Shown: positions 1 through 64,000 of the stretch, in pieces | How the letters are laid out: each line of letters opens with the position of its first letter | Position numbering within the stretch: position 1 is the stretch's first letter | Assembly: GCA_017938925.1 (NCBI GenBank) | Contig: JAGBAO010000013.1 | Span: 225,037 to 289,036 of the forward strand | Direction: 5' to 3' | Length of the DNA: 64,000 nt | From: Bacteroidales bacterium | GTDB taxonomy: Bacteria; Bacteroidota; Bacteroidia; Bacteroidales; UBA932 | The notes under the pieces: generated by a model | What the model was told of the DNA's origin: nothing | The model's database searches: none | The model's input: the letters and a program-made list of their open reading frames with translations, nothing else | Program-made: the position numbers and the translations under genes

Positions 1-748
1 TCTTTGTCACGAGAGACTCGTCTCCATCCCTGACTTCCGCGGTTATCGAGCCATAGGTTCCCAACGGAGCCGGCACATAGAACGCACCGCTGGCCGCAGG
101 CTCGGTGTTGGTGAAATTGATCGTTACCGTATTGCCCGGCCGGTCATCAGTGACAATTACGGGAGTGTCCGCCGACATGTCGGCCACGAATTCGCCGGTA
201 ATCCTTCTGTCAGCGGTGAAGATGAACTTCATGTCGTCTCCTCCCGCCGGGATGTTGTCCACGCTGATCTTGAAGAAGCTTGCAAGGTGGCTGAGCGTGG
301 CCTTCTCCCCAGCCACCGTTCCTGCCATAGGAGGGTTGAAGCTGTTCGCTTCAGCCTCTATGGAGTCATATGTATATGATGACGGCAGAACATAGGTCAG
401 CTGACCGTCTGTCATCGAATGAGCTCCATGCGGATATACGACATAATCCCCCGGTTCTTCCTCGAACTGACCGGTAAACACTCCCGTAGCCTGGCCGTGG
501 TACCCGTCATTCAGCGTCATCTCCTTGAAACCGTTCACGGTAATGACACCTATCCTGTCTCCACTATGCCAATAGAACGAGTTATCTTCGCCAAATCCCA
601 CACGGGTCTGCTGTCCATCCGCCACCCCGACCGTAAGGACCCTGAGGGTCTCCACTGCCTGAGCAGGCTCGCGTTCCTGTATTTCGTTTTTCTGGCATGC
701 TGACGCCAGTAGTATGGCAAGCGCCATCATATATGCTGTATTTTTCAT
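1..748 (-). CDS. Fimbrillin / type V pilin-like lipoprotein (3' end truncated by window edge)
   Basis: Not in ORF track. Hand translation from ATG at 748: MKNTAYMMALAILLASAC-QKNEIQERE...GQQTRVGFGEDNSFYWHSGDRIGV..., open to position 1. Lipobox, then a T-R site and W-x-x-G-D-x-I motif typical of Bacteroidales fimbrillin N-termini. Confidence 0.8.
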   Translation of the reverse strand, partial: MKNTAYMMALAILLASACQKNEIQEREPAQAVETLRVLTVGVADGQQTRVGFGEDNSFYWHSGDRIGVITVNGFKEMTLNDGYHGQATGVFTGQFEEEPGDYVVYPHGAHSMTDGQLTYVLPSSYTYDSIEAEANSFNPPMAGTVAGEKATLSHLASFFKISVDNIPAGGDDMKFIFTADRRITGEFVADMSADTPVIVTDDRPGNTVTINFTNTEPAASGAFYVPAPLGTYGSITAEVRDGDESLVTK

Positions 749-764
749 ATTGCTGCTGTTTGAT

Positions 765-890
765 TTACATATCCTCCCATCCTTCGATGGACTCTCCTGT
801 GATGCTTGTGACCAGCACCACCTGTTCTGTTTCCATTTTCACGATCTCCGATCTTGGAGATTCATACACTTTTTTTGTTTCCATTTTCAT
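765..890 (-). CDS. 41-aa small protein, YxxP motif, upstream of fimbrillin-like gene
   Basis: Hand translation MKMETKKVYESPRSEIVKMETEQVVLVTSITGESIEGWEDM*. Stop lies 16 nt before the fimbrillin ATG. Same pattern at 12948 and 50729. Confidence 0.75.
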   Translation of the reverse strand: MKMETKKVYESPRSEIVKMETEQVVLVTSITGESIEGWEDM

Positions 891-1055
891 CTCGATTAAA
901 TGCGTGTTCGACAGACATATTCAAACGGGATACCATTATTGCCTATTCACCACAAATATTCTAGAAAGAGGATTATATAGACTGATATGGACCTATATTC
1001 GACGGAGACCGAAACGCACCCCAGACACTCCTGCGACGGGTTTTAAGGCTTTTGG

Positions 1056-1111
1056 GAATCTATATTAGACGCAAGGCCGCAAGCAACCTGCATCCGGATT
1101 AGTTAACTTTG
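1056..1111 (+). promoter_or_regulatory. susC promoter: GAATCTATAT motif (1056-1065) plus -7 box TAACTTTG (1104-1111)
   Basis: Matches Bacteroidota TAnnTTTG consensus. The upstream motif recurs at the same spacing at three other promoters; a related copy CCTATATTCGACG lies at about 992-1004. Confidence 0.65.
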
Positions 1112-1136
1112 TGTGAAACAACGCTATAACCACAGC

Positions 1137-4100
1137 ATGAAAAAGACAATTCTAACTGCCATCCTCATCGGGCTCACAGCCGTGATTGCCTCTGCCCAGA
1201 TCAGAGTCACAGGTGTGGTCCTCGATGAGAACAATCAGCCGATGCCGGGAGCTGCCGTCCTGTTGGACGGAGACACCAGCCATGGCGTCATCACTGATGA
1301 AAACGGACGGTACAACATCACCGTTCCATCCACTGAGTCGGTGCTCAGATATGAGTTCCTGGGCTACTCGCCTGTCAAGATGATGGTCGGCAAGAAGACG
1401 ACTCTCAACGTGAACCTCTCGCCGGACACAAGCTTCCTTGAGGAGGTCGTCGTGATCGGATTCGGAGAGACAAAGAAATCAGACCTCACCGGTTCGGTTT
1501 CCAGCGTACACATGAACAATATCCTCCAGTCCCCTACACTATCGGCCGACCAGGCCCTCCAGGGACGTATCGCCGGAGCGGACATCATGAGCGTATCAGG
1601 AGACCCTACTGAAGGAACATCCATCCGTATCCGCGGTTCCCGTTCCATCGAAGCCTCCAACGAGCCTCTGATCATCGTGGACGGAGTCATGAATGCCGTG
1701 ACATCGCTCGCCGATATCAACTCATCGGACATCGAGAGCATCTCCGTGCTCAAGGATGCGTCTTCAACCGCAATCTACGGTGCCCAGGGCGCCAACGGTG
1801 TCATCATTGTCACCACAAAGACCGGAGAGAACTCGACCACCCGCATCAACGTCAACCTCAGCGTCAAGGCCGGATTCTCCCAGATCCTGCGCACTCTGGA
1901 CGTGATGAATGCAGAGGAGTTCGCCCATTACAACAACGAGCGTCAGCTCTATGCCAAGACTTCCCATCCGGAACCGGGAACAGGATACTATCCCGACTAC
2001 ACCAATTTCAACCACAAGTATGCGGATCCGGCGGCCCTCGGGGAAGGAACCGACTGGATCAAGGCCATGACATACCTCGCGCCTTATCAGCAGTATGATT
2101 TCTCCCTGAACGGAGGTACCAAGAAGACCAACTACTACGGCTCCCTCAGTTATTCCGACAACCAGGGTATCATCCTCGACACCGGCAACAAGCGCGTGGC
2201 CGGAAAGATCACCCTCGGCCACCAGTTCAACAAATGGCTGAAGCTCACCTATGTGAATTCAACCATATATAGAAAGGGACTTCAGAACAAGGCCAACATC
2301 GGAGGAACGAACGTCTGGAACGGAGTGGTATATCTTTCCCCTGTGCTGACCATCGAGGACACTGTGAACGACCTCTACAACTACGGCCAGGGTTCTCCGT
2401 TCAACAACCCTTACATTTCTGTGAAGCAGAGTCAGAAGATCACCGAAACATTCTCAAGTTTCAACATGGTCATGGCACGCATCACCCCGATCAAGGAAAT
2501 GACCATCGAGAGCAAGAACTCATATTATCTCGTGCAGAACCATCAGTACAGATACTATCCGGGATCTCTCCCGGCAAAGGCGGCGGCGAATGCCGGAGGT
2601 GAAGCTCAGAGAGTGGAGCAGGACACACGACAGCTCAGTTCCGACAACACCATCACCTACAAGAACCAGTTCGACAAGAAGCACAACCTCGATGTGATGG
2701 GAGGCTTCTCGATCTACTACAACAACAAGAACTATGAGGGAGTCACGGCAAAGGGTCTCCTCGTGGATGCCCTCACATGGAACGACCTCAGCGGACTCAC
2801 CGACAAGAACAACTATTCGGTGAGTTCATACAACACTCTGGTGAAGAGGATGTCGTTCCTCGCACGCGCGAACTATAATTTCAAGAACAGATACTACTTC
2901 ACCGTGACCGGCCGCGCCGACGGTTCATCCAACTTCGCCGCGAACAGGAAATGGGGATTCTTCCCTTCAGGAGCGTTCAAGTGGAACCTCTCGAAGGAGC
3001 AGTGGGTCAGAAGACTCAACTTCTTCCAGGACCTTTCGCTCAGGCTCAGCGCCGGCCGCACCGGTAACGACGCCATCGCAGCCTACACCTCGCTCTATTC
3101 GATTGACTCGTCATCGGCAGGCTACCTGATTGGAGGCGTCCAGAGCACATATCACTTCCCTAACAGGCTCGCCAGCCCGGATCTGACATGGGAAACCACG
3201 GACATGTACAATGCCGCAATCGACATCGCCATGTTCAAGGGACGACTCAAGATAACAGCCGAGGCATATTATGCCATGACCAAGGACCTGCTTCTCAATG
3301 TGCAGAAGGCACAGCAGACAGGATTCAGCTCATATCGGGAAAACCTCGGAAAGACATCCAACAAGGGTCTGGAACTCTCCATCGAGACCAAGAACATCCT
3401 CAAGAGGAAGTTCTCTTGGACATCAGAGTTTACGCTCGCCCATAACAACCAGATGGTCGAGGACATCGGGACAGAGGATTTCGTCTCCACATACAACGAT
3501 CCTAAGGGATACATGATGTACGGATATGTGGAAGGATACCCTCTCAACTCCCTCTGGGGCTTCCAGTACGGAGGAGTATGGCACAACTACCAGGAAATCG
3601 AGGACAACCAGGTTTCGCGCCAGTTCGTGGACTACTATTCCGAGAACAAGCCTGGAAGGCCTAGATATGTGGACCAGAACCACGACGGAGTCCTCAACAC
3701 CGAAGACCTCGTATATCTCGGGAATGCTGACCCTATATTATATGGAGGTTTCCAGAACAACTTCAACATCTTCGGCGTGAACCTCAGCCTCTACCTGACA
3801 TACTCGCTCGGAGGAAAGATCTACAACTACTCTGAGTTCTATATGGCCGGAACCTACTGTACCAACCAGTACAGCTACATGAAGGACGGCTGGCATCCTC
3901 TGCGTAACCCTGAATCAGACATTCCGGCTCCTGGCTGCAGCGGTTCGAGCATGCTCCCGAGCAACTTCATGGTTCACGATGCCTCGTATATCAGGCTCAA
4001 GAACATCAGCGTCTCATACCCTATCGACCTGAGAAGAATCAGCAAGAAACGCCTGAAGACACTCACAGTGGGATTCAACGTCGATAACGTCTATCTCTGG

Positions 4101-4226
4101 ACACCATACAACGGATTTGACCCTGACGTTTCCACAAGCAGCGACACATCAACCATCAGACGCGCCGACGTGGGAGCATATCCACAGTCAAGAAAATACA
4201 TATTCTCAGCAACCCTCAACTTCTAA
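1137..4226 (+). CDS. SusC/RagA-family TonB-dependent transporter
   Basis: Signal peptide MKKTILTAILIGL..., CarboxypepD-like N-domain, plug motifs (IRIRG, PLIIVDG, SISVLKDASSTAIYGAQGANGVIIVTTK), C-terminal Phe. Start moved from track GTG 1113 to ATG 1137. Confidence 0.95.
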   Translation: MKKTILTAILIGLTAVIASAQIRVTGVVLDENNQPMPGAAVLLDGDTSHGVITDENGRYNITVPSTESVLRYEFLGYSPVKMMVGKKTTLNVNLSPDTSFLEEVVVIGFGETKKSDLTGSVSSVHMNNILQSPTLSADQALQGRIAGADIMSVSGDPTEGTSIRIRGSRSIEASNEPLIIVDGVMNAVTSLADINSSDIESISVLKDASSTAIYGAQGANGVIIVTTKTGENSTTRINVNLSVKAGFSQILRTLDVMNAEEFAHYNNERQLYAKTSHPEPGTGYYPDYTNFNHKYADPAALGEGTDWIKAMTYLAPYQQYDFSLNGGTKKTNYYGSLSYSDNQGIILDTGNKRVAGKITLGHQFNKWLKLTYVNSTIYRKGLQNKANIGGTNVWNGVVYLSPVLTIEDTVNDLYNYGQGSPFNNPYISVKQSQKITETFSSFNMVMARITPIKEMTIESKNSYYLVQNHQYRYYPGSLPAKAAANAGGEAQRVEQDTRQLSSDNTITYKNQFDKKHNLDVMGGFSIYYNNKNYEGVTAKGLLVDALTWNDLSGLTDKNNYSVSSYNTLVKRMSFLARANYNFKNRYYFTVTGRADGSSNFAANRKWGFFPSGAFKWNLSKEQWVRRLNFFQDLSLRLSAGRTGNDAIAAYTSLYSIDSSSAGYLIGGVQSTYHFPNRLASPDLTWETTDMYNAAIDIAMFKGRLKITAEAYYAMTKDLLLNVQKAQQTGFSSYRENLGKTSNKGLELSIETKNILKRKFSWTSEFTLAHNNQMVEDIGTEDFVSTYNDPKGYMMYGYVEGYPLNSLWGFQYGGVWHNYQEIEDNQVSRQFVDYYSENKPGRPRYVDQNHDGVLNTEDLVYLGNADPILYGGFQNNFNIFGVNLSLYLTYSLGGKIYNYSEFYMAGTYCTNQYSYMKDGWHPLRNPESDIPAPGCSGSSMLPSNFMVHDASYIRLKNISVSYPIDLRRISKKRLKTLTVGFNVDNVYLWTPYNGFDPDVSTSSDTSTIRRADVGAYPQSRKYIFSATLNF

Positions 4227-4238
4227 TACACTCAGACC

Positions 4239-5819
4239 ATGAAAAAGATTTTCACATATATGATCCCTCTCTGCATGGCCTTGAGTTCATGCGATTTCCT
4301 TGAGGAGGACCCTAATTCATTCGTGAGCCAGGGAGACTTCTTCAAGTCCGAGCAGCAGTGCCGTTCTGCCGTCAACTCGACCTATACGGGACTCAGAAGC
4401 GTATATTCAACCACCCTGTTCACCCATCTTGAAGGAACGACAGACCTTATCAGGGTGCCGTCGATCTCGGATGTCAACGCCATTCTGGACATCACCCCTT
4501 CCGGCTGCAACATATCAAGGACAGTGTGGTCGCAGGGATACAAGTGCGTGATGTACTCGAACTATGCCATCGCCGGCATCGAGACGGCGCAGATCGACTC
4601 GACAGCATGTCTGAAACTTCTGGCGGAGGCCAAGACGATGAGGGCGTTCTGGTACTACATGCTCACATCATGTTTCGGTGATGTTCCGTTCTACACAATG
4701 GATGTATCTGACGCCGACATCATGAACGAGGTGGCCAAGTACCCCCGTATGTCCGCATATCAGACAAGGAAGGCAATGATCGAAGACCTCCAGTCATGTT
4801 TCCCTTATGACACCGCCGGAAACTACAGGGGCGCACTCGAACAGATCAGGACTTATGAGATGTCAGAAACCGGAAGAGCCGGATGGGCCATGGGAATGAC
4901 TCTGATCGGAAAGATGGCTCTGTGGAATGCATACGACACAGAGCATGCGGACAGTGCGGCATTCTGGTATCAGACCGGTCTTGAGGCCCTGCTGCATGTG
5001 TCCGATGTCTATGGAGAGCTCTCACAGTACCCGCTCGAAGACCTCAAGTTCAAGTACAAGAACACTCCTGAGAGAATCTTCGAGATCCAGCACACATATA
5101 TAAACGGTCAGTTGAACTATTCCGGAGGACTGGCGACCAACTGCATGCCGGCCCACAGCAAGACCACGACAGTGACTGAAGCGGGTGACACCATCGAGGT
5201 GCACAAGTTCAACGGAGTGGAGATTCCGGAACTCGGAACCCAGATGAAGGTGGGAACATGCAACAGGCCCAACAGATATTTCTATCAGGGAATCCAGCCG
5301 GACAACGACACGGACCTCAGGGCCGAACTCAACATGGCACTGGAATATGAGGGAAAGAACTTCTCGAACCGTAGCAATCCTTACATGGGACCTAAGTTCT
5401 GGTGTCCGTACATGTATCAGACAAACGACTCGAACAACTACCCTGTGTTCAGATATGCAGATGTGCTCCTGATGATTGCGGAATGCTACTGCGGACTTCA
5501 GGACCAGGAGAACTATCTCAAATACCTCAATATGGTCAAGGCGCGCGCCGGTCTGAACGAATATGTGTTCCAGAACTGGACAAAGGCCCACAAGGAGATC
5601 CGCGACGAGAGAGCGCGCGAACTCTTCGGAGAGTTCCAGCGAAAGTTCGACCTCGTGCGCTGGGGCATCTGGTACGAGAGCGTCGTGGAGCACACCGACA
5701 TGGAGGAGATTCTCAAGAACATCAAGCCTTGCCACAGATATCTGCCTATCCACGACACTCAGGTGATCTATTCAGGCTATGCACTTGACAACAATGAATA
5801 TAACCAATACGGATTGTAA
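4239..5819 (+). CDS. SusD/RagB-family lipoprotein
   Basis: Lipobox LSSC-DFLEE, AEAKTMRAFWYYML, FRYADVLLMIAE, ERARELFGEFQRKFDLVRWG; directly after SusC. Confidence 0.95.
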   Translation: MKKIFTYMIPLCMALSSCDFLEEDPNSFVSQGDFFKSEQQCRSAVNSTYTGLRSVYSTTLFTHLEGTTDLIRVPSISDVNAILDITPSGCNISRTVWSQGYKCVMYSNYAIAGIETAQIDSTACLKLLAEAKTMRAFWYYMLTSCFGDVPFYTMDVSDADIMNEVAKYPRMSAYQTRKAMIEDLQSCFPYDTAGNYRGALEQIRTYEMSETGRAGWAMGMTLIGKMALWNAYDTEHADSAAFWYQTGLEALLHVSDVYGELSQYPLEDLKFKYKNTPERIFEIQHTYINGQLNYSGGLATNCMPAHSKTTTVTEAGDTIEVHKFNGVEIPELGTQMKVGTCNRPNRYFYQGIQPDNDTDLRAELNMALEYEGKNFSNRSNPYMGPKFWCPYMYQTNDSNNYPVFRYADVLLMIAECYCGLQDQENYLKYLNMVKARAGLNEYVFQNWTKAHKEIRDERARELFGEFQRKFDLVRWGIWYESVVEHTDMEEILKNIKPCHRYLPIHDTQVIYSGYALDNNEYNQYGL

Positions 5820-5820
5820 G

Positions 5821-7788
5821 ATGAAAAGATTTATATACACAGCAGCCATCTGCATACTGGCCCTTGCCTCATGCACAGGCCCTTACGAGACCGATTTCGA
5901 CTTCTGCCTCGACAGGGACGAATGCAGGTTCCCGGCTGACTCGGGACAGTCATATTTCCGTGTCTTCGGAGAAGGGAAATGGACGGCTACTTTCGAACAG
6001 GAAGTCGAGTGGCTCAGCATAGACAAGGCAGAAGGCATGGGAGAAAGCCAGGTGCTTGTCTTCCACAAGAAGAACGAAGGCCTTTCGAGAGGTGTCAACC
6101 TGTTCATCGACCATGAGGACGGAACGAGAAAGACCATATATATGTCGCAGAAGTCAGGACTCGGCACCGACAAACCGGCATTCAGCCTTGCCAGCGAGAC
6201 CATCAAGCTTCTCAACCTGAGCATGTCGACCAAGGTCATGGCCACATCCAATGTCTCTGCCGAGGCTGTGGATTCCGCCCATGTGAAGATCATATATGCG
6301 GGAACTGACACGACCTGGCTCAGCGATGTCAAGATATCCCCGGAAAGCCTTGTCTTCTCTGCGGCATCGAACGAAAGCGGTGCAGAGCGCACGGCAACGA
6401 TCGAGGTATCGTTCAACGGAGCAGTCTGGGCAGAGCCATACACGGTGTTCCTCAACATCATCCAGGGAAGTGCCGGTCCTGAGGTGTCGTTGGAAGACAG
6501 CTACGAACTGGACCCTCTCGGAACCAAGACACTGGAGATCAGCATAGGAACCAACTGGGACACCGGCCTGTATTCATACGATGTCTCCGACTTCAGCATC
6601 TCGGACGAGTCTTTCCTAAGGTCTGTGGAATTCGTGGATTCGACCTCCACACTGAAGGTGCTTCCTTCAATGAACAAGACGAAGGATGCCCGCACGGCCA
6701 CACTCACATGGAACGCCAAGGACTCCGCCGGAAGCATTGTGAGCACGGCAAGTACGACACTTTCGCAGGATGTCTCTCCGATCCAGCTTGACGGAGACCC
6801 TGTCAACCTCACGGAAGGCGGCAGATATGCAAACTGCTACATTCTTCCTGATGCAGGAGATGCATACTACAGCCTGGAACCTAAGCTAGTTTCCGGAAAC
6901 CTTCCAGCCGAAGACATCACCGATGCGAAACTGTTGTGGCAGACCGCCGAAAGCGTTCTTGAATATGTCGCATACAGTCCTCTTGAGGGCATCATGTACA
7001 TCTACAAGCCTGCAGGAGCGAAGGGCAGCGCCATCGTCGCACTGACCTCGGAAGACGGCACCATAAGATGGAGTCTCCATTTCTGGGCAACCGGCGAGTC
7101 AGTGGGCGAATGCACGATCGGAGGCGTCACATTCATGGACAGGAATATCGGAGCGACAGCAGACACGGCACCTGTCAATGGAGAAAATGATGCCGCCGGC
7201 ATGCACTACCAGTGGGGAAGGAAAGATCCGTTCCCTACGAGGGAAAAACTGACAACCAACGACAATGGTGACAAGTACACCTGTCAGACAATGGCTCCTG
7301 TGTATCCGGAAGATGGAGTCAGACTACAGAAGGATACCAAAGGTGTGACTCTTGACTTCACCATAGAGAATCCGGGAACCTATATCTGGAATGGTACTTC
7401 AGATCTTGACTGGTCAAACCCTCAGAACAACGAATACTGGAAACCTGACCATAAGACAGATTATGACCCATGTCCATACGGATATACGGTACCGAGCAAG
7501 GATAATCTGGGAAAAGTTGCCACAGCCATCGGCAAGGCATCCTCAGCATACGCAGGCAGGAACCTGACTTGCGACGACGGGAGCAGTAACTTCTGGTGCT
7601 ACGCAGATATGTATATGAGGAATGAGAACACAGCCACATTCACTAACAATGTCAAGGCGTACTATTGGTCCTCTACAACTGACGGAAAACTTGCATACTA
7701 CCTGAACGATGCATCTGTCACAACCGGCTCCAACATGGGAAGACGAATCGGAATCGCAGTAAGATGTGTCAAAGCCAACAATCAGTAA
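5821..7788 (+). CDS. Surface lipoprotein: BACON domains plus FISUMP/Mfa-like C-terminal domain
   Basis: Start MKRFIYTAAICILALASC at 5821. BACON-like W...WLSI...GxG and N.sg.eR.a.i motifs; C-terminal ANCYI, MDRNIGA, YQWGRKDPF, DPCPYGYTVPS, YYWSST, VRCVK. Confidence 0.75.
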   Translation: MKRFIYTAAICILALASCTGPYETDFDFCLDRDECRFPADSGQSYFRVFGEGKWTATFEQEVEWLSIDKAEGMGESQVLVFHKKNEGLSRGVNLFIDHEDGTRKTIYMSQKSGLGTDKPAFSLASETIKLLNLSMSTKVMATSNVSAEAVDSAHVKIIYAGTDTTWLSDVKISPESLVFSAASNESGAERTATIEVSFNGAVWAEPYTVFLNIIQGSAGPEVSLEDSYELDPLGTKTLEISIGTNWDTGLYSYDVSDFSISDESFLRSVEFVDSTSTLKVLPSMNKTKDARTATLTWNAKDSAGSIVSTASTTLSQDVSPIQLDGDPVNLTEGGRYANCYILPDAGDAYYSLEPKLVSGNLPAEDITDAKLLWQTAESVLEYVAYSPLEGIMYIYKPAGAKGSAIVALTSEDGTIRWSLHFWATGESVGECTIGGVTFMDRNIGATADTAPVNGENDAAGMHYQWGRKDPFPTREKLTTNDNGDKYTCQTMAPVYPEDGVRLQKDTKGVTLDFTIENPGTYIWNGTSDLDWSNPQNNEYWKPDHKTDYDPCPYGYTVPSKDNLGKVATAIGKASSAYAGRNLTCDDGSSNFWCYADMYMRNENTATFTNNVKAYYWSSTTDGKLAYYLNDASVTTGSNMGRRIGIAVRCVKANNQ

Positions 7789-7798
7789 GTTATAAGAC

Positions 7799-10099
7799 AT
7801 GAAGACATACATAAAGATATTTTCAGTACTCGCAGCCCTGACTGCCGCTTTCTCGTGCAGCGACTGGGGCACCCGGGAAGTGTTCGAGGGTTCGGCTCTC
7901 GGCGTGGTTCCGGACAGTCTCACCAGTCTCAAGGTCTTCGACCTGCCGGCGACGGAGAGTCAGCTCCACATCAATGTAGTATCCAATCAGGAATATACCA
8001 TCAGCCATGAAGCGGACTGGATTTCCGCTCCGGCCACATCCAGAGACAAGGAAGGATTCGACATAACCTGCCCTGTGAACGACGGCGTTGCAAGATCCGC
8101 GAGAATAATCCTCGCCATCAAGGAAGCGGAGCATTACGACACCCTGACCGTGAGACAGAAGGGCACAGTCGTCCCTTCGATAGCATTCGGTTCTGACAGC
8201 CACACCCTGAAAGGTTCGACAGGTGCAAAGGCTGAGATTCCCGTTTCAGTCAATGTTCCGGAAGATGAAATAGCCTTCACTCTGGAATATCTGAGCGAAA
8301 GCACTGGCTGGATCAGCGGGATCGCCGTTTCAGGGGACAAGCTTTCTTTCGACTACATAGCCAATGAAGGCGACACCAGAAGAAAGGCAAGGATCTCAGC
8401 CAGCTTCACGGACGGATGGGGCGAGGTGACAACCACACTTCTGTATATATCTCAGTTGAATTCCTCCGACAGCGAGGGAACTCCGGTAGACTTCTCCGGG
8501 CTGAGGGAGATGGCTACGGAAGAGGGATTTGCCGTGGATTCGGACATAATAATCGAGGGAATCGTGGTCAGTGACCGCAAGAGCGGAAATGCAGGAGACA
8601 ACCCGCAGACCGACGAGGCCGCAATCGACTATTCTGTCAGCGGACGCACCATTTATCTTGAAAGCACTGATGCACGGTATGGCCTCTGCCTGGAGACATC
8701 CTCAGCGGAAGACAACACCTTCAATCAGGGAGACAGGATCAGGCTGAACATTTCCGAGGCCGTGCTCTACAAGTCAGTCGTTACAGATGCAGACAAGGAT
8801 CCGGTATTCTACACTCTCAAAGGCATCAATTACGGAATGGTTCTCGAGCACTCAAAGGGCAGCAAGGCGGACATCCCAGCCAAGAACAGGACCATCGGCA
8901 CCCTCACAGACGATGACATATTCACTTATGTAACACTTCAGGACTGCGAACTGCCGGTGCGCAAAGGCTCGCTGACTCCGTTGAACGAGGAGTTCACAGA
9001 GGTCTTCGAGACAGAGAAATGCGCGAAGTTCCCTGTGCTGCTGCGCGACATCGAGGGCAACTCGATGTATGTCTATACCAACACCACCTGCCCGTACCGA
9101 AGAGACGGTTCCGTGCTTCCTTACGGCAGCGGCACGATGTCGGGAGTGATTGTTCACGAGCACTACACCAGATTCGAGTTCCAGGACACTGAGAGCCCGG
9201 ACGAGGACACATACGGAAACATAGGACGCTACCAGATACGACATACGTCCAAGGATGATTTCGGTATGGCAGACACAATGGAAGACGGCTCGTTCTCGAA
9301 CATCCTCTGCGAATGGCGCTATGCTCTCGGACAGTATCAGGACAAGCATGACGCCACAGACGGAGACCTCGCGGCATATTTCACATCTTCGTTCAAATAT
9401 GACCCTGACAACGACACATACAAGAAGGACGGACGCGCAGGCAAACTCGCATATACGCTCTATTATGACTATTCATATCTCGGCCCTATGGATTTGAGCG
9501 GCAATGTGAACGGACTTGGAGTGACCCTCGCAGACGGCACATACTGGATGGGACCGAACTTCACAGGAGCCAACTCCCATTCGACATCCAAGATAAACTC
9601 GAAAGGGAACGGTCAGGTTCCGACCGAAGCCGGATCCGCATGGTGCACCAACATCACGAGATTCAACAAGTCCCCTCAGTCGATGGACATAATCTTCAGC
9701 ACCAAGGGCATCAGCACATCTCAGCTCAGCCTGCAGCTGGCTATGATGAACGACTGGCAGCATGCAAGCTCGAAGATTCCTGGCCCTCGCTACTGGCATC
9801 TCGAATACTCCTTGACAGGAAAGGACGGTTCCTGGACAAGACTTGAGACATTCAGCGTTCCGGACTACCTTCAGAGCAACATTCCTCAGATCTGGCAGAC
9901 AGCAGGTTTCAAGCAGATGAATTTCCCGCTCCCTGCCGCAGAACTTTGCGGAAAAGACCAGGTTCACCTCCGTCTGATTCCGGATGAAGGGCTGGCAGCC
10001 GGCTCAAGAGCGATGTATCTTGATCCAAGTTCGGTCACCAATTTAAACGGCTCATACAGAACATGCTGGAACTATATATGCGTAAGATACAACAAATAG
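7799..10099 (+). CDS. Lipoprotein with BACON domains and DUF5689-like region (putative SGBP)
   Basis: Lipobox AFSC; BACON-like repeats; IIEGIVVSD...GN...TIYLES and LVRDIEG-like/GTMSGVIVH motifs reminiscent of DUF5689. Confidence 0.65.
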   Translation: MKTYIKIFSVLAALTAAFSCSDWGTREVFEGSALGVVPDSLTSLKVFDLPATESQLHINVVSNQEYTISHEADWISAPATSRDKEGFDITCPVNDGVARSARIILAIKEAEHYDTLTVRQKGTVVPSIAFGSDSHTLKGSTGAKAEIPVSVNVPEDEIAFTLEYLSESTGWISGIAVSGDKLSFDYIANEGDTRRKARISASFTDGWGEVTTTLLYISQLNSSDSEGTPVDFSGLREMATEEGFAVDSDIIIEGIVVSDRKSGNAGDNPQTDEAAIDYSVSGRTIYLESTDARYGLCLETSSAEDNTFNQGDRIRLNISEAVLYKSVVTDADKDPVFYTLKGINYGMVLEHSKGSKADIPAKNRTIGTLTDDDIFTYVTLQDCELPVRKGSLTPLNEEFTEVFETEKCAKFPVLLRDIEGNSMYVYTNTTCPYRRDGSVLPYGSGTMSGVIVHEHYTRFEFQDTESPDEDTYGNIGRYQIRHTSKDDFGMADTMEDGSFSNILCEWRYALGQYQDKHDATDGDLAAYFTSSFKYDPDNDTYKKDGRAGKLAYTLYYDYSYLGPMDLSGNVNGLGVTLADGTYWMGPNFTGANSHSTSKINSKGNGQVPTEAGSAWCTNITRFNKSPQSMDIIFSTKGISTSQLSLQLAMMNDWQHASSKIPGPRYWHLEYSLTGKDGSWTRLETFSVPDYLQSNIPQIWQTAGFKQMNFPLPAAELCGKDQVHLRLIPDEGLAAGSRAMYLDPSSVTNLNGSYRTCWNYICVRYNK

Positions 10100-11781
10100 C
10101 GTTTCTGCTTTCCGCAGTCCTTTTCATCGGCAGTTGCGACGAAAAGCCTATCGATGATGTTGTCCTTCCCGACGAGGGGAAGGACAGCATCGTTGTATGC
10201 CCGCTGGACAGTTCGACTCTCTACGGCACCGTGACCAACCTCGGCAAGCCTCTCGCCGGAGTAGTCGTGTCCGACGGAGTGAACTGCGTGCAGACAGACA
10301 CCAACGGCATATACCAGCTGCATTCCACTAAAAGAAGCGGACTGGTGTATATATCCCTTCCGAGCGGATATGCGGTGCGCGGAAGCGGTACAATCCCCGG
10401 TTTCTTCAAGCAGACCGCCAGGCCTGCGGCCGAAGCCGAAAGGATAGACTTCGAACTTTTCAAGGATATCGACCAAACCAGCCATACGATGCTTGTCTTA
10501 GGTGACATCCATCTCTTCAACGACAAGTCCGTCAGTGCGTTCGCCGGCTTCAGAGACGAAATAAACACCCTGACAGGTTCGGGAGTGTGGTCATGCCCTT
10601 ATGTGATGACCCTCGGAGACATGAGCTGGGACTACTACTGGTATGCCACGCCTTTCGGTCTGAACGACTACCTCAGCGAAATGAACGGAATCACCGGACT
10701 CCAGGTGTTCAGCACAGTCGGCAACCACGACCATGACATGATGATCGACTCCAGGACCGAATATGAGACCACAGGCGAGGACTTTACATGCCAGGACTCA
10801 TACAGAAGGCTTCTCGGACCGACATGCTACTCGTTCAACATCGGAGGGATCCACTACATGTCCATCGACGATGTCATCACCACGGACGACGGCACGGGCA
10901 AGGACGGACGAGGCCATCTGAGGGCACTGACACAGACAGACAGGGAATGGATCAGACAGGACCTGTCGTTCGTCAGCAAGGAGACCCCAATCGTGGTGGG
11001 AATGCATATTCCTCTTTTCAACTCGAAAGGAGGAGACTACAGCAGCAAGCTCGGAGGATGGGACACCATCACTTCCCTTTTTGACGGATATGACGTGACC
11101 TTCATGAGCGCCCACACCCACAGCCTGTATAACAATAAGGTGGACAACGGAGGGCAGAAGGTCGTGGAATGGAACACCGGAGCCGTGTGCGGAGACTTCT
11201 GGAGTTCATACAACAAGCATGGAGTGAATCTCTGCATCAACGGAAGTCCGGCAGGCTACAGGATACTGACGGTTTCGGGAAAGGAGATGACCTCCGAATA
11301 CAAGGCGACCGGCTTCGACGGACACCATTTCTTCCGTACCTACGACCGCAACACCATGGATTTCTCACCTTCGCAAATGTGCCCTAAGGCTCCTGAGAAA
11401 TCAAAGCAGCAGAATTACTGGACGGCAAGGACAAAGAACTACGCCGGTCCGAGCGAGGAGAATCATGTCTATATCCACGTCTGGGACATGAAGGATGGGT
11501 GGACCCTGACAGTCACCGAAAACGGCGCGCCGCTCGTGCCTGAGAAGGTCGAGGCACACGATCCTCTCTTTCTGGCTGCCAACATAGCAGGCCAATGCAA
11601 TTCTGCCCGAGAGAACTGGAGCATCGGAACCACATCCGATGTCTGCAGACAATTGTACAGGGTGACGGCAGGTTCACCTAACAGCACATTAGTCGTTTCC
11701 GTGACTGACGAATGCGGCAACAACCACACGGAGACCATGACAAGGCCAAAGATGTTTTCAATCAAGAAATACGCAAGATGA
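10078..11781 (+). CDS. Calcineurin-like metallophosphoesterase lipoprotein (MetallophosN/Metallophos/C)
   Basis: GVVVSDG N-domain, metal-binding GDIH, GD, GNHDHD, H-x-P, AHTH. Start MRKIQQ at 10078 with lipobox IGSC. Confidence 0.9.
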   Translation: MRKIQQIAFLLSAVLFIGSCDEKPIDDVVLPDEGKDSIVVCPLDSSTLYGTVTNLGKPLAGVVVSDGVNCVQTDTNGIYQLHSTKRSGLVYISLPSGYAVRGSGTIPGFFKQTARPAAEAERIDFELFKDIDQTSHTMLVLGDIHLFNDKSVSAFAGFRDEINTLTGSGVWSCPYVMTLGDMSWDYYWYATPFGLNDYLSEMNGITGLQVFSTVGNHDHDMMIDSRTEYETTGEDFTCQDSYRRLLGPTCYSFNIGGIHYMSIDDVITTDDGTGKDGRGHLRALTQTDREWIRQDLSFVSKETPIVVGMHIPLFNSKGGDYSSKLGGWDTITSLFDGYDVTFMSAHTHSLYNNKVDNGGQKVVEWNTGAVCGDFWSSYNKHGVNLCINGSPAGYRILTVSGKEMTSEYKATGFDGHHFFRTYDRNTMDFSPSQMCPKAPEKSKQQNYWTARTKNYAGPSEENHVYIHVWDMKDGWTLTVTENGAPLVPEKVEAHDPLFLAANIAGQCNSARENWSIGTTSDVCRQLYRVTAGSPNSTLVVSVTDECGNNHTETMTRPKMFSIKKYAR

Positions 11782-12749
11782 CACTGAAAAGACTCACCAT
11801 TTTCCTGTTCACGGCCTGCGTTCTCGGATGCCTCTGCACCGGGGCCAAGCCCAAGAGCCAGAAGGTCACCATCAAGGTCGGCTCATATAACCTGATGACC
11901 TCGGACTCACGGGTCAAGCACATCGACAAGACACCTGAAATGTCACATCAGAGATACTGGTGCAACAGCGCTCCGGCCGTGGCATCCATCATCAGCGACA
12001 TGGACTGCGACATCATCGGTCTGCAGGAGATCTGCGACAGTATCTGGGGATGGACGGGAGACAAGGGATTCCGCGAGATGATGACTGCAGCAGGAAATTC
12101 TTCATACAGTTGGGTACTTTACGGAAACAGTTCCAGCGGCAGAAATTCCTACAATGTGGGCATAGGCTACAAGACCGACAAGTTCATCGAACTCGACAGC
12201 GGAATATATTGGCTTGCCGGAATCTTCGACAGGTCAGAATCCCTTCCTACTGCCCCTAAAGGCAGCAAGCGCCCATGCGTCTGGGCAAAGTTCCAGCACA
12301 AGGAATCCGGCAAGATATTCTACTTCTTCAGCACGCACTTCGTGGTTCCCGGCATCTCAAAGGAAGGCAACCAATACAACGCCGAGAACTGCATCAAATA
12401 CGCAGAAGAACTTATGGGTTCGCGCAAGATGCCTTCCATCATTGTCGGTGACTTCAATGCAGCCAAAGGTGCACCGGCTTATAAGGTCGTCGCGGAAAGC
12501 GGCCGATGGTATGATGTATATGAATACCTGAAGGAAGACGGAGTCCTTTCGTCTGAGGAGACCGGATGGGGAAGCTGCAACGACAAGGACGAGAAGAAGT
12601 GGGCCTACTGGCGTCCGGATCACATCACCTGCGACGGCAACTTCCGTCCTGTGTCATTCAAGACGGTACGTGACAAATACCCGACAGCCGACGGCACGCT
12701 GCATTATCCTTCCGACCATTTCCCTATCGTAGCCGAACTGAAATTCTAA
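11778..12749 (+). CDS. Endonuclease/exonuclease/phosphatase (EEP) family protein
   Basis: GSYN, GLQE, STH, GDFN, DHI, SDHFPI motifs. Start MTLKRL at 11778 overlaps the upstream stop. Confidence 0.9.
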   Translation: MTLKRLTIFLFTACVLGCLCTGAKPKSQKVTIKVGSYNLMTSDSRVKHIDKTPEMSHQRYWCNSAPAVASIISDMDCDIIGLQEICDSIWGWTGDKGFREMMTAAGNSSYSWVLYGNSSSGRNSYNVGIGYKTDKFIELDSGIYWLAGIFDRSESLPTAPKGSKRPCVWAKFQHKESGKIFYFFSTHFVVPGISKEGNQYNAENCIKYAEELMGSRKMPSIIVGDFNAAKGAPAYKVVAESGRWYDVYEYLKEDGVLSSEETGWGSCNDKDEKKWAYWRPDHITCDGNFRPVSFKTVRDKYPTADGTLHYPSDHFPIVAELKF

Positions 12750-12756
12750 CAAAACG

Positions 12757-12901
12757 GAATCTATATTTACTACGACGGAAAGACAATCCGAAAAACTGAC
12801 GTAAGACAACGTATAAGGCAGATTTACCACCTCGATTACCGCTTCAGAATCTATATAATTTTTGAGAGTATTTCCGAAGGAAAGACTGATAAGTAAATTT
12901 G
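12757..12901 (+). promoter_or_regulatory. Promoter of peptide/fimbrillin cassette: two GAATCTATAT copies (12757-12766, 12847-12856) plus -7 box TAAATTTG (12894-12901)
   Basis: Exact motif copies read from the sequence; the proximal copy is 37 nt upstream of the -7 box. Confidence 0.65.
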
Positions 12902-12947
12902 CGTAATCAGACTGCGAAAAACAATAACCAAATAACACATCTATAAC

Positions 12948-13091
12948 ATGAAAGAAATCAATAACAAGGTGTACATCACCCCTGTTTCAGAGCAGGTCGA
13001 CATCCTGTGTGAGACAATACTTTGCCAAAGTGGAGGGTATTCGGCCACTTTGGAGGGTATGAGCGAAACTGAATACACATTCACATTCTAA
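12948..13091 (+). CDS. 47-aa small protein, YxxP...LCxS motif
   Basis: Hand translation MKEINNKVYITPVSEQVDILCETILCQSGGYSATLEGMSETEYTFTF*. Stop is 11 nt before the fimbrillin-like ATG. Confidence 0.8.
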   Translation: MKEINNKVYITPVSEQVDILCETILCQSGGYSATLEGMSETEYTFTF

Positions 13092-13102
13092 TTCTGACAT
13101 TT

Positions 13103-15334
13103 ATGAAAAAGATTTTTAGACTCATCGCTGCACTCGCAGCAACAACCGTAGCTTTTTCATGCATGGAAGAAGCTAATCCGGAGACACCTGAAACCGGAAA
13201 GACAAACTATGACGGCCCAGTGACCACACTTGAGTTCACTCTTGACGAGCTTGAGACAAAGACGGCCTGGGATGGAGAAAACCACACATGGTCGGATGGC
13301 GACATGATCAAGATCATATGGATGGACGCAGAAGGCAAGACAGGTGACGTGCCGGCCGAGGTCGTAGAAGGGAAAGTAACAGCAACAGTCGGCGTAGCGG
13401 ACACTTATTATGCTGTTTATCCTGAGACTACGGCGTATACACTTATGAAGCCTCAGGAAACAACAGATGGAGCTGAGGAAGCTGTTATCAATGTTACAAT
13501 TCCACAGACTCAGAAAGGTTCCTTCAAGGAGGCAAACATCATGGCGGCTAAAACTTCTTCTACTGAAAGAACACTTGCATTCAAAAACCTTACTCACATA
13601 TTCAAATTCTCTTTGAGTGATGATTGTGAGTACACAAGAATGCAGTTCCGTTCAAATCAGGATGTTAGAATCAATGGTACATACGATGTCGCATTTGGCG
13701 AGGATGTGACCTTAACATACAACGGTAATGGTAAAGACACCAATTCCGGTTATCTTTATTTCAACATTCCAGAAGGTCAAAAAGGCCCGTTCTATCTTGC
13801 TTTTGAGCCAAATGCAAAGATGGAATATGGTTTCGGTGTAAGTGCAAGGAGAAACGCTACGGAAGGATATATCGCCGGTGCACTGACAGTAGCTCCTATT
13901 GACATGACCAGAGGTGTCATTACAAATCTTGGCTGCGATTTCGACAAGCATATAATCAACAACTGGTACATAAAGGAGAACGGTAGAGGCGACGGTTCAA
14001 GCTGGGAAAATGCAGCTGACATCTCATTGCTCGTAAAGCTATTGAACAAGACTCAGCTTGATGCTGACAAGACTCACAATGGTACTACACATGAGTGGAG
14101 GCTTTCGGATGCGCATATCCATGTAGCTGCAGGAACATATGACATTCAGGCTGCAAATGGAAATAAAAACTTCACGCCTAATGGCCTGACAGCAAAGACT
14201 AAGGTTACAATTATCGGCGGCTACCCGGCTGATGCTTCCGAAGGAGCAGTTCCTGGCAAGGACGAGACAGTATTTACTACAGGTAACTCTGTAGATAATA
14301 GCAGAATCTTTGATTTCAACGGAGTTAACATAGGCAATCTGACATTCAAAGGCATTCAATTCAAGAAAGCTGAAGCTAACGCTGTAGGTCTCGTTAATTT
14401 TAGGGAAGGCGTATCTGGAAATGTTACATTTGAAGACTGCGTAATCTCAGTCACAACAACAAAAGAAAATAGCGGAGCAATAAGAATCACACCCACAGAC
14501 GCGAGCAAATTCACTGCAAATTTCATCAATTGTCACTTCACAGAAAATAAGGGCGGATTCACTACAGGTGGAGCTATGTATTGTAACGGTGGTGTAGTTA
14601 ACATGACTCGCTGTGTTTTCTCTGAAAATTTAGCAAAAAATGCTGCTGATATTTACATAGAGACTAAAACTACATTCAACATTAATCGATGTGTGTTTAA
14701 GAATGGTACCGTTACTAATAAAAGGCCAACTTCATGGGCTGGTGCTGCTATTACAGTAAACACAAATACTAATAATCAACTAAATATCCACAACTCTGTT
14801 TTCTATGATTATCTGAACCCTCAGGCTACTGACGCCCAACCAATCATATTGGGCCTTGGTAGTTTGCTGATAGCAAATACTTCAATTTATAATAATTCAG
14901 TTCAGGTTCTTAGACTTGCCGGAGGAAGTCAGTGGCTGATAAATAATGCGATATTCAATTCAAGAGAAAGCATAAGTGGTGGTTCTGTAGTACAAAGTAC
15001 CACTCGTAATGGGGACTACAATCTCATACAGATTGGAACGTCAACCAACTCAAACAAAAAAGCTGAACACGATACTGATTATGGTGCAACAAACAATGCT
15101 GCAATTTCTTGGAGTGATGATAGTAACAATTTTACATGGACACTATCTAATGTAAGTATCCCTGCTGCTAATTACGCTAAGAAAGAAGAAGTCGATGACT
15201 TAATGAAAAACAATCACGCGACTTTTGATGCGTGGCTGAAGACCATTGAAACAGACCCATATGGCATAGACTACAACGGCAACGAAAGAAATCCTGAAAA
15301 GATGAATCCTGGTGCTTGGGATCCAGGTCTCTAA
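13103..15334 (+). CDS. Fimbrillin-like lipoprotein with C-terminal parallel beta-helix (pectin-lyase-like) cargo domain
   Basis: Lipobox AFSC-MEE; ETKTAWDGENHTWSDGDMI, YYAVYP, IPQTQ, LAFKNL pilin motifs. Then WYIKENGRGDGSSWENA, repeated F.NC.F.EN / GGAMY and terminal DYNGNER...PGAWD, typical of beta-helix domains. Confidence 0.75.
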   Translation: MKKIFRLIAALAATTVAFSCMEEANPETPETGKTNYDGPVTTLEFTLDELETKTAWDGENHTWSDGDMIKIIWMDAEGKTGDVPAEVVEGKVTATVGVADTYYAVYPETTAYTLMKPQETTDGAEEAVINVTIPQTQKGSFKEANIMAAKTSSTERTLAFKNLTHIFKFSLSDDCEYTRMQFRSNQDVRINGTYDVAFGEDVTLTYNGNGKDTNSGYLYFNIPEGQKGPFYLAFEPNAKMEYGFGVSARRNATEGYIAGALTVAPIDMTRGVITNLGCDFDKHIINNWYIKENGRGDGSSWENAADISLLVKLLNKTQLDADKTHNGTTHEWRLSDAHIHVAAGTYDIQAANGNKNFTPNGLTAKTKVTIIGGYPADASEGAVPGKDETVFTTGNSVDNSRIFDFNGVNIGNLTFKGIQFKKAEANAVGLVNFREGVSGNVTFEDCVISVTTTKENSGAIRITPTDASKFTANFINCHFTENKGGFTTGGAMYCNGGVVNMTRCVFSENLAKNAADIYIETKTTFNINRCVFKNGTVTNKRPTSWAGAAITVNTNTNNQLNIHNSVFYDYLNPQATDAQPIILGLGSLLIANTSIYNNSVQVLRLAGGSQWLINNAIFNSRESISGGSVVQSTTRNGDYNLIQIGTSTNSNKKAEHDTDYGATNNAAISWSDDSNNFTWTLSNVSIPAANYAKKEEVDDLMKNNHATFDAWLKTIETDPYGIDYNGNERNPEKMNPGAWDPGL

Positions 15335-15369
15335 TATCACCGCCGGCCAACCGGTAAGCTCATAATTCC

Positions 15370-15407
15370 GATACGGGCAGCTGCAGTAGATCGCAGCTGC
15401 CCGTATC
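15370..15407. terminator. Intrinsic terminator hairpin between convergent genes
   Basis: Perfect 15-bp stem GATACGGGCAGCTGC / GCAGCTGCCCGTATC with an 8-nt loop. Confidence 0.8.
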
Positions 15408-15429
15408 AATTTCTAAAGCACCTAAGCAA

Positions 15430-16407
15430 CTATAATTCAAGAACAGACTCTAACGACAGCCCTGTCGCCTGAGCAATAATCTCCCCGGACACCCCGAGCC
15501 CCTTCAACCTGATAGCAGTCTCTCTGCATCCCTGTTCCAATCCCTGCTCCAATCCCTGCTCCAATCCCTGTTCCAGACCATCACGATAAGCATCCTCGCG
15601 CTGTTCGCGCATGGAATTCAATATTTCATCTTCCCGTGTCATAAGTTTTCTATATTTATCGATTTTATCAGGAGCCCATCTTGCCATATAGGCCTCCTGA
15701 TACAGTTCTTCAAGTTCCGTTCCTTCAATCCCGGCCGGCTGCTCCTTCAGCAGATGCATGTTCTTCAGACTAAAAATCCACTTCTCCTTCATATCAATGC
15801 ACTCATCATAGTCTTTCCTGAAGCGGTAAAGGTCTATGAACACCAGATTCACATTGTCTCCCAACTGTCGGCCGCTTTCGATGCTCCTGAATACATAGTG
15901 CGCAGTATGGCGCTCAGCATCTGCACCAGTACTACCGACTATCTCAGTCGGAAAGTTCAGGAAACAGATAACATAGACCGGAGCAAAGTTGTAGTCCCAC
16001 CGTCGTTGAAGCGTCTTCTTCTGATACTTCCTTTCCTCCCGCGCCTGATCCATGACCGAACGGGCTGCATAATACACTGCACGTTTATGGAAATAATGCT
16101 GCGTCCACATCTGCATCTCGATCAGATATCTGGTTCCGCTCCTGTCCTCGCAATAGACATCGAACACAGACTTTCCATCCTCTTCGCTGTCACCGAAATG
16201 CTCTGGAGGCAGATACCACAGATCCACGATCCCTGCCTCCGGCAGGAGCCTGTTCAACAGCGCCATCAGCAACCCTTCACTCTTTCCTTTTGTCCCAAGC
16301 ACAATCTTGAACCCCGAATCATAGGTCAGATTGGCATACTCCTTCGGCTCTTCCGCCACGACTTCCGCATCCTGGATGCATCCGTCATTCTTCTCATGTC
16401 TGTTCAT
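15430..16407 (-). CDS. Rpn-family recombination-promoting nuclease / PD-(D/E)XK 'putative transposase'
   Basis: LTYDSGFKIVLG, FDVYCED..G..YLIEMQ, RAVYYAAR, PVYVICFLNF, C-terminal GLEQ repeats and A..L...G.S.E.IA.ATGLS tail. -7 box TATATTTG at 16469-16476 (minus strand). Confidence 0.9.
   Translation of the reverse strand: MNRHEKNDGCIQDAEVVAEEPKEYANLTYDSGFKIVLGTKGKSEGLLMALLNRLLPEAGIVDLWYLPPEHFGDSEEDGKSVFDVYCEDRSGTRYLIEMQMWTQHYFHKRAVYYAARSVMDQAREERKYQKKTLQRRWDYNFAPVYVICFLNFPTEIVGSTGADAERHTAHYVFRSIESGRQLGDNVNLVFIDLYRFRKDYDECIDMKEKWIFSLKNMHLLKEQPAGIEGTELEELYQEAYMARWAPDKIDKYRKLMTREDEILNSMREQREDAYRDGLEQGLEQGLEQGLEQGCRETAIRLKGLGVSGEIIAQATGLSLESVLEL
15528..15575. repeat. 4 x 12-bp tandem repeat (ATCCCTGYTCCA) encoding GLEQ repeats of the Rpn protein
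   Basis: Read directly from the sequence. Confidence 0.9.
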
Positions 16408-16686
16408 CTGGATAAAGTTTACAACAAGGCACTATTACCCCGTTAAAAATCCTTATCCCCTTCCCCGGCAAATATACTTTTTGTCAAGAGGAATTCAAAC
16501 ACTCAAATGAAGATTTTTCTTTTTCTTAGTCAAAGTTTTTCTTTTTTTTATGATAATTTCTTTTTTTTATATTCTCGCATCGTAAGTCAGACCTGCGTCC
16601 AATGGAGCTGGTCTGTTGGATTTCTATATATTAGGCACGGGAGAAAGCGGGTTCAGAGTGGTTTGAGGAATATAAACCTTGTATTA

Positions 16687-16741
16687 GAATCTATATTTTA
16701 GGAGGGTGATTTCCGCGCAATCCATATAGTTAGTAAATTTG
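16687..16741 (+). promoter_or_regulatory. GH3 promoter: GAATCTATAT (16687-16696) plus -7 box TAAATTTG (16734-16741)
   Basis: Same motif and 37-nt spacing; a weaker upstream copy TTTCTATAT at 16621-16629. Confidence 0.65.
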
Positions 16742-16794
16742 TATCTATGACCTGCATGCTCAACATGGGGTCAAGATTCCCAAGATCAAACAAT

Positions 16795-19122
16795 ATGCAC
16801 AAAGATATGACATCAAGGCACATCACAGGACTGCTCATGGCAGTTGTCGTAATGGCGGCAGGATGCTCTCAGGAGTACGCTGTCACCGAACATGAAGGTT
16901 ATTCCGTACTGTCCCAGAAAAGAGGACCTGCACTCGGATACAGCGACGTGGAAATCCTGTATCAGGACGGTCACGCCTTCAAGGATCACAACAGGAACGG
17001 TTCTCTCGACATCTACGAAGACTGGAGAAACACTCCGGCAGAACGTGCAGAGGATCTGGTGAAACAGATGCCGGTGGAGTACCTCAGCGGAATGCTTACC
17101 AACGGACACACCGTGAACGTTCCGGGCTATGCATCCATGAGCGTCAGTGGCATCCTCTACAACGGCAAGCCGTTCCAGGAAAGCGGAGCTGACCCATGGG
17201 CCGTCTGCGACAAGCTCATCAAGGCCATCAATGACTTTGACACCAGGCAGATCCTGATGGCGCACTCGGAGTCCCCTACTACAAGCGCACGCTGGAACAA
17301 CGAAGTACAGAAGCTCTGCGAGGCAGCACCGTTCGGCATTCCGAGCTGCAACAGCAGCGACCCGCGTAACGAGATCAAGGCAACAGACGAATACAACGCC
17401 GGTTCAGGCGGAATATGCTCGCAGTGGCCTACTCCTCTGGGACTCGCCGCTACCTTTGACACAGATGTCATAACAGACTTTGCCAACACCGTCAAGAAGG
17501 AATATCGCGCCATAGGCTTCGGCACAGCTCTCTCTCCTCAGGCAGACCTTGCGACAGATCCAAGATGGAGAAGGAACCCGGGCACATTCGGCGAAGATCC
17601 TCAGCTTGTGGCAGACCTGTCAAGAGCATACATTGATGCTTTCCAGACCACTGACAACAAAAAACTGCGCATTGAAGACGGCTGGGGACATGAAAGCCTC
17701 AACTGCATGGTGAAGCACTGGCCGGCAGGCGGAGCCGGAGAGGCCGGAAGAGATGCGCATATCTCAGTGGGCAAATATGCTGTCTTCCCAGGCGGAAACC
17801 TTAAATTGGGAATGGACACCTTCAAGAAGGGTGCATTCGAACTTGACGGACCGACTGGCTGTGCTGCTGCGGTGATGCCATACTACACCGTATCCTGGGA
17901 CCAGGACCCGAGCGGAGAGAACGTCGGCAACAGCTACAACAGATATATCATCGACTCCCTTCTCAGAAAGACATACGGGTTTGAAGGCATAGTATGCACA
18001 GACTGGGGAATCGTGCCTGACTATAACATGGACCCTCTCACGACCCATGGAAAGTGCTATGGCGTGGAGAACTTGACGATTGGAGAACGTGTGTTCAAGA
18101 TTCTGGAAGCAGGAGTGGACCAGATGGGAGGATCGGTGTTCGCAGACTGGATAATGGACGCTCACAGGATATGGGTGGAGAAATATGGCGAGGAGAGTGC
18201 CCGCAGACGCTGGGAGGCATCGGCAAAGAGGATTCTCATCGGCTTCTTCCGCATCGGAATCTTCGAGAACCCGTATGTTGACCCGGCAGAAGCAGACAAG
18301 GTGCTGAACGACCCGGATCTGCATGCAAAGGGAGAGCTTGCCCAGCGCAAGTCTGTGGTCATGCTCAAGAACAAGGCTGGAGTGCTTCCTGTGCAGGAAG
18401 GGGCGAAGGTATATGTTCCTCTGCGCAACATCCCGGGAATATACAGCATGACAGGACGTCAGAAGAAGGCTCCGTATGTGGGTTACTCTGTGGACACGGC
18501 GGAAGTTGCCAGCAGATATACGCTGGTAAGCAGTCCCGAGGAGGCTGATTTCGCACTCGTTGCTATTTCTGAGCCGGAGGGAGGAATAGGATACTCGAAG
18601 AAGGATGTGGAGAAAGGTGGCAACGGATATCTGCCTATCTCACTGCAGTATTCCCCATATACAGCAGAATACGCGCGTGAGAGAAGCATTGCCGGAGGAG
18701 ACCCGGCAGAGGGCTTTACCAACAGAAGCTACAAGGGAAAGACACTCTGCGTGGAGAACTCGACCGATCTTGATCTGGTACGTGACACAAAGGCTGCAAT
18801 GGGAGACAAGCCGGTGGTGGTGCTCCTTTCGACAACCCGTCCTACTGTCGTGGAATTCGAACCTTGGGCAGATGCCATCCTGGTTGCATTCGGAGTCAGA
18901 AGCGCAGCATACCTCGATATTGTAACGGGAGCATTCGAGCCGTACGGACTGCTGCCTATGCAGTTCCCTATCGATATGAGAACCGTGGAAGAGCAGCTTG
19001 AGGACACACCTCACGACATGACACCGTACCAGGATGCCTGCGGCAACAGATACGATTTCGCGTTCGGAATGAACTGGAACGGAGTGATCAAAGATTCAAG
19101 AACTGAAAAATATAAGAGGTAA
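16795..19122 (+). CDS. GH3 beta-glucosidase-like lipoprotein
   Basis: GIPSCNSSDPRN, ALSPQADLATDPRW.R...TFGED, MVKHWPAGG, AVMPYY, GIVCTDW nucleophile motif, VVMLKN. Start 16795 or 16807 (downstream of the -7 box). Confidence 0.9.
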   Translation: MHKDMTSRHITGLLMAVVVMAAGCSQEYAVTEHEGYSVLSQKRGPALGYSDVEILYQDGHAFKDHNRNGSLDIYEDWRNTPAERAEDLVKQMPVEYLSGMLTNGHTVNVPGYASMSVSGILYNGKPFQESGADPWAVCDKLIKAINDFDTRQILMAHSESPTTSARWNNEVQKLCEAAPFGIPSCNSSDPRNEIKATDEYNAGSGGICSQWPTPLGLAATFDTDVITDFANTVKKEYRAIGFGTALSPQADLATDPRWRRNPGTFGEDPQLVADLSRAYIDAFQTTDNKKLRIEDGWGHESLNCMVKHWPAGGAGEAGRDAHISVGKYAVFPGGNLKLGMDTFKKGAFELDGPTGCAAAVMPYYTVSWDQDPSGENVGNSYNRYIIDSLLRKTYGFEGIVCTDWGIVPDYNMDPLTTHGKCYGVENLTIGERVFKILEAGVDQMGGSVFADWIMDAHRIWVEKYGEESARRRWEASAKRILIGFFRIGIFENPYVDPAEADKVLNDPDLHAKGELAQRKSVVMLKNKAGVLPVQEGAKVYVPLRNIPGIYSMTGRQKKAPYVGYSVDTAEVASRYTLVSSPEEADFALVAISEPEGGIGYSKKDVEKGGNGYLPISLQYSPYTAEYARERSIAGGDPAEGFTNRSYKGKTLCVENSTDLDLVRDTKAAMGDKPVVVLLSTTRPTVVEFEPWADAILVAFGVRSAAYLDIVTGAFEPYGLLPMQFPIDMRTVEEQLEDTPHDMTPYQDACGNRYDFAFGMNWNGVIKDSRTEKYKR

Positions 19123-19127
19123 GACAC

Positions 19128-21701
19128 TTACCTACTGAATTCGTAATCACCGGCTTCATACCGGACGGCATCGGTTTCTCCCGGAAGGGTGACGAGAGCA
19201 GAAGCGCCCTCGGGGATGGATATATGCCATACCCAGGCGTTGCCATGGTATTTCCATGAGCTCTTTATCAGACCCGCAGAGCTTTGGTATTCTGCTTCGA
19301 CCCAGCCGAGCCTCCTGTCTGGCACCGGCTTCATTATGATTGTCTTGAATCCGGGATCCGAGGCATCACAGGAGATGCCGGCAACGCTCTCCCAGAGCCA
19401 TTCACAGACACAGCCGTATGCATAGTGATTGAAGCTGGTCATGCCGCCTTTTGCTATACCGCAGTCAAGTGTGTAACTGTTCCAACGTTCCCAGATGGTA
19501 GTCGCTCCGTTGTCAATGGAATACATCCAGCTCGGGTTACGACGCTGGAAGAGAAGTTCGTATGCAATGTCGTTCATTCCGTTTTCGGAAAGCACCGGCA
19601 TGAGTATGGAAGTGCCGAGAAAGCCTGTCTGCAGGCAGTTTCCATGATACGCAAAGTTCTGCTTCAGGCGAGTAATCATAGCTGTTCTGGCATCACCCTC
19701 GACTACTCCGGCTTTCAAAGCAAAGAGCGCAGGTGTCTGCATCGTATTCAGCAGCTGCGTCTTGAACATCCCCTCAGAAGTCATGAACCTATCCCTTATA
19801 TATGACCGGGCTTCTTCCTGCATATTTTCATACACAGAAGCATCCTTTCCGGTCGCAGATGCCATGTCACGCATCATCCCTGCATCTATGACCCAATAGC
19901 AGGCACCAAGGAAATTCCAATAGTCCAAAGCTTCAGGAAGCGGACGGCGTGGTTCGATGCCAGGAACGTATGCTGCCTTGCTCCACGACTCCAGAGGTTC
20001 ATAGCTAAGCCAGTCAGCATACTGGAATCCGTTGTTCTCATCCACAAGAAGTTCGAAGCGGTAACGCGTCTGCGCGACATGAGCGATGAAGCGTTCCATC
20101 GCATCCCAGTTTTCGGATATGATGGAAGTGTCGCCGAACTGCTTCCACACTGTCCACGGAACGATAACTCCGGCATCAGCCCAGCCGAAATGCATCCTTT
20201 CATTGTCATATTGTCCTTCTGGCGCAAACGCAGGGAAAGCACCGCTGGCAGTCTGACAATCACGCATGTCTCTCATCCATTTACGCAGGAATGCAGCAGT
20301 ATTGGCAAAGAAAGATCCGGTCTCCGCAAAGACCTGGGTGTCGGCCGTCCATCCGAGACGTTCATTGCGCTGCGGACAGTCGGTAGGGACTGAAAGATAG
20401 TTTGAGCGCTGGGACCAGAGAGTATTTGAAATGAGACGGTTCACATCATCATTTCCGGTGGTAAGCCAGCCGGTCTGATGAGCCGAAGTCAGGGAAGACA
20501 CAGGAACCGACCCGATGCTCTTTATTATTGTCCTGTCCGTAACCGTTATGGACAAATAACGATAGCCGAAGAATGTACGTGTAGGACAATATGAGACGAA
20601 CCCCTTCTGTGGCCCGAATATGTAGTCCACCCTCATTCCGGTTTTATGGGCTCGGAGATTCTTTCTGTGCACACTGCCCTCCGGGCCATCCATTCCGCGG
20701 CTCCGGGCTCCATTCCCGTCATTCAGCACCTCTGCTGGAAGACAGGTCAGGACAGTTCCCTCATCTGCCTTGAATGTAAAGGAAGGTACAGCAGCGGCAT
20801 TTTGTCCGAAGTCAACAACCAGAGTATCACCAGGCTCCAAGGTTATTCTGTCTCCTGGAGCATAGGTACGCGTGATGACGACTTTGCCGTATTCATCCTC
20901 GGATGCGCCCACGACACCGCTCCAGACATATGATTCAACCGGTTTCAAGGTCATGTCCCTCAACAGGTAGACTTCGGCACCGGACGAAGGTAGGATTTCT
21001 CCGCAAAATTCATTATTGATTTCAGGTACTCCGGACTTCTCCAGGGACATATATCCGGACTCCTCACGCGCATCATACTCTTCACCGTCGTAGATTGCAG
21101 CATGCTTGACCGGGCCGGCTATTCCGGCCTTCCAGTTCAATGTATCTGTGCCATACAGCTGTCTGGTCCCGTCTTCAAAAGTAAGTTCCAGCACGCCTCG
21201 AAAAGCACATTTCCTGCCACGCATTCCTTCATTTGCGCGTGGAGTCACGATCTTGTCACCCCACCAGCCAGGTGTCACTTGTGCAAAGAGCACGTTCCTG
21301 TCGCCCTCTGACAAATTGAAGGCTTCTGTTATGTCATATGTAAAGGAATACTTTGTCCTGGCATAGTGGGTATAGCCGGGTTTGAGCACTTCCTCCCCCA
21401 CTCTACTGCCGTTGACATAGAGTTCATATACGCCAAGCCCCGTTGTCATCCACCTGGCCGAACGGGCCTTCGCAGGAAGCTCATATTCAAACATAAAGCA
21501 CGCTGCGCCATCTGCAGCACGATTGTTCCTGCTGTTATAGACCTTACCCTCGACGACCGGTGCGTCAGCCACGGAGATCCATTGCGAGCATTCCCATGCA
21601 GAATCATCCAATGCTTCGACACGTGTTCCGCACATCTTGTCTGAAGTGCAGGAAAGCATGGTAAAGGCGCAAAAGGCCAGCGAAAGTAAAAGTATTCGCA
21701 T
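19128..21701 (-). CDS. GH78 alpha-L-rhamnosidase-like lipoprotein
   Basis: TGLGVYELYVNG, VDFGQN, SVPTDCPQRNERLGWTAD, TTIWERWN, SFNHYAYG. Start MRILLLSLAF...LSC at 21701. Confidence 0.9.
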   Translation of the reverse strand: MRILLLSLAFCAFTMLSCTSDKMCGTRVEALDDSAWECSQWISVADAPVVEGKVYNSRNNRAADGAACFMFEYELPAKARSARWMTTGLGVYELYVNGSRVGEEVLKPGYTHYARTKYSFTYDITEAFNLSEGDRNVLFAQVTPGWWGDKIVTPRANEGMRGRKCAFRGVLELTFEDGTRQLYGTDTLNWKAGIAGPVKHAAIYDGEEYDAREESGYMSLEKSGVPEINNEFCGEILPSSGAEVYLLRDMTLKPVESYVWSGVVGASEDEYGKVVITRTYAPGDRITLEPGDTLVVDFGQNAAAVPSFTFKADEGTVLTCLPAEVLNDGNGARSRGMDGPEGSVHRKNLRAHKTGMRVDYIFGPQKGFVSYCPTRTFFGYRYLSITVTDRTIIKSIGSVPVSSLTSAHQTGWLTTGNDDVNRLISNTLWSQRSNYLSVPTDCPQRNERLGWTADTQVFAETGSFFANTAAFLRKWMRDMRDCQTASGAFPAFAPEGQYDNERMHFGWADAGVIVPWTVWKQFGDTSIISENWDAMERFIAHVAQTRYRFELLVDENNGFQYADWLSYEPLESWSKAAYVPGIEPRRPLPEALDYWNFLGACYWVIDAGMMRDMASATGKDASVYENMQEEARSYIRDRFMTSEGMFKTQLLNTMQTPALFALKAGVVEGDARTAMITRLKQNFAYHGNCLQTGFLGTSILMPVLSENGMNDIAYELLFQRRNPSWMYSIDNGATTIWERWNSYTLDCGIAKGGMTSFNHYAYGCVCEWLWESVAGISCDASDPGFKTIIMKPVPDRRLGWVEAEYQSSAGLIKSSWKYHGNAWVWHISIPEGASALVTLPGETDAVRYEAGDYEFSR

Positions 21702-21711
21702 AATGAAAGAT

Positions 21712-23379
21712 TTAGAACTCCAGGAAACCAGCGTTCCATGCGGAGATGGACGGAATCGTGACATAGCACAGGCCGTCAGCATCTCTTTCCAGACGCACAC
21801 GCACCGGCTTCTTTTTCATTTCGCGCCACATGACGGATTTCGCGTCTGGAGGCACACCTGAAAGCCTGATCCTGATCTGCTCCTGAGAGTCGATGCGGGT
21901 ATTGATCAGACCGACTGTCTTAAGACATCCTTCTTCGGTAACACGAGGGATGAGGAGCCCGACAAACGGTGAGCAGCATGTTGCTGGCGAAACGTCAAGA
22001 GAGTCCAGCTGATCTCGTTTGAGCTGTATCTGTGAGGACAGCTGCTTTGGAATATCAAATGACTGTATGTATTCCACTGAAAGGTCTCCTAAAGACTGCC
22101 CTACTCCAGGGAGTACAGGAATGCCTGTGCGTGCAAACTCATAGAGCAGGTCACAAGAGACATCAGATTTATATCCTACTACACTGGTTCCTTCATTGGC
22201 ACGTGCATATCTGGTCAGCACGTCTGCTCCATCTGAAACAGGCTTGAGAAGAGTCCTTGAATAAAGATCTGCAGGCTCCATGTCTGCTGCCATGATGAAC
22301 ATGCTCACCGAATTGAGTCCATAGGCCAAGGCCGCGAATCCTTCGACCAGGACTCCCTGTCCTGTACGTGAACCATAGACACGAGGCCATGTCTCTATCT
22401 CAGGACACCATAAGTCGATATATTCCGGATTTCCGATGAGTTCTATAAAGCGTGCCGACTGCATGCTCTTGATGATCTGTCCTGAAGCTCCTTCCATATC
22501 GAAACGAGATCCGGTGCCAGGACGATATCCCACAGGAAGTCCGGTCTTTTCATGCATTACGTTAAGAATCTCCTTTACATGATGAACCACAAAAGCCTCC
22601 TTCTTACCTTGAAAAGCCATCCTGGTGGTTGGAGATACCCGATGTACCTCTTCTGAAATGATGGCGGCAATATTACAAAGAGACTCAACGCAGTACTGAT
22701 GCCACTTCTCATTAAGTTCCTTGTCTGCCTCAAGAGCAGCAGACAATGTCTGACGTGTCCAGTGGCCGGAGGTCTGCTCATTGAAAGTAGCGATACAGTC
22801 CTCACACCAGCATCCTATATGCGAATCCAGCGTGGCTGGCTTATGATTGTCGTACCTGAGATCGTCATCCACCCAGATATAAGCTGGATTCAGAGCAGCA
22901 TATATGCTTGAGGTGCGACGAATATAATCCAGAAAATCCGGATTACGCGGACAACTCGAGAACTTTGCTTCAACTCCAGTCGAGCCGGTCCATCCTGTCC
23001 AAGTCTTTTCCGAGAACAATTCTTCATTGCCGACACCAAATTTGTCTCCATGCCCGATGGTCATCTGGAACTGAAGGGAAGAAGCCACTCCAATCTGAGC
23101 AAGTTGAGCCATAGCCTTTGACATACGCTCCACCTTATCTTGATGCCACTCCACGGGAAGATAGCCCATTCCGGTTGAGAACCAGACCTCATCACAGCAG
23201 CCTGGATTTTCCTTGATTATGGAATAGGTTTCATTCCACGCCTCATCGCTGTCAGTATTTGTCGGACGAAGACGAAGCATCATCAGAGGGTGTGAGTGGT
23301 GCGCCTGTTCAGAAGAACAGGAAATCAATGACGGGATGAGACATGCTAGTGAATATAAAAGAACTACTATTTTCTTCAT
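21712..23379 (-). CDS. Uncharacterised lipoprotein, putative (beta/alpha)8 glycoside-hydrolase-like fold
   Basis: Lipobox LISC; IWVDDDLR...GCWCEDC resembles the Cys-cluster region of GH42-like barrels; sits among CAZymes. No family recognised with certainty. Confidence 0.45.
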   Translation of the reverse strand: MKKIVVLLYSLACLIPSLISCSSEQAHHSHPLMMLRLRPTNTDSDEAWNETYSIIKENPGCCDEVWFSTGMGYLPVEWHQDKVERMSKAMAQLAQIGVASSLQFQMTIGHGDKFGVGNEELFSEKTWTGWTGSTGVEAKFSSCPRNPDFLDYIRRTSSIYAALNPAYIWVDDDLRYDNHKPATLDSHIGCWCEDCIATFNEQTSGHWTRQTLSAALEADKELNEKWHQYCVESLCNIAAIISEEVHRVSPTTRMAFQGKKEAFVVHHVKEILNVMHEKTGLPVGYRPGTGSRFDMEGASGQIIKSMQSARFIELIGNPEYIDLWCPEIETWPRVYGSRTGQGVLVEGFAALAYGLNSVSMFIMAADMEPADLYSRTLLKPVSDGADVLTRYARANEGTSVVGYKSDVSCDLLYEFARTGIPVLPGVGQSLGDLSVEYIQSFDIPKQLSSQIQLKRDQLDSLDVSPATCCSPFVGLLIPRVTEEGCLKTVGLINTRIDSQEQIRIRLSGVPPDAKSVMWREMKKKPVRVRLERDADGLCYVTIPSISAWNAGFLEF

Positions 23380-23389
23380 GGGAATCTGT

Positions 23390-24982
23390 TTACAAGTGTC
23401 TTATCTTATCTTCGAATTCACTCTTTTCGCATAGAGCAGCATTGCGCATCTTCGTACGATAGGTATATATGGTAGCAGGCGCACAGTTCAGGAATGAAGA
23501 GATCTTTCCGCTTTCCGTGATTCCCAGCCTTATCACGGCAAGAATCCGCTGTTCGGTGGAAAGGACTCTTTCCTCAGGAACGGCTATCCTGCATTCCTCA
23601 CGAAGCAGTTCATTCACCTTCTCCCTGAAATCAGGGAAGATACCGAGGAAGGTCTCGTCGAATATCTGGTAGAATTTCTTGTACTCGGCATATATCTCAG
23701 ACGGATTCCTGAGTTCCTTCATCACGACATCCACAGGCTTTCTCTTGAGCTCCTGGCGGATATCATGCCTGTGCTGCTCCAGCTTTTCGAGGTACTTTAT
23801 GGACAGATCCATATATCTGAACACATAATTATCCTTGATCAGATTGGCTTCGCGAAGCTTGATATTGCGTTCCTTTGCCTTGCTGTTGGCCTCTGACAGA
23901 AGCCTGTGTGATTCCTTGAGCCTGCGGGACTGCTTGCGGGAATAGATCAGGAGCCAGCCCAGGACAAGGATGAGCATGGATATCACGATAATAACGGCCA
24001 CCATCCAGCGCATCTTGCTTTTTTCAGCCACAGTGGCGGCCTCGGCAATGACGGCATGAGCCTTTCCGGAATTCAGGATCCTGTTGTTGAAGCCGCCGGC
24101 AATGACATCCATGAGATTCATCTGGATGTAGTGGTCTGCCTTCTGAAGATCCCCATCCTCATAAAGTGCCAAGGCAAGCTGATATATCGACATGTAATCC
24201 CTGTTAGGAGCCATGAAGTCATGCTCGCCCGACTTTGCCAGCCATCTGATCATCTCGTCATGATTGCCCGTCATCCCATAAAGCATTCCGAGATTATAGG
24301 CGGTGGAAGTCATGTCGTGGAAATTGTCTTCTGTTCCATAACATGACAGAAATATATCGATGGCACGCTGACAATCCCCATGATCACGCAGATACTGAGC
24401 ATGTATCTTCTGTCCGTAAACAGAGACGTTATCCATAGCGATATATCTTTCCCTGTATATATCCAGCGTATCACGATAAAGTTCCCTATCACGGGACGAG
24501 ACGACATTTCCGCTCAAATATGAATATAATGCAATGGCACAGGAGAGATATTCCTTGTCCAGTCCTGCTCTATACACCTCGCTCTGATCCACTCGATGGA
24601 ACATCTCCAAAGCCCGCTTGTCAATATGTTTAAGATATAGCACCCTGATCTCAGCCAGATCCGACTTGAGTTTCTGTTCATGAGTGACTCCGTGATTACG
24701 CATCAGACTCATATATTCATAAGTCGAATCCAGGCTGAAATGGAGATATTCGTTGAAAAGCCTGTCAGAATACACCCACTTCAACGAATCCGTATCGGCG
24801 GCATCAAATTTTCCCCTGATGGCTGCAGTGCCTTCAAGGAAGGATTTCCTATAGGTGTCACCTTGTGCGATCACCTTCTCCAGATCTCTGAGTGCGGCAT
24901 TCTCATCAGACATACAGCCTCCCTGCATGAGCGCAAAGGTGCACAATATCAGACTAAAATATACCTTTCTCATAGCATTCAT
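23390..24982 (-). CDS. DUF6377 / SusR-like membrane-anchored transcriptional regulator
   Basis: TPR-like periplasmic region, TM helix (WMVAVIIVISMLILVLGWLLIY), coiled coil, YKKFYQIFDETFLGIFPDF and EQRILAVIRLGI.ES.KIS.FL....TIYTYRTKMRN HTH tail. Confidence 0.85.
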   Translation of the reverse strand: MNAMRKVYFSLILCTFALMQGGCMSDENAALRDLEKVIAQGDTYRKSFLEGTAAIRGKFDAADTDSLKWVYSDRLFNEYLHFSLDSTYEYMSLMRNHGVTHEQKLKSDLAEIRVLYLKHIDKRALEMFHRVDQSEVYRAGLDKEYLSCAIALYSYLSGNVVSSRDRELYRDTLDIYRERYIAMDNVSVYGQKIHAQYLRDHGDCQRAIDIFLSCYGTEDNFHDMTSTAYNLGMLYGMTGNHDEMIRWLAKSGEHDFMAPNRDYMSIYQLALALYEDGDLQKADHYIQMNLMDVIAGGFNNRILNSGKAHAVIAEAATVAEKSKMRWMVAVIIVISMLILVLGWLLIYSRKQSRRLKESHRLLSEANSKAKERNIKLREANLIKDNYVFRYMDLSIKYLEKLEQHRHDIRQELKRKPVDVVMKELRNPSEIYAEYKKFYQIFDETFLGIFPDFREKVNELLREECRIAVPEERVLSTEQRILAVIRLGITESGKISSFLNCAPATIYTYRTKMRNAALCEKSEFEDKIRHL

Positions 24983-26949
24983 CTTTTTACCAGCAGCAAT
25001 GCGTCGGCACGTAGAGGATACTCGCTCGGATCCGATGTCATTGTCACTATCCCTTCATCACCCTTTTCAAAATCATATGTTCCAAGGTGGAACCACTCCC
25101 CTGACACCTGCCCTACAAGCTGAAGTTGAGAACGGTCAAAAGTACGTCTGTACTCATGTTCGGCCATGCGGATGCTGTAATGGGCAAGCGGATTGGTCCT
25201 GTCCTTCAGCTGCTGGAAACAATAGATATCCCACTCTCCGTCCAGATCTGCAGGGAGCCTGTACTCAACGAATTTTTCCGTACAGTCTCCGGAAAGTTCA
25301 TAATATGTCGGTCCATATCCCCTACGTCCCTTGGTACGCGTCCAGCCATCAGACACCGATATGCATGAGTCACCGTCATCTATGATGATATCAGCCTGAC
25401 TGCCGTCCATATACGGGTCTGTATGCATGATGTTTCTAATCTTTTCGGCTGGTACTGTCTGAATCATATCTTCAGCAAGGGAGGCAGCGATTCCACATGC
25501 CTGTCCAAGAACCATAAAGACCGGCTCCATACGTATCGAGCCATAGGCTATATGGCTGGCAGACAAGGCTATCGGAACAAGAAGATTCGTACACTCCTCC
25601 CTCTTCGGAGTCACACTTCGGTATGAAACAGGGAAAGGGCCGCCCACCTTGACCTCCACATTTCCCTCGTTCTTGACCATAGGCACGCCATCCTTCACAA
25701 CCACAATTCTCCTGCAGTTGTGCGAGTCCATGGTATATGCAGCCATCGCCACCCAGTCTTCAACCGTCGTCTTCTGCTCGCAGTCCTTCTGGGTCGCCAC
25801 ATATTCTCCTATCATCCTGCGGCATTCGCGGATATACAGTTGAGGCGACCAGTGACCGGTTTCGACATATTCATCCTTGGGAAGGCCCCAACGGAGCATT
25901 TCTGTGCGGATTTCCTCCGGGACACGTTCATCATGTCCCACAAAATAAAGAAGCCCGAGAGTATAGTCCTTATGAGCCTGCACGATGGCTGCACGTTCCT
26001 CGTATGATGCTTCCGGATATTCATGATTGGCTCCGATCATGTCCGTAGAGAATCCGCCCTTGTTGTTGACGTCAGTCTTACGTCCGGGCATACGGCTCCA
26101 GATGAAATAGTCCGTAAGTTCACGTTTGTCTGGCTGGGCCTCCATCAGACGCAGAAGAAGCTCATAGTGGGCCGGATCATAATTCTCCGGCTTCTCTATA
26201 GGAATCATATTCTCCAGACTGTCAGTCAGACAGATACGGTAATTATATGCCTGAGACAGTCCGTCTCCTGTTCCGTTCGGAGCAAGTTCCTCATCTGTTA
26301 TTCCCCACAGAATCCCGCTCTGGGGATTGCCCTTTTCCACGTATGGATCTATGCCATCCGGAAACTGGTGACGGTCAAGAAGCTGGACACCGTTCCACGT
26401 TTCGCCATACACGGTATTGTCCTCACGTCCGACTGAATATGAAACTCCGGAACGGGCCATGAGGTCGCCTTCGTATGTTGCATCAATGAAATATGGGGCT
26501 GATACACGTATGGTCCTTCCTGCCTGGGTCGATGCAGTAATGGATTTTATTTCTGCCCCCCCCATTTCGACTTTTTCGAGATGGTAGCCTTTGAGATGAG
26601 TGATGTTCGGATGATCAAGATATTCCTCCATCACATCCAGAGCGACAGATGGTTCGAAAATCCACGATTCAAGCCTGCCATAGTGTTCTCCAAGTTTTCT
26701 ATAGAATTGCTTGGCCACTCCGAACACAGCCTGTTTGTTGCCGATATCGGTATATCCCAGGCCGCATGTGGTAAGACCTCCGATTCTTTCATCCGGAGAG
26801 ACGACTATCACCTCCTTGCCCATCTGAGCGGCAGAATATGCTGCTGTTACCGCAGCCGACGATCCTCCATAGATGCAGACATCGTAATGACGGGCACAGG
26901 ACAGGGTTATAAAAGACAGTATGATTACACTATATATCCTCTTTATCAT
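24979..26949 (-). CDS. FAD-dependent oxidoreductase (PF12831-like) lipoprotein with C-terminal beta-sandwich
   Basis: YDVCIYGGSSAAVTAA FAD motif, IGGLTTCGLG, FIDATYEGDL, QAYNYR, YIRECRR, SASHIAYGSIRMEPVFM. ATG at 26949, lipobox TLSC. Confidence 0.85.
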   Translation of the reverse strand: MIKRIYSVIILSFITLSCARHYDVCIYGGSSAAVTAAYSAAQMGKEVIVVSPDERIGGLTTCGLGYTDIGNKQAVFGVAKQFYRKLGEHYGRLESWIFEPSVALDVMEEYLDHPNITHLKGYHLEKVEMGGAEIKSITASTQAGRTIRVSAPYFIDATYEGDLMARSGVSYSVGREDNTVYGETWNGVQLLDRHQFPDGIDPYVEKGNPQSGILWGITDEELAPNGTGDGLSQAYNYRICLTDSLENMIPIEKPENYDPAHYELLLRLMEAQPDKRELTDYFIWSRMPGRKTDVNNKGGFSTDMIGANHEYPEASYEERAAIVQAHKDYTLGLLYFVGHDERVPEEIRTEMLRWGLPKDEYVETGHWSPQLYIRECRRMIGEYVATQKDCEQKTTVEDWVAMAAYTMDSHNCRRIVVVKDGVPMVKNEGNVEVKVGGPFPVSYRSVTPKREECTNLLVPIALSASHIAYGSIRMEPVFMVLGQACGIAASLAEDMIQTVPAEKIRNIMHTDPYMDGSQADIIIDDGDSCISVSDGWTRTKGRRGYGPTYYELSGDCTEKFVEYRLPADLDGEWDIYCFQQLKDRTNPLAHYSIRMAEHEYRRTFDRSQLQLVGQVSGEWFHLGTYDFEKGDEGIVTMTSDPSEYPLRADALLLVKR

Positions 26950-26961
26950 CAGTGACAAAAT

Positions 26962-28950
26962 TTATTTTGTGATTATTGCAGCCCAGCCTCCACCTGGCGC
27001 AAGATGAATATCTATATCTCCTTTGGCAGCATAGGATTTCTTCTGATAATCGTTGCCGAACTTATGGGCGACCTTTCCGTCCTGCCATGCCTCGACATTG
27101 ACCTGGGCATCACCGACGAGCCTTGAGATGTCCACCTTCAGGTCGCGCTCAGTCCAGTCTGTCATGGCACCTATATACCAGGTATCGCCCTTGCGTCTTG
27201 CAGTGATGATGTAGTCTCCGACCTTGCCTTCAAGAACAACTGTCTCGTCCCACACTGTAGGCACCCTGTAGAGGAATTCGCTGCAGACAGGCTCAAGTTC
27301 ATAACTTGTCGGAGAGTCGCAGATCATGTTCAGAGGAGCATCGAACACCACGAACTCAGCCAGCTGGCGGCAGCGCGTTCCCTGGCTCATAGGTTCTGTG
27401 CGCACATCACGGAAGTTGGTGTAGGATCCGTTCTTCATTGCACCAGGAGTGTAGTCCGCAAATCCTGCCACATAACGGATATACGGGATGGTCACATCGA
27501 ACTCCACCATATCATATTCAGGCAGCTTTTTCTTGCGCATCTGTTCAAGACCGAACACGCCTTCGTAGTTCAGGACATTAGGAAAGCGTCTCTGGAGTCC
27601 TGTAGGCTGATGGCATCCATGGAAATCCATCACAAGTTTATGGCGTGCCGCCACCTCGGAAGCCTTGTAAATAAAATCCTCCATCTTCTGGTCGTTCCTG
27701 TCAAGGAAATCTACCTTGAAGCCCTTGACACCCATCTTTGCATAGTGGCTGCATACACCCTCGATATCCTTCATGAAGGCGCTGTAGCCGGCCCAGAGGA
27801 TTATGCCTACATTCTTTTCGTTTCCATGACGGACAATCTCCTCGAGATCTATCTCTGGAACCACCTTGAACAGGTCGTCAGCATATTTCACTGCCCATCC
27901 CTCATCAAGGATGACATACTCAAGTCCGTGACGCGAAGCAAAGTCTATATAGTACTTGTATGTCTCGGTGTTGATACCTGCCACGAAATCCACTCCACGC
28001 ACATTCCAGTTGTTCCACCACTCCCAAGCGACCTTGCCCGGTTTCACCCAGCTGTAGTCCTCATCTGCAGGACATGGACGGGCGAGACGATAGACCATGT
28101 CGTTGTCGGCCATCTGCCTGTCCTGAGTGCTTATGGAAACCGACCTCCAAGGGAAGGTGCGTGCAGAGCCGTCGCATGAAGCGAGCCAGTTCTCACGTTC
28201 GGTGACCATCATCTGAAGCATGTTGTGTCCTCCAAGGACCTCTGTCTTCGGATATGGGGCATATTCTCCTTCAAGGCACTTGTCCGAATCTCTGTTGTAG
28301 AGGAACATTCCCGGATATGACACCAGGTCTGACTCAGCAATCACCAGCTTGATTCCCTCAGGGCAGTCAACCATGAGAGGAAGCACACCGAAGTGCGACT
28401 TGTCCCAGGCCGAAAGCGGAGTGTACTTATAGAGGTTCTCGAAGTCATCCATATACTGGGCATCAAGTCCCTGCGACTCATATTTGTGAGTATAGGTGGC
28501 GTACATGTTCCAGTCCTCGACGAAATTGAATGTCGCCTGCTCTGCAGTCACCTTGTACGGCTTGCGCTTGTCTGATTCCCAGCGCCAGCCGAAACCGTCG
28601 TCGTAAACACGGAATACAAGATTATAAGTACCATAGTCAAGATTGAGCTCGTTATATGCATTCTTGACTACAGCCTTGCGGTAGAATGTCGCATTTATAG
28701 GTTCATCCACACTCTTGCGGGAGGCCTTGCGCACCTTTGACGAGCCCCATATGGTTCCGTCTTCCAGAGTCATGGACAGAGGCGAATCCGCTATGAGCAC
28801 AAGAGCATCATACGCCACGGAGTACCTTGTACCCTCAGCATTGAGGACCTTTACCTTCACCTTGCCGTCAGGCGAGGTCACCTCATACTCAGCCGCATTT
28901 GATGCGACAACTGCTGCAAGAAGCAGCACAACAGAAAGAATCCTTCTCAT
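26962..28950 (-). CDS. GH97 alpha-glucosidase/alpha-galactosidase
   Basis: VTSPDG, SWVKPGKVAWEWW, YKYYIDFA..HGLEYVILDEGW, GFKVDF, DFHG, NYEGVFGLE, DYTPG, GTRCRQLA. Confidence 0.92.
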   Translation of the reverse strand: MRRILSVVLLLAAVVASNAAEYEVTSPDGKVKVKVLNAEGTRYSVAYDALVLIADSPLSMTLEDGTIWGSSKVRKASRKSVDEPINATFYRKAVVKNAYNELNLDYGTYNLVFRVYDDGFGWRWESDKRKPYKVTAEQATFNFVEDWNMYATYTHKYESQGLDAQYMDDFENLYKYTPLSAWDKSHFGVLPLMVDCPEGIKLVIAESDLVSYPGMFLYNRDSDKCLEGEYAPYPKTEVLGGHNMLQMMVTERENWLASCDGSARTFPWRSVSISTQDRQMADNDMVYRLARPCPADEDYSWVKPGKVAWEWWNNWNVRGVDFVAGINTETYKYYIDFASRHGLEYVILDEGWAVKYADDLFKVVPEIDLEEIVRHGNEKNVGIILWAGYSAFMKDIEGVCSHYAKMGVKGFKVDFLDRNDQKMEDFIYKASEVAARHKLVMDFHGCHQPTGLQRRFPNVLNYEGVFGLEQMRKKKLPEYDMVEFDVTIPYIRYVAGFADYTPGAMKNGSYTNFRDVRTEPMSQGTRCRQLAEFVVFDAPLNMICDSPTSYELEPVCSEFLYRVPTVWDETVVLEGKVGDYIITARRKGDTWYIGAMTDWTERDLKVDISRLVGDAQVNVEAWQDGKVAHKFGNDYQKKSYAAKGDIDIHLAPGGGWAAIITK

Positions 28951-28966
28951 TTTATTATATCATTTA

Positions 28967-30544
28967 CTATTTCAAATCAACTACGACTGTCGTTACGCCT
29001 CGCGCACCGATGACATGATTCACTCCCTCTCCGGTCACAGTCCTGGCAAGGTCGTGCCTTGCATCGGTACGGTAGCTTGTCACCGAGGCCATCCTCTTTT
29101 TCCAGGCCTTAGGAAGTGTGAGTTCAACCGGTTTCTCCTCGAACGAAGAGTTCACGAAGACCATGACGATGCGGTCCTCTTCCGGAGATATGAAGGCTGT
29201 GGCAGCCAAGGTATCGAGGTCATCCGCCCCGTCAAGGGCGATACGCTGATATCCTGGTCTGACGAAGCGGCTGAAGTTACCGAGGGTCCAGAGCATCTTG
29301 TTTGCAGAAGGATATCCGCCTTTGTGGATGTCCCCGTCAGTGGCATGAAGGGAGATAAGTGCATGGTCACCGCGAAGTTCCATGCCCTTCCAGTAGCACC
29401 ATGAGACTGCATCCGAATCCACGAAGTCGCTGTGCATGATCCTGGCCATCATCAAGGCACCCTGGATGTCGGCATGATTGCCCTTGCACCAGTCGGCTGT
29501 AATTCCGCCATACTGCTTTGTGGTCGGAAGAAGGCACCACTCGGACGAATGATAGTCTATGCCGTATTTCCTGATCTGCTGCGCAGCAAGCCTATGGACC
29601 TCGCGAAGGTCGGCACTTGTAAAATGGTCATGGTACGGATGAGCGGTGAACTCCATGTCCATATGCTTGAGATCAGCCACATAATGCGGCGAATTCTTGT
29701 CAAAGAAGAAATAGAGCTGCCTTCCCGGACACTCGAGCGAATCGCTGCCGAAACGGGCGAACATCTTAGGGCGCTGAGTGTAGAGCATCTTGAGGCGGTT
29801 TGCCTCTCCTATGAAGATACGGACGTCATCGAATCTTGAAGACCTGCTCAACGATTCATCCAGTGCCTTGGTCATCTTGAATATTTCGCTGTTGCGCCAT
29901 GGTGAGCCTTCCTGTCTTGGAGTGTTCCAGTCTCCCTGAGGCTCATTTATAGGGCTGATATACGGGATGTTGAAGCCCTTGTCCATAAGATGCTCCGTCA
30001 CATCCACGAGATAGTCTGCATAATCATCGTAGCAGTCTTCGCGCAGATTTGCCGCATTGTCTGTCGGAGCATATCCCTTGCCGTTCAGGGTGTACTGGAC
30101 AAGAGGAGAATTCGAGAACAGAATGAACTGGTTGCAGCCGCGGTCCTTCGCTGCCTGCATGAAATACTCATGTCCTGCACATTTCCCCCAGTCATAAGAC
30201 TTGCCGTCCACGGTCTTGTATGACTCTGCGCGACGCTGGTAAGGGTAGATGTCGGCACCCGGCTGCTCCAGGGTCCCTGCCCCGAGGTTTACTCTCCAGA
30301 TGGTCAGGGCTATTCCCTTCGGATTGCCGGAGGCATCATATTCCTGTGAGAACAGATAGTCGGCTATCTCCTTCTTTGCGTTGTCACTCCATAATTTTCC
30401 GACAAAGTTCGCGCTCCATGCATCTGCCGCTCCGAAGAACTCGATCGTCTGATGACGGACATCAGGATTGACTGCTACCCTCTGCTGCGCGAGTGCGCAT
30501 ACTGACATCGATGCTGCAAGCATCAGTATATAAAGTCTCTTCAT
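28967..30544 (-). CDS. GH30-family glycoside hydrolase (Glyco_hydr_30_2 / GH30_4-like)
   Basis: HQTIEFFGAADAW, IWRVNLGAG, FSNSP, YISPINEPQ acid/base, SSEWC nucleophile, C-terminal beta-sandwich. Confidence 0.8.
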   Translation of the reverse strand: MKRLYILMLAASMSVCALAQQRVAVNPDVRHQTIEFFGAADAWSANFVGKLWSDNAKKEIADYLFSQEYDASGNPKGIALTIWRVNLGAGTLEQPGADIYPYQRRAESYKTVDGKSYDWGKCAGHEYFMQAAKDRGCNQFILFSNSPLVQYTLNGKGYAPTDNAANLREDCYDDYADYLVDVTEHLMDKGFNIPYISPINEPQGDWNTPRQEGSPWRNSEIFKMTKALDESLSRSSRFDDVRIFIGEANRLKMLYTQRPKMFARFGSDSLECPGRQLYFFFDKNSPHYVADLKHMDMEFTAHPYHDHFTSADLREVHRLAAQQIRKYGIDYHSSEWCLLPTTKQYGGITADWCKGNHADIQGALMMARIMHSDFVDSDAVSWCYWKGMELRGDHALISLHATDGDIHKGGYPSANKMLWTLGNFSRFVRPGYQRIALDGADDLDTLAATAFISPEEDRIVMVFVNSSFEEKPVELTLPKAWKKRMASVTSYRTDARHDLARTVTGEGVNHVIGARGVTTVVVDLK

Positions 30545-30556
30545 ATTGTGATATTA

Positions 30557-32026
30557 CTACATTTCAGTGTTGAAATCCTTGAGTATCCCCTCCATATCCT
30601 TGCCAGGAACGATCATATCGAGGGACTCCCTGTCCATGATCATCACAGGGCTGTCCCACACAGGGAGGCGGGTGTATTTCGTATCCGGAGAATTCGGCGA
30701 GTAATGATAAAGGTTCAGATTGAACACCCTTCCTGTTATCGGTTCGACTAAAACCGGATTCTTGATCTTGAGGTTCCTCACAGTGAGGGTCACGTCCGAC
30801 CATTCCAGAGATGACACCGGAGCATTGTCGCTGAAATAGTACATGAAGCCGACCGTCCTGTCCCCGTCCTTGAGACCAGTAACCTTCATTTCACGTGATG
30901 TGTTGGCAGTGAACTGCACTTCAAACGGAGTGATGTTGTCCGGAAGAAGGTTCACAAGGTTTCTGACTGCGTAGAAGGATGGTTTCTTGTATTTAACCTT
31001 GAAGTCCAGTCCGGTCCTGAGCAGGCCGAACGACTGCTGCATATCCGGATAGACAAGATCGGTCAAGGTGAATATCGAGCAGGCCTGTCCTATGGCAAAA
31101 TCACAGCACATGCGTCTTAGCACCGTCTTTGCCTGGATATATTCGTCGAACTGGATATGCTTCAGCGCATGTGTCCACTCCAGTTTTGAAGGGCAGCCGC
31201 TCTCCCCCTGGAACACGATGATCTCCGGGTTGAATTCGTGGATGATCCTGCGCAGAGTCAGAAAGTCATAGTCACAGTCATCCGGATTCTCGTAATATTT
31301 GTGCAGGCTGACATGTGTGAAGAGGTCGGTCCTGCCCATCGTCTTCAGGTCATTCAGCACATGGCTCAGGTATCCGGCATCCACGCTTGCAAGCGCAAAG
31401 GCAGCTATCCTGGCATCAGGATCCACCCGCCTGATCGCCTCGCAGGTCCTCACAAGAAGATTCGTATATGTGGAAGGGTTGTCCTTGTTCACTTTCTGAT
31501 TCGGCTCGTTCCAGACCTCCCACAGGCCCACCTTACCCTTATAGCGGGCAACAGTGGTCTCCACATATCTCTCCCATGCCTTCATGGTCGGCTCGTCGGT
31601 GAAGATCTTCGCGCCAAGAGTTACTTCCGATGAATATATCGGATTGCCATATCCAAGACACATCCATGGAGTGACATTCTGGCTCACGATGCCGTCCACT
31701 ACCTCGTCAAGCCAGGCATAGTCATACTTCCCTTTCTTCTGCTCGGTGCGGGCCCATCCGCTCTGGATGCGGGCATGGCCGACTCCAAGCTGGCTGATAT
31801 ATGAACCGCTTTCGGAATACTCCGCCATCCCTCTGTCGACGCATTCATAGCCGACCGACCATCGTTCAGCCGCCACTTCTTCCGAAGGATAAGTCCTTAT
31901 GGCTCCGATGCACTCGAGCGGAGGATAGTTCTGATTGAAGACCTTGTATGTCACTGACTCGAACGGCTGGGCTGACACGGTCATCACGCTCAGCATCGAT
32001 AACACGATATAGGTCAAGCGTTTCAT
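30557..32026 (-). CDS. Clan GH-A glycoside hydrolase, GH39-like
   Basis: WSVGYECVDR, ARIQSGWARTEQKKGKYDYAWLD, LWEVWNEPN, VFQGESGCP. Confidence 0.65.
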   Translation of the reverse strand: MKRLTYIVLSMLSVMTVSAQPFESVTYKVFNQNYPPLECIGAIRTYPSEEVAAERWSVGYECVDRGMAEYSESGSYISQLGVGHARIQSGWARTEQKKGKYDYAWLDEVVDGIVSQNVTPWMCLGYGNPIYSSEVTLGAKIFTDEPTMKAWERYVETTVARYKGKVGLWEVWNEPNQKVNKDNPSTYTNLLVRTCEAIRRVDPDARIAAFALASVDAGYLSHVLNDLKTMGRTDLFTHVSLHKYYENPDDCDYDFLTLRRIIHEFNPEIIVFQGESGCPSKLEWTHALKHIQFDEYIQAKTVLRRMCCDFAIGQACSIFTLTDLVYPDMQQSFGLLRTGLDFKVKYKKPSFYAVRNLVNLLPDNITPFEVQFTANTSREMKVTGLKDGDRTVGFMYYFSDNAPVSSLEWSDVTLTVRNLKIKNPVLVEPITGRVFNLNLYHYSPNSPDTKYTRLPVWDSPVMIMDRESLDMIVPGKDMEGILKDFNTEM

Positions 32027-32037
32027 AGAAAAGGAGT

Positions 32038-33111
32038 TTAGTAAATATAGTCTTTAAGTATTGCACTCAGCGGTTCCATAAGGGACTTTGCCATCAGATG
32101 ATAGCCATAACCGCTCGGATGCGAGCCGTCAGCCGTCCATTCATGGGTACCGTCAAGAGTGTTTGTGGTCTCAACCCAGTACACATTCGGGTACTTGGAA
32201 ACAGCTATGGTCATCAGACTGTCAGCCATGTCCATCTTTGCCTGTTCACGTGCATCATATGATGGGTTGAAATTCCTCTTCTCGCGATAAAGTGTCTTGA
32301 TGAAGATCAACGGGATTCCCGGCTTTTCCGCCTGAAACTTCTCTATGAACGGAAACAGCCTTTCCTCCATCTGCTCAGGTGACGGATTTGAAAAGGCGTC
32401 AAACACATAAGCATCGACATCCTCCGCATCAAGCAGGGCATCAGCAAAATAAGGCTGGAGCTTGGAATTGCCGCAGAATCCCATATTGATGAAATGGTAG
32501 CCTGTCATTCTTGCAAGCTGAGCGGAATATGTCAGTCCCGGACGTTCCGCGCATGCACCCTGGGTGTATGACGAGCCGAAGACCGCGATCCTGCCCTTGA
32601 ATGGATTCTCGATCGGCTGAACGCTGCTGTCCGGATCTGTCACTATCTGCAGTTCCTTGAGTTCGCTCTGCAGAGGAAGATAAAGCAGGCATTCCTTCCA
32701 TCCCGGCACGGACGATTTCAGCAGAGGCAAGGTGATGAATTCACCCTTGACAACCTTCGATGGGACATTGTTCCATGCCCATATCCACTGGCCATCCTTC
32801 TTTATATAAAGATCGAAACCTGCCATTCCCCTGTCCAGACGGCTGCTGAGCGTAGTGTACTTAACATCGACTCCTATATAATCAGAATTTGTTCTAAATG
32901 CTATTGCAATTCCGGCACTCTGACGGCATTGCGTCTTCTCTCCGGATGTAAATCCATCATATCCGGAAGTCTCGATCCTATGATATGGATTTTCTGTAGG
33001 AAGAAGCTTGCTCACTACTGTCAGAGACTGCGCATCAGTGTATCTGTACTCCTGGGCATTAAGGACAGCCAGGGACGAAAACGCAATGATAATGGTTAAA
33101 ATACGTTTCAT
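32038..33111 (-). CDS. SGNH/GDSL-type esterase with GxDLY N-domain
   Basis: GFDLY, LYLPL, FGSSYTQG (block I), NMGFCGN, DGSHP (block V). Confidence 0.88.
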   Translation of the reverse strand: MKRILTIIIAFSSLAVLNAQEYRYTDAQSLTVVSKLLPTENPYHRIETSGYDGFTSGEKTQCRQSAGIAIAFRTNSDYIGVDVKYTTLSSRLDRGMAGFDLYIKKDGQWIWAWNNVPSKVVKGEFITLPLLKSSVPGWKECLLYLPLQSELKELQIVTDPDSSVQPIENPFKGRIAVFGSSYTQGACAERPGLTYSAQLARMTGYHFINMGFCGNSKLQPYFADALLDAEDVDAYVFDAFSNPSPEQMEERLFPFIEKFQAEKPGIPLIFIKTLYREKRNFNPSYDAREQAKMDMADSLMTIAVSKYPNVYWVETTNTLDGTHEWTADGSHPSGYGYHLMAKSLMEPLSAILKDYIY

Positions 33112-33112
33112 A

Positions 33113-34084
33113 TCAGAATTTAAGATAAGTTATAACCGGGAAACCAGTGGACGGATATACCATCTCTCCATTCGATGAAGGATATCTGTTGCGTCCCACC
33201 ATGTAGAAAGTAATATCGAAGCCATCCGTGAAGATATAGTCCGGACGTCCTCCCGAAAGTTTGTCGCCTCGCACGTTGTTTCTCGTATGGTTCGTCTTGA
33301 TTTCCGATTCCAGAAGCATTCCGTCAGTCTTGAGACGGTCATAGACATCCACCCAGCGGGACGTTGCAAGATGCTCCACATAACCTGGAGTCTTGTCATT
33401 CATATTGAAGGAGCCAGTGATTATAGACGGCAGGCCATCGGTCACGACAATCTCATCCGCAATCTTTATCAGGTTCTCGCAATTGACGCTGTTCAGAATC
33501 TTTGAGGAGGCTCCATTGGTGGAGGCAACCATGAAATAGAACTCCTTTCCTGTGGCCTTCTCGCGGAACTTCGCCCAGGTGACTGACTTGGTGGCATCAC
33601 CCTTGACATCCTTGAGGTCCTTATGTATCCTGTTCTTATCGAAATATCCGCCAAGCCAGTTTATGCCATAATCGATGCAATCATACTTTTCCGTACGCCA
33701 TATTATAGCCTGGGTCTTGTTATAGGCACCTTCAAGCGGCAGGCTCGGCCTCGTATTGGAAAGAGCAAGCCACGAATATCCTGCCTTTTTCGCTTCAAGA
33801 GCCTGTGGAAGTCCTGTGTATCCGACCCTTCCTGCAATGGAGTCACAGACACCCACCAGGCCCAGAACATCGCAATCCGTTGCAATTATCTGCTCAGCTA
33901 CAGCACTGACGCAATTGGACCAGAGCCTCTCCGGTCCGCATTCCCCTTTCTTCACGTTCTGAGCCCTTGAGGCGGAATTATGCAGATAATATACGGCAGC
34001 CTTAAGCTCCGACTTTGTCTTTTTTGGTGCCGCCTCTGCCACCAAAGGGGCAAGAAGCAGGAATATATATATCAATTTCTTCAT
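33113..34084 (-). CDS. EEP-family protein with degenerate active site (probable pseudo-enzyme)
   Basis: Aligns by eye with 11778-12749 but shows YL for YN, VG for QE, GSFN for GDFN and STG for SDH. Confidence 0.7.
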   Translation of the reverse strand: MKKLIYIFLLLAPLVAEAAPKKTKSELKAAVYYLHNSASRAQNVKKGECGPERLWSNCVSAVAEQIIATDCDVLGLVGVCDSIAGRVGYTGLPQALEAKKAGYSWLALSNTRPSLPLEGAYNKTQAIIWRTEKYDCIDYGINWLGGYFDKNRIHKDLKDVKGDATKSVTWAKFREKATGKEFYFMVASTNGASSKILNSVNCENLIKIADEIVVTDGLPSIITGSFNMNDKTPGYVEHLATSRWVDVYDRLKTDGMLLESEIKTNHTRNNVRGDKLSGGRPDYIFTDGFDITFYMVGRNRYPSSNGEMVYPSTGFPVITYLKF

Positions 34085-34088
34085 ATAC

Positions 34089-35873
34089 TTAAAATTCTAG
34101 ATCTGTGCGAATCGGATAGTGGTCTGAGATGAAAGGCACATGGTTATATTTCCTGACTATCACCTTGAAGTCATGGCAGCGCCTGAAGCCTTTATACCAT
34201 ATGTAGTCAACGGTTCCGTTCCATGACTTGCCGAAGCCGTTGAAGGTGTATTTGTCATCAGAATCCTTTGCCTCCATGCGGGCATCCTTCCATTCGGTCA
34301 TAATCCTTCCAAGAGTCGCCTTTTCCTTGTACTGCGCATTGAAATCGCCAACCACCGCCATAGGAAGGTTTTTGACATTTATCTTTTCCATCCGGTCAAG
34401 AAGGACATTCAGGCCGTTCTTTCTTGCCTCCACACCCTTATGGTCAAGATGAGTATTGATGAAGATGAATTCCTTGCCTGTCTTTTTATGCTTGAAACGG
34501 CACCAGAGAGCAGTACGGGGCTCCGCGGAATCCCACGACATCGAGCAGGTGTCAGGGGTCTCTGAAAGGTAGAAGGCATCCCATTCAATGAGCTCCAGCA
34601 CATTCCTGTCCCACATGACAGGGTCGGTAAATGCCGCATATGACTTCAGATTCGGGACATTCCGCCTGATCAGATAATCGACATACTCATATTCGGGATT
34701 ATGAGAGAGAATATAGTCCCTCTGGTACCTGCTGCATTCCTGAAAGCCGATGACGGCAGGCCTGATGTCCTTCATCATTGCGATTATCGCGCTTTTGCGC
34801 CTGTCCCATCCGTTTTCCAAATCGTTGTTGTTGTTCATGTAACGGATATTCGCCGATACAATCCTGACTGTCTTTGCATTGGCAGGGGCAGGGGTGTTAT
34901 ATACAGACGGTTCCGGAGTCTGCAAGAAAGAAACATCTGCCACGACAGGAAGATGATCAGAAGGATAGTGGAGGGTGCCGTCTGCTGTCGGGAAACGGCA
35001 CTTGTCGACATCGATGCTCAAAGGTCTGAATCCATGCAGGCATATATGATCCGGTTTCCACTTCGTCAGGCCGGACTCATCCTTCAGGTTCTGAGTGCCC
35101 CAATCCTTGATTTCATCCGGCAAGGTGCCTGCAGCAGTGTAGTGCTGGAAAAGGTCGTACCACCTTGAATTTCCCATGGAGCCCCAATGTTTGGCCTTAT
35201 GGTCGGCATTCAGGTCACCGACAAGGATGGAAGGAGTGTCAGCCGGTATCATGTCCATCGTGATTTCACGCAGCCTCTGCATGTTATACTTATTTGCAGA
35301 GTTATCTGACGAGCCGTCCTTCTTCTTGCCCGGTACCCTGAAATGGGTGCTGAGGAAATAGAAGTCCCTGCCGGAATCCTTGTGGACCATATGAGCCCAC
35401 ACGCATGGACGGTTCGAACCCTTCGGTGCCTTCGGAGCAAGAATTGCAGTGTCGCGCACGCCTCCGAGATAGAAGATGCCGCTCTCCTTCACATCGAACA
35501 TGGAACTGCGGTATGCTATGGCGACATCGTATGAAATCTTACCCTTGCTGGTGTTGGGATAGAGAATCCATTCATAATCTGTCTTTCCCTGGTCTGCAAC
35601 AAGCTTTCTGACATCCTTGTCACCCTTCAGGCCCCAGATGCTGTCGCACACCTCCTGGACTCCCAGGATATCGCAGTCGAGTTCGGATATCATTCTTGCT
35701 ACAGCCTGCGCGCTGTTGCACCAGTATCTCTGGTGAGACACTGTGGAATCCTTCTCAATCACCTTCTTTCTGGAATCCGAAGTGAAGAGGTTGTATGTTC
35801 CCACCTTGAACTCCTGGGCCGCAAGTCCCGTCGTAAACAGGCAGAGGGCCACCGCCGCAAGTAATCTTTTCAT
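34089..35873 (-). CDS. Tandem two-domain EEP-family phosphoesterase
   Basis: Two complete motif sets (GTYN/QE/STH/GDLN/DHI/SDH and SANI/QE/NTH/GDFN/DYI/SDH). Start MKRLL at 35873. Confidence 0.9.
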   Translation of the reverse strand: MKRLLAAVALCLFTTGLAAQEFKVGTYNLFTSDSRKKVIEKDSTVSHQRYWCNSAQAVARMISELDCDILGVQEVCDSIWGLKGDKDVRKLVADQGKTDYEWILYPNTSKGKISYDVAIAYRSSMFDVKESGIFYLGGVRDTAILAPKAPKGSNRPCVWAHMVHKDSGRDFYFLSTHFRVPGKKKDGSSDNSANKYNMQRLREITMDMIPADTPSILVGDLNADHKAKHWGSMGNSRWYDLFQHYTAAGTLPDEIKDWGTQNLKDESGLTKWKPDHICLHGFRPLSIDVDKCRFPTADGTLHYPSDHLPVVADVSFLQTPEPSVYNTPAPANAKTVRIVSANIRYMNNNNDLENGWDRRKSAIIAMMKDIRPAVIGFQECSRYQRDYILSHNPEYEYVDYLIRRNVPNLKSYAAFTDPVMWDRNVLELIEWDAFYLSETPDTCSMSWDSAEPRTALWCRFKHKKTGKEFIFINTHLDHKGVEARKNGLNVLLDRMEKINVKNLPMAVVGDFNAQYKEKATLGRIMTEWKDARMEAKDSDDKYTFNGFGKSWNGTVDYIWYKGFRRCHDFKVIVRKYNHVPFISDHYPIRTDLEF

Positions 35874-35883
35874 ATGATCTGGA

Positions 35884-38208
35884 TTATTTTTCTGCGTATT
35901 TTCTGACACGTTCATCATCTATGACACCGCTCCAGTTCAGGCCGAAGGCGAAATCATAGGCATTACCTTCGGAATCCACGTATGGAACCATATCACGAGG
36001 GCTGTCCTCGCACTGTTTCTCCACGGTCTCCATATCGGCAGGGAACTGGACAGGAAGGAGTCCGGTAGGCTCGTATCTTCCGGTAATCACATCGACATAT
36101 GCCTGAGGCTCCACTCCGAATGAGATGAGGATGGCGTCAGCATGCTTTTCGAACTCTCCCATGACCACAGGCTTCTGGCATGGAAGGATGACGACAACAG
36201 GGCGGTCACCCATCTGTGCCTTGGTTTCAGCCACGAGATCGATATCAGCCTTGTTCTCTGTCTTTATCGTCTTTCCGTAATAGCTCCTGTTGGTGCCTTT
36301 CTCTTTTGGGTCTCCTCCCGCAAGACTCACCTTGCGGGCATGCTCTGCCTTGTAATCAGTCCACTGAAGGCTCATAGGAACGTATCCGTTGCCTCCCTTC
36401 CTGAGATCCTCGGTATCGAAGCCGCGTCCGTTCACCGGATCTCCGATAACCACTAATGCGAAATCAGCCTCCTGAGGATTCTCCACAAAGACATAGTCAC
36501 CCTTGAGGAATTCAGGCTCGATCGGCCAGTCATATTTTCCAGGAACCGTCACCTTGCCCGCGAGATTGTAGGTGTTAGGAATCTGTCTCTTAGGCATATA
36601 TACCTTTGTCTGAGCCTTCACAGGAAGGACTCCTCCACGATTCTTGAGCATGACCACCGACTTGAGCTGTGCCTGGTATCCCCTGTCTCTGAAGTCTTCG
36701 GAACTGAGCACCTGCTCTGTCTTTGCAGGATCGAGATATGGATTCTCGAAGATTCCCGTACGGAAGAAATTGAGAAGGAGCTTTCTTGCAGAATGCTCGA
36801 AGCGCTCACGGGCGCTTTCTTCACCGAAGTCCCTGGTCCACATGTCATAAGCCTCCAGAACCGGTCCCTTCTTGTTGTTTCCACCGAACTGGTCCACACC
36901 TGCCTTGAGAATCTCATAATGGCGCTCTGCTTCTGTCAGAGTCTCGACTCCCCAAGGTTTTCCGCCATGGATATGGACTTCCTCATAGTCCTTGGTGATG
37001 CTCCAGTCCGTACATATCACTCCTTCATATTTATATGTATTGATCAGCAGATCCTGAATGATGTACCTGCTGTAGCTGTTGGCGACGTTCTTTCCTGATG
37101 GGTCAATTCCGTATGAAATCGTGTAATAGGGCATGACAGCAGATGCCTGCTTTGTCGGACCATCCAGATTGAAGGCACCTTTGACGAACACCTGCAGCGC
37201 AGTATTGAACTCACCGCCAGGGAAGACCGCATACTTTCCGAAACCCAGATGAGCATCACGGCCAGCCTCTCCTGCTGCACCTCCCGGCCAGTGTTTCACC
37301 ATGCAGTTCACGCTCTGGGTTCCCCATCCGTTCTCAATCACGTCATCGCCGTAAGATGTCTGGAAGGCATCGATATAAGCCCTTGTCATATCTGCGGCCA
37401 TATCGGGATCCTCAGTAAAGGTTCCCACTCCCCTTCTCCAACGGGGTTCTGTGTAGATATCGGCCTGCGGAGAAAGCGCCGTGGCTATTCCGAGAGCACG
37501 ATATTCTGCAGAGACGACCTCGCCGAAGTCCCTCACGACCTCAGGATCGAAGGATGCACCCAGACCGAGAGGAGTCGGCCAGCGCGAGGCCTGTCCGCCT
37601 GAGCCGGCATTGAATTCGTCCGTAGCCCTCGTCTCGTTTCTCGGATCGGAACTGTTGTTGGCAGGAATGCCATGGGGAAGACTCTCCGCAAGTGCCTGAA
37701 GCTTGTTGTTCCAGCGGGCAGCTGCACCTGGAGAAGCCACCTTAGTCACAAGGATCTGCCTGAGATTGTCGTCTCGCAGAGCCTTTATCTGATTGTCCGA
37801 CAGATCGCTGGTATCAGCCCCGCTCTCTGCCCAGGTCTTGCCCCCGAAGGTATATTTCATCGGATTTGTGGAACTGATATGGGGAACGCTCATATGCGAG
37901 CTGTAGAGCATAAGACCGGCTATCTCCTCGACAGAAAGCTGGGATGCGAGATCTTCCGCACGCTCAGCCGGAGTCCTGCGCCAGTCCTCGTAAACATCTA
38001 TCGAGTCATTCCTGTTCAAGTCCTTGAAGGCGTAGCCATTGTCATAGAGAATCCTGATTCCTGATGACGGGGAATAGGCAATGGATTTTCCTCCTCGCTG
38101 GGTGATGAGTATATGGTTATCAATGTGAGTTTCCTCCACCCTTGGTGTACAGGAAATGATAAAAACGAGTGCTGCGACGCACGTGAACAAGCGGTTGAAA
38201 AAATTCAT
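35884..38208 (-). CDS. GH3 beta-glucosidase-like lipoprotein (paralogue of 16795-19122)
   Basis: GIPANNSSDPRN, ALSPQAD, MVKHWPGG, GVICTDW; lipobox IISC. Confidence 0.9.
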   Translation of the reverse strand: MNFFNRLFTCVAALVFIISCTPRVEETHIDNHILITQRGGKSIAYSPSSGIRILYDNGYAFKDLNRNDSIDVYEDWRRTPAERAEDLASQLSVEEIAGLMLYSSHMSVPHISSTNPMKYTFGGKTWAESGADTSDLSDNQIKALRDDNLRQILVTKVASPGAAARWNNKLQALAESLPHGIPANNSSDPRNETRATDEFNAGSGGQASRWPTPLGLGASFDPEVVRDFGEVVSAEYRALGIATALSPQADIYTEPRWRRGVGTFTEDPDMAADMTRAYIDAFQTSYGDDVIENGWGTQSVNCMVKHWPGGAAGEAGRDAHLGFGKYAVFPGGEFNTALQVFVKGAFNLDGPTKQASAVMPYYTISYGIDPSGKNVANSYSRYIIQDLLINTYKYEGVICTDWSITKDYEEVHIHGGKPWGVETLTEAERHYEILKAGVDQFGGNNKKGPVLEAYDMWTRDFGEESARERFEHSARKLLLNFFRTGIFENPYLDPAKTEQVLSSEDFRDRGYQAQLKSVVMLKNRGGVLPVKAQTKVYMPKRQIPNTYNLAGKVTVPGKYDWPIEPEFLKGDYVFVENPQEADFALVVIGDPVNGRGFDTEDLRKGGNGYVPMSLQWTDYKAEHARKVSLAGGDPKEKGTNRSYYGKTIKTENKADIDLVAETKAQMGDRPVVVILPCQKPVVMGEFEKHADAILISFGVEPQAYVDVITGRYEPTGLLPVQFPADMETVEKQCEDSPRDMVPYVDSEGNAYDFAFGLNWSGVIDDERVRKYAEK

Positions 38209-38236
38209 TTTGGTTATTGTTTTATGTCTTTGAAAG

Positions 38237-38370
38237 CAAAATTAATCAAAGTGAGACGGGAAGACAAGGCAAGCAGACGGCAATATAGAGTGATATAAAG
38301 ACAAAAAATGGCTCATATCGTATATAACGATGATTATTGCCCATTTCAACCCACGTCAAATATAGACATT
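38237..38370 (-). promoter_or_regulatory. Promoter of the leftward 19-kb operon: -7 box TAATTTTG (38237-38244), motif CACTCTATAT (38283-38292), distal GTCTATATTTGACG (about 38354-38367)
   Basis: Reverse-complement reading; the proximal motif is 38 nt from the -7 box, as in the other three promoters. Confidence 0.55.
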
Positions 38371-38515
38371 TTTTATCTGCTTGGAGATGGATTATGATGA
38401 AACCTGAAGTCCCGATATCAGAATTGAAAGCAGATGGCGCCGGAGGCGTGATTCCTGACGATATTTTTAGAGGATATTTTATTTTGTATATGGTTGTTTT
38501 ATCGGAATTTATGAT

Positions 38516-38523
38516 TATCTTTG
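38516..38523 (+). promoter_or_regulatory. -7 box TATCTTTG of rpsO promoter
   Basis: Matches TAnnTTTG, about 70 nt upstream of the rpsO ATG. Confidence 0.6.
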
Positions 38524-38593
38524 CGCCCGCAAATCCCAAAACGCGGGAAATGCATAGACAAATTAATCATTAACCTCTTAATTTTTTCAAAAG

Positions 38594-38869
38594 ATGGCTG
38601 AATATTTGGCACCAGAGAAAAAACAGGAGCTTTTCGAGAAGTACGGAAAGTCTAATACTGACACAGGTTCTCCTGAGAGCCAGGTGGCATTATTTTCCTA
38701 CCGTATCGCTCACCTTACCGAGCACCTCAAGAACAACAAGCACGACTATGTGACTCGTCGTTCACTTCTGAGACTTGTAGGTAAGAGACGTCGTGTCCTT
38801 GACTATCTCAAGGAGATTGATATTGAGAGATACAGAGCTATCGTCAAGGAGCTTGGTCTCCGTCGATAA
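38594..38869 (+). CDS. rpsO: 30S ribosomal protein S15
   Basis: [62 protein letters not shown]. Confidence 0.98.
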
Positions 38870-38893
38870 GCTACATCATAGTAGGAACCGACG

Positions 38894-38930
38894 AAGGGGG
38901 CGCAGCCGGGAGTGGCTCTCCCCCTTTTTT
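38894..38930 (+). terminator. Intrinsic terminator after rpsO
   Basis: AAGGGGG..AGCC / GGCT..CCCCCTT stem followed by a T run. Confidence 0.7.
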
Positions 38931-39076
38931 CACGCAAAGAAGTCTGATGGCGCAGACAACAACCTGCGGCGCCTGAAGAGTGATACATATATATAATAGG
39001 TCAGGTACGATGACCTTGCAGATGAAACAGAATATTAATCCACTCCCATAGGGGGAGGCAGGTTGAAGAAGAAGTA

Positions 39077-41410
39077 ATGAATATCGTAAAAAAGACAATC
39101 GAATTATCCGACGGCAGGGTAATTGAAATCGAGACCGGAAAGCTCGCAAAGCAGGCTGACGGTTCAGTTGTAGTCAAGATGGGAGGCACAATGCTCCTCG
39201 CCACAGTGACATGTGCAAAAGACGCCAAGGAGGATGTGGACTTCATGCCGCTCCAGGTGGACTACAAGGAAAAATATGCTTCCGCAGGACGTTTCCCGGG
39301 CGGATTCATGAAGAGAGAGGGAAAGGCTTCTGATTATGAAATCCTTATCGCACGTCTTGTTGACCGTGCACTCAGACCGCTCTTCCCGGAGGATTTCCAC
39401 GCAGAAGTGTTCGTAAACGTGAATCTTATCTCAGCAGAGAAGGACATCCAGCCGGATGCACTCGCAGGACTCGCTGCATCATCAGCACTCGCTGTCAGCG
39501 ACATTCCTTTCGAGGGACCTATCTCTGAGGTACGTGTGGCACGTATCGGTGGCGAGCTCAGGATCAACCCTAACTTCAGCGAGATGGCTGACGCAGACAT
39601 CGACCTGATCGTTGCTGCAACATATGACAACATCATGATGGTCGAGGGTGAGATGAACGAGGTCAGCGAGCACGACATGCTCGAGGCCATCAAGTTTGCT
39701 CACGAGGAGATCAAGAAGCACTGCAAGGTGCAGATGGAGCTCATGGAGGCTGTAGGCAAGACTCAGAAGAGGGCTTACTGCCACGAGGAGAACGACGAGG
39801 ATCTCCGCAAGGCGATCGAGGAGTTCTGCTACGACAGATGCTACGCAATCGCAAAGTCAGGCTCGGCAAAGCACGAGAGATCTGACGCATTCGAGGCACT
39901 CAAGGAGGAGTTCTATGCAACACTTCCGGAGGAGGAGCAGGAAGAGAAGAGGATGATGATCGAAAGATACTATCACGCTGTCGAGAAGGCTGCGATGAGA
40001 AACATGATCCTCGACGAGGGAGTTCGTCTTGACGGACGTGACACCACTACAGTGCGCCCTATCTGGTGCGAGACTGACTACCTCCCGTGCGCTCACGGTT
40101 CTGCAATCTTCACACGTGGTGAGACTCAGTCACTCTCGACTGTTACCCTCGGCACCAAACTCGATATGAAGGAGCGCGACGAGGTCCTCATCCAGGACAC
40201 TGACCAGTTCGTGCTTCACTATAACTTCCCTCCTTTCTCAACTGGCGAGGCTCGCCCGCAGCGTGGCGTAGGCCGTCGTGAGATCGGACACGGAAACCTT
40301 GCATACAGGGCCCTCAAGCCGATGATTCCTATGGCTCCTGAGAATCCATACGCAGTGCGCGTGGTTTCAGATATCCTTGAGTCAAACGGCTCATCATCAA
40401 TGGCTACAGTCTGCGCAGGCTGCCTCGCCCTCATGGATGCAGGTGTGAAGATCAAGAAGCCTGTTGCAGGTGTTGCAATGGGTCTTATCACTGACAAGGA
40501 CAATCCTAACGAAAGATATGCTATCCTTACCGACATCCTCGGTGACGAGGACCACCTCGGAGACATGGACTTCAAGGTGACCGGAACTAAGGACGGTATC
40601 ACAGCAACTCAGATGGACATCAAGGTGGACGGTCTCTCATACGACGTTCTCGAGAGAGCCCTCGAGCAGGCACGTCAGGGTCGTCTCCACATCATGGGCG
40701 AGATGATGAAGACCATCAGCGAGCCACGTGCAGAGTACAAGGAGTTCGTTCCACGTATGGTTCAGCTCATCGTTGACGGCGAATTCATCGGTGCCATCAT
40801 CGGAAAGGGCGGCGAGACCATCCAGAAGATCCAGCGCGAGACCGGCACTACCATCACCATCACCGAAGAGCAGATTGACGGCGTTCAGAAGGGTGTTGTG
40901 GACATCTTCGGCCTTGACAAGGAGTCTATGGACAAGGCTATCGAGTGGATCAACGGCATCACTGCAGTTCCTGAAGTCGGCACAGTTTACCACGGAAAGA
41001 TCGTTTCAATCCTCGAGTTCGGTGCATTCGTGGAGATTCTCCCGGGCAAGGAAGGCCTCCTGCACATCTCTGAGATCGACTGGAACAAGACCGAGAAGGT
41101 GGAGGACGTGCTCAACGTAGGTGACGAGGTGGACGTGAAGCTCCTCGAGATCGACGAGAAGACCGGCAAGATGAGACTTTCCCGCAAGGCCCTCATCGAG
41201 AAGCCTGAAGGATATGTAGAGCCTGAGCGCAAGCCACGTGGAGACCGTGGTCCACGTCGTGACAACGACCGCCGCGACAACCGCGGACCACGTCGTGACG
41301 GTGACAGAGGCCCACGCCGCGATGACCGTGGCCCAAGAGGACCTCGCCGCGACCGCCGCAACGACGCTCCTGAAGCTCCAGAGCAGAACAACGAGCCGGA
41401 GATGTTCTAG
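39077..41410 (+). CDS. pnp: Polyribonucleotide nucleotidyltransferase (PNPase)
   Basis: [45 protein letters not shown] and S1 domains; follows rpsO. Confidence 0.98.
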
Positions 41411-41431
41411 AACATCCCTGACACACGATAG

Positions 41432-41464
41432 AAAGGCTGACCTTTGACGGGTCAGCCTTTTTTG
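41432..41464 (+). terminator. Intrinsic terminator after pnp
   Basis: AAAGGCTGACC / GGTCAGCCTTT stem plus T tail. Confidence 0.85.
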
Positions 41465-41685
41465 CATCCACCCAGAGATCCTGCCCAAGCCATCCGATTT
41501 TTCCATTGTCATCCGGGAATGTGCCAGATTTTCCGGATATATCAGTCAAATTTGTGCATTTCATCCGGGGGAACCGCCTTTTTCCCGGACAATCAACCAG
41601 TTCCTGAGAGGGAAATGCAACAAATGTTCAAATAAATCATTAAATTCGTAGCGGTCAACTTGAACAAATGTAAAAGCCACATGAT

Positions 41686-44600
41686 ATGAAAAGACTGGTT
41701 CTCCTGACTTGCGCAGCAATATATTCCATAGTAATGGCCGGAGCCACATCCGGGCTGCACAGAGACATCTCGTTCACCCACATTTCCATTAACGACGGCC
41801 TGTCTCAGAGCACAGTCCGTTCTGCATGCCAGGACAGCAGAGGACAGATGTGGTTTGCGACACATGACGGTCTTAACAGATTCGACGGTTATGACTTCAC
41901 CGTATATCGCCACAGGGATGATGACAGCACCTCCATCGCTGATAATATAATAAGAAAGGTATATCTTGACAGCAAAGGCGGATTGTGGGTCGGCACTGAA
42001 AAAGGATTGTCATACTATGACAGGGACAAGGATTCATTCAGAAACTTTTCCACAGGAGGAAAGATAGTGACAGGAATTGCAGAAGACAGCAACGGGAGAT
42101 TCATGGTCGCCACTGGGGGAAGTCTTAGAATCTTCAACAGCAACACGTGGAATTGGGAAATATCTGCCCCCCCCTGCCAGCCTGAAACATTCGGAGCAAC
42201 TATTCTCTACAGGGACAAAGAAGACATCTGGATCGGAACCGGAACCGACGGTCTGTTCAGCTACTCGATAGGATCAAGGGAAATAAAACGCATATCAGCG
42301 TTCAAGAGCAACAGTTCCATTCAATGCCTCCTGAATCATGATGGTAAAATATGGATCGCCACCGAAGGCGACGGCCTGCATAGCATAGACCTTGCAGATG
42401 GAAGTCTCAAAGTGTACCACCACACCGACGCCGCCCGAAGCCTGAATTCCAATTTTGTGAGGGCCTTGCAGACAGACAAAGACGGGAATCTGTGGATCGG
42501 GACATTCAATGGCCTTAGCATTCTGGATGGAGACGGATTCATAAACATAAAGAGCGATCCTTTCGTTCATGGAAGCCTGTCTCAAAGTTCCGTCAGATGC
42601 ATCTGCCGCGACAATCAGGGTGGAATGTGGCTTGGCACCTGGTTCGGAGGGATAAACTACTGGCATTCATCGCGTAACAGATTTGACCATATTCAGATGC
42701 AATATGGTGGAAACAGTCTTAACGACAATGTGGTGAGCTGCATGGCGGAAGACAAGGAGGGAACATTGTGGATCGGAACCAACAGCGGAGGAGTAAACCA
42801 CTATGATCCAGACCGTAACCGATTCACATACTACAAGTTACAGCCAAACGCAGAGACCCTCAGCCTTGAATCCAATGATATAAAGGCCATATATATAGAC
42901 GATGAGGCCGGACGCATCTATATCGGCGCCCACGCCGGAGGCCTGAGCATAATCGACAGACGAAAAAAGACACTCAGTCACTCCAAGACCAGCGGACAGC
43001 TGGATATCTATGCAATCGAACCTGACGGAAAGGAAAGGCTCATTCTCGGTACACTGGATGGTCTGAAAAGTTTCAACATGCTGTCCGGAGCAATATCTTC
43101 TCTTGACGAGGACAAGGAGGGTTATCCCATCAGGAAACTGAAGGTCAGAGCCCTGCTCAAGGATTCCCGGGGAAGACTGTGGATAGGTGGAGAAAACGGG
43201 CTGGCCACCTATAGAAATACAGACGGACAACTTGAAAGATGCGACATTCAGCATAATGCCTCTCCACTTCAGTCAGTATTCGTTCAGAGCATATATGAGA
43301 GTACGACGAAGCTGATATGGATCGCCACAAGGACAGGTCTGTGGTGCTACGATGACAAGGAAAACACCTTCAGCCATTACACAAGTGCCGATGGTCTGGC
43401 AAATGACATCATAGATGGGATTGAAGAAGACTCCTACGGCAGATTATGGTTAAGCACAGACAACGGGCTGAGCTGTTTCAATCCATTCTCCGGTACATTC
43501 AGAAACTTCTCGACTTCAGACGGTCTGCAGAACAATCAATTCAATCCTGGCTCTCACTGCAGAAGAAGGAACGGTGAAATCATGTTCGGAGGAATATATG
43601 GAATCTGCTCATTTACACCCTCGACTATTGAAGACAATCCATACACTCCTCAGCCTATAATAAGCCGACTGGAAGTGTTCAACAAGCCTGTAAGGCCGGG
43701 AGACGGCAGCGGAATTCTCAAGAAAAGCATCACTGAGGCAGATGTGATGACACTGCGGCATGACCAGAACTCGTTCACACTGGAATTCTGTGTCACAAAC
43801 TACCTTGCAGGACGTCACAACACATTTGCTTACAAGCTTGACGGATATGACAGGGAGTGGTATGAGGTCAAGGAAAAGAGAAGCGTATCGTATTCGAATC
43901 TGCCGCACGGCACATACACATTCATGGTCAAGGCCGCAAATAATGACGGGAAATGGAATGACACCCCTGCCACACTCAGGATAAGGATAAGGCCTATATG
44001 GTACAAGACCATTGCTGCAATAACAGCATTTTCAATAATACTACTTATTTTTCTCTGGACCCTCTATCTCTTCATCGTAGAAAGGAAGGAAAGGGAAAAC
44101 AGGCTGGAGCTGGAGAAGCAGGAAAAGAGTCACCAGGAGGATATCCATCAGATGAAGATGAGATTCTTCATCAACATATCCCACGAAATGCGCACGCCTC
44201 TGACACTGATCATCAATCCGCTTTCAGAGATGATAGGGAAAAGCAACGACACCTGGATGCGAAAGCAGCTCAGATATGTTGAGAGAAATGCAAAGAGGCT
44301 CCTTCATCTTGTAAACCAGCTGATGGACTACAGAAGGGCCGAGCTGGGAGTGTTCAAGCTGAAGGTGCAGAAGGAAGATGTCCATAAGATAGTGAAGGAG
44401 AACTGGTCATTCTATGAGAAACTGGCACAAAGCAAGAAGCTCCGCTACTCCCTGATTTCGGAAATGGAAGGAAAGAAGGTGCATGTGGACGGGCAGTATC
44501 TGGAGCTTATTCTTAACAATCTGCTGTCCAATGCATTCAAATACACCGACGAGGGAAGCATCACAGTCAAGGTCTATGAGAGCGAAGATAATCTGAAGAT

Positions 44601-45693
44601 TGAGGTCAGCGACACTGGGGCAGGCATTCCGGCAGGAAAGCAGGACAGGATCTTCGAGAGGTTCTACCAGATAGACAACGAGCATATCGGAAGTGGTATC
44701 GGTCTTTCGCTGATTCAGAGGCTCGTGGAGCTGCATCACGGTACTATTGATCTTATAAGCGAGGTGAACAAGGGATCCACCTTCATAGTGTCACTCCCTA
44801 TCAGAGAATCTGCGTATTCAATTGAAGAACTCAAAGGAGAGGAGGCTCCTGAGGCTCATACCACCAATCCGCAGGAAATGTATATCCTTGACACCGAGCG
44901 TGAAGTCCTGGAACTGGAAAATCCGGAAAACAAGAAACGGGGCAGACTGCTGATTGCAGAAGACAATGAGGATATCAGGGCATATATGAACGATGGCCTG
45001 GCAAAGATATTCGACATAATGCTTGCAAGAAACGGCGAGGAGGCACTGCAGATGATGAAGGATAATGAGCCTGATCTTGTGATTACAGACATGATGATGC
45101 CTGTGATGGACGGACTGAAGCTGTGTGCTCATCTGAAGCAGAACATAACCACAAGTCATATACCTGTAATCATGCTTTCAGCGAAGACCGACAGCAAGGA
45201 CGAGCTGGAAGCCCTCAGGACCGGTGCTGATGACTATATGGCAAAGCCGTTCTCAATGGCCGTGCTCATCACGAAGATACAGAACATGCTCAGAACCCAG
45301 TATCGTCTCCAGGACAAGATGACAAAATCCATGGAGATTTCTCCCGAAAAGATAAGTTTCAACGCCATGGACGAGCAGATTCTCAACAAGGCAATCAGGA
45401 TTGTCGAACAGAATCTGGACAATGCGGAATTCTCGACAGAGGAGTTTGCCAGGGAAATGAACATGAGCCGCTCCAACCTCCATCTCAAGCTTAAGGCTCT
45501 GACAGGAGAATCCGCCCTTGATTTCATCCGCAAGATACGCTTCAAGGAAGCCTGCAGACTGCTCAAGGACGGACGATACAGTGTCTCCGAAATCAGTGAC
45601 ATGGTAGGCTTCAACACTCCGTCATATTTCGCCACATGCTTCAAGAAATATATGGGATGTCTCCCTACGGAGTATATAAGAAAGAACAATTAG
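41686..45693 (+). CDS. Hybrid two-component system (HTCS), likely heparin-PUL regulator (BT4663-like)
   Basis: Beta-propeller repeats (DGLS, LWIGT), Y_Y_Y domain, TM, SHEMRTPL kinase, receiver TDMMMP, AraC HTH; position relative to the PL12-SusC/D-GH88 cluster. Confidence 0.95.
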   Translation: MKRLVLLTCAAIYSIVMAGATSGLHRDISFTHISINDGLSQSTVRSACQDSRGQMWFATHDGLNRFDGYDFTVYRHRDDDSTSIADNIIRKVYLDSKGGLWVGTEKGLSYYDRDKDSFRNFSTGGKIVTGIAEDSNGRFMVATGGSLRIFNSNTWNWEISAPPCQPETFGATILYRDKEDIWIGTGTDGLFSYSIGSREIKRISAFKSNSSIQCLLNHDGKIWIATEGDGLHSIDLADGSLKVYHHTDAARSLNSNFVRALQTDKDGNLWIGTFNGLSILDGDGFINIKSDPFVHGSLSQSSVRCICRDNQGGMWLGTWFGGINYWHSSRNRFDHIQMQYGGNSLNDNVVSCMAEDKEGTLWIGTNSGGVNHYDPDRNRFTYYKLQPNAETLSLESNDIKAIYIDDEAGRIYIGAHAGGLSIIDRRKKTLSHSKTSGQLDIYAIEPDGKERLILGTLDGLKSFNMLSGAISSLDEDKEGYPIRKLKVRALLKDSRGRLWIGGENGLATYRNTDGQLERCDIQHNASPLQSVFVQSIYESTTKLIWIATRTGLWCYDDKENTFSHYTSADGLANDIIDGIEEDSYGRLWLSTDNGLSCFNPFSGTFRNFSTSDGLQNNQFNPGSHCRRRNGEIMFGGIYGICSFTPSTIEDNPYTPQPIISRLEVFNKPVRPGDGSGILKKSITEADVMTLRHDQNSFTLEFCVTNYLAGRHNTFAYKLDGYDREWYEVKEKRSVSYSNLPHGTYTFMVKAANNDGKWNDTPATLRIRIRPIWYKTIAAITAFSIILLIFLWTLYLFIVERKERENRLELEKQEKSHQEDIHQMKMRFFINISHEMRTPLTLIINPLSEMIGKSNDTWMRKQLRYVERNAKRLLHLVNQLMDYRRAELGVFKLKVQKEDVHKIVKENWSFYEKLAQSKKLRYSLISEMEGKKVHVDGQYLELILNNLLSNAFKYTDEGSITVKVYESEDNLKIEVSDTGAGIPAGKQDRIFERFYQIDNEHIGSGIGLSLIQRLVELHHGTIDLISEVNKGSTFIVSLPIRESAYSIEELKGEEAPEAHTTNPQEMYILDTEREVLELENPENKKRGRLLIAEDNEDIRAYMNDGLAKIFDIMLARNGEEALQMMKDNEPDLVITDMMMPVMDGLKLCAHLKQNITTSHIPVIMLSAKTDSKDELEALRTGADDYMAKPFSMAVLITKIQNMLRTQYRLQDKMTKSMEISPEKISFNAMDEQILNKAIRIVEQNLDNAEFSTEEFAREMNMSRSNLHLKLKALTGESALDFIRKIRFKEACRLLKDGRYSVSEISDMVGFNTPSYFATCFKKYMGCLPTEYIRKNN

Positions 45694-45698
45694 GAACC

Positions 45699-45732
45699 AA
45701 GCCGGACTAATAAGTCAAAGTCCGGCTTTTTC
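45699..45732 (+). terminator. Terminator hairpin after HTCS, overlapping the last codons of the convergent pilin-heparinase gene
   Basis: AAGCCGGACT / AGTCCGGCTT stem, 10-nt loop, T run. Confidence 0.7.
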
Positions 45733-48655
45733 CATCTATGGTCACGACGACTTCCGATGCAGAACTTCCGAAGGCAGCGGAAACTGCCGGAGCTGAGGAG
45801 TAGTCCTCAATCGGATATATCACTGTGATGAAACGTACAGGAGTATTTGTTCCGCCTATAGCCACAGCCGTACGGTAGTATTTCCTCTCTGTCTTCATAT
45901 TAATTTCCGAAGACGTATATGAAGTACCGGTAGATGGCGTAAAGTCTTCTGCCGGCACTCTCCCCTTCTCTCCCGCAAAGCAGAATGTCTTGAACATCAT
46001 ATTGTTGCCGTCAGTGAAATTCGTATGACAGCCATAAGCATTGGCGCCATATGCATCAAAGGTGATTTCACCAGGACAAAGATGCCAGCTGATCTCTATG
46101 GATGTGTTCACAGCAGATCCCAAGGCAGAATCAAGAATCACATAATACTTTCCGTCCACCATGAACACCACCCTCTCGTGACGTGTATTGCCATATGACT
46201 GGTTCCTGACATGCACCATCAGGCAGTCCTCAGATTCACTTGAAGTCACATATTCACCTCTCATTCTGCTGTCAGCGACAGTCTCAAGACGACGGGTAAG
46301 GGTATTATGCATGGCGGTAGCACGAAAGGCCTCACGCTCGGAACCGTTGGTATATGTATAGGCACCTGCATCCGGAAGGAAATGACGGCCGTTATGATAC
46401 AGCGACACCGTACCGTTATCCGGCTGACAGTGCCACCATGTTCCCCCATCTGTCTTCACATTATAGTTGTTCTTCAGAACAAGCATCGTGGAGTTCTGAG
46501 TCCAGCCGTTGCGGAGCATATACCATCCTGTGGTCGTATATGCCGAAAGAAGTTCTTCAGGGGCTGTTCCACCGGAGAAACCGCTCGCCCAATACTGCAG
46601 GGTGGGATCATCAGGGAACATCTCCGCATATTTGACAAAGTTCCTGGTGAGGGTCGACCTGTTCCAGCTTGAGGAACGGACATCGTTGAAATCCTCAAGA
46701 GAATAATCAGGATATGCCAGATCCCTGACAAACTTCACAGCCTTCTTCAGATACCGGGTGTAATCTGACGGGAAAACTTCCAGCATGTCATTCACAGAAG
46801 CGACCTTATGCATATCATAGAATATGGACACCATCGGAATATGATAACCTGGATCCATCTCGACCAGCACTCCGTCCTCAGCGAACTGCACCTTGACCTG
46901 GGCTGCAACATCGGCAGATGCCTCGGCAAGCCAGTCCTGAGCAGCCTTGAACTCAGGCATCATGACGGCAGCTGTAAAGACAGCCTGAATCTCATACAGG
47001 CGATGGTTGCTCAACTGCACCGGGTAAGGATTAGCCCTTATGCACTCAACAGCATCCGCATATGCTGCAAGAAAATGCGTCAGGAACTCCGGGGTTAAAC
47101 CCTCGGAACCGATGTAATAGTCCAGAACATCAATCTGATCCATCACACGGGCCGAGGCCTGAAGGTCAGTCCACATGTCATATACCGGACTGGAAGAGGA
47201 CAGCTTGTAATCACCTGTAAGTGCGCCCGGGCAAGGGTGAGCTGCAAGCCATGAGGAATATACCTCGACATACGACCTCGGATACACCTCACTTTTCGTT
47301 CCCCAATAGACCTTGGCCTGAGGCAGCACCCATTGATGACGATGCTTCTGAATGTCGAACTGAGTCTCGCCAGCAAGTGTGATGCTCCAGTTTATACCGC
47401 CTGCACCATCTGAGAAGGAATAATACTGGGCATCCGCATCTGTGTCATTACCTTTTTCCGCATAATTCTTCACATAGAAACGGTAGTCGTTCTCCTTAAG
47501 AGCCTGATCTGCACGGTTTTTTTCGACGGCAGAGTATGAAGTCTGAGTCAGATCGACATTCGGATTGACCACGGCGCGCGATGTCTTCCAATATTCCTTC
47601 AATGCAACTGCGGCTTTATACAACTCCCCTGCCTCATACATCTGCTTGACAGTTTCAAGCCCTTGACATTCAAGGTCAAGAAGAGTAAAGACTCGCGAAT
47701 TGACAAGGGAATTCAGTTTTTCCTTCTCTGCCGGCAGCATATCCTCCTTGGCAGTGGACATATCCACGGCAAAGATGTTGCGCGCATTTCTGCGAAGAGG
47801 GAGAGAACATGATGGTATCTCTCTCACATATACTGCCTTGTCAGTAGTCACCGTCACCTCAAGGGAGGTCAGGGTGCATGGAGCTACTGACAGCCAGACA
47901 CGCAGGTCTCCAGAATCTGTCAACTTCAGATTACCAGACTTGACAAGAATCTCTGATGATGTTTCACCGTCAACCGCAGTCATACTATTGGCGTTCAGAT
48001 CCAACGAGAATTTTCCTGCGAGAGAGACTCCGTCTGAAGCCTTGAATGTCACTGATTCGATTATTTCAGACTCTCCTATCCTCAATGACTTCAAGGTAAT
48101 ATCGGCATGTGCGACGAGACGCGTCCAATAGAGCAACAGGTTGTCTTCCGGCACACCCTTGCATGATTCAATTGTTTTTCCCACCATAAGGTCTGCTGCA
48201 GGATCAAAGGAATCCAAAGCAGGTGTCTGGCAGGACGGAAGTTCGACTGTCACTGCAGGGAGCTTCTCAGTACCGCTTTTTACTGCTGACGAAGGATATA
48301 TGGAGTGAAAGTTCAGGGAACCCTCCAGTGAAGATGGCAGATTGAAAACATACTCAGCCTGAGCCTCGTCTGCTTCCAATGCGTCTGAAATGTACATGGA
48401 GCCATGCCAGTTCTTGTCCTCCTTCAGACATAGGGCGATTTTATCGCCAGCAGACCAGACTATAGTTTCACCATCCCAAAATGTTTTGGACTTCAGGGCA
48501 CAGGTATCGTTCCAGACAGGCATTTCTGATGAAAAGACCACCCTCGTCATCTTGGCAGACGAATCAGGAACGAGCGCATCCTCATGTCTTTGGCAAGAAA
48601 ACAAGGCGACAGCCGCAAACGCAGCTATCGCCTTAATGTGAAAAGTAGGTTTCAT
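45707..48655 (-). CDS. Fimbrillin (type V pilin-like) domain fused to a PL12 heparinase II/III-like lyase; lipoprotein
   Basis: N-terminal ~305 aa: lipobox LFSC, KSKTFWDGETIVWSAGDKI, SIYP, P..QTP...SFDP.AD, RLVA, PLRRN. Remainder: LLDL...GLE.VK, HRHQW, SNH, EMDPGYH, YP.....FND, GWYMLRNGW, HCQPDNGT, PDAG.YTY, HNTL, clearly homologous to 51019 and 61571. Confidence 0.88.
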   Translation of the reverse strand: MKPTFHIKAIAAFAAVALFSCQRHEDALVPDSSAKMTRVVFSSEMPVWNDTCALKSKTFWDGETIVWSAGDKIALCLKEDKNWHGSMYISDALEADEAQAEYVFNLPSSLEGSLNFHSIYPSSAVKSGTEKLPAVTVELPSCQTPALDSFDPAADLMVGKTIESCKGVPEDNLLLYWTRLVAHADITLKSLRIGESEIIESVTFKASDGVSLAGKFSLDLNANSMTAVDGETSSEILVKSGNLKLTDSGDLRVWLSVAPCTLTSLEVTVTTDKAVYVREIPSCSLPLRRNARNIFAVDMSTAKEDMLPAEKEKLNSLVNSRVFTLLDLECQGLETVKQMYEAGELYKAAVALKEYWKTSRAVVNPNVDLTQTSYSAVEKNRADQALKENDYRFYVKNYAEKGNDTDADAQYYSFSDGAGGINWSITLAGETQFDIQKHRHQWVLPQAKVYWGTKSEVYPRSYVEVYSSWLAAHPCPGALTGDYKLSSSSPVYDMWTDLQASARVMDQIDVLDYYIGSEGLTPEFLTHFLAAYADAVECIRANPYPVQLSNHRLYEIQAVFTAAVMMPEFKAAQDWLAEASADVAAQVKVQFAEDGVLVEMDPGYHIPMVSIFYDMHKVASVNDMLEVFPSDYTRYLKKAVKFVRDLAYPDYSLEDFNDVRSSSWNRSTLTRNFVKYAEMFPDDPTLQYWASGFSGGTAPEELLSAYTTTGWYMLRNGWTQNSTMLVLKNNYNVKTDGGTWWHCQPDNGTVSLYHNGRHFLPDAGAYTYTNGSEREAFRATAMHNTLTRRLETVADSRMRGEYVTSSESEDCLMVHVRNQSYGNTRHERVVFMVDGKYYVILDSALGSAVNTSIEISWHLCPGEITFDAYGANAYGCHTNFTDGNNMMFKTFCFAGEKGRVPAEDFTPSTGTSYTSSEINMKTERKYYRTAVAIGGTNTPVRFITVIYPIEDYSSAPAVSAAFGSSASEVVVTIDGKSRTLTY

Positions 48656-48664
48656 TCAGATATA

Positions 48665-50572
48665 TTAAAGAGTACCGTAGTCTACAGAGACGTAGTTGGC
48701 AGCTGCGTAGTTGGCTGTTTCGGGTGAAGCAACGACCTCACGCTGAGCACCGGCAGTATATGTTTTACCATCATAAGTAATTGTATTTAAACTGCAAATC
48801 CCTGAGGCTGGATTCCAATTGCTAACTCTTGGATCATCAATCGATTTAGGATTATTTCCTGTAAAACCATTATATATTTGAACTCCTTTCTCGTAGTCTC
48901 CTTTGTAGAAAAAGTTATTTTCCACAGACACTTCATTAGGGGAAGTCCCCATCACATATTTAAGTCCGCCAGTAATATTTGCTTCCAAGAATACATTGTA
49001 ATTGATAGAGACACTGACACTTGCTTTAGTTGCATTGACTAGAGCTTTGCCTATTGGAGTCTCGTCGAAAGTGTTGTATGAGAGAATAATGCTAGAATAT
49101 TCAACCGTTCCTGAACCGCCATCATTAAGTAAAACAAAACCAGTCATCTCAATTCCTGAATTAACATAGAAGACATTATTGTAAAAGTTTGTATTTACAA
49201 TCTTAGTCCCGGTTTGATTACCAGTAACAAAATTGAAGGTAGCTTTAGGGTTTTGAATCTCTATATCACAACCACTTACAACAAAGTCATTGATTACAAC
49301 AGCTCCATTATTCAGCCTAAGGAATCCGTCTCCAGTATTTATAATCTTACAATTATCGAAGATTATCTTGTCAAAAGTACCGACATTAGCTTTTGTTTCA
49401 ATTCGCTTCAAAGTGTAATGAAGATTTGCACACAAAAATATACCATCTTTGGTATTCGGCTGGGCATTATCATTCTGTACTATTGCGGAGCGTTGTGAAG
49501 AATCCTCTCCAATCAGAATAAGAGAACTTGAATTATAATCAACTGTTGCTGCTATTGATGCTGGCACAAAATATATTCCATCATTTTTGATTGATGAAGT
49601 TTCAGGCCGCACCCTCACTATTGGAAAATTTGAATAGTCTTTAAAAGTGTCTTTATTAAAAGTATATCCCCCAAAAGTAAGATCAAAACCATCATTATAC
49701 TTCACGAAATAGTTCATATGTGGTTCATAATCTGTGCTGGCAAGTTTAGCCATCGGAAGAACCTGATTCCTCTGATTCAGAGATAAAATAGATTTTGTGG
49801 TCTTCTTTGCCACCTGACTGCCATCTTTCATGGAAAGAATGACAGTGAAACCCTCCTCGAACTCGACAGGAACGACTGTAAAGAAATAATCGCCTGGTTC
49901 GAGCACCTTGCCACCATTTCTCAGAGTCACATATGTTTCCGCCTTTGTTACTTTCAGAGTAGGAGACTCAGTAGAAAAGTCAATGGTATAAAGTCCTGCA
50001 AGAGTCTCATTCCTGTTACCCATGAGTGTAATGGATACGACATCCGTAAGATCTTCAGCGAGAGTGAAACGAATATGTGAAGTCATATTCTTGAAAGCAA
50101 GGCGGTTCTCTGCATCAGCCTTTGCCACCATCACAGCACCTCCGTTTCCTTTTGCATATGAACCAAGAACAGCTGCCTGGTCCGGAAACAGCTTTGAAGT
50201 AATGGTCATGGCATCTTTATCAAACTCCGCTGCACTCGTCCTTTCCGGATAAAGAGCATAGAACGCAGTCGCACCCTCTGTCACTTCTCCGGTAAAGACT
50301 GATGTCGCACCACCGACAGCTGTAGTGAAGGTATTCTTGCCTCCGAGATTATCAAATACCGTGATGGCATCGTTTGCTGCCCACTCAACAGTTCCCTCGC
50401 CATCAACGATACCTGCCTTGGTCTCTAAAGCAGTGGTAAACTCCATAGGAACGAGCTTCAGTTCTACGTTCTCCTCAGGATTGTTCTCAGGATTGTTCTC
50501 AGGAAGAACTTCCTTAGCACATGACATTGCCATTACAGCAAGTGCAAGCATGAAAAATGATCTTGTCTTCAT
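48665..50572 (-). CDS. Fimbrillin-like lipoprotein with C-terminal beta-helix-like cargo
   Basis: Start MKTRSFFMLALAVMAMSC at 50572 (the track start overlaps the peptide gene). ETKAG...WAANDAITVF, FYALYP, LAFKNMT, QRNQVL; C-terminal repeats IIFDNCKI / FYNNVFY / SYNTF / VENNFFY. Confidence 0.72.
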   Translation of the reverse strand: MKTRSFFMLALAVMAMSCAKEVLPENNPENNPEENVELKLVPMEFTTALETKAGIVDGEGTVEWAANDAITVFDNLGGKNTFTTAVGGATSVFTGEVTEGATAFYALYPERTSAAEFDKDAMTITSKLFPDQAAVLGSYAKGNGGAVMVAKADAENRLAFKNMTSHIRFTLAEDLTDVVSITLMGNRNETLAGLYTIDFSTESPTLKVTKAETYVTLRNGGKVLEPGDYFFTVVPVEFEEGFTVILSMKDGSQVAKKTTKSILSLNQRNQVLPMAKLASTDYEPHMNYFVKYNDGFDLTFGGYTFNKDTFKDYSNFPIVRVRPETSSIKNDGIYFVPASIAATVDYNSSSLILIGEDSSQRSAIVQNDNAQPNTKDGIFLCANLHYTLKRIETKANVGTFDKIIFDNCKIINTGDGFLRLNNGAVVINDFVVSGCDIEIQNPKATFNFVTGNQTGTKIVNTNFYNNVFYVNSGIEMTGFVLLNDGGSGTVEYSSIILSYNTFDETPIGKALVNATKASVSVSINYNVFLEANITGGLKYVMGTSPNEVSVENNFFYKGDYEKGVQIYNGFTGNNPKSIDDPRVSNWNPASGICSLNTITYDGKTYTAGAQREVVASPETANYAAANYVSVDYGTL

Positions 50573-50585
50573 AATACATCCTCCT

Positions 50586-50729
50586 TTACCAAGCCTGTTC
50601 ATTCAGGAAATCATATTTCTCCAATTCTGTGAATGTGCTCGTGCAGAGCAAGTCATGAGGGACTAACTCCATCTCCATGACATAAGGGGTCTCATATTGA
50701 TTGTCCCTTTCGAAAGTCTTGAAATTCAT
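50586..50729 (-). CDS. 47-aa small protein, YxxP...LLCxS motif
   Basis: Hand translation MNFKTFERDNQYETPYVMEMELVPHDLLCTSTFTELEKYDFLNEQAW*. Stop is 13 nt before the fimbrillin ATG. Confidence 0.8.
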   Translation of the reverse strand: MNFKTFERDNQYETPYVMEMELVPHDLLCTSTFTELEKYDFLNEQAW

Positions 50730-50799
50730 GTTCTATAGTTTTAGTTGTTTATGATTATGCATCCGGCAGCTGAATCCACAGCATCCATTCTGACATCTG

Positions 50800-51003
50800 C
50801 AAATTTATCGGCTTTGCCTGCAGCAGAAAACGCGATTTGTTCCAAACATTTTCACTTATGTCGAAATCTTTCAATTTGTCCAATCCATAGTCAAGCGTGG
50901 ACATTTTTGATATTTTATAAGACATTTCTGAAACATCCCACACAGCATTAAGGAACTATGATACAATAGAAAAAGTCTGCCGGAAGCATTGAAAGTAAAT
51001 TTG
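50800..51003. promoter_or_regulatory. Divergent promoter: -7 boxes TAAATTTG (minus 50800-50807; plus 50996-51003) with direct repeat ACATTT(T/C)TGA at 50901 and 50922
   Basis: 21-bp periodic direct repeat, the arrangement typical of HTCS operators; both -7 boxes match the consensus exactly. Confidence 0.6.
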
Positions 51004-51018
51004 CATAGAGAAAATATC

Positions 51019-53193
51019 ATGACTACACATATGAAACACACAACAATTTTAACCGCACTATGCATGACAGCGCTTCTTATGTCATGCAGTTATGAAGATG
51101 ACATCCTCATCAAGGATGCCGATCAGAGTCCTGCAATCAGCACGCAGGACACAGTCTCCTTCCGAGACACATCAGGAATCTTCGATATTCTGAATCTGGC
51201 ACATCCGGGACTGGAAGAAGTTAAAAGTGCAGTAGAGGCAGGCGACACCCTTGCTGCAGCCAAAGCCCTGCTGGAGTATTGGCGTTACGGAAGGACTGCA
51301 GTCAACCCGTACATCGACCTGATCAACACGACCATTTCAGAGACGGACCTGCGTATAGCCGACCAGGCATGCGAACATCGGTTCTACGTCAAAGGATTTG
51401 CAGAAAAGGAGGAAGATGGAGTCGCCACATACTATCTCTTCGAGGACAAGAGCAAGAACATCGACTGGAATTTCACCACAGACAAGGTCACTGATCAGGA
51501 ATTCCGTTATCAGCGCCATCGCCACCAGTGGATGGAGCCTCAGGCAAAGGCGTACCGTGTCACAGGAGATGAGAAATACATAAAGTCCTGGATAGAGGTG
51601 TACAGTGACTGGCTCCGGACCTTCCCATGTCCGACAGGAAAGGTCTATCCGCCGGCAGGAGGTGCGGAAAACGACATCGAGTATGAATGGAAAGGCCTTC
51701 AGGTTGCAGAACGAGTCCTCAGCCAGATGAACATCATCCCATATTTCATCTATTCCGAAAATTTCACACCACAGTGGCTCTGCACAGTATTGAGTGAGTT
51801 TGCCAAGGCTGTGGAACTCATGAGACTCAACTACTATACGGATTCAAACATCCTGATCACCCAGTCTCAGGCGGTGGGATTTGCCGGGGTGATGATGCCT
51901 GAATTTGCAAAGGCCCAGGAATGGGCAGAGGAAGGATTCGGCAAACTTGCAGACAATGCCTCCAGCCAGTTCCTGGCAGATGGAGTCCACTATGAACTGG
52001 ATCCAAGCTATCACATAGCAGCGATCGCTGATTTCACTGAGGCCAGCGATCTTCTTGCTGCCAACGGTCGCACTGAACTTCTTCCGTCGGATTTCACATC
52101 CAAGTTGCAGAATGCCGCGCATTTCGTGATGGATATGGTCTATCCTGACTACAGCATAGACAACTGGAACGACACACGCTCCGCTTCATACACGAAAAAT
52201 GTCCTCAAGAGGAATTTCAAGACCTACTCGGAGATGTTCCCGGAAGACGGAGAACTCAAGTGGATGGCGACTGAGGGCGCAGAAGGGACTAAGCCAACCC
52301 ATCTGACTAACGCCTACAGCACAGCAGGATATTATATACTGAGAAACGGCTGGGACGCGAACTCCACCATGATGATCCTGAAGAACTGCAATGACCCTCT
52401 GGGCGGATGGCATAATCAGAGTGACAACGGAACGTTCGGTCTCTGGATCAAGGGACGCAACTTCTTCCCTGATGCAGGATGCTACGCATATAGCGGAAAT
52501 GACAGGACAACCTGGGCCTCAACAAGATACCACAACACAATAACGGTCCAGAGCAAGGACATTCTTCCTTCATTCCGCAAGGGCGAACTGAAGTTGCTGG
52601 AAGAGGGAGAAGACGGATCGGTCACACTCGTCACTCAGAATACGCCGGTCTTCGCAAGTTCCGAAGATGTGACCTACACCCATAGAAGGGCTGTCTTCTT
52701 CGTAGAAAAGTCGTTCTTTGTGATTGTTGATGAGCTTTATGACGGCGGTGTTCAGAGCAAAAAGAAAGTCAACTTGAACTATCATATCCTCGGCAGCAAC
52801 GCAGTTGTTGATGACTTTTCCGAAGTATGTCAGTCCGGCATGCACACCGAATATCCTGACGGAAACAATATACTCCTGCATGTATTCACAGAAACCACAC
52901 AGGATTTTGCAGTAGATCCTAAAAACACTTCAATCGACTTTTCCGACAATATCGGAATCAAGAGCGGTAGCAGGAAGGGACTCCAGCATACGATAAGGGA
53001 GCCGCTCGACGGAGCCGCAAGGTTCATTACCGTGATATACCCATTCAGCAACTCATTCTCTGACAACACGGTTGATGCCATATTCACTGACAACACAGAA
53101 GAAGGCAGCGCGGGAACATTCCATGCTGAAGGTGCCGCAGTGAAAGTGACTGTCAACGGCAAGGAGTACGAGCTTTCATACACATTGAATTAA
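51019..53193 (+). CDS. PL12 heparinase II/III-family lipoprotein (BT4662-like)
   Basis: Lipobox LMSC-SYEDD, HRHQW, ELDPSYH, YP..S...WND, GYYILRNGW, HNQSDNGTF, PDAG. Start 51019 or 51031. Confidence 0.88.
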   Translation: MTTHMKHTTILTALCMTALLMSCSYEDDILIKDADQSPAISTQDTVSFRDTSGIFDILNLAHPGLEEVKSAVEAGDTLAAAKALLEYWRYGRTAVNPYIDLINTTISETDLRIADQACEHRFYVKGFAEKEEDGVATYYLFEDKSKNIDWNFTTDKVTDQEFRYQRHRHQWMEPQAKAYRVTGDEKYIKSWIEVYSDWLRTFPCPTGKVYPPAGGAENDIEYEWKGLQVAERVLSQMNIIPYFIYSENFTPQWLCTVLSEFAKAVELMRLNYYTDSNILITQSQAVGFAGVMMPEFAKAQEWAEEGFGKLADNASSQFLADGVHYELDPSYHIAAIADFTEASDLLAANGRTELLPSDFTSKLQNAAHFVMDMVYPDYSIDNWNDTRSASYTKNVLKRNFKTYSEMFPEDGELKWMATEGAEGTKPTHLTNAYSTAGYYILRNGWDANSTMMILKNCNDPLGGWHNQSDNGTFGLWIKGRNFFPDAGCYAYSGNDRTTWASTRYHNTITVQSKDILPSFRKGELKLLEEGEDGSVTLVTQNTPVFASSEDVTYTHRRAVFFVEKSFFVIVDELYDGGVQSKKKVNLNYHILGSNAVVDDFSEVCQSGMHTEYPDGNNILLHVFTETTQDFAVDPKNTSIDFSDNIGIKSGSRKGLQHTIREPLDGAARFITVIYPFSNSFSDNTVDAIFTDNTEEGSAGTFHAEGAAVKVTVNGKEYELSYTLN

Positions 53194-53205
53194 CAACTAT
53201 ACCAT

Positions 53206-55452
53206 ATGAGACACAGATTATCAATAATTCTCTGCCTTATTGCCTCGGCAGCCGCACTTATCGGGTGCAGGCAGGAATCTCTTGAAAAAGAGGGCTTCCA
53301 GCTCTACTATTCTGGAGTAACCAACATAGGTCCTAATCTGACGGTCAATCTGACCGCCCATCATTTCGGAGGGGAGCCTGAAGAATTTGCAATTACAGAG
53401 GTGAAGTTCGGCTCAGACGCATACGAGGGGCCGGAATTCACGATCAATCCTGAAAACGGTACGGTCACAGTTGCAGGAGTTCCTGAAACTCAGGCCGGAG
53501 ACTATACAGTATCAGTAAGCTGCAAAGTGTCGGGAACTGTCCTAAGCTATCCGGGCATCATAGAAGTCACGTTCTTCAAGGGTGTGCCGGATGAAATAAA
53601 GGTAAGTCCTGATACGCTCATTCTGGATCTTTCTACGCTAAAAAAGGATTCACAGGCCAATGATACGACTGCAACTATAACCACTGACGGCGACCATATT
53701 GCTGTTACCGGATACAGGATAGCAAATGTCAGATTCGGAGATGAAGTCATCGACAACATTGCAAGCCCTCATTTCAAAGTATCCGAAGATGGAATCATCA
53801 CGGTTCTGAAGAACGACAGTTTCAAGATCGGAACATATTCAATAGACCTCAAACTCAGCACATCATCTTTCGGAAGTGAAAGTGAAGTCGGTCTGTTCAC
53901 TGACGCCTTGACAGTCAAGGTGGTTTCTGTTCCAGTTTCATTCTCATACAGTCCTGACTCAGGGCTTCTTGAAGAAGAGGAGAACGGTGTGAAGACTTTT
54001 TTAGTGAGCGCGGCCCCCGTCCTCGAAGGTTCAAATGAAGATGTAAGATGGAGAATTTCCGGATGCACTCCTGCCAATGATAAACTGCTCATAGATCCGC
54101 AGACCGGAGTGCTCAGCATCAAGGAAGGTCATGGACTCAAGAAGGATGTGACTTACGTAGTTGATGTGAATGTACGGAACAAATATTCCACGGACGATGG
54201 ACTTACCATAAAGGGGGCATATATCATTGAAGTCGTAGGCTATATTGCTCCAATCGAGCATTTCGGCTATACCGGAATCAGCATAAAGCAAGGCCTGGGA
54301 TGCTCAGTCAGCCCTGATGCTGAAACTGACAGAGAACATATCAGACACTACGAATGGACGGATGCTGAAGCCTCATATGCCAAGGTACTTGTTCTGAACT
54401 CAAAGACAGGTGAGATAACTGTTGCGAAGGGCAATGACCTGCCTGTAGGAAATCATGAGATTTCCGTGACTGCGGCAAACGGCAAGACCGGTGGAGAAGT
54501 CGTAGCCGTATTCTCTCTCGAGATCACCGAAAACCCATACTATTTCACTCATTTCAGTTACGGAAACAATCTTGGACTCTCCGAAGAGCAGACTGATGGG
54601 GTCAGTCAGTTCAGAGTGAAGTCAAAAGATGAGCTCAAGGCTCTGACTGCTGAAATCAAGTTCAGCGACATGTCAGAAGAAGCCAAGGCAATCGCCAAAT
54701 GGTCGATGAAGAACGGAAACAAACTGAACAACCTCAGCATTGATGCGGCAACAGGAGCCATATCATTCCCGGCAGAGACAGGTGATTCATTCACCAACGA
54801 AGCGATGGGAATAGCACTTATAACCGCAACAGTGACAGATCCGGAGGACAGCGAGAACACCTTCAAAGTTACTGTTCCGTTCTGCGTTGACTTTGCGGCA
54901 GAGGTGAACAATGTCCTGGTAACATACGATCCGTTCGTGTTCAGAGTTAACCCTAAGACTGGCGGCAGGTCTTCTGCAGCCACAGTCACAGGTGTCGCTG
55001 CAGACAAGTTCCTGATAGATTTCAGACGCTCGTTCAACTACTATAACATATATGGTGTCGATGAAAACGGGAATGATCTGGTCAACGGTATACCAAACAA
55101 GGAAGGTTCTTTCCTGCAGAAGATATGGGACAAGTTCACTGAAGAAACAGGGCTGAACCTTAAGAATGGACTGCCGAATTACGAAGCCAAGGCCCCTGTA
55201 TCCTTCTACAACAACACCATTGAAAAAACCGGTGAACAGTTGTCAAAGACCGGGGCTTATGTAGACAACACCCCTGGTGCGAACCAGTTCACTTTGGTCG
55301 TGAGTCCGGGAGTCTGGCATGCAGATGGATGGGCTGACGGAATTTTTACAGGACAGATGACCTTCGCCACAGACGGAGCAATCGGAAGCGTGAACAATGG
55401 AGGCAAGAGAGCACCTATCGCCATCTGGCTCGACAAGGACTTTGAAGAATAA
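53206..55452 (+). CDS. Surface glycan-binding lipoprotein (BT4661-like position and architecture)
   Basis: Lipobox LIGC-RQE; serial Ig-like repeats (F.I.P..G.I, YTVSV, ID..TG.I); lies between PL12 and SusC. Confidence 0.7.
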   Translation: MRHRLSIILCLIASAAALIGCRQESLEKEGFQLYYSGVTNIGPNLTVNLTAHHFGGEPEEFAITEVKFGSDAYEGPEFTINPENGTVTVAGVPETQAGDYTVSVSCKVSGTVLSYPGIIEVTFFKGVPDEIKVSPDTLILDLSTLKKDSQANDTTATITTDGDHIAVTGYRIANVRFGDEVIDNIASPHFKVSEDGIITVLKNDSFKIGTYSIDLKLSTSSFGSESEVGLFTDALTVKVVSVPVSFSYSPDSGLLEEEENGVKTFLVSAAPVLEGSNEDVRWRISGCTPANDKLLIDPQTGVLSIKEGHGLKKDVTYVVDVNVRNKYSTDDGLTIKGAYIIEVVGYIAPIEHFGYTGISIKQGLGCSVSPDAETDREHIRHYEWTDAEASYAKVLVLNSKTGEITVAKGNDLPVGNHEISVTAANGKTGGEVVAVFSLEITENPYYFTHFSYGNNLGLSEEQTDGVSQFRVKSKDELKALTAEIKFSDMSEEAKAIAKWSMKNGNKLNNLSIDAATGAISFPAETGDSFTNEAMGIALITATVTDPEDSENTFKVTVPFCVDFAAEVNNVLVTYDPFVFRVNPKTGGRSSAATVTGVAADKFLIDFRRSFNYYNIYGVDENGNDLVNGIPNKEGSFLQKIWDKFTEETGLNLKNGLPNYEAKAPVSFYNNTIEKTGEQLSKTGAYVDNTPGANQFTLVVSPGVWHADGWADGIFTGQMTFATDGAIGSVNNGGKRAPIAIWLDKDFEE

Positions 55453-55466
55453 AAGACAGAACAGCT

Positions 55467-58400
55467 ATGACTAATCTATATAATATATGGAAGAAGGCGG
55501 CCATGGTGCTCATCACCATGTGTCTTGCCATAAATGCCTTCGCACAGGATATAACCCTCAACGGTACTGTCCTGGACGAGAACAACCAGCCTCTGACCGG
55601 AGCGGGTGTGATGGTCAAGGGAACGACAAACGGCGAGGTGACAGATCTCGACGGAAAGTTCACCATCTGGCTTTCAAAGAAAGGCGTAGATATCACCGTA
55701 TCCTACATAGGCTACAAGACATACGAGTTCCGCTATGCAGGTCAGGACAATATAATCATCCGACTGGAACCCGACACGGAGCTTCTTGAGGAGATCGTTG
55801 TTGTCGGATACGGCACCATGAAGAAGAGTGACCTCACGGGATCTGTTGCCTCTGTCTCGTCTGATGCCATCGAAGGCTATCAGGCAAGTACTGTTGCCGG
55901 AGCCCTCGGAGGACAGATTGCCGGCGTGCAGATCACCCAGACCGACGGTACCCCTGGAGCAAGCGTTAACATCAACATCCGCGGAGTCGGAACCCTCAAC
56001 GGAGATTCCTCCCCTCTGTTCATCGTTGACGGATTCCAGGTGGACAACATCGACTGGCTGTCAAATGCCGATATCGAATCCATCGAAGTCCTTAAGGACG
56101 CATCCTCAGCAGCGATCTATGGATCAAGAGCTGCCAATGGAGTGCTTATGGTGACCACCAAATCAGGAAGAGAGAGCAAGCCTACCATTTCCTACAACGG
56201 TTCCGCATCTTACCGCAAGATCTCGAAGAGACTGGACGTCCTGACTCCTTATGAATTTGTGAAACTCCAGACAGAGGTGAATCCAGATTACGCAAAGACC
56301 TATTTCAAGGAAGGAAACGACGAGGACGGAGTTCCATACAAGTACCAGAGCCTCGATGACTATATCGGCCAGAAAGGTGTGGTATGGCAGGACGAGACCT
56401 TCAATCCTACATGGTCACAGGATCACAACGTGTCCATAGCAGGAGGTTCTTCAGACTCTCAGTACAGCGCCCTTTTCTCGCACTATGACGAAGAAGGAAT
56501 CTTCAAGAACAGCGGATTCAACAAGACTACTGCAAAACTCCGTTTCAAGCAGAAGCTGTGGAAGAACGTGACCATGGAGGCAACCGTCAATTATGCCCAG
56601 ACAAACAGAAGGGGTGCGGGTACTACAGCCGACAACGGCCGTTTCAACATGCTGGCTCAGATTCTGAGCGCCAGACCTACCGGTGGTCTGAAAGTATCTG
56701 ATGCAGAACTGCTTGAGCTGGCGATAGACCCTGAAATGGAAGAGGAGGGAGAATCACTTGCCCAGGTGAACCCTGTGAAGCAGACTCAGTCAGTAACCAA
56801 TACGAAAAGAGGAGAGATGTGGTCCGGAAACGTATCCTTTTCATGGGAGATCATCAAGGGACTGACGTTCAGGAGCGCTGCGACTTACAACAATACTGTA
56901 ACCCGCACGAATGTGTTCTATCAGAACGGATCCAAGGAGGCACATCGCAACGGAAAGAGCCCTTACGGCCAGTCCCAGTTCAATCGAGATGTCCGCTGGG
57001 TGAACTTCAACCACCTGACATGGAGGCAGAAGATCAAGAAGCACAGCTACGATGTGATGATCGGACACGAGGTTTCCTCCAAGACCACGGAATATCTCCA
57101 GGGACAGGCGATGAACTTCCCTTTCGACAATCTTGAAAACGACAATCTCGGACTTGGCGCAACTCCAAGCAAGGTCGCCTCTTACTATGCCGGCAACTCT
57201 CTGCTGTCGTTCTTCGCAAGAGCCAACTACAACTATGCCAACAGATACCTTTTCACAGCCACGATGCGTGCTGATGGTTCGACTGTATTCTCGGCAAAGA
57301 ACAAATGGGGATATTTCCCGTCATTCTCTGCAGCATGGCGCATAGACAAGGAGGATTTCATGAAAAACGTAAGCTGGATCTCCAACCTTAAGCTTCGTGC
57401 CGGATGGGGAACGGTAGGAAATGACCGTATCGCCAACTACCTGTCACTTGATCTCTACACTCCTGAGAAATATGGAATCGGGACTACCATGGTTTCTGTG
57501 CTGACTCCAAAGCAGTTGCGCAACTCCAACCTCAAATGGGAAGGTTCATCCACAGTCAACCTCGGACTCGACTTCGGATTCCTCAAGGACAGGATATCCC
57601 TTTCGGTCGATCTGTTTGACAAGAACACCAAGGACCTCCTCCTTGCCCAGCAGCTTGCCCATGCGACAGGATTCTCCTCACAGATGCAGAATATCGGAAA
57701 GATCCGCAACAGAGGTCTTGAGATAACCTTCAACAGCACCAACATAGACCGCAAGAACTTCCTGTGGCAGACCAACTTCAACATCTCGTTCATTGAGAAC
57801 AAGCTGGTTTCTCTCGCTGACGGAACAGACTATGTTCAGGCCCGTTCAGGATTCGACTCCAACTTCACCGCAAATGACTACATAGCCATAGTCGGACAGT
57901 CTCTCGGACTGATCTACGGTTATGAGTGGGACGGTCTGTATCAGGCTGACGACTTCGTGGTGACCCCTGGAGGCGAATATATCCTCAAGGAAGGTGTGGT
58001 GAACAACCCGGCATACACGAACGGAGTAAGACCGGGATATGTGAAATATGTCGATCAGACCGGAGACGGCAAGATCACGACTGAAGACAGGACCGTAATC
58101 GGAAATGCCCTTCCGAAATGGTACGGAGGTATCACCAACACCTTCAGCTTCTATGGCGTGGACTTCAGCTTCATGTTCCAGTACAACTACGGCAACGACA
58201 TCTACAACGCCACCAGAGTGTTTGCAACACAGTCCAGAAGAGGACGCGTGAACATGCTCGCGGAAGTTGCAGACAGATGGAGACCGGACAACGCGAACAA
58301 CACCGTTCCGGTATATGACGGTTATGTCACGAACGACATATATTCCCGCTTTGTCGAAGACGGTTCCTTCCTTCGTCTTAAGAATGTGACTCTGGGATAC

Positions 58401-58607
58401 ACCCTTCCATCCAAACTTACAAAGAAAGCCAAGATATCCAAGGTCAGGGTATATGCAAGCGGACAGAACCTGTTCTGCATCAGCAACTACAGCGGTTTCG
58501 ACCCTGAAGTCAGCACAGCCGGCAGCAACCCTATGACACCTGGACTTGACTGGGGAGCATACCCTAAGAGCCGCATATTCACCGTAGGACTTGACATTCA
58601 ATTCTAA
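55467..58607 (+). CDS. SusC-family TonB-dependent transporter (heparin PUL)
   Basis: VVVGYGTMKKSDLTGSV, INIRG, VLKDASSAAIYGSRAANGV, GAYPKSR..C-terminal Phe. Confidence 0.96.
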   Translation: MTNLYNIWKKAAMVLITMCLAINAFAQDITLNGTVLDENNQPLTGAGVMVKGTTNGEVTDLDGKFTIWLSKKGVDITVSYIGYKTYEFRYAGQDNIIIRLEPDTELLEEIVVVGYGTMKKSDLTGSVASVSSDAIEGYQASTVAGALGGQIAGVQITQTDGTPGASVNINIRGVGTLNGDSSPLFIVDGFQVDNIDWLSNADIESIEVLKDASSAAIYGSRAANGVLMVTTKSGRESKPTISYNGSASYRKISKRLDVLTPYEFVKLQTEVNPDYAKTYFKEGNDEDGVPYKYQSLDDYIGQKGVVWQDETFNPTWSQDHNVSIAGGSSDSQYSALFSHYDEEGIFKNSGFNKTTAKLRFKQKLWKNVTMEATVNYAQTNRRGAGTTADNGRFNMLAQILSARPTGGLKVSDAELLELAIDPEMEEEGESLAQVNPVKQTQSVTNTKRGEMWSGNVSFSWEIIKGLTFRSAATYNNTVTRTNVFYQNGSKEAHRNGKSPYGQSQFNRDVRWVNFNHLTWRQKIKKHSYDVMIGHEVSSKTTEYLQGQAMNFPFDNLENDNLGLGATPSKVASYYAGNSLLSFFARANYNYANRYLFTATMRADGSTVFSAKNKWGYFPSFSAAWRIDKEDFMKNVSWISNLKLRAGWGTVGNDRIANYLSLDLYTPEKYGIGTTMVSVLTPKQLRNSNLKWEGSSTVNLGLDFGFLKDRISLSVDLFDKNTKDLLLAQQLAHATGFSSQMQNIGKIRNRGLEITFNSTNIDRKNFLWQTNFNISFIENKLVSLADGTDYVQARSGFDSNFTANDYIAIVGQSLGLIYGYEWDGLYQADDFVVTPGGEYILKEGVVNNPAYTNGVRPGYVKYVDQTGDGKITTEDRTVIGNALPKWYGGITNTFSFYGVDFSFMFQYNYGNDIYNATRVFATQSRRGRVNMLAEVADRWRPDNANNTVPVYDGYVTNDIYSRFVEDGSFLRLKNVTLGYTLPSKLTKKAKISKVRVYASGQNLFCISNYSGFDPEVSTAGSNPMTPGLDWGAYPKSRIFTVGLDIQF

Positions 58608-58618
58608 AAGCGACGACA

Positions 58619-60283
58619 ATGAAAAGAATATACATCTATCTCGCACTATGCGGCCTTCTCGCCGCTTCATGTACAGGATTTCTCAAAGAGGAAAGCCGTA
58701 CTGAAATAGAAAAGAACGACTTTCTTCTGGATGCGTCTGAGGCTGAGACAGTCCTTCTTGGTGCATACAGGAGCCTCATTGAGGAGGGTACATACGCCCT
58801 GAATCTCTCGATAATGTTCTCCATGGGAACCGATATGTCCCAGGTCGAGGGAAGCACGACGGAAAACTGGCGCATAACGCCGACAAATGCATTCCCTGCC
58901 ACTCAATCCGAAGTGCAGGAAAGCTGGCAGGCACTATACAAAGGTGTCTTCAGGGCCAACGACTTCATCGAAAGGTGTGCAGCCAGAATCGACACATGGA
59001 CTCCGGAAGACAGGAACAAGGGAGTCATATATATAGCAGAGGCCCGTGCACTCAGGGCGCTGTACTATTTCGAACTCGTGCGCCGTTGGGGAAACATTCC
59101 TCTGATGACAAGCACGGCTCAGTCCGAGATGCACCCGAGCACTTTCACTCAGGCCGCTCCGCAAGACGTATATGCCTTCATAGAAGAGGACCTTCTCTAT
59201 GCTGTTGAGACTCTGCCTTATGCAAAGGGTGACACATTCAGAAAAGACAACAGCTACCGTTTCTCCAAGGGTGCTGCCATGGGTCTTCTTGCCAAGGTCT
59301 ATGCGACATGGGCTGGATATCCGGTTCAGGACAGCAGCAAATGGGAGGAAGCAGCAAAAATGGCTCAGAAGCTCATATATTCAGGAAAGCATGACCTGCT
59401 CCCGGACTATCAGACACTTTGGGAGAACACCTGCAACGGAATATGGGACCCGACTGAAAGCCTCATAGAGGTTTCATTCTATAGCCCTACCACCGGAGGC
59501 GGAAATGCCGATCCATGCGGACGTATAGGCAAGTGGAACGGAGTCAAGACCACATCGGTTGCAGGTGTACGAGGAAGATGTGCCGCAAATATGAAGGTGG
59601 TTCACTCCTTTGTGCTTGACTGGAGACAGTATCCGGATGACGCAAGGCGTGACCTTTCAGTTGCTAACTATCAATACAAGGATGACTACATACTCCTGGC
59701 CAGAGGCGCAAGCGACACAGATGAGACGGCTCTAGCTAACGATCTGGATCAAAGCAAGCAACAGAAGAACAAGCAGAGTTATACTCCTGCAAAGTGGGAT
59801 ATCGTCAAGTATGTCAAGGAAGCCAACAATGTCATCAACGACGACAAGTCCAATGTCAACTGGTATATTCTCCGTTACTCGGACGTGCTCCTGCTGTATG
59901 CCGAAGCGCTTAACGAATGGAAGGGAGGTCCGACTGCGGATGCCTATGCAGCAATCAACAAGGTGCGTGCAAGAGGCTATGCCGACAAAGGCGGCTATGA
60001 ACTTTCCGGACTTGACCAGGAGGGCTTCAGACAGGCTGTAAGACAGGAGAGGGCATTTGAACTTGCCTTCGAAGGCCATAGGAAACTCGACCTTATCCGC
60101 TGGGGCATCTACTATGAAACGATACAGGAAACCGATGCGAAACTCAATGCATGGTGGGAAAGTGACGGCACATATAATTATGTGGTTGCAAAGCACACCG
60201 TAAAAGGCAAGCATGAACTCCTCCCTATTCCTCAGAGAGAGCTTGACCTCTGCACACAATTCAAGCAGAATCCTAACTGGTAA
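58619..60283 (+). CDS. SusD/RagB-family lipoprotein (heparin PUL)
   Basis: Lipobox AASC, AEARALRALYYFELVRRWG, LRYSDVLLLYAEA, ERAFELAFEGHRKLDLIRWG, QNPNW. Confidence 0.96.
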   Translation: MKRIYIYLALCGLLAASCTGFLKEESRTEIEKNDFLLDASEAETVLLGAYRSLIEEGTYALNLSIMFSMGTDMSQVEGSTTENWRITPTNAFPATQSEVQESWQALYKGVFRANDFIERCAARIDTWTPEDRNKGVIYIAEARALRALYYFELVRRWGNIPLMTSTAQSEMHPSTFTQAAPQDVYAFIEEDLLYAVETLPYAKGDTFRKDNSYRFSKGAAMGLLAKVYATWAGYPVQDSSKWEEAAKMAQKLIYSGKHDLLPDYQTLWENTCNGIWDPTESLIEVSFYSPTTGGGNADPCGRIGKWNGVKTTSVAGVRGRCAANMKVVHSFVLDWRQYPDDARRDLSVANYQYKDDYILLARGASDTDETALANDLDQSKQQKNKQSYTPAKWDIVKYVKEANNVINDDKSNVNWYILRYSDVLLLYAEALNEWKGGPTADAYAAINKVRARGYADKGGYELSGLDQEGFRQAVRQERAFELAFEGHRKLDLIRWGIYYETIQETDAKLNAWWESDGTYNYVVAKHTVKGKHELLPIPQRELDLCTQFKQNPNW

Positions 60284-60297
60284 CAATTAAACTATAT

Positions 60298-61569
60298 ATG
60301 ATGAAAAGAATTTTTATTCTCATGGCTGTTGCCATGACCGTACTGGCAGGATGCCGGAAGGAAGATTATGGATGGGTCAAGACCGGCATCGACAGGGCAT
60401 GCAGCCAGCTGCTCCTGACAGCCGAAAACATTGACGGCACAGGACAGATGCCACGCTCGATATGGGTGGGCTACGACCTGGATATGCTGAGTTACCAGCT
60501 TGGCAAGAACAAGGAAGAGTTCAAGGACTCCCTCAGGGCACATCCCGGTTCAGACAAGATAGGCAAACTCCGTCTTTGTGGGATATACGACTGGACCAGC
60601 GGATTCTTCCCTGGTTCGCTCTGGTACGCATACGAGCTCAAGGGTGACGAGGCCCTGAAGGACGCTGCTGTCAAATATACCAACATCCTCAACCCTATCC
60701 GCGAATACACAGGTACTCATGACCTTGGTTTCATGATGAACTGCAGCTACGGAAATGCCCTCAGACTCTCTCCGAACGACACCATTCCTGCTGTTCTGAT
60801 CCAGACAGCAGACAATCTGTGCTCCCGTTTCGATGAGAAGATCGGCTGCATCCGCTCATGGGATTTCGGAGAATGGAACTTCCCTGTCATCATCGACAAC
60901 ATGATGAATCTGGACCTTCTTTTCAATGCCACAAAGCTCAGCGGCAATCCATATTATAAGGAAGTGGCGATCAAGCATGCCAACACCACCATGCCTAATC
61001 ATTTCCGTCCGGACCACACAAGCTGGCACGTTGTAAGTTACAATTCTGACGGAACCGTCGAGAAGAAGCAGACATTCCAGGGCAAGAACGACGACTCTGC
61101 ATGGGCACGCGGCCAGGCATGGGGCGTATATGGATATACTGCGACTTTCCGCGAAACAGGTGACAGTACATATCTTGACTTTGCTGTTGCGATTGCAGAC
61201 ATGATCATGTCAAGGGTGCAGACAGAAGATGCCATTCCGTACTGGGATTATGATGCTCCTGCCGGTCCAGACACACCACGCGACGCTTCCGCCGCAGCAG
61301 TAACCGCATGCGGACTCCTTGAACTGAGCACTATGGTCGAGGACGGACAGAAGTATTTCGACTATGCTGAGAAGATACTCAAGAGTCTCTCAAGCGATGC
61401 TTATCTTGCTCAGGAGGGTCAGAACGAAGGCTTCGTGCTCATGCACTCCACAGGTTCGCTTGCTCACGGATCGGAAATCGACGTTCCTCTCAGCTATGCA
61501 GACTACTATTATCTTGAAGGACTGCAAAGATATATGTATATTAGAGGCCTGAAATATAACGAACTTTAA
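60298..61569 (+). CDS. GH88 unsaturated glucuronyl hydrolase
   Basis: DWTSGFFPGSLW, THDLGF, VIIDNMMNL, WARGQAW, DASAAA, YADYYYLE. Confidence 0.93.
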   Translation: MMKRIFILMAVAMTVLAGCRKEDYGWVKTGIDRACSQLLLTAENIDGTGQMPRSIWVGYDLDMLSYQLGKNKEEFKDSLRAHPGSDKIGKLRLCGIYDWTSGFFPGSLWYAYELKGDEALKDAAVKYTNILNPIREYTGTHDLGFMMNCSYGNALRLSPNDTIPAVLIQTADNLCSRFDEKIGCIRSWDFGEWNFPVIIDNMMNLDLLFNATKLSGNPYYKEVAIKHANTTMPNHFRPDHTSWHVVSYNSDGTVEKKQTFQGKNDDSAWARGQAWGVYGYTATFRETGDSTYLDFAVAIADMIMSRVQTEDAIPYWDYDAPAGPDTPRDASAAAVTACGLLELSTMVEDGQKYFDYAEKILKSLSSDAYLAQEGQNEGFVLMHSTGSLAHGSEIDVPLSYADYYYLEGLQRYMYIRGLKYNEL

Positions 61570-61570
61570 T

Positions 61571-63583
61571 ATGATGAAGAGAATATTTATACTGATAGTG
61601 GCAATCCTTGCAGGTTCAGCCGCAGCGGCTCAAGTCCCTGAACTCAAGCCGGAAGTGTTCGATCTTCTTGACCTTGACCGTCCCGGACTGGAACAGGTGA
61701 AGGCCCTACGTTCTGAAGGAAAGGACGCTGAAGCTGCAGCCGCCCTTCTGGACTATTACAAGAACCGCAAGGGAATCCGCACCCCTGAGATCCGTGACGT
61801 GAAGAAGGTGAAGATCAACAAGGAGCAGCAGCAGTGGGCTGACGACGCCTTGAACCACACATTCTTCGCCCACAAGGGCTACCAGCCGTCATATAACTAT
61901 GGAGAAGACATCAACTGGCGCTACTGGCCTGTGGAGGACAACGAGCTTCGCTGGCAGCTTCATCGTCACAAGTGGTTTGCCCCGATGGGAAGGGCATACC
62001 GCGTGAGCGGAGACGAGAAATATGCCATAGAGTGGACCAAGCAGTACATAGACTGGATCAGAAAGAATCCTTATGTGAAGATCAGCAAGGCCGAATATGA
62101 GATAACAAACGACAGCCAGCTCAAGGATGATGCTGAAAACAGCCGTTATGCATGGAGGCCTCTTGAGGTGAGCCACCGTCTGCAGGACCAGCCGATCCAG
62201 TTCCAGCTTTTCATCGACTCCCCTGCCTTCACAGCCGAATTCCTCACCGAATTCCTTGTGAACTACCACAGACATGCAGAGCACATCATCAGCAACTATT
62301 CGAAGCAGGGAAACCATCTGCTGTTCGAAGCTCAGCGCATGCTCTACGCAGGAACATTCTTCCCTGAGTTCAAGAAGGCCGAGACCTGGCGCCAGAGCGG
62401 TGTGGAGGTACTGAACAGGGAGATCAATGTCCAGGTGTACGATGACGGAGGACAATATGAGCTATGCCCGCATTATCACCTCGCTGCCATCAACATCTTC
62501 ATCAAGGCACTGGAAGTCGCCGATGTGAACGGCTTCAGGAATGCTTTCCCTCAGAGCTACATAGACACAATAGAGAAGATGATAGAGTTCTACACGAACA
62601 TCAGCTTCCCAGACTACACCAACCCTTGCTTCAGTGACGCGAAACTGGTCACAAAGAAGGAAATGCTCCGCAACTATCAGAACTGGAGCAAACTCTTCCC
62701 TGACAACGGTCTCATAAGACACATGGCTACAGAAGGGGCAGAAGGTGCTCTCCCTGAGTATCTTTCAAAGGGATATCTCACATCCGGATTCTTCGTGTTC
62801 AGAAATTCATGGGACTCTGATGCCATCCAGATGATCGTCAAGGCCGGTCCTCCTGCATTCTGGCACAACCAGCCGGACAACGGAACCTTTGAACTCTGGT
62901 ACAATGGCAAGAATCTGTTCCAGGACTCTGGCTCATATATCTATGCTGGAAAGGGTGAGGTCATGGAGGAGAGGAACTGGTTCCGCCGGTCGTCAGTCCA
63001 CAACACCCTTACTCTGGGAAACAAGAATTTCGAGACGACAGATTCAAAGACACTTCTGTGGCAGCCTGAGGGCGAAATTCAGATTCTCGTCACAGAAAAC
63101 CAGAGTTACAAGAACCTCAAGCACCGCAGGAGCATATTCTTCGTGGACGGAAGCTACTTCGTCATCGTCGATGAGGCTGTCGGCGACGCCAAAGGCTCTG
63201 TGAATCTGCACTATCAGATGCCGAGAAGCGGGAAGACCACCATCGAGAACACGGCAGAAGAAATGTATTTCGCAACAAACTTCACGGAAGGCAGCAACTT
63301 CAGGCTTGAGTGCTTCGGCCCTGAAGGCATGACCAAGAAGAAGGAAGAGGGCTGGCAGTCCCCTGCCTATAAGAAGAAATACAAGAGAATGAATGTCAGC
63401 TACAACGTCAGGAAGGAAGCCGGAGAGCCGGTCCGCTACATCACAGTCATCGCCTTGAAGGAAAACGGTGGCAACAACCCTAAGATGAGCGCCAAGTTCC
63501 TCGACAAGACATTCGACGAGGGCGGTCTCAAGCTGCAGGTCAAATGCGGCAAGGACAAGAGAACACTTGAATATAACCTATAA
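61571..63583 (+). CDS. hepC: Heparan-sulfate lyase HepC / heparinase III (PL12), periplasmic
   Basis: SpI-type signal, [61 protein letters not shown]. Confidence 0.9.
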
Positions 63584-63587
63584 TCAT

Positions 63588-64000
63588 ATGAGCAGAATAA
63601 AGGCAGCATATGCACTCCCACTGGCGGCTGCAGGTCTCTCGGCCTGCAGCAATGCCGTGGAACAGGAGCGGCCTAACATTATTTTCATCATGACGGATGA
63701 CCACACCACGCAGGCCATGTCCTGTTATGGTGGGAATCTGATCGAGACCCCGAACATGGACAGGATCGCGGACGAAGGCATGAGGTTCGACAACTGCTAC
63801 GCCACCAATGCCCTGTCAGGTCCTTCACGTGCCTGCATTCTCACCGGCAAGTTCAGTCACAAGAACGGATTCACCGACAATGCGAGCACGTTCGACGGCT
63901 CACAGCTGACATTCCCGAAGGTGATGAGGGAAAACGGCTATGCAACGGGAGTTGTGGGCAAATGGCATCTGATAAGCAAGCCTCAGGGATTCGACCACTG
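63588..64000 (+). CDS. S1 sulfatase, Ser-type (partial; BT4656-like position)
   Basis: Not in track. [20 protein letters not shown]...[12 protein letters not shown]...[11 protein letters not shown]...[13 protein letters not shown]...GKWHL; open to window end. Confidence 0.92.

Follow-up and report, generated by a model that had tools for sequence, protein, structure and literature searches.

Three copies, in one gut Bacteroidales window, of a modular cassette, probably for surface display, joining a small acidic ORF, a predicted type V pilin-like module and variable cargo

The closest described systems are type V pilus tip pilins extended by a further domain at the C-terminus, namely Bacteroides BovFim1C, the DGR-diversified BfrT, BthT and BunT, and P. 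gingivalis Mfa3-5. Tip pilins are without donor strands and typically carry an additional C-terminal domain (PMC13655056; PMC12632263; DGR preprint), and the tip genes known so far lie at operon ends, together with anchor and stalk genes (DGR preprint). Four lipoproteins (A-D), encoded in the 64 kb stretch of DNA that was analysed as a whole (the window), resemble these proteins in the lipobox cysteine of the precursor, the N-terminal double beta-sandwich, the Lys/Arg loop and the non-pilin C-terminal domain. They differ in that the cargo comprises a complete PL12 enzyme and putative beta-helix-like domains instead of lectin-type heads, in that the genes occur within or next to PULs, with no accompanying anchor or stalk genes, and in having a dedicated small ORF ahead and, in D, a tail conserved past the cargo. 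The best profile and structural matches, aligned over the whole module of approximately 260 residues, are the 'putative cell adhesion' fimbrillin-like proteins of the PF13149 (Mfa_like_1) type, 4K4K (BACUNI_00621), 3UFI and 3SY6. Unlike A-D, these proteins are cargo-less and about 280 aa long, and A-D miss the Pfam model (zero matches to PF13149 at E ≤ 0.1).

The heparin/heparan sulfate PUL of B. thetaiotaomicron, BT4652-BT4675, reportedly includes a surface PL12, the SGBP BT4661, SusC/D, GH88 and an HTCS. The heparin-type PUL of the window is similar in its PL12 lyases, BT4661-like SGBP (Pfam E 4e-160), SusC/D, GH88, and HTCS beside a lipoprotein PL12. Here, unlike in BT4652-BT4675, the surface PL12 (C) is co-transcribed with the pilin-fused, possibly beta-helix-like D and a small ORF, as a lineage-conserved trio, and C bears a 304-residue pilin-like N-module that is missing from the solved heparinase III chains.

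The small ORF invites two further comparisons. TnaC, SpeFL and MgtL are regulatory upstream ORFs or arrest peptides. Like them, it is a short conserved ORF that ends a few nucleotides before a gene and has a conserved C-terminal Trp and acidic residues; unlike them, its conservation peaks far from the stop, its middle is variable in length, and its tail also ends large secreted proteins. Lasso and LPP leaders bind RREs via a [Y/W]xxPx[L/V/I/F/A] motif (PMC13381572). This motif is satisfied by the Y-x-x-P-x-[VIL] of the peptide, which is also like these leaders in the Glu and Ser about 13-19 residues on, in its size of about 45 aa and in lacking a signal sequence. It is unlike them in that biosynthetic genes are absent nearby, in having one kind of neighbour gene, and in scoring under the family cut-offs.

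Three instances of a modular cassette, probably for surface display and common across Bacteroidales, occur in the window. The cassette has two constant parts, the small ORF and the pilin module, and one variable part, the cargo. An earlier note on this DNA had described four pilin-like genes in three cassettes, and a check of the window located the four lipoprotein genes and three small ORFs at the positions claimed (Table 1). Cassette 1 (P1-A) is divergent from susC at 1113, and A runs off the start of the window (590 aa full length on the parent contig, L021). Cassette 3 (P3-D-C) is divergent from a heparin-type operon of the order PL12-SGBP-susC-susD-GH88-PL12; C begins 9 nt after the end of D, and translation of D probably begins at Met11 rather than at 50602, as the ORF list has it. 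Both PULs (PUL1, 1113-12749; heparin-type PUL, 50989-63583) contain an adjacent susC/susD pair, CAZymes and a regulator.

Table 1. Cassette genes, their parts and the associated control elements, in window coordinates.
Feature	Position	Strand	Description
Lipoprotein A	1..748	-	249 aa in window; pilin-like N-module and C-terminal cargo
Small ORF P1	765..890	-	41 aa, MKMETKKVYESPRSEIVKMETEQVVLVTSITGESIEGWEDM; opens cassette 1; called as gene in public assemblies
TCTATAT-type repeats	975..1065	.	A/susC1 divergent region; 975-981 on -; CCTATAT 993-999 and 1059-1065 on +
TAACTTTG	1104..1111	+	upstream of susC1; matches Bacteroides -7 box TAnnTTTG; read from sequence
Two GAATCTATAT repeats	12760..12856 (12760-12766, 12850-12856)	+	upstream of cassette B
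TAAATTTG -7 box, cassette B	12894..12901	+	46 nt ahead of P2 start codon; recognised by its letters
Small ORF P2	12948..13091	+	47 aa; opens cassette 2
Lipoprotein B, whole gene	13103..15334	+	cassette 2, downstream of PUL1
B N-part	13103..13966	+	signal peptide, lipobox Cys, type V pilin-like module, ETK/T maturation-type site
B cargo	13967..15334	+	repeats resembling parallel beta-helix; GC 0.40
Hybrid two-component regulator (HTCS)	41686..45693	+	Pfam; adjoins C, as in heparin-type PULs
Lipoprotein C, whole gene	45707..48655	-	cassette 3
C cargo	45707..47743	-	complete PL12 heparinase III (heparin-sulfate lyase)
C N-part	47744..48655	-	signal peptide, lipobox Cys, type V pilin-like module, KSK/T site
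Lipoprotein D, whole gene	48665..50572	-	cassette 3
D cargo	48665..49726	-	putatively beta-helix-like, weak DUF4957 match; ends in tail ..NYVSVDYGTL
D N-part	49727..50572	-	signal peptide, lipobox Cys, type V pilin-like module, ETK/A site
Small ORF P3	50586..50729	-	47 aa; opens cassette 3 (P3-D-C)
P3-D-C operon -7 box	50800..50807	-	CAAATTTA on + strand = TAAATTTG -7 box; conserved in L001, L002
Direct repeat GACATTT(T/C)TGA x2	50900..50931	+	21 nt apart; shared heparin control region; partly conserved in L001, L002

An N-terminal module of ~265-300 aa, of the two-domain type V pilin type, is common to A, B, C and D. It consists of a signal peptide, a lipobox Cys, acidic residues past the Cys, an anchor strand and a flexible [TS]-[KR] loop. 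The relationship between the four N-termini is weak but real, with 24-29% pairwise identity by BLASTP, and the module profile recovered a large family: 17,614 cluster representatives matched at E ≤ 1e-3, every one at the N-terminus, in proteins with total lengths of 247-1296 aa. The module HMM matched A with an E of 4e-51 and D with an E of 3e-78. Profile A3, compared with PDB sequences, reached 4K4K (E 6e-6, 210 residues), and 3/71 relatives reached PF13149 (best 1e-7). AlphaFold2 (AF2) modelled the D module at pLDDT 80-87 and the C module at pLDDT 81 (pTM 0.79). In Foldseek, the best 14 PDB matches of the C model were all type V pilins, and those of the D model included 4K4K, 3UFI, Mfa3 and FimA. 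The best PDB matches of the two models were without exception type V pilins (4K4K, 3SY6, 3UFI, 5NFI, 5NF4 and 6JZK), with scores ranging from E 1e-8 to 1e-3 and TM from 0.3 to 0.56, the top matches having a TM of 0.45-0.56. Structural and profile relatives together included 4K4K, BF1861, Mfa2, Mfa3 and FimA. By predicted fold and by sequence profile, the module belongs to the type V pilin superfamily, with two transthyretin-like beta-sandwich domains.

The lipobox (ending ..LLASAC in A, ..TVAFSC in B, ..ALFSC in C and ..AMSC in D) was kept, with a lipobox-like motif in 127/149 representatives, and the [TS]-[KR]-[TVA] maturation-type site had K/R in 149/153 members, at a median of 30 residues past the Cys. 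The models of D and C both put this site in a loop of low pLDDT that follows strand 1.

The cargoes differ from gene to gene. That of C was identified by Pfam as Hepar_II_III_N (PF16889, E 5e-85) and Hepar_II_III_C (PF07940, E 5e-23), scoring 286 and 82 bits (cut-offs 22 and 24, respectively), and residues 305-982 align to residues 34-700 of 4FNV (E 2e-113). The NCBIfam HepC equivalog scored 507 bits, under its cut-off of 600, so the exact substrate class of this PL12 is not assured. The PL12 proposed previously was confirmed, whereas the two proposed beta-helices are weak assignments. The D cargo matched DUF4957 with an E of 0.017, weaker than the cut-off, and was modelled at pLDDT 25-65; the B cargo had no family match in the Pfam or NCBIfam searches and might be called beta-helix-like from its repeat pattern only. 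No Pfam family was found in the full-length representative of A (P0110). That the cargo is interchangeable is well illustrated by D, in which it is only 20-60% identical among close relatives, between flanking genes that are 77-95% identical, and has a GC of 0.36 versus about 0.50 in the flanks. Across the family, the cargo domains include LRR_5 (27/71), DUF4957, M64 peptidase, CotH and Lcl_C. Different C-terminal cargoes fit a tip-like rather than a classical stalk role.

Each cassette is opened by a homologous acidic ORF of 41-47 aa, the stop of which lies 11-16 nt before the lipoprotein start (16 nt from P1 to A, 11 nt from P2 to B, and 13 nt, AGGAGGATGTATT, from P3 to the ATG of D). The clusters in public data held 14 (P1), 10 (P2) and 36 (P3) members, and the peptide HMM matched the three with an E of 6e-11, 3e-14 and 1e-18, respectively. 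In 726 kb of related DNA, all 84 of the 84 peptide HMM matches precede a module ORF. The peptide is present upstream in 17/17 D loci, and also upstream of another module subfamily; conversely, a peptide ORF was detectable at only 76/147 module genes (about half). The Y and P of Y-x-x-P are invariant in 66/66 peptides, with V/I/L two residues after the P, and a C-terminal Trp is found in 54/66. A Ser at the junction is conserved, as is a Glu in the tail, and the tail codons vary synonymously. The tails are acidic and Pro/Gly-rich; the donor strands known so far are hydrophobic beta-strands. The earlier note under-rated this peptide, which is deeply conserved and occurs exclusively as a partner of the module.

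A second regularity concerns the C-terminus of the protein encoded upstream of a module gene. The tail ..Y.Y....[DE]LG.[LFY] was present in 10/10 D homologues with a module gene next downstream and missing in 5/6 of those without one (the exception being L003), as counted in 16 related loci with kinship among the loci ignored. This tail is hydrophobic or aromatic and donor-like in look, and C ends inside the PL12 fold. Some large upstream proteins share their terminal tail with the peptides, and at L031 a cargo-less PF13149 pilin with a peptide-type tail lies directly upstream of a module gene. The type of tail, W-ending or LG.[LFY]-ending, varies with the type of the downstream module. At many tandem module genes, the upstream protein had no recognisable tail. 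Removal of just the final residue of Mfa1 is enough to stop its polymerisation, and the acceptor subunit encloses the C-terminus (PMC13655056). As the tail at the C-terminus of the upstream product tracks the downstream module, a feature that the earlier note also under-rated, the data point to local pairing rather than a remote pilus; the tie between the D-homologue tail and the following C-type module gene favours short, self-contained strand-exchange assemblies. Since the small ORF follows the same rule, its function probably resides in the tail.

The best explanation, which we hold tentatively and at slightly under even confidence, is a display cassette whose products are cut by a protease and joined by strand exchange in short local assemblies. 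The lipoproteins would reach the cell surface, where a pilin-processing protease may cut at the Lys/Arg loop, and donor-strand exchange would then hold the proteins in short local assemblies, not in a remote long pilus. The tail of D is envisaged to dock into the module of C, which is encoded downstream, giving a D-C complex that would place the presumptive beta-helix domain and the heparinase beside the SusC/D transporter. The peptide might serve as a capping or donor peptide, if exported via its RiPP-leader-like YxxP half, or as a nascent chain controlling coupled translation. As it is without a signal sequence, a donor or cap role would need an exporter, and nearby no RRE, peptidase or transporter gene was seen. 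It could also be that C and the cargo proteins simply stay lipid-anchored. The arrangement suggests that pilus parts have been reused by sugar-harvesting loci to display enzymes.

That A-D are monomeric, lipid-anchored PUL proteins, with the module as a pedestal, the K/R as a relic and the small ORF as a cis-acting uORF that gates or couples translation, is unlikely but by no means negligible. Ig-like N-terminal spacers are common in Bacteroidota surface enzymes and glycan-binding proteins, for example, SusE-like enzymes. The gap between the peptide stop and the lipoprotein start is tight and stereotyped (mode 13-16 nt), and at the junction TGG TAA precedes an AGGAGG-type element; together with the missing export signal, this would suit an ORF acting in cis, and a nascent-chain effect at termination would fit the recurrence of the tail where large upstream ORFs end. 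However, a K/R that is 97% conserved within a flexible loop is difficult to account for if no cleavage takes place; anchor pilins, which are uncut, have no K/R site (PMC13655056). The conservation of the peptide peaks at Y..P, some 35 residues ahead of the stop, not near the peptidyl-transferase centre, the switching of tail type with the downstream module is unneeded by a single ribosome mechanism, and the translation of C-type module genes follows D, which has no W-tail.

The earlier note had proposed that A-D are interchangeable, PUL-induced tips of a long pilus whose stalk and anchor are encoded in another part of the genome, amounting to an 'enzyme on a pilus', a reading that we consider improbable. 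As a tip-subunit model it gains from the pilin fold, lipobox and K/R loop of the module, from the C-terminal cargo, which matches the tip-pilin build, from the presence of Mfa3 among the structural matches, and from the PF13149 pilin immediately upstream of the module gene at L031. Loading onto a pilus elsewhere is the part that fared less well, being only partly supported since there is no stalk or anchor gene nearby. Pfam and the module HMM found no further pilin-like ORF in the window, as the earlier note had stated for a stalk or a FimB/Mfa2 anchor, or in roughly 10 kb beyond the window start, and a tip-pilin operon with stalk and anchor pilins was not seen at the cassettes. In other loci, a plain PF13149 pilin accounted for only 1/10 of the neighbour ORFs tested. 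The exclusive small ORF and the C-dependent tail of D are also left unexplained by remote tips, and are addressed by the short local assemblies preferred here.

A more specific form of local assembly, which we rate as quite improbable, would make the small ORF a free 'tail' subunit for modules. Its YxxP half would be a RiPP-type leader that directs export and is removed, and its Trp-ending acidic half would fill, on a cleaved module, the site of a neighbouring pilin C-terminus. The two-gene cassette would then cap, stabilise or release a surface enzyme or adhesin, and peptide, D and C, in that order, would build short enzyme-bearing pili without stalk or anchor genes.

It is very unlikely that the small ORFs are scattered RiPP precursors, with a YxxP..E..S leader bound by an RRE protein elsewhere, an acidic Trp-ending half as the exported product, and a linkage to the module that reflects co-expression or shared surface function, for although Y-x-x-P-x-[VIL] equals the lasso/LPP RRE-binding motif (PMC13381572), the junction Ser and tail Glu are conserved, and the lasso leader models NF033521 and NF033528 match on exactly the YxxP stretch (E about 0.1), these matches score 12 bits where the cut-offs are 19 and 33, genes for an RRE protein, a cyclase, a leader peptidase or a transporter were not found in the window, in ~10 kb beyond its start or in the annotated related loci, and the module gene as sole conserved neighbour (84/84) is unneeded by a free-standing natural product.

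The linkage of the cassettes to PULs, also claimed in the earlier note, stood for the loci at hand but not for the wider family. The peptide-D-C trio is conserved in the heparin-type PULs of relatives (15/17 loci), in which the adjacency of HTCS and C is also kept; in another module subfamily, a susC/D-like ORF lay within 3 kb at only 2/80 loci. TCTATAT repeats are a signal common to cassettes A and B and PUL1. Eight of the 18 copies in the window fall within 2,585 intergenic bases, and these occur in pairs ahead of susC1, cassette B, GH3a and the GH3b operon, so that cassette B does carry PUL promoter motifs of its own, as at susC1. TAnnTTTG is the -7 box consensus of Bacteroides sigma-A promoters. 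In the control region of the heparin-type PUL, the GACATTT(T/C)TGA repeat is a candidate regulator site.

The gene map was drawn from Pfam scans of all large ORFs in the window. Reading of the ORFs placed all four pilin-like genes where the earlier note had put them. These encode lipoproteins A, B, C and D, each with an N-terminal module of ~265-300 residues and C-terminal cargo, and they form three cassettes with the small acidic ORFs P1, P2 and P3 (P1-A, P2-B and P3-D-C). As a 635-aa form of D is on record, its start codon is likely Met11. A further cassette was present on the same contig, ~5-9 kb past the first base of the window (locus L021, 15564-19460). It comprised a 787-aa protein that joins a pilin-like module to DUF4886, a 44-aa ORF that the peptide HMM matched weakly (E 1e-3), and a module protein of 459 aa; counting it, at least four cassettes lie within ~85 kb of the parent contig. 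The closest loci were in MAGs from sheep, buffalo and horse and in 'Candidatus Cryptobacteroides', and the window organism is an uncultured gut Bacteroidales. PUL1, the susC/susD locus at the window start, combines SusC/D with BACON, DUF5689, a calcineurin-like metallophosphatase and an EEP nuclease/phosphatase. The presence of phosphatase/nuclease genes and the absence of a glycoside hydrolase suggest a phosphodiester-containing substrate, e.g., nucleic acid or phosphoglycan.

Features of the window, with position, strand and content
Feature	Position	Strand	Content or remark
A	748 to 1	-	cut by window edge; 590 aa in full on 513-kb parent contig
P1	765-890	-	stop-to-lipoprotein-start gap 16 nt
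PUL1	1113-12749	+	susC, susD, BACON protein, DUF5689 protein, metallophosphatase, EEP phosphatase/nuclease
P2	12948-13091	+	stop-to-lipoprotein-start gap 11 nt
B	13103-15334	+	lipoprotein
PDDEXK_2 gene	15430-16407	-	Pfam
GH3	16747-19122	+	Pfam
Long operon	19128-38208	-	GH78, DUF6377 regulator, FAD oxidoreductase, GH97, GH30, GH39-like, GDSL esterase, EEP, GH3
rpsO + PNPase	38596-41410	+	Pfam
Hybrid two-component regulator (HTCS)	41686-45693	+	Pfam
C	45707-48655	-	start 9 nt past end of D
D	48665-50572	-	lipoprotein
P3	50586-50729	-	stop-to-lipoprotein-start gap 13 nt
Heparin-type PUL	50989-63583	+	PL12, BT4661-like SGBP (E 4e-160), susC, susD, GH88, PL12
Paired (GAA)TCTATAT repeats	975-1065, 12760-12856, 16623-16696, 38283-38366		

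Type V pili are adhesive fibres with ligand-binding heads at their tips, and PUL surface enzymes are viewed as simple lipid-anchored proteins. The N-terminal ~270 residues of A-D showed a pairwise identity of 24-29% and common motifs in alignment (T[KR], W..GD.I, Y.YP, LAFKN and LAG), which upheld the relatedness of the N-termini noted earlier. Pfam and NCBIfam scans of A-D returned no match for the module. A profile of the four modules and three homologues was searched against 1.84 billion cluster representatives. It matched 17,614 proteins at E<=1e-3 and 11,207 at <=1e-10, always at residues ~18-285 of proteins of 247-1296 aa; the family comprises at least 17,600 clusters at 50% identity. 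PF13149 'Fimbrillin-like' was reached by three of the 71 module relatives scanned. The family is barely recognised by Pfam, and membership in it could give new meaning to many proteins of gut and rumen Bacteroidales now labelled 'hypothetical lipoproteins'.

A 25-sequence profile matched 4K4K (BACUNI_00621) in the PDB over 210 residues (E 6e-6), and PDB sequence searches with the D family and with B gave no matches. Homologue searches yielded 4, 8 and 31 sequences. From shallow structure alignments of 10-11 rows, AlphaFold2 modelled the D module with a pLDDT of 80-87 and the C module with a mean pLDDT of 81 (pTM 0.79). The best Foldseek PDB matches of the D and C models were exclusively type V pilins: 4K4K, 3SY6 (BF1861), 3UFI, 3T2L, 4H40, 5NFI (Mfa2), 4EPS, 5NF4 (Mfa3), 5CAG, 4QB7, 4QDG, 3PAY and 6JZK (FimA prepilin). 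The models and profiles indicate that the A-D module has a type V pilin fold. The lipobox Cys was present in all four proteins, and most module relatives carried one to three acidic residues among the six after it. A [TS]-[KR]-[TVA] site was found in 149 of 153 members at a median distance of 30 residues from the Cys, and fell in a low-confidence loop past the first strand in the D and C models alike. The cut sites of FimA (Arg46) and Mfa1 (Arg49) occupy the position equivalent to this K/R loop; the cleavage site is missing from anchor pilins, and donor strands from tip pilins (PMC13655056). A-D keep the features of a pilin precursor, namely the lipobox Cys and the K/R maturation site.

Public assemblies annotate P1, P2 and P3 as genes; their clusters hold 10-36 nearly identical variants in which the ORF is intact. 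Related loci were drawn from the D subfamily (alignment A4) and an LRR-type subfamily (A7). A homologous small ORF lay directly upstream in all 17 genome loci encoding D homologues (29-66% identical). Among these, only the copy in L005 (6871-6972) was broken: a frameshift, or else a fault of assembly, leaves 33 aa. The peptide HMM also matched upstream of the LRR-type subfamily (80 metagenome loci), and three iterations gave 66 unique peptides with a median length of 46 aa and a median net charge of -7, none with a hydrophobic segment. The Tyr and Pro of a Y-x-x-P motif were present in all 66, a Glu in 56, a Ser in 48, a second Glu in 63 and a C-terminal Trp in 54. The codons of the peptide tail differ synonymously, and the comparison points to protein-level selection on the ~45 aa ORF. 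Across 726 kb searched, a module ORF followed every peptide hit having >=400 nt downstream (84/84), and of the 147 module genes whose upstream sequence was long enough, 76 had a peptide ORF in front. The small ORF is genuine and pairs exclusively with module genes.

The gap from peptide stop to lipoprotein start had a mode of 13-16 nt, and the usual junction was TGG TAA, 8-20 nt often with AGGAGG, and ATG. Bacteroidota rarely use Shine-Dalgarno-like sequences. Such a sequence (AGGAGG/GGAGG) was seen between peptide stop and lipoprotein ATG at 50573-50585 of the window, and at the junctions of the related loci L001, L002, L003, L009, L010, L012, L014 and L015. No family in the Pfam and NCBIfam scans fitted the peptides, the near-misses being lasso leader models (NCBIfam) on the YxxP stretch at 12 bits, below cut-offs; the peptide profile had no match among PDB sequences. 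As a well-defined candidate, the ORF may stand for a novel class of small partner protein, or of translational control element, in Bacteroidota. Mimicry of the anchor strand of the peptide's own lipoprotein, suggested by eye in the three window pairs, was rejected because cognate and non-cognate local-alignment scores were equal (18.39 vs 18.43; permutation p 0.53; 46 unique pairs). An origin as a remnant of an upstream pilin was rejected as a full explanation, since the HMM matched just the last ~15-20 residues of large upstream ORFs, not significantly, and conservation extends to the start codons and the YxxP half.

At several loci, a large ORF directly upstream of a module gene shares the tail of the peptides. 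A 658-aa module protein in this position ends in ..GNLENPEEGEESEW. A cargo-less PF13149 lipoprotein of 288 aa (L031 640-1503; Pfam E 4e-38), the only plain pilin among the neighbours tested, likewise lies directly upstream of a module gene and ends in ..SNMENPIEVEEFEW, the same tail as in the small peptides. In the D family, all 10 proteins with a module gene next end in ..Y.Y....[DE]LG.[LFY]; D of the window, followed by C, carries the tail NYVSVDYGTL. Five of the six D proteins without a downstream module gene lack the tail and stop soon after a GA[KQ]R motif (Fisher's exact p ~0.001, uncorrected for relatedness). The last residue of Mfa1 is buried in the acceptor subunit, and its deletion alone abolishes polymerisation (PMC13655056). 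The most economical interpretation is that each upstream protein carries a C-terminal tail suited to the module encoded next downstream, in a donor-to-acceptor-like manner.

From these parts, whose conservation and linkage were observed directly, a mechanism may be proposed. A-D would be exported as surface lipoproteins and cut at the K/R loop, and neighbours would pair by strand exchange, the tail of D entering the module of C, so that a short assembly bearing the enzyme would sit next to the transporter. We hold this sequence of export, cutting and local pairing tentatively, as the likeliest of the readings considered, though it may well prove wrong. A pedestal-plus-uORF arrangement would suit the leaderless peptide and the stereotyped junction, but it fits neither the 97% conservation of the K/R site nor the module-specific tails, and we regard it as unlikely. 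It is established that tip pilins can carry an additional ligand-binding domain at the C-terminus, DGR-diversified ones included (PMC12632263; DGR preprint), and the earlier note had proposed that A-D are substrate-induced tip subunits loaded onto a pilus encoded elsewhere. That proposal is distinctly unlikely, as no stalk or anchor gene lies nearby and the peptide and the D tail are left unexplained. A RiPP-type peptide, which is compatible with the other readings and fits the YxxP motif ([Y/W]xxPx[LVIFA] is bound by RRE domains in lasso and LPP precursors; PMC13381572), is very improbable given that no enzymes for it are encoded nearby.

The literature search found no description of a PUL-encoded CAZyme fused to a pilin module, of the small ORF family or of the tail rule. 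A conserved PL12 heparinase and its companion, both within a heparin-type PUL and fused to a pilin module with the maturation site kept, link type V pili with PULs. These fusions raise the question of whether some PUL enzymes are displayed, interlinked or shed through strand exchange of the pilus type.

The PL12 cargo recognised earlier in C was borne out: a complete heparinase III spans residues 305-982 (Pfam; 4FNV residues 34-700, E 2e-113), and the first 304 residues are absent from solved heparinases. The cargo of D matched DUF4957 below threshold only (Pfam), and its AlphaFold2 model was of such low quality that no fold could be assigned; the sole beta-helix match of this model in Foldseek was isopullulanase 3WWG (E 0.36). 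The cargo of A and B had no family match in Pfam and NCBIfam, nor did B among PDB sequences. The two beta-helices described earlier agree with the repeat pattern and gained no firm family or fold match, and beta-helix cargo in D and B is plausible from sequence. Across 71 relatives, BspA-type LRR cargo was the type in 27, and DUF4957, M64 peptidase, CotH, Lcl_C and Big_2 also occurred; even the shortest complete members (~363 aa) had a small extra C-terminal domain.

The GC content of the cargo was 0.36 in D (48665-49726) and 0.40 in B (13967-15334), compared with ~0.50 in the flanks. Between the window and L001 or L002, flanking genes were 77-95% identical, the D module 62-98% (50-aa bins) and the D cargo 20-60%. 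This looks like replacement of, or diversifying selection on, the D cargo behind a conserved module, and hypervariable AT-rich cargo in this setting points to cargo exchange at fixed PUL positions. L010 (4563-14940) and L012 (7001-15956) contain three or four module genes in tandem, with differing cargo (D-type, an unassigned type and PL12 types) and with the peptide ORF in front of the D-type members only.

D homologues lay in heparin-type PULs at 15 of 17 loci. The order peptide-D-C was found in the window and in L001, L002, L006, L009, L015, L016 and L018-L020, in the last three of which it comes after susC-susD-PL8. Of the 80 loci of the LRR-type subfamily, just two had a susC/D-like ORF within 3 kb, so the cassette serves for display in general, and its PUL-embedded enzyme version is one branch. 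In two bovine metatranscriptomes, D and PL12a of related strains were represented by fragments, so that both are transcribed in cattle samples, and no fragment there covered the peptide or the cassette junctions.

TCTATAT was strongly enriched in intergenic DNA (8 of 18 copies in 4% of the window), and ATCTATAT occurred in 7 copies vs 1.7 expected. Paired (GAA)TCTATAT repeats stand ~40 nt upstream of TAnnTTTG boxes at susC1 (the susC of PUL1), cassette B, GH3a and the GH3b operon, in line with the copies of the PUL promoter motif reported earlier at cassette B; the strand of cassette A has one TCTATAT copy. As they share these repeats with PUL1, cassettes A and B look like members of its regulon. 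PUL1, cassette B, GH3 (16747) and the 19-kb minus-strand glycosidase operon apparently form one regulon. The DUF6377 protein (23390-24982), encoded inside that operon and the only nearby candidate regulator, may control it. TCTATAT was absent from the heparin cassette, which has its own conserved TAAATTTG box (50800-50807) and has a 259-bp control region in common with the PL12-SGBP-susC operon. Long inverted repeats of 70-75% identity (11872-12066 vs 35615-35809; 16954-18420 vs 36592-38052) correspond to EEP and GH3 paralogues that face opposite ways on the two sides of the glycosidase operon. The PDDEXK_2 transposase-like gene adjoining cassette B contains four copies of a 12-nt tandem repeat, ATCCCTGyTCCA (15528-15575).

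Follow-up and report, generated by a model that had tools for sequence, protein, structure and literature searches.

A type V pilin-fold module fused to a predicted PL12 heparan-sulfate lyase in a Bacteroidales heparin/heparan-sulfate PUL

In the 64-kb stretch of gut Bacteroidales DNA analyzed here (the window), one gene of a heparin/heparan-sulfate (HS) PUL encodes a heparinase that begins with a pilin-like module. The locus raises the question of how such an enzyme is held at the cell surface, by an assembly related to pili or by a spacer. To our knowledge, type V pili are known only as adhesive organelles, and a literature search found neither an enzyme-bearing type V pilin nor a pilin-like PUL domain. 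A preliminary description of the gene had suggested a lyase mounted on a pilus, and this reading as a whole was partly supported. The target gene comprises the following features.

45707..48655, minus strand: whole target ORF, 982 aa with ATG at 48655; lipoprotein in which a linker joins a type V pilin-fold module to a PL12 heparinase III module
48593..48655, minus strand: signal peptide and lipobox (aa 1-21, MKPTFHIKAIAAFAAVALFS-C21), read from the sequence (...ALFS-C21)
48578..48592, minus strand: QRHED (aa 22-26), adjoining the lipidated Cys; candidate signal for lipoprotein export to the surface (family consensus C-Q-K-E/Q-E)
47756..48592, minus strand: type V pilin-fold module (aa 22-300) that comprises two β-sandwich domains and has no free C-terminal donor strand (AlphaFold2 and Foldseek)
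48527..48550, minus strand: aa 36-43 (MTRVVFSS), forming β1, the 'anchor strand' of the pilin module; residues 16-23 of the model
48482..48487, minus strand: K57-T58, where type V prepilins carry the Arg/Lys cleavage site of their β1-β2 loop; cleavage predicted
47693..47755, minus strand: linker (aa 301-321); in the PL12 alignment, target aa ~306 is the first residue matched to BT4662 (4fnv residue 35)
46592..47692, minus strand: Hepar_II_III_N domain (aa 322-688, Pfam E 5e-85) with N550 (47006-47008) and Y604 (46844-46846)
45926..46549, minus strand: Hepar_II_III_C domain (aa 703-910, Pfam E 4.7e-23) with H742 (46430-46432) in WWHCQPDNG

The ORF was confirmed at 45707-48655 on the minus strand with 982 aa. 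An identical protein was present on 11 contigs, the longest of 513 kb, and the cluster at 90% identity or more comprised 69 members in public collections, where the near-identical proteins carry the NCBI name 'alginate lyase family protein'. A survey of relatives for the same fusion, as proposed in the preliminary description, yielded full-length fusions with 44-85% identity at no fewer than 13 additional loci; their ORFs are intact and the catalytic residues are kept. These data effectively refute a chimeric assembly or a decaying fusion without function, even though obvious truncations or chimeras occur among the database relatives (e.g. P0169 and P0051).

In line with the earlier proposal of a type V pilin domain, structure prediction gave the N-terminal ~280 aa a two-domain type V pilin fold. 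The AlphaFold2 model of the module was all-β (pLDDT 88.3, pTM 0.85), and its 20 best Foldseek matches in the PDB were all Bacteroidales type V pilins of the FimA/Mfa superfamily including Mfa2 and Mfa3 (E 4e-9 to 5e-5, probability 1.00, TM about 0.35-0.55). FimA structures were found at ranks 24 and 27, and the entries 4k4k, 3sy6, 3ufi, 3t2l, 4h40, 4jg5, 5nfi, 5nf4 and 6jzk matched with E values of 4e-9 to 2e-4. Assigning a stalk, anchor or tip class from these ranks was rejected, since every class reached E <1e-4 with TM 0.35-0.55. The HMM matches that had been expected for both parts of the protein were obtained for the PL12 part with Hepar_II_III_N and Hepar_II_III_C, whereas no fimbrillin model matched the N-domain. 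Searches of the pilin module against Pfam (E up to 10, including Mfa_like_1, P_gingi_FimA and Mfa2), NCBIfam and PDB sequences gave no meaningful match, and its pilin identity was reached only via structure prediction plus Foldseek.

The motifs that had been read in the N-terminal part, namely lipobox, C-QRHED and K-T, were all present in the translation and, according to their conservation in an alignment of 177 members of the module family, are beyond chance. The lipidated C21 was kept in 176/177 members, with Q at position +1 in 111/177 and K at position +2 in 145/177. The C-QRHED stretch resembles published Bacteroidota surface export signals and is a candidate for such a signal. The alternating β1 positions L39, F41 and S43 were kept in 137, 168 and 167 of the 177 members, respectively. 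Position 57 was K or R and position 58 was T in all 177 sequences, as invariant as W67 and D71 (177/177 each). In the target, K57-T58 is followed by FWDGETIVWSAGDKI and preceded by a loop (aa 47-54) with pLDDT <50 in the AlphaFold2 model. The module shows the order known from prepilins: a lipidated Cys, the β1 strand, a flexible loop and an invariant K/R. The end of the module (...LPLRRNARNIFAVDM, aa 285-299) differed in part from the earlier reading of LRRN as a closing strand. In the model, LRRN is located in the turn ahead of the last module strand, RNIFAVD (aa 292-298).

A C-terminal donor strand was absent from the target's module, which is followed by the 680-aa PL12 part ending in line with the C-terminus of BT4662. 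With this large C-terminal cargo a role as stalk or anchor is ruled out, and only a donor-less subunit of the tip or accessory type fits. As modelled, aa 22-300 have the fold of a type V pilin that lacks a donor strand, as in tip or accessory subunits.

The module falls into an extensive subfamily without annotation (4339 cluster representatives) and was always located at the N-terminus of lipoproteins. A word-indexed homologue search returned five matches, and the wider family required profile and exhaustive searches. The cargos following the module included nucleases, lyases, a phosphodiesterase and many binding domains (Ig-like, BACON), so that the fusion is not as singular as the preliminary description had implied.

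The PL12 part (aa 305-982) aligned end to end with the solved heparinase III structures 4fnv (E 2.8e-113), 5jmd and 4mmh. The motifs SNH (N550), PGYH (Y604) and WWHCQPDNG (H742) were read in the translation; by alignment these residues equal chain positions 216, 270 and 400 of 4mmh, i.e. Asn240, Tyr294 and His424 of HepIII. In HepIII, Tyr294 and His424 are catalytic and Asn240 is neutralising (PMC12088678). Pfam and the structure-sequence alignment hence bear out an earlier claim, that of a full-length PL12 module with catalytic Asn, Tyr and His. However, its close resemblance to the enzyme at 51019 had been overstated, as the PL12 identity was only 37% (30% to the enzyme at 61571). The fusion scored 507.3 bits on NF045572 (HepC; equivalog cut-off 600) and 317.8 bits on NF045573 (cut-off 700). 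By sequence it is a member of the PL12 family and not a curated HepC equivalog, and it encodes a predicted cell-surface HS lyase of the heparin/HS PUL. The surrounding genes of the window are given below.

41686..45693, plus strand: hybrid two-component sensor (HTCS) of the PUL
51019..53193, plus strand: second PL12, a BT4662-like lipoprotein (..LLMSC-SYEDD) without pilin module
53206..63583, plus strand: rest of the heparin/heparan-sulfate PUL with BT4661-like SGBP, SusC, SusD, GH88 and a third PL12 (HepC, above the NCBIfam cut-off)
2..838, minus strand: classical fimbrillin-like gene at the window edge

The closest known system is the heparin/HS PUL of Bacteroides thetaiotaomicron with its surface PL12 HS lyase BT4662 (4FNV). 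The catalytic part of the fusion is homologous to BT4662 over the full length with the same Asn, Tyr and His, and BT4662 is likewise a lipoprotein encoded beside an HTCS, a BT4661-like SGBP, SusC/D, GH88 and a periplasmic PL12. In contrast, the catalytic domain of BT4662 is preceded by about 34 residues and that of the fusion by its 280-aa pilin-fold module. Since the PL12 alignment begins at aa ~306 and 4fnv residue 35, the pilin module takes the place of the N-terminal linker, which is short in BT4662. A BT4662-like enzyme is encoded separately in the window (51019-53193), which makes the fusion an extra, third PL12. Linkage of the fusion to SusC/SusD, HTCS, BT4661-like SGBP and GAG enzymes was found in the window and in the loci L001, L003, L004, L008, L009 and L031-L033.

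No stalk or anchor pilin gene was found next to the fusion, neither in the 64-kb window nor in the ~20 related loci whose flanks could be read (L001-L010 and L021-L033; none within 10 kb in the examined loci). The proposed mounting on a classical pilus was therefore left without support. Unassigned flanking ORFs were considered as stalk or anchor genes and rejected, all being housekeeping genes or GAG enzymes. The sole pilin-type gene adjoining the fusion encodes a β-helix protein with a pilin module of its own.

48665..50602, minus strand: upstream gene in the same orientation, separated from the target by 9 nt; from the likely start at 50572 it encodes a 635-aa lipoprotein in which a pilin-fold N-module is followed by a right-handed β-helix and a conserved, predicted-disordered C-terminal tail
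48665..48739, minus strand: tail that ends the upstream protein (...EVVASPETANYAAANYVSVDYGTL, with the stop codon), preceded by an invariant G-A-x-R; pLDDT about 34

Both genes are putatively co-transcribed, and the pair is kept in GAG PULs of divergent Bacteroidales. A promoter and terminator scan of 45400-51100 gave counts at the level of shuffled sequence; the sigma-70 consensus does not fit Bacteroidota. The upstream N-module was related to that of the target with an hhalign probability of 96%. The AlphaFold2 model of the upstream protein (pLDDT 84.6) matched 3ufi, 3t2l and 5nf4 in Foldseek, in addition to weak matches to β-helix lyases. The motif E-T-K52 was kept in at least 90% of the members of the β-helix family. 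The tail comprised 24 residues, 14 of which are hydrophobic or aromatic, and was strongly conserved (Y627 in 60/68, D631 in 51/68, G633 in 62/68) yet unstructured in the monomer model. It was specific to the β-helix family; a tail shared across the whole module family or by other tandem pairs was not found.

Next to tail-bearing homologues with readable downstream DNA, a module-carrying PL12 of 960-983 aa followed within about 110 nt in 10/10 cases, whereas 0/3 tail-less homologues had a pilin-PL12 fusion downstream. This comparison comprises 13 informative loci; P0290, P0281 and P0285 were left out, as their contigs stop just past the gene. One of the tail-less homologues was followed by a 709-aa PL12 lipoprotein without pilin module, with an ambiguous orthology given identities of 38% to the PL12 part of the fusion and 41% to the BT4662-like paralogue. 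The three tail-less forms sit within three different tail-bearing clades of a neighbour-joining tree, but the tree carries no support values and the three losses may therefore not be independent. One tail-bearing homologue was unlinked from the fusion although the latter was present in the same assembly, which counts against the pairing. Since the tail is present exactly where the lyase carries a pilin module, the lyase may be mounted on the β-helix lipoprotein. However, most other members of the module family (with nuclease, BACON or Ig cargo) lacked a tail-bearing neighbour, and their invariant K/R thus needs another explanation or another donor.

Based on these findings we tentatively favor a two-subunit, strand-complemented assembly of the β-helix protein and the pilin-PL12 lyase, and regard an inert spacer as nearly as likely. 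In the favored assembly, the lyase would be lipidated at C21 by Sec/SPII and exported to the surface, and its β1-β2 loop would be cut after the invariant K57 in the manner of type V prepilins. The ~24-residue tail of the β-helix protein might then enter the groove of the lyase's pilin module and push out the lipidated β1 strand. The lyase would stand on the β-helix protein as a short two-subunit, minimal type V-like 'catalytic pilus' instead of a long polymer of stalk pilins. It could cut HS chains away from the membrane and pass the products to the SGBP and SusCD encoded alongside.

For this two-subunit assembly count the invariance of K/R57 in a loop of low model confidence, E-T-K52 in the upstream family and the cleavage of a Bacteroides tip pilin at the equivalent R43 (preprint, bioRxiv 10.1101/2024.11.15.621889). 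The C-terminal donor strand taken up by donor-less subunits has about 21 residues, most of them hydrophobic (PMC13655056), and the length, hydrophobicity, conservation and monomer disorder of the tail match the logic of donor-strand assembly. The same fold reached independently for the upstream module, the co-occurrence of tail and module, the integrity of the lyase and the PUL context are further points in its favor. Compared to the stalk pilins FimA and Mfa1 with their protease-mediated strand exchange, the upstream tail resembles the ~21-residue hydrophobic donor strands of Mfa1 in length and character. However, the FimA/Mfa1 donor strands come directly after the pilin C-terminal domain, whereas a ~300-aa β-helix lies between in the upstream protein, and no homopolymer is implied. 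Against the two-subunit assembly, we know of no case in which a donor strand is sited after a 300-aa cargo domain.

An inert spacer would make the module a rigid extension of ~8-9 nm, never cut and without strand exchange, that keeps the lyase, a monomer with a permanent lipid anchor, at a distance from outer membrane and capsule. The dimensions of Mfa2 (85 x 35 x 25 Å; PMC5789003) suit this reading, as do the position of the module exactly where BT4662 has a short linker between lipidated Cys and catalytic domain, its many unrelated cargos, often along with BACON or Ig spacers, and the lack of nearby stalk or anchor genes in the window and related loci. Spacer domains are also an accepted part of PUL lipoproteins: DUF1735, BACON and Ig-like SGBP spacers separate the catalytic or binding domain of PUL surface proteins from the lipid anchor (PMC11216935), and BACON often co-occurs with the pilin module. 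However, the prepilin features of a β1 anchor strand and an invariant basic site of the cleavage type are absent from these spacers, as is a candidate donor strand in a neighbouring gene. The invariant K/R-T (177/177) in a flexible loop is left unexplained by a spacer, anchor pilins being never cut and without such a cleavage-type site (PMC5789003), and so is the co-occurrence of tail and module. If the lyase were instead the tip of a classical type V pilus, ending a long filament, its stalk and anchor pilins would have to be encoded elsewhere in the genome, which we consider improbable.

The classical pilus would account for the fold, the position of the cleavage site and the donor-less architecture of tip and accessory pilins, and a fimbrillin-like gene is present at the window edge, 2-838(-). 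Bacteroides genomes contain many pilin operons, e.g. 93 genes in 22 operons in B. fragilis, and there are documented hybrids of tip pilins and additional cargo domains (bioRxiv 10.1101/2024.11.15.621889). However, known tip pilins are encoded at the ends of anchor/stalk operons (same preprint), whereas the fusion is a conserved component of a PUL without such genes. Furthermore, no clear case of a cargo-less, stalk-like form was found among the 150 closest subfamily members. Less probable still is a releasable tether, in which the lyase, after a cut behind K57, would no longer be held covalently by its lipid anchor but non-covalently by the β1 strand, and could be shed to the medium or sorted to outer-membrane vesicles. 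It agrees with the invariant basic residue of the loop and with the cut β1 strand of type V pilins, which remains bound until displaced (PMC13655056); vesicle-targeted pilin-like lipoproteins are reported for P. gingivalis (PMC11225709). On the other hand, a tether does not explain the co-occurrence of the tail, and PUL logic favors a cell-bound surface lyase such as BT4662.

Tip and accessory pilins with extra C-terminal domains are BovFim1C (4EPS), Mfa3/Mfa4, Mfa5 (vWA) and the DGR-diversified BfrT and BthT (C-type lectin). Like these, the fusion has a lipoprotein precursor, the two-β-sandwich fold, β1 with an Arg/Lys loop, no donor strand and a C-terminal cargo. In contrast, their cargos are adhesive or lectin domains and not a 680-aa enzyme, and no Pfam fimbrillin model recognizes the module of the fusion.

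In its widest form, the proposal is that the pilin module is a type V-derived system for enzyme display, in which β-helix lipoprotein and PL12 join by protease-triggered donor-strand complementation into a 'catalytic mini-pilus' and the same module, present in thousands of proteins, serves gut and rumen Bacteroidales to hold nucleases, lyases and phosphodiesterases at the cell surface. We put this forward as a possibility that is rather unlikely in full. If true, an enzyme-bearing, strand-exchange-competent pilin module in a nutrient locus would link the chemistry of pilus assembly to glycan foraging and provide a mechanism for projecting a host-glycan lyase past the capsule. If the module is only a spacer, it is still a new and very common building block of Bacteroidales surface enzymes. 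Either way an annotation would be gained for a large family, whose representatives are now called 'hypothetical' or 'alginate lyase family'. Among the module relatives, 1/36 matched PF13149 (E 0.0026) and one is named 'fimbrillin family protein' by NCBI.

The 982-aa protein encoded at 45707-48655 is a lipoprotein in which a donor-less type V pilin-fold module is joined to an intact PL12 lyase, and it lies beside a conserved partner gene in a PUL for heparin/heparan sulfate (HS). Each part is of a known kind: the one a surface PL12 lyase, the other a carrier with the type V pilin fold. The following features of the PUL were located:

41686-45693, HTCS
45707-48655, minus strand, target ORF (982 aa, stop included, ATG at 48655)
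48665-50602, minus strand, co-oriented 645-aa gene upstream of the target
51019-53193, BT4662-like PL12
between the BT4662-like and the HepC-type PL12, BT4661-like SGBP, SusC, SusD and GH88
61571-63583, HepC-type PL12

The reference heparin/HS system of B. thetaiotaomicron has been summarized (PMC9067506). The reading frame, lipobox, K57-T58 pair and full PL12 module noted in the preliminary description were all recovered. The translation opens with MKPTFHIKAIAAFAAVALFS-C21-QRHED, contains a short β1 strand (MTRVVFSS, aa 36-43) and thereafter reads ...ALKSK57-T58-FWDGETIVWSAGDKI. Near-identical proteins are labelled 'alginate lyase family protein' at NCBI, and the N-terminal third is unannotated. 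Since the exact protein is present in public collections and its cluster at 90% identity comprises 69 members, with contigs as long as 513 kb, the chance of an assembly artefact is negligible.

In the Pfam search, aa 322-688 matched Hepar_II_III_N (E 5e-85) and aa 703-910 matched Hepar_II_III_C (E 4.7e-23). Residues 305-982 align over the full span with BT4662 (4fnv, E 2.8e-113), BT4657 (5jmd) and Pedobacter HepIII (4mmh). N550, Y604 and H742 are aligned to 4mmh chain positions 216, 270 and 400, which with an offset of 24 residues correspond to Asn240, Tyr294 and His424. In heparinase III, Asn240 is the neutraliser and Tyr294/His424 form the catalytic base/acid pair (PMC12088678). Because of this end-to-end alignment and the match to the catalytic residues, the PL12 module is complete and looks catalytically competent. 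Its NCBIfam HepC score (507) is below the equivalog cut-off of 600, and it shares only 37% identity with the BT4662-like enzyme and 30% with HepC of the same PUL. The nearest protein in function is BT4662, the surface PL12 of the B. thetaiotaomicron PUL. Alignment with BT4662 starts at residue 35 of the latter, and therefore the extra 280 residues of the target fill exactly the space that separates its lipidated Cys from the catalytic domain.

For this N-terminal part the proposed HMM check came back negative: Pfam gave no match to aa 1-320, even with E up to 10. NCBIfam and a PDB sequence search found no match either, and none of the fimbrillin sequence models recognises the module. Relatives were retrieved by word-indexed search (5) and profile search (35); among the latter, NCBI gives the name 'fimbrillin family protein' to one, and a weak PF13149 match was seen in one. 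The AlphaFold2 model of aa 21-312, built from the profile-search alignment, is all-β (pLDDT 88.3, pTM 0.85), and pLDDT falls below 50 only in the first nine residues and the loop aa 47-54. The 20 best Foldseek matches in the PDB are all Bacteroidales type V pilin-superfamily structures. They include 4k4k, 3sy6, 3ufi, 3t2l, 4h40, 4jg5, 3up6 and 4dgu as well as the anchor Mfa2 (5nfi) and the tips BovFim1C (4eps) and Mfa3 (5nf4); the FimA prepilins 6jzk and 6jzj occupy ranks 24 and 27. The pilin matches had E-values of 4e-9 to 4e-4, a probability of 1.00 and TM scores of 0.35-0.55. The outcome that the preliminary description had named as refuting, an N-domain without a pilin-like fold, was thus not seen, and the claim of a pilin fold stands. 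As all classes match, stalk, anchor and tip pilins are not separable by the Foldseek ranks.

In type V prepilins a lipidated Cys is followed by a β1 anchor strand and then by a flexible β1-β2 loop, which is cut at Arg/Lys (R46 in FimA, R49 in Mfa1, R43 in Mfa3, R54 in Mfa4); anchor pilins are without this loop site. C-terminal donor strands are present in stalk and anchor pilins and absent from tip and adaptor pilins (PMC13655056, PMC5789003). In an alignment of 177 members of the target's family, the lipobox C21 was conserved in 176, followed by Q at +1 (111) and K at +2 (145; consensus C-Q-K-E/Q-E), and the β1 residues L39, F41 and S43 in 137, 168 and 167, respectively. Position 57 is K or R, and position 58 is T, in all 177. 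The target has all prepilin sequence and fold features except the donor strand, which is ruled out because the C-terminal cargo occupies the end of the protein; it can hence belong only to the donor-less (tip or accessory) class. Nearest in architecture are tip pilins with extra domains, namely BovFim1C, Mfa5 and BfrT; the last is diversified by a DGR and is cut at R43 (bioRxiv 10.1101/2024.11.15.621889). Compared with the type V pilin superfamily, the target shares the fold and the precursor features but lacks the donor strand, the operon setting and recognition by sequence models. By fold we therefore place it in the superfamily, as a divergent and donor-less member, and do not regard it as a demonstrated pilus subunit.

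The module is found far beyond this locus. Of the 1.84 billion cluster representatives covered by an exhaustive profile search, 4339 proteins matched at E up to 1e-3, 279 of them at E up to 1e-30. The module was N-terminal in all of the 150 best hits, whose sizes ranged from 259 to 1257 aa. According to Pfam scans of 115 long relatives, the cargo comprised BACON (34), Endonuclease_NS (15), CHB_HEX_C_1 (12), Fn3_assoc (11), Big_2 (10), fn3 (10), Flg_new_2 (9), Heparinase II/III (3) and GDPD (1). Enzyme cargo is common on this module, which serves widely as a carrier and is no isolated case; our literature search found no paper describing such cargo. Full-length pilin-PL12 fusions were present in two relatives, P0064 and P0156 (64% and 42% identity to the target), and in ten species-representative genomes of Bacteroidales, Muribaculaceae, Cryptobacteroides and Rikenellaceae from animal guts. 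The survey of related genomes thus recovered the same fusion, which is not unique but old and maintained.

Endonuclease_NS (DNA/RNA non-specific endonuclease) and GDPD phosphodiesterase cargo occurred among relatives P0036-P0179, and pilin-fold-anchored surface nucleases appear to be common in rumen and gut Bacteroidales. The relative P0118 (808 aa) carries the N-module and a heparinase-N-like region, and its last residues, ..GGIYIQNGKKFIVK, resemble a C-terminal sorting domain of the T9SS. It represents either a chimeric contig or a lipoprotein that also bears a T9SS signal, in which case it would recall Mfa5.

The upstream gene ends 9 nt before the target ATG. Its product (645 aa, or more likely 635 aa with M at 50572 as the start) likewise carries a lipobox, a β1 strand and an E-T-K52 site, and its N-terminal part is homologous to the target module (HMM E 9e-13, hhalign probability 96%). 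The AlphaFold2 model (pLDDT 84.6) matches the type V pilins 3ufi, 3t2l and Mfa3 (E about 1e-5), and the pilin-fold part is followed by a right-handed β-helix that only weakly resembles the folds of PL6, RbmB, pectin methylesterase and tailspikes. A weak DUF4957 match was also seen. An invariant G-A-x-R precedes the C-terminal tail of ~24 residues, ...PETANYAAANYVSVDYGTL, encoded by the last ~75 nt of the gene (48665-48739, minus strand). The tail is predicted to be disordered (pLDDT about 34) but is strongly conserved, as at Y627 (60/68), D631 (51/68) and G633 (62/68). Some β-helix homologues end exactly at the Arg of G-A-x-R. The order of β-helix gene and pilin-PL12 gene, with a gap of 9-110 nt, is kept at identities down to 30% and 44%. 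A small called gene (45-66 aa) without family match lies just upstream of the β-helix gene in the related loci L024, L025, L027, L031 and L033 (about 4800-5000 in the coordinates of each locus).

The tail of the β-helix protein and the module of the lyase co-occur. Ten tail-bearing homologues had readable downstream DNA (the window, L001, L003, L004, L007, L008, L009, L031, L032 and L033), and all ten are followed by a PL12 of 960-983 aa with the module (HMM E 1e-64 to 1e-101). In the tail-bearing L028 the fusion is not adjacent, and the same assembly carries it elsewhere (L006). Where the tail is missing or degenerate (L021, L024, L027), the fusion was downstream in none of three loci: in L024 and L027 an HTCS follows immediately, and in L021 a 709-aa PL12 lipoprotein has a low-complexity linker where the module would be. 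In a neighbour-joining tree without support values, for which the tail was left out of the input, each of the three tail-less proteins falls within a different tail-bearing clade. L021 (1176-13364, Logan contig ERR15157069) is a variant GAG locus, in which the stop of the preceding gene and the start codon of the 709-aa PL12 overlap by 4 nt. It also encodes two proteins with Hepar_II_III_C only and two esterases, one GDSL and one AXE1.

We tentatively favor a reading in which the invariant K/R57 of the lyase module would mark proteolytic maturation as in type V pilins, and the tail of the β-helix partner would be the donor strand filling the groove of that module. A short two-subunit assembly would then hold the lyase at a distance from the membrane. 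This hypothesis is sharp and testable, owing to the invariant cleavage-type site, the range of enzyme cargo and the co-occurrence of tail and module. Points against it are that the co-occurrence sample is small and not fully independent, that the orthology of the 709-aa PL12 in L021 is ambiguous, and that tail-bearing neighbours are lacking for other module-family members. Additionally, we know of no donor strand that follows a large cargo domain. Almost equally probable is a pilin-fold module that serves as an inert spacer; this accounts for its position and for the missing pilus genes but leaves the invariant basic residue and the tail/module co-occurrence unexplained.

Mounting on a classical pilus, as originally proposed, is unlikely. 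No Pfam FimA-, Mfa1- or Mfa2-type genes were found in the 64-kb window, nor within 10 kb of the fusion in L001-L010, and the initially unassigned ORFs flanking the fusion were sulfatases, PL8 lyases and housekeeping genes. Documented Bacteroides tip pilins are located at the ends of anchor/stalk operons (bioRxiv 10.1101/2024.11.15.621889), and the lack of such an operon around the fusion argues against a classical pilus; it does not settle the matter, as stalk genes could lie elsewhere in the genome. From the original interpretation the pilin fold and the intact PL12 were thus retained, and the pilus mounting was not. A tether releasable by cleavage is quite improbable.

The sole candidate conventional pilin in the window lies 45 kb from the target (2-838, minus strand). 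Of this classical fimbrillin-like lipoprotein (..LLASAC.., ..QQTR-VGF..YWHSGDRIGV..; HMM E 4e-7, no Pfam match) the window holds the N-terminal part, and the C-terminus is lost at the window start. Furthermore, a 743-aa lipoprotein (13103-15334, plus strand) has the N-module signature (..AFSC.., ..LETK-TAWDG..WSDGD..; HMM E 2e-12, no Pfam match). It directly follows a second PUL-like cluster, possibly for the use of nucleic acids or phosphoesters, which comprises SusC (1113-4226), SusD (4239-5819), proteins with BACON and DUF5689 domains, and enzymes of the Metallophos and Exo_endo_phos families. In some relatives, PL8 (chondroitin/hyaluronan-type) lyases are found in the same PUL as the fusion (L004, 4914-7796; L009, 20065-21210), so the locus may target more than HS in those species.
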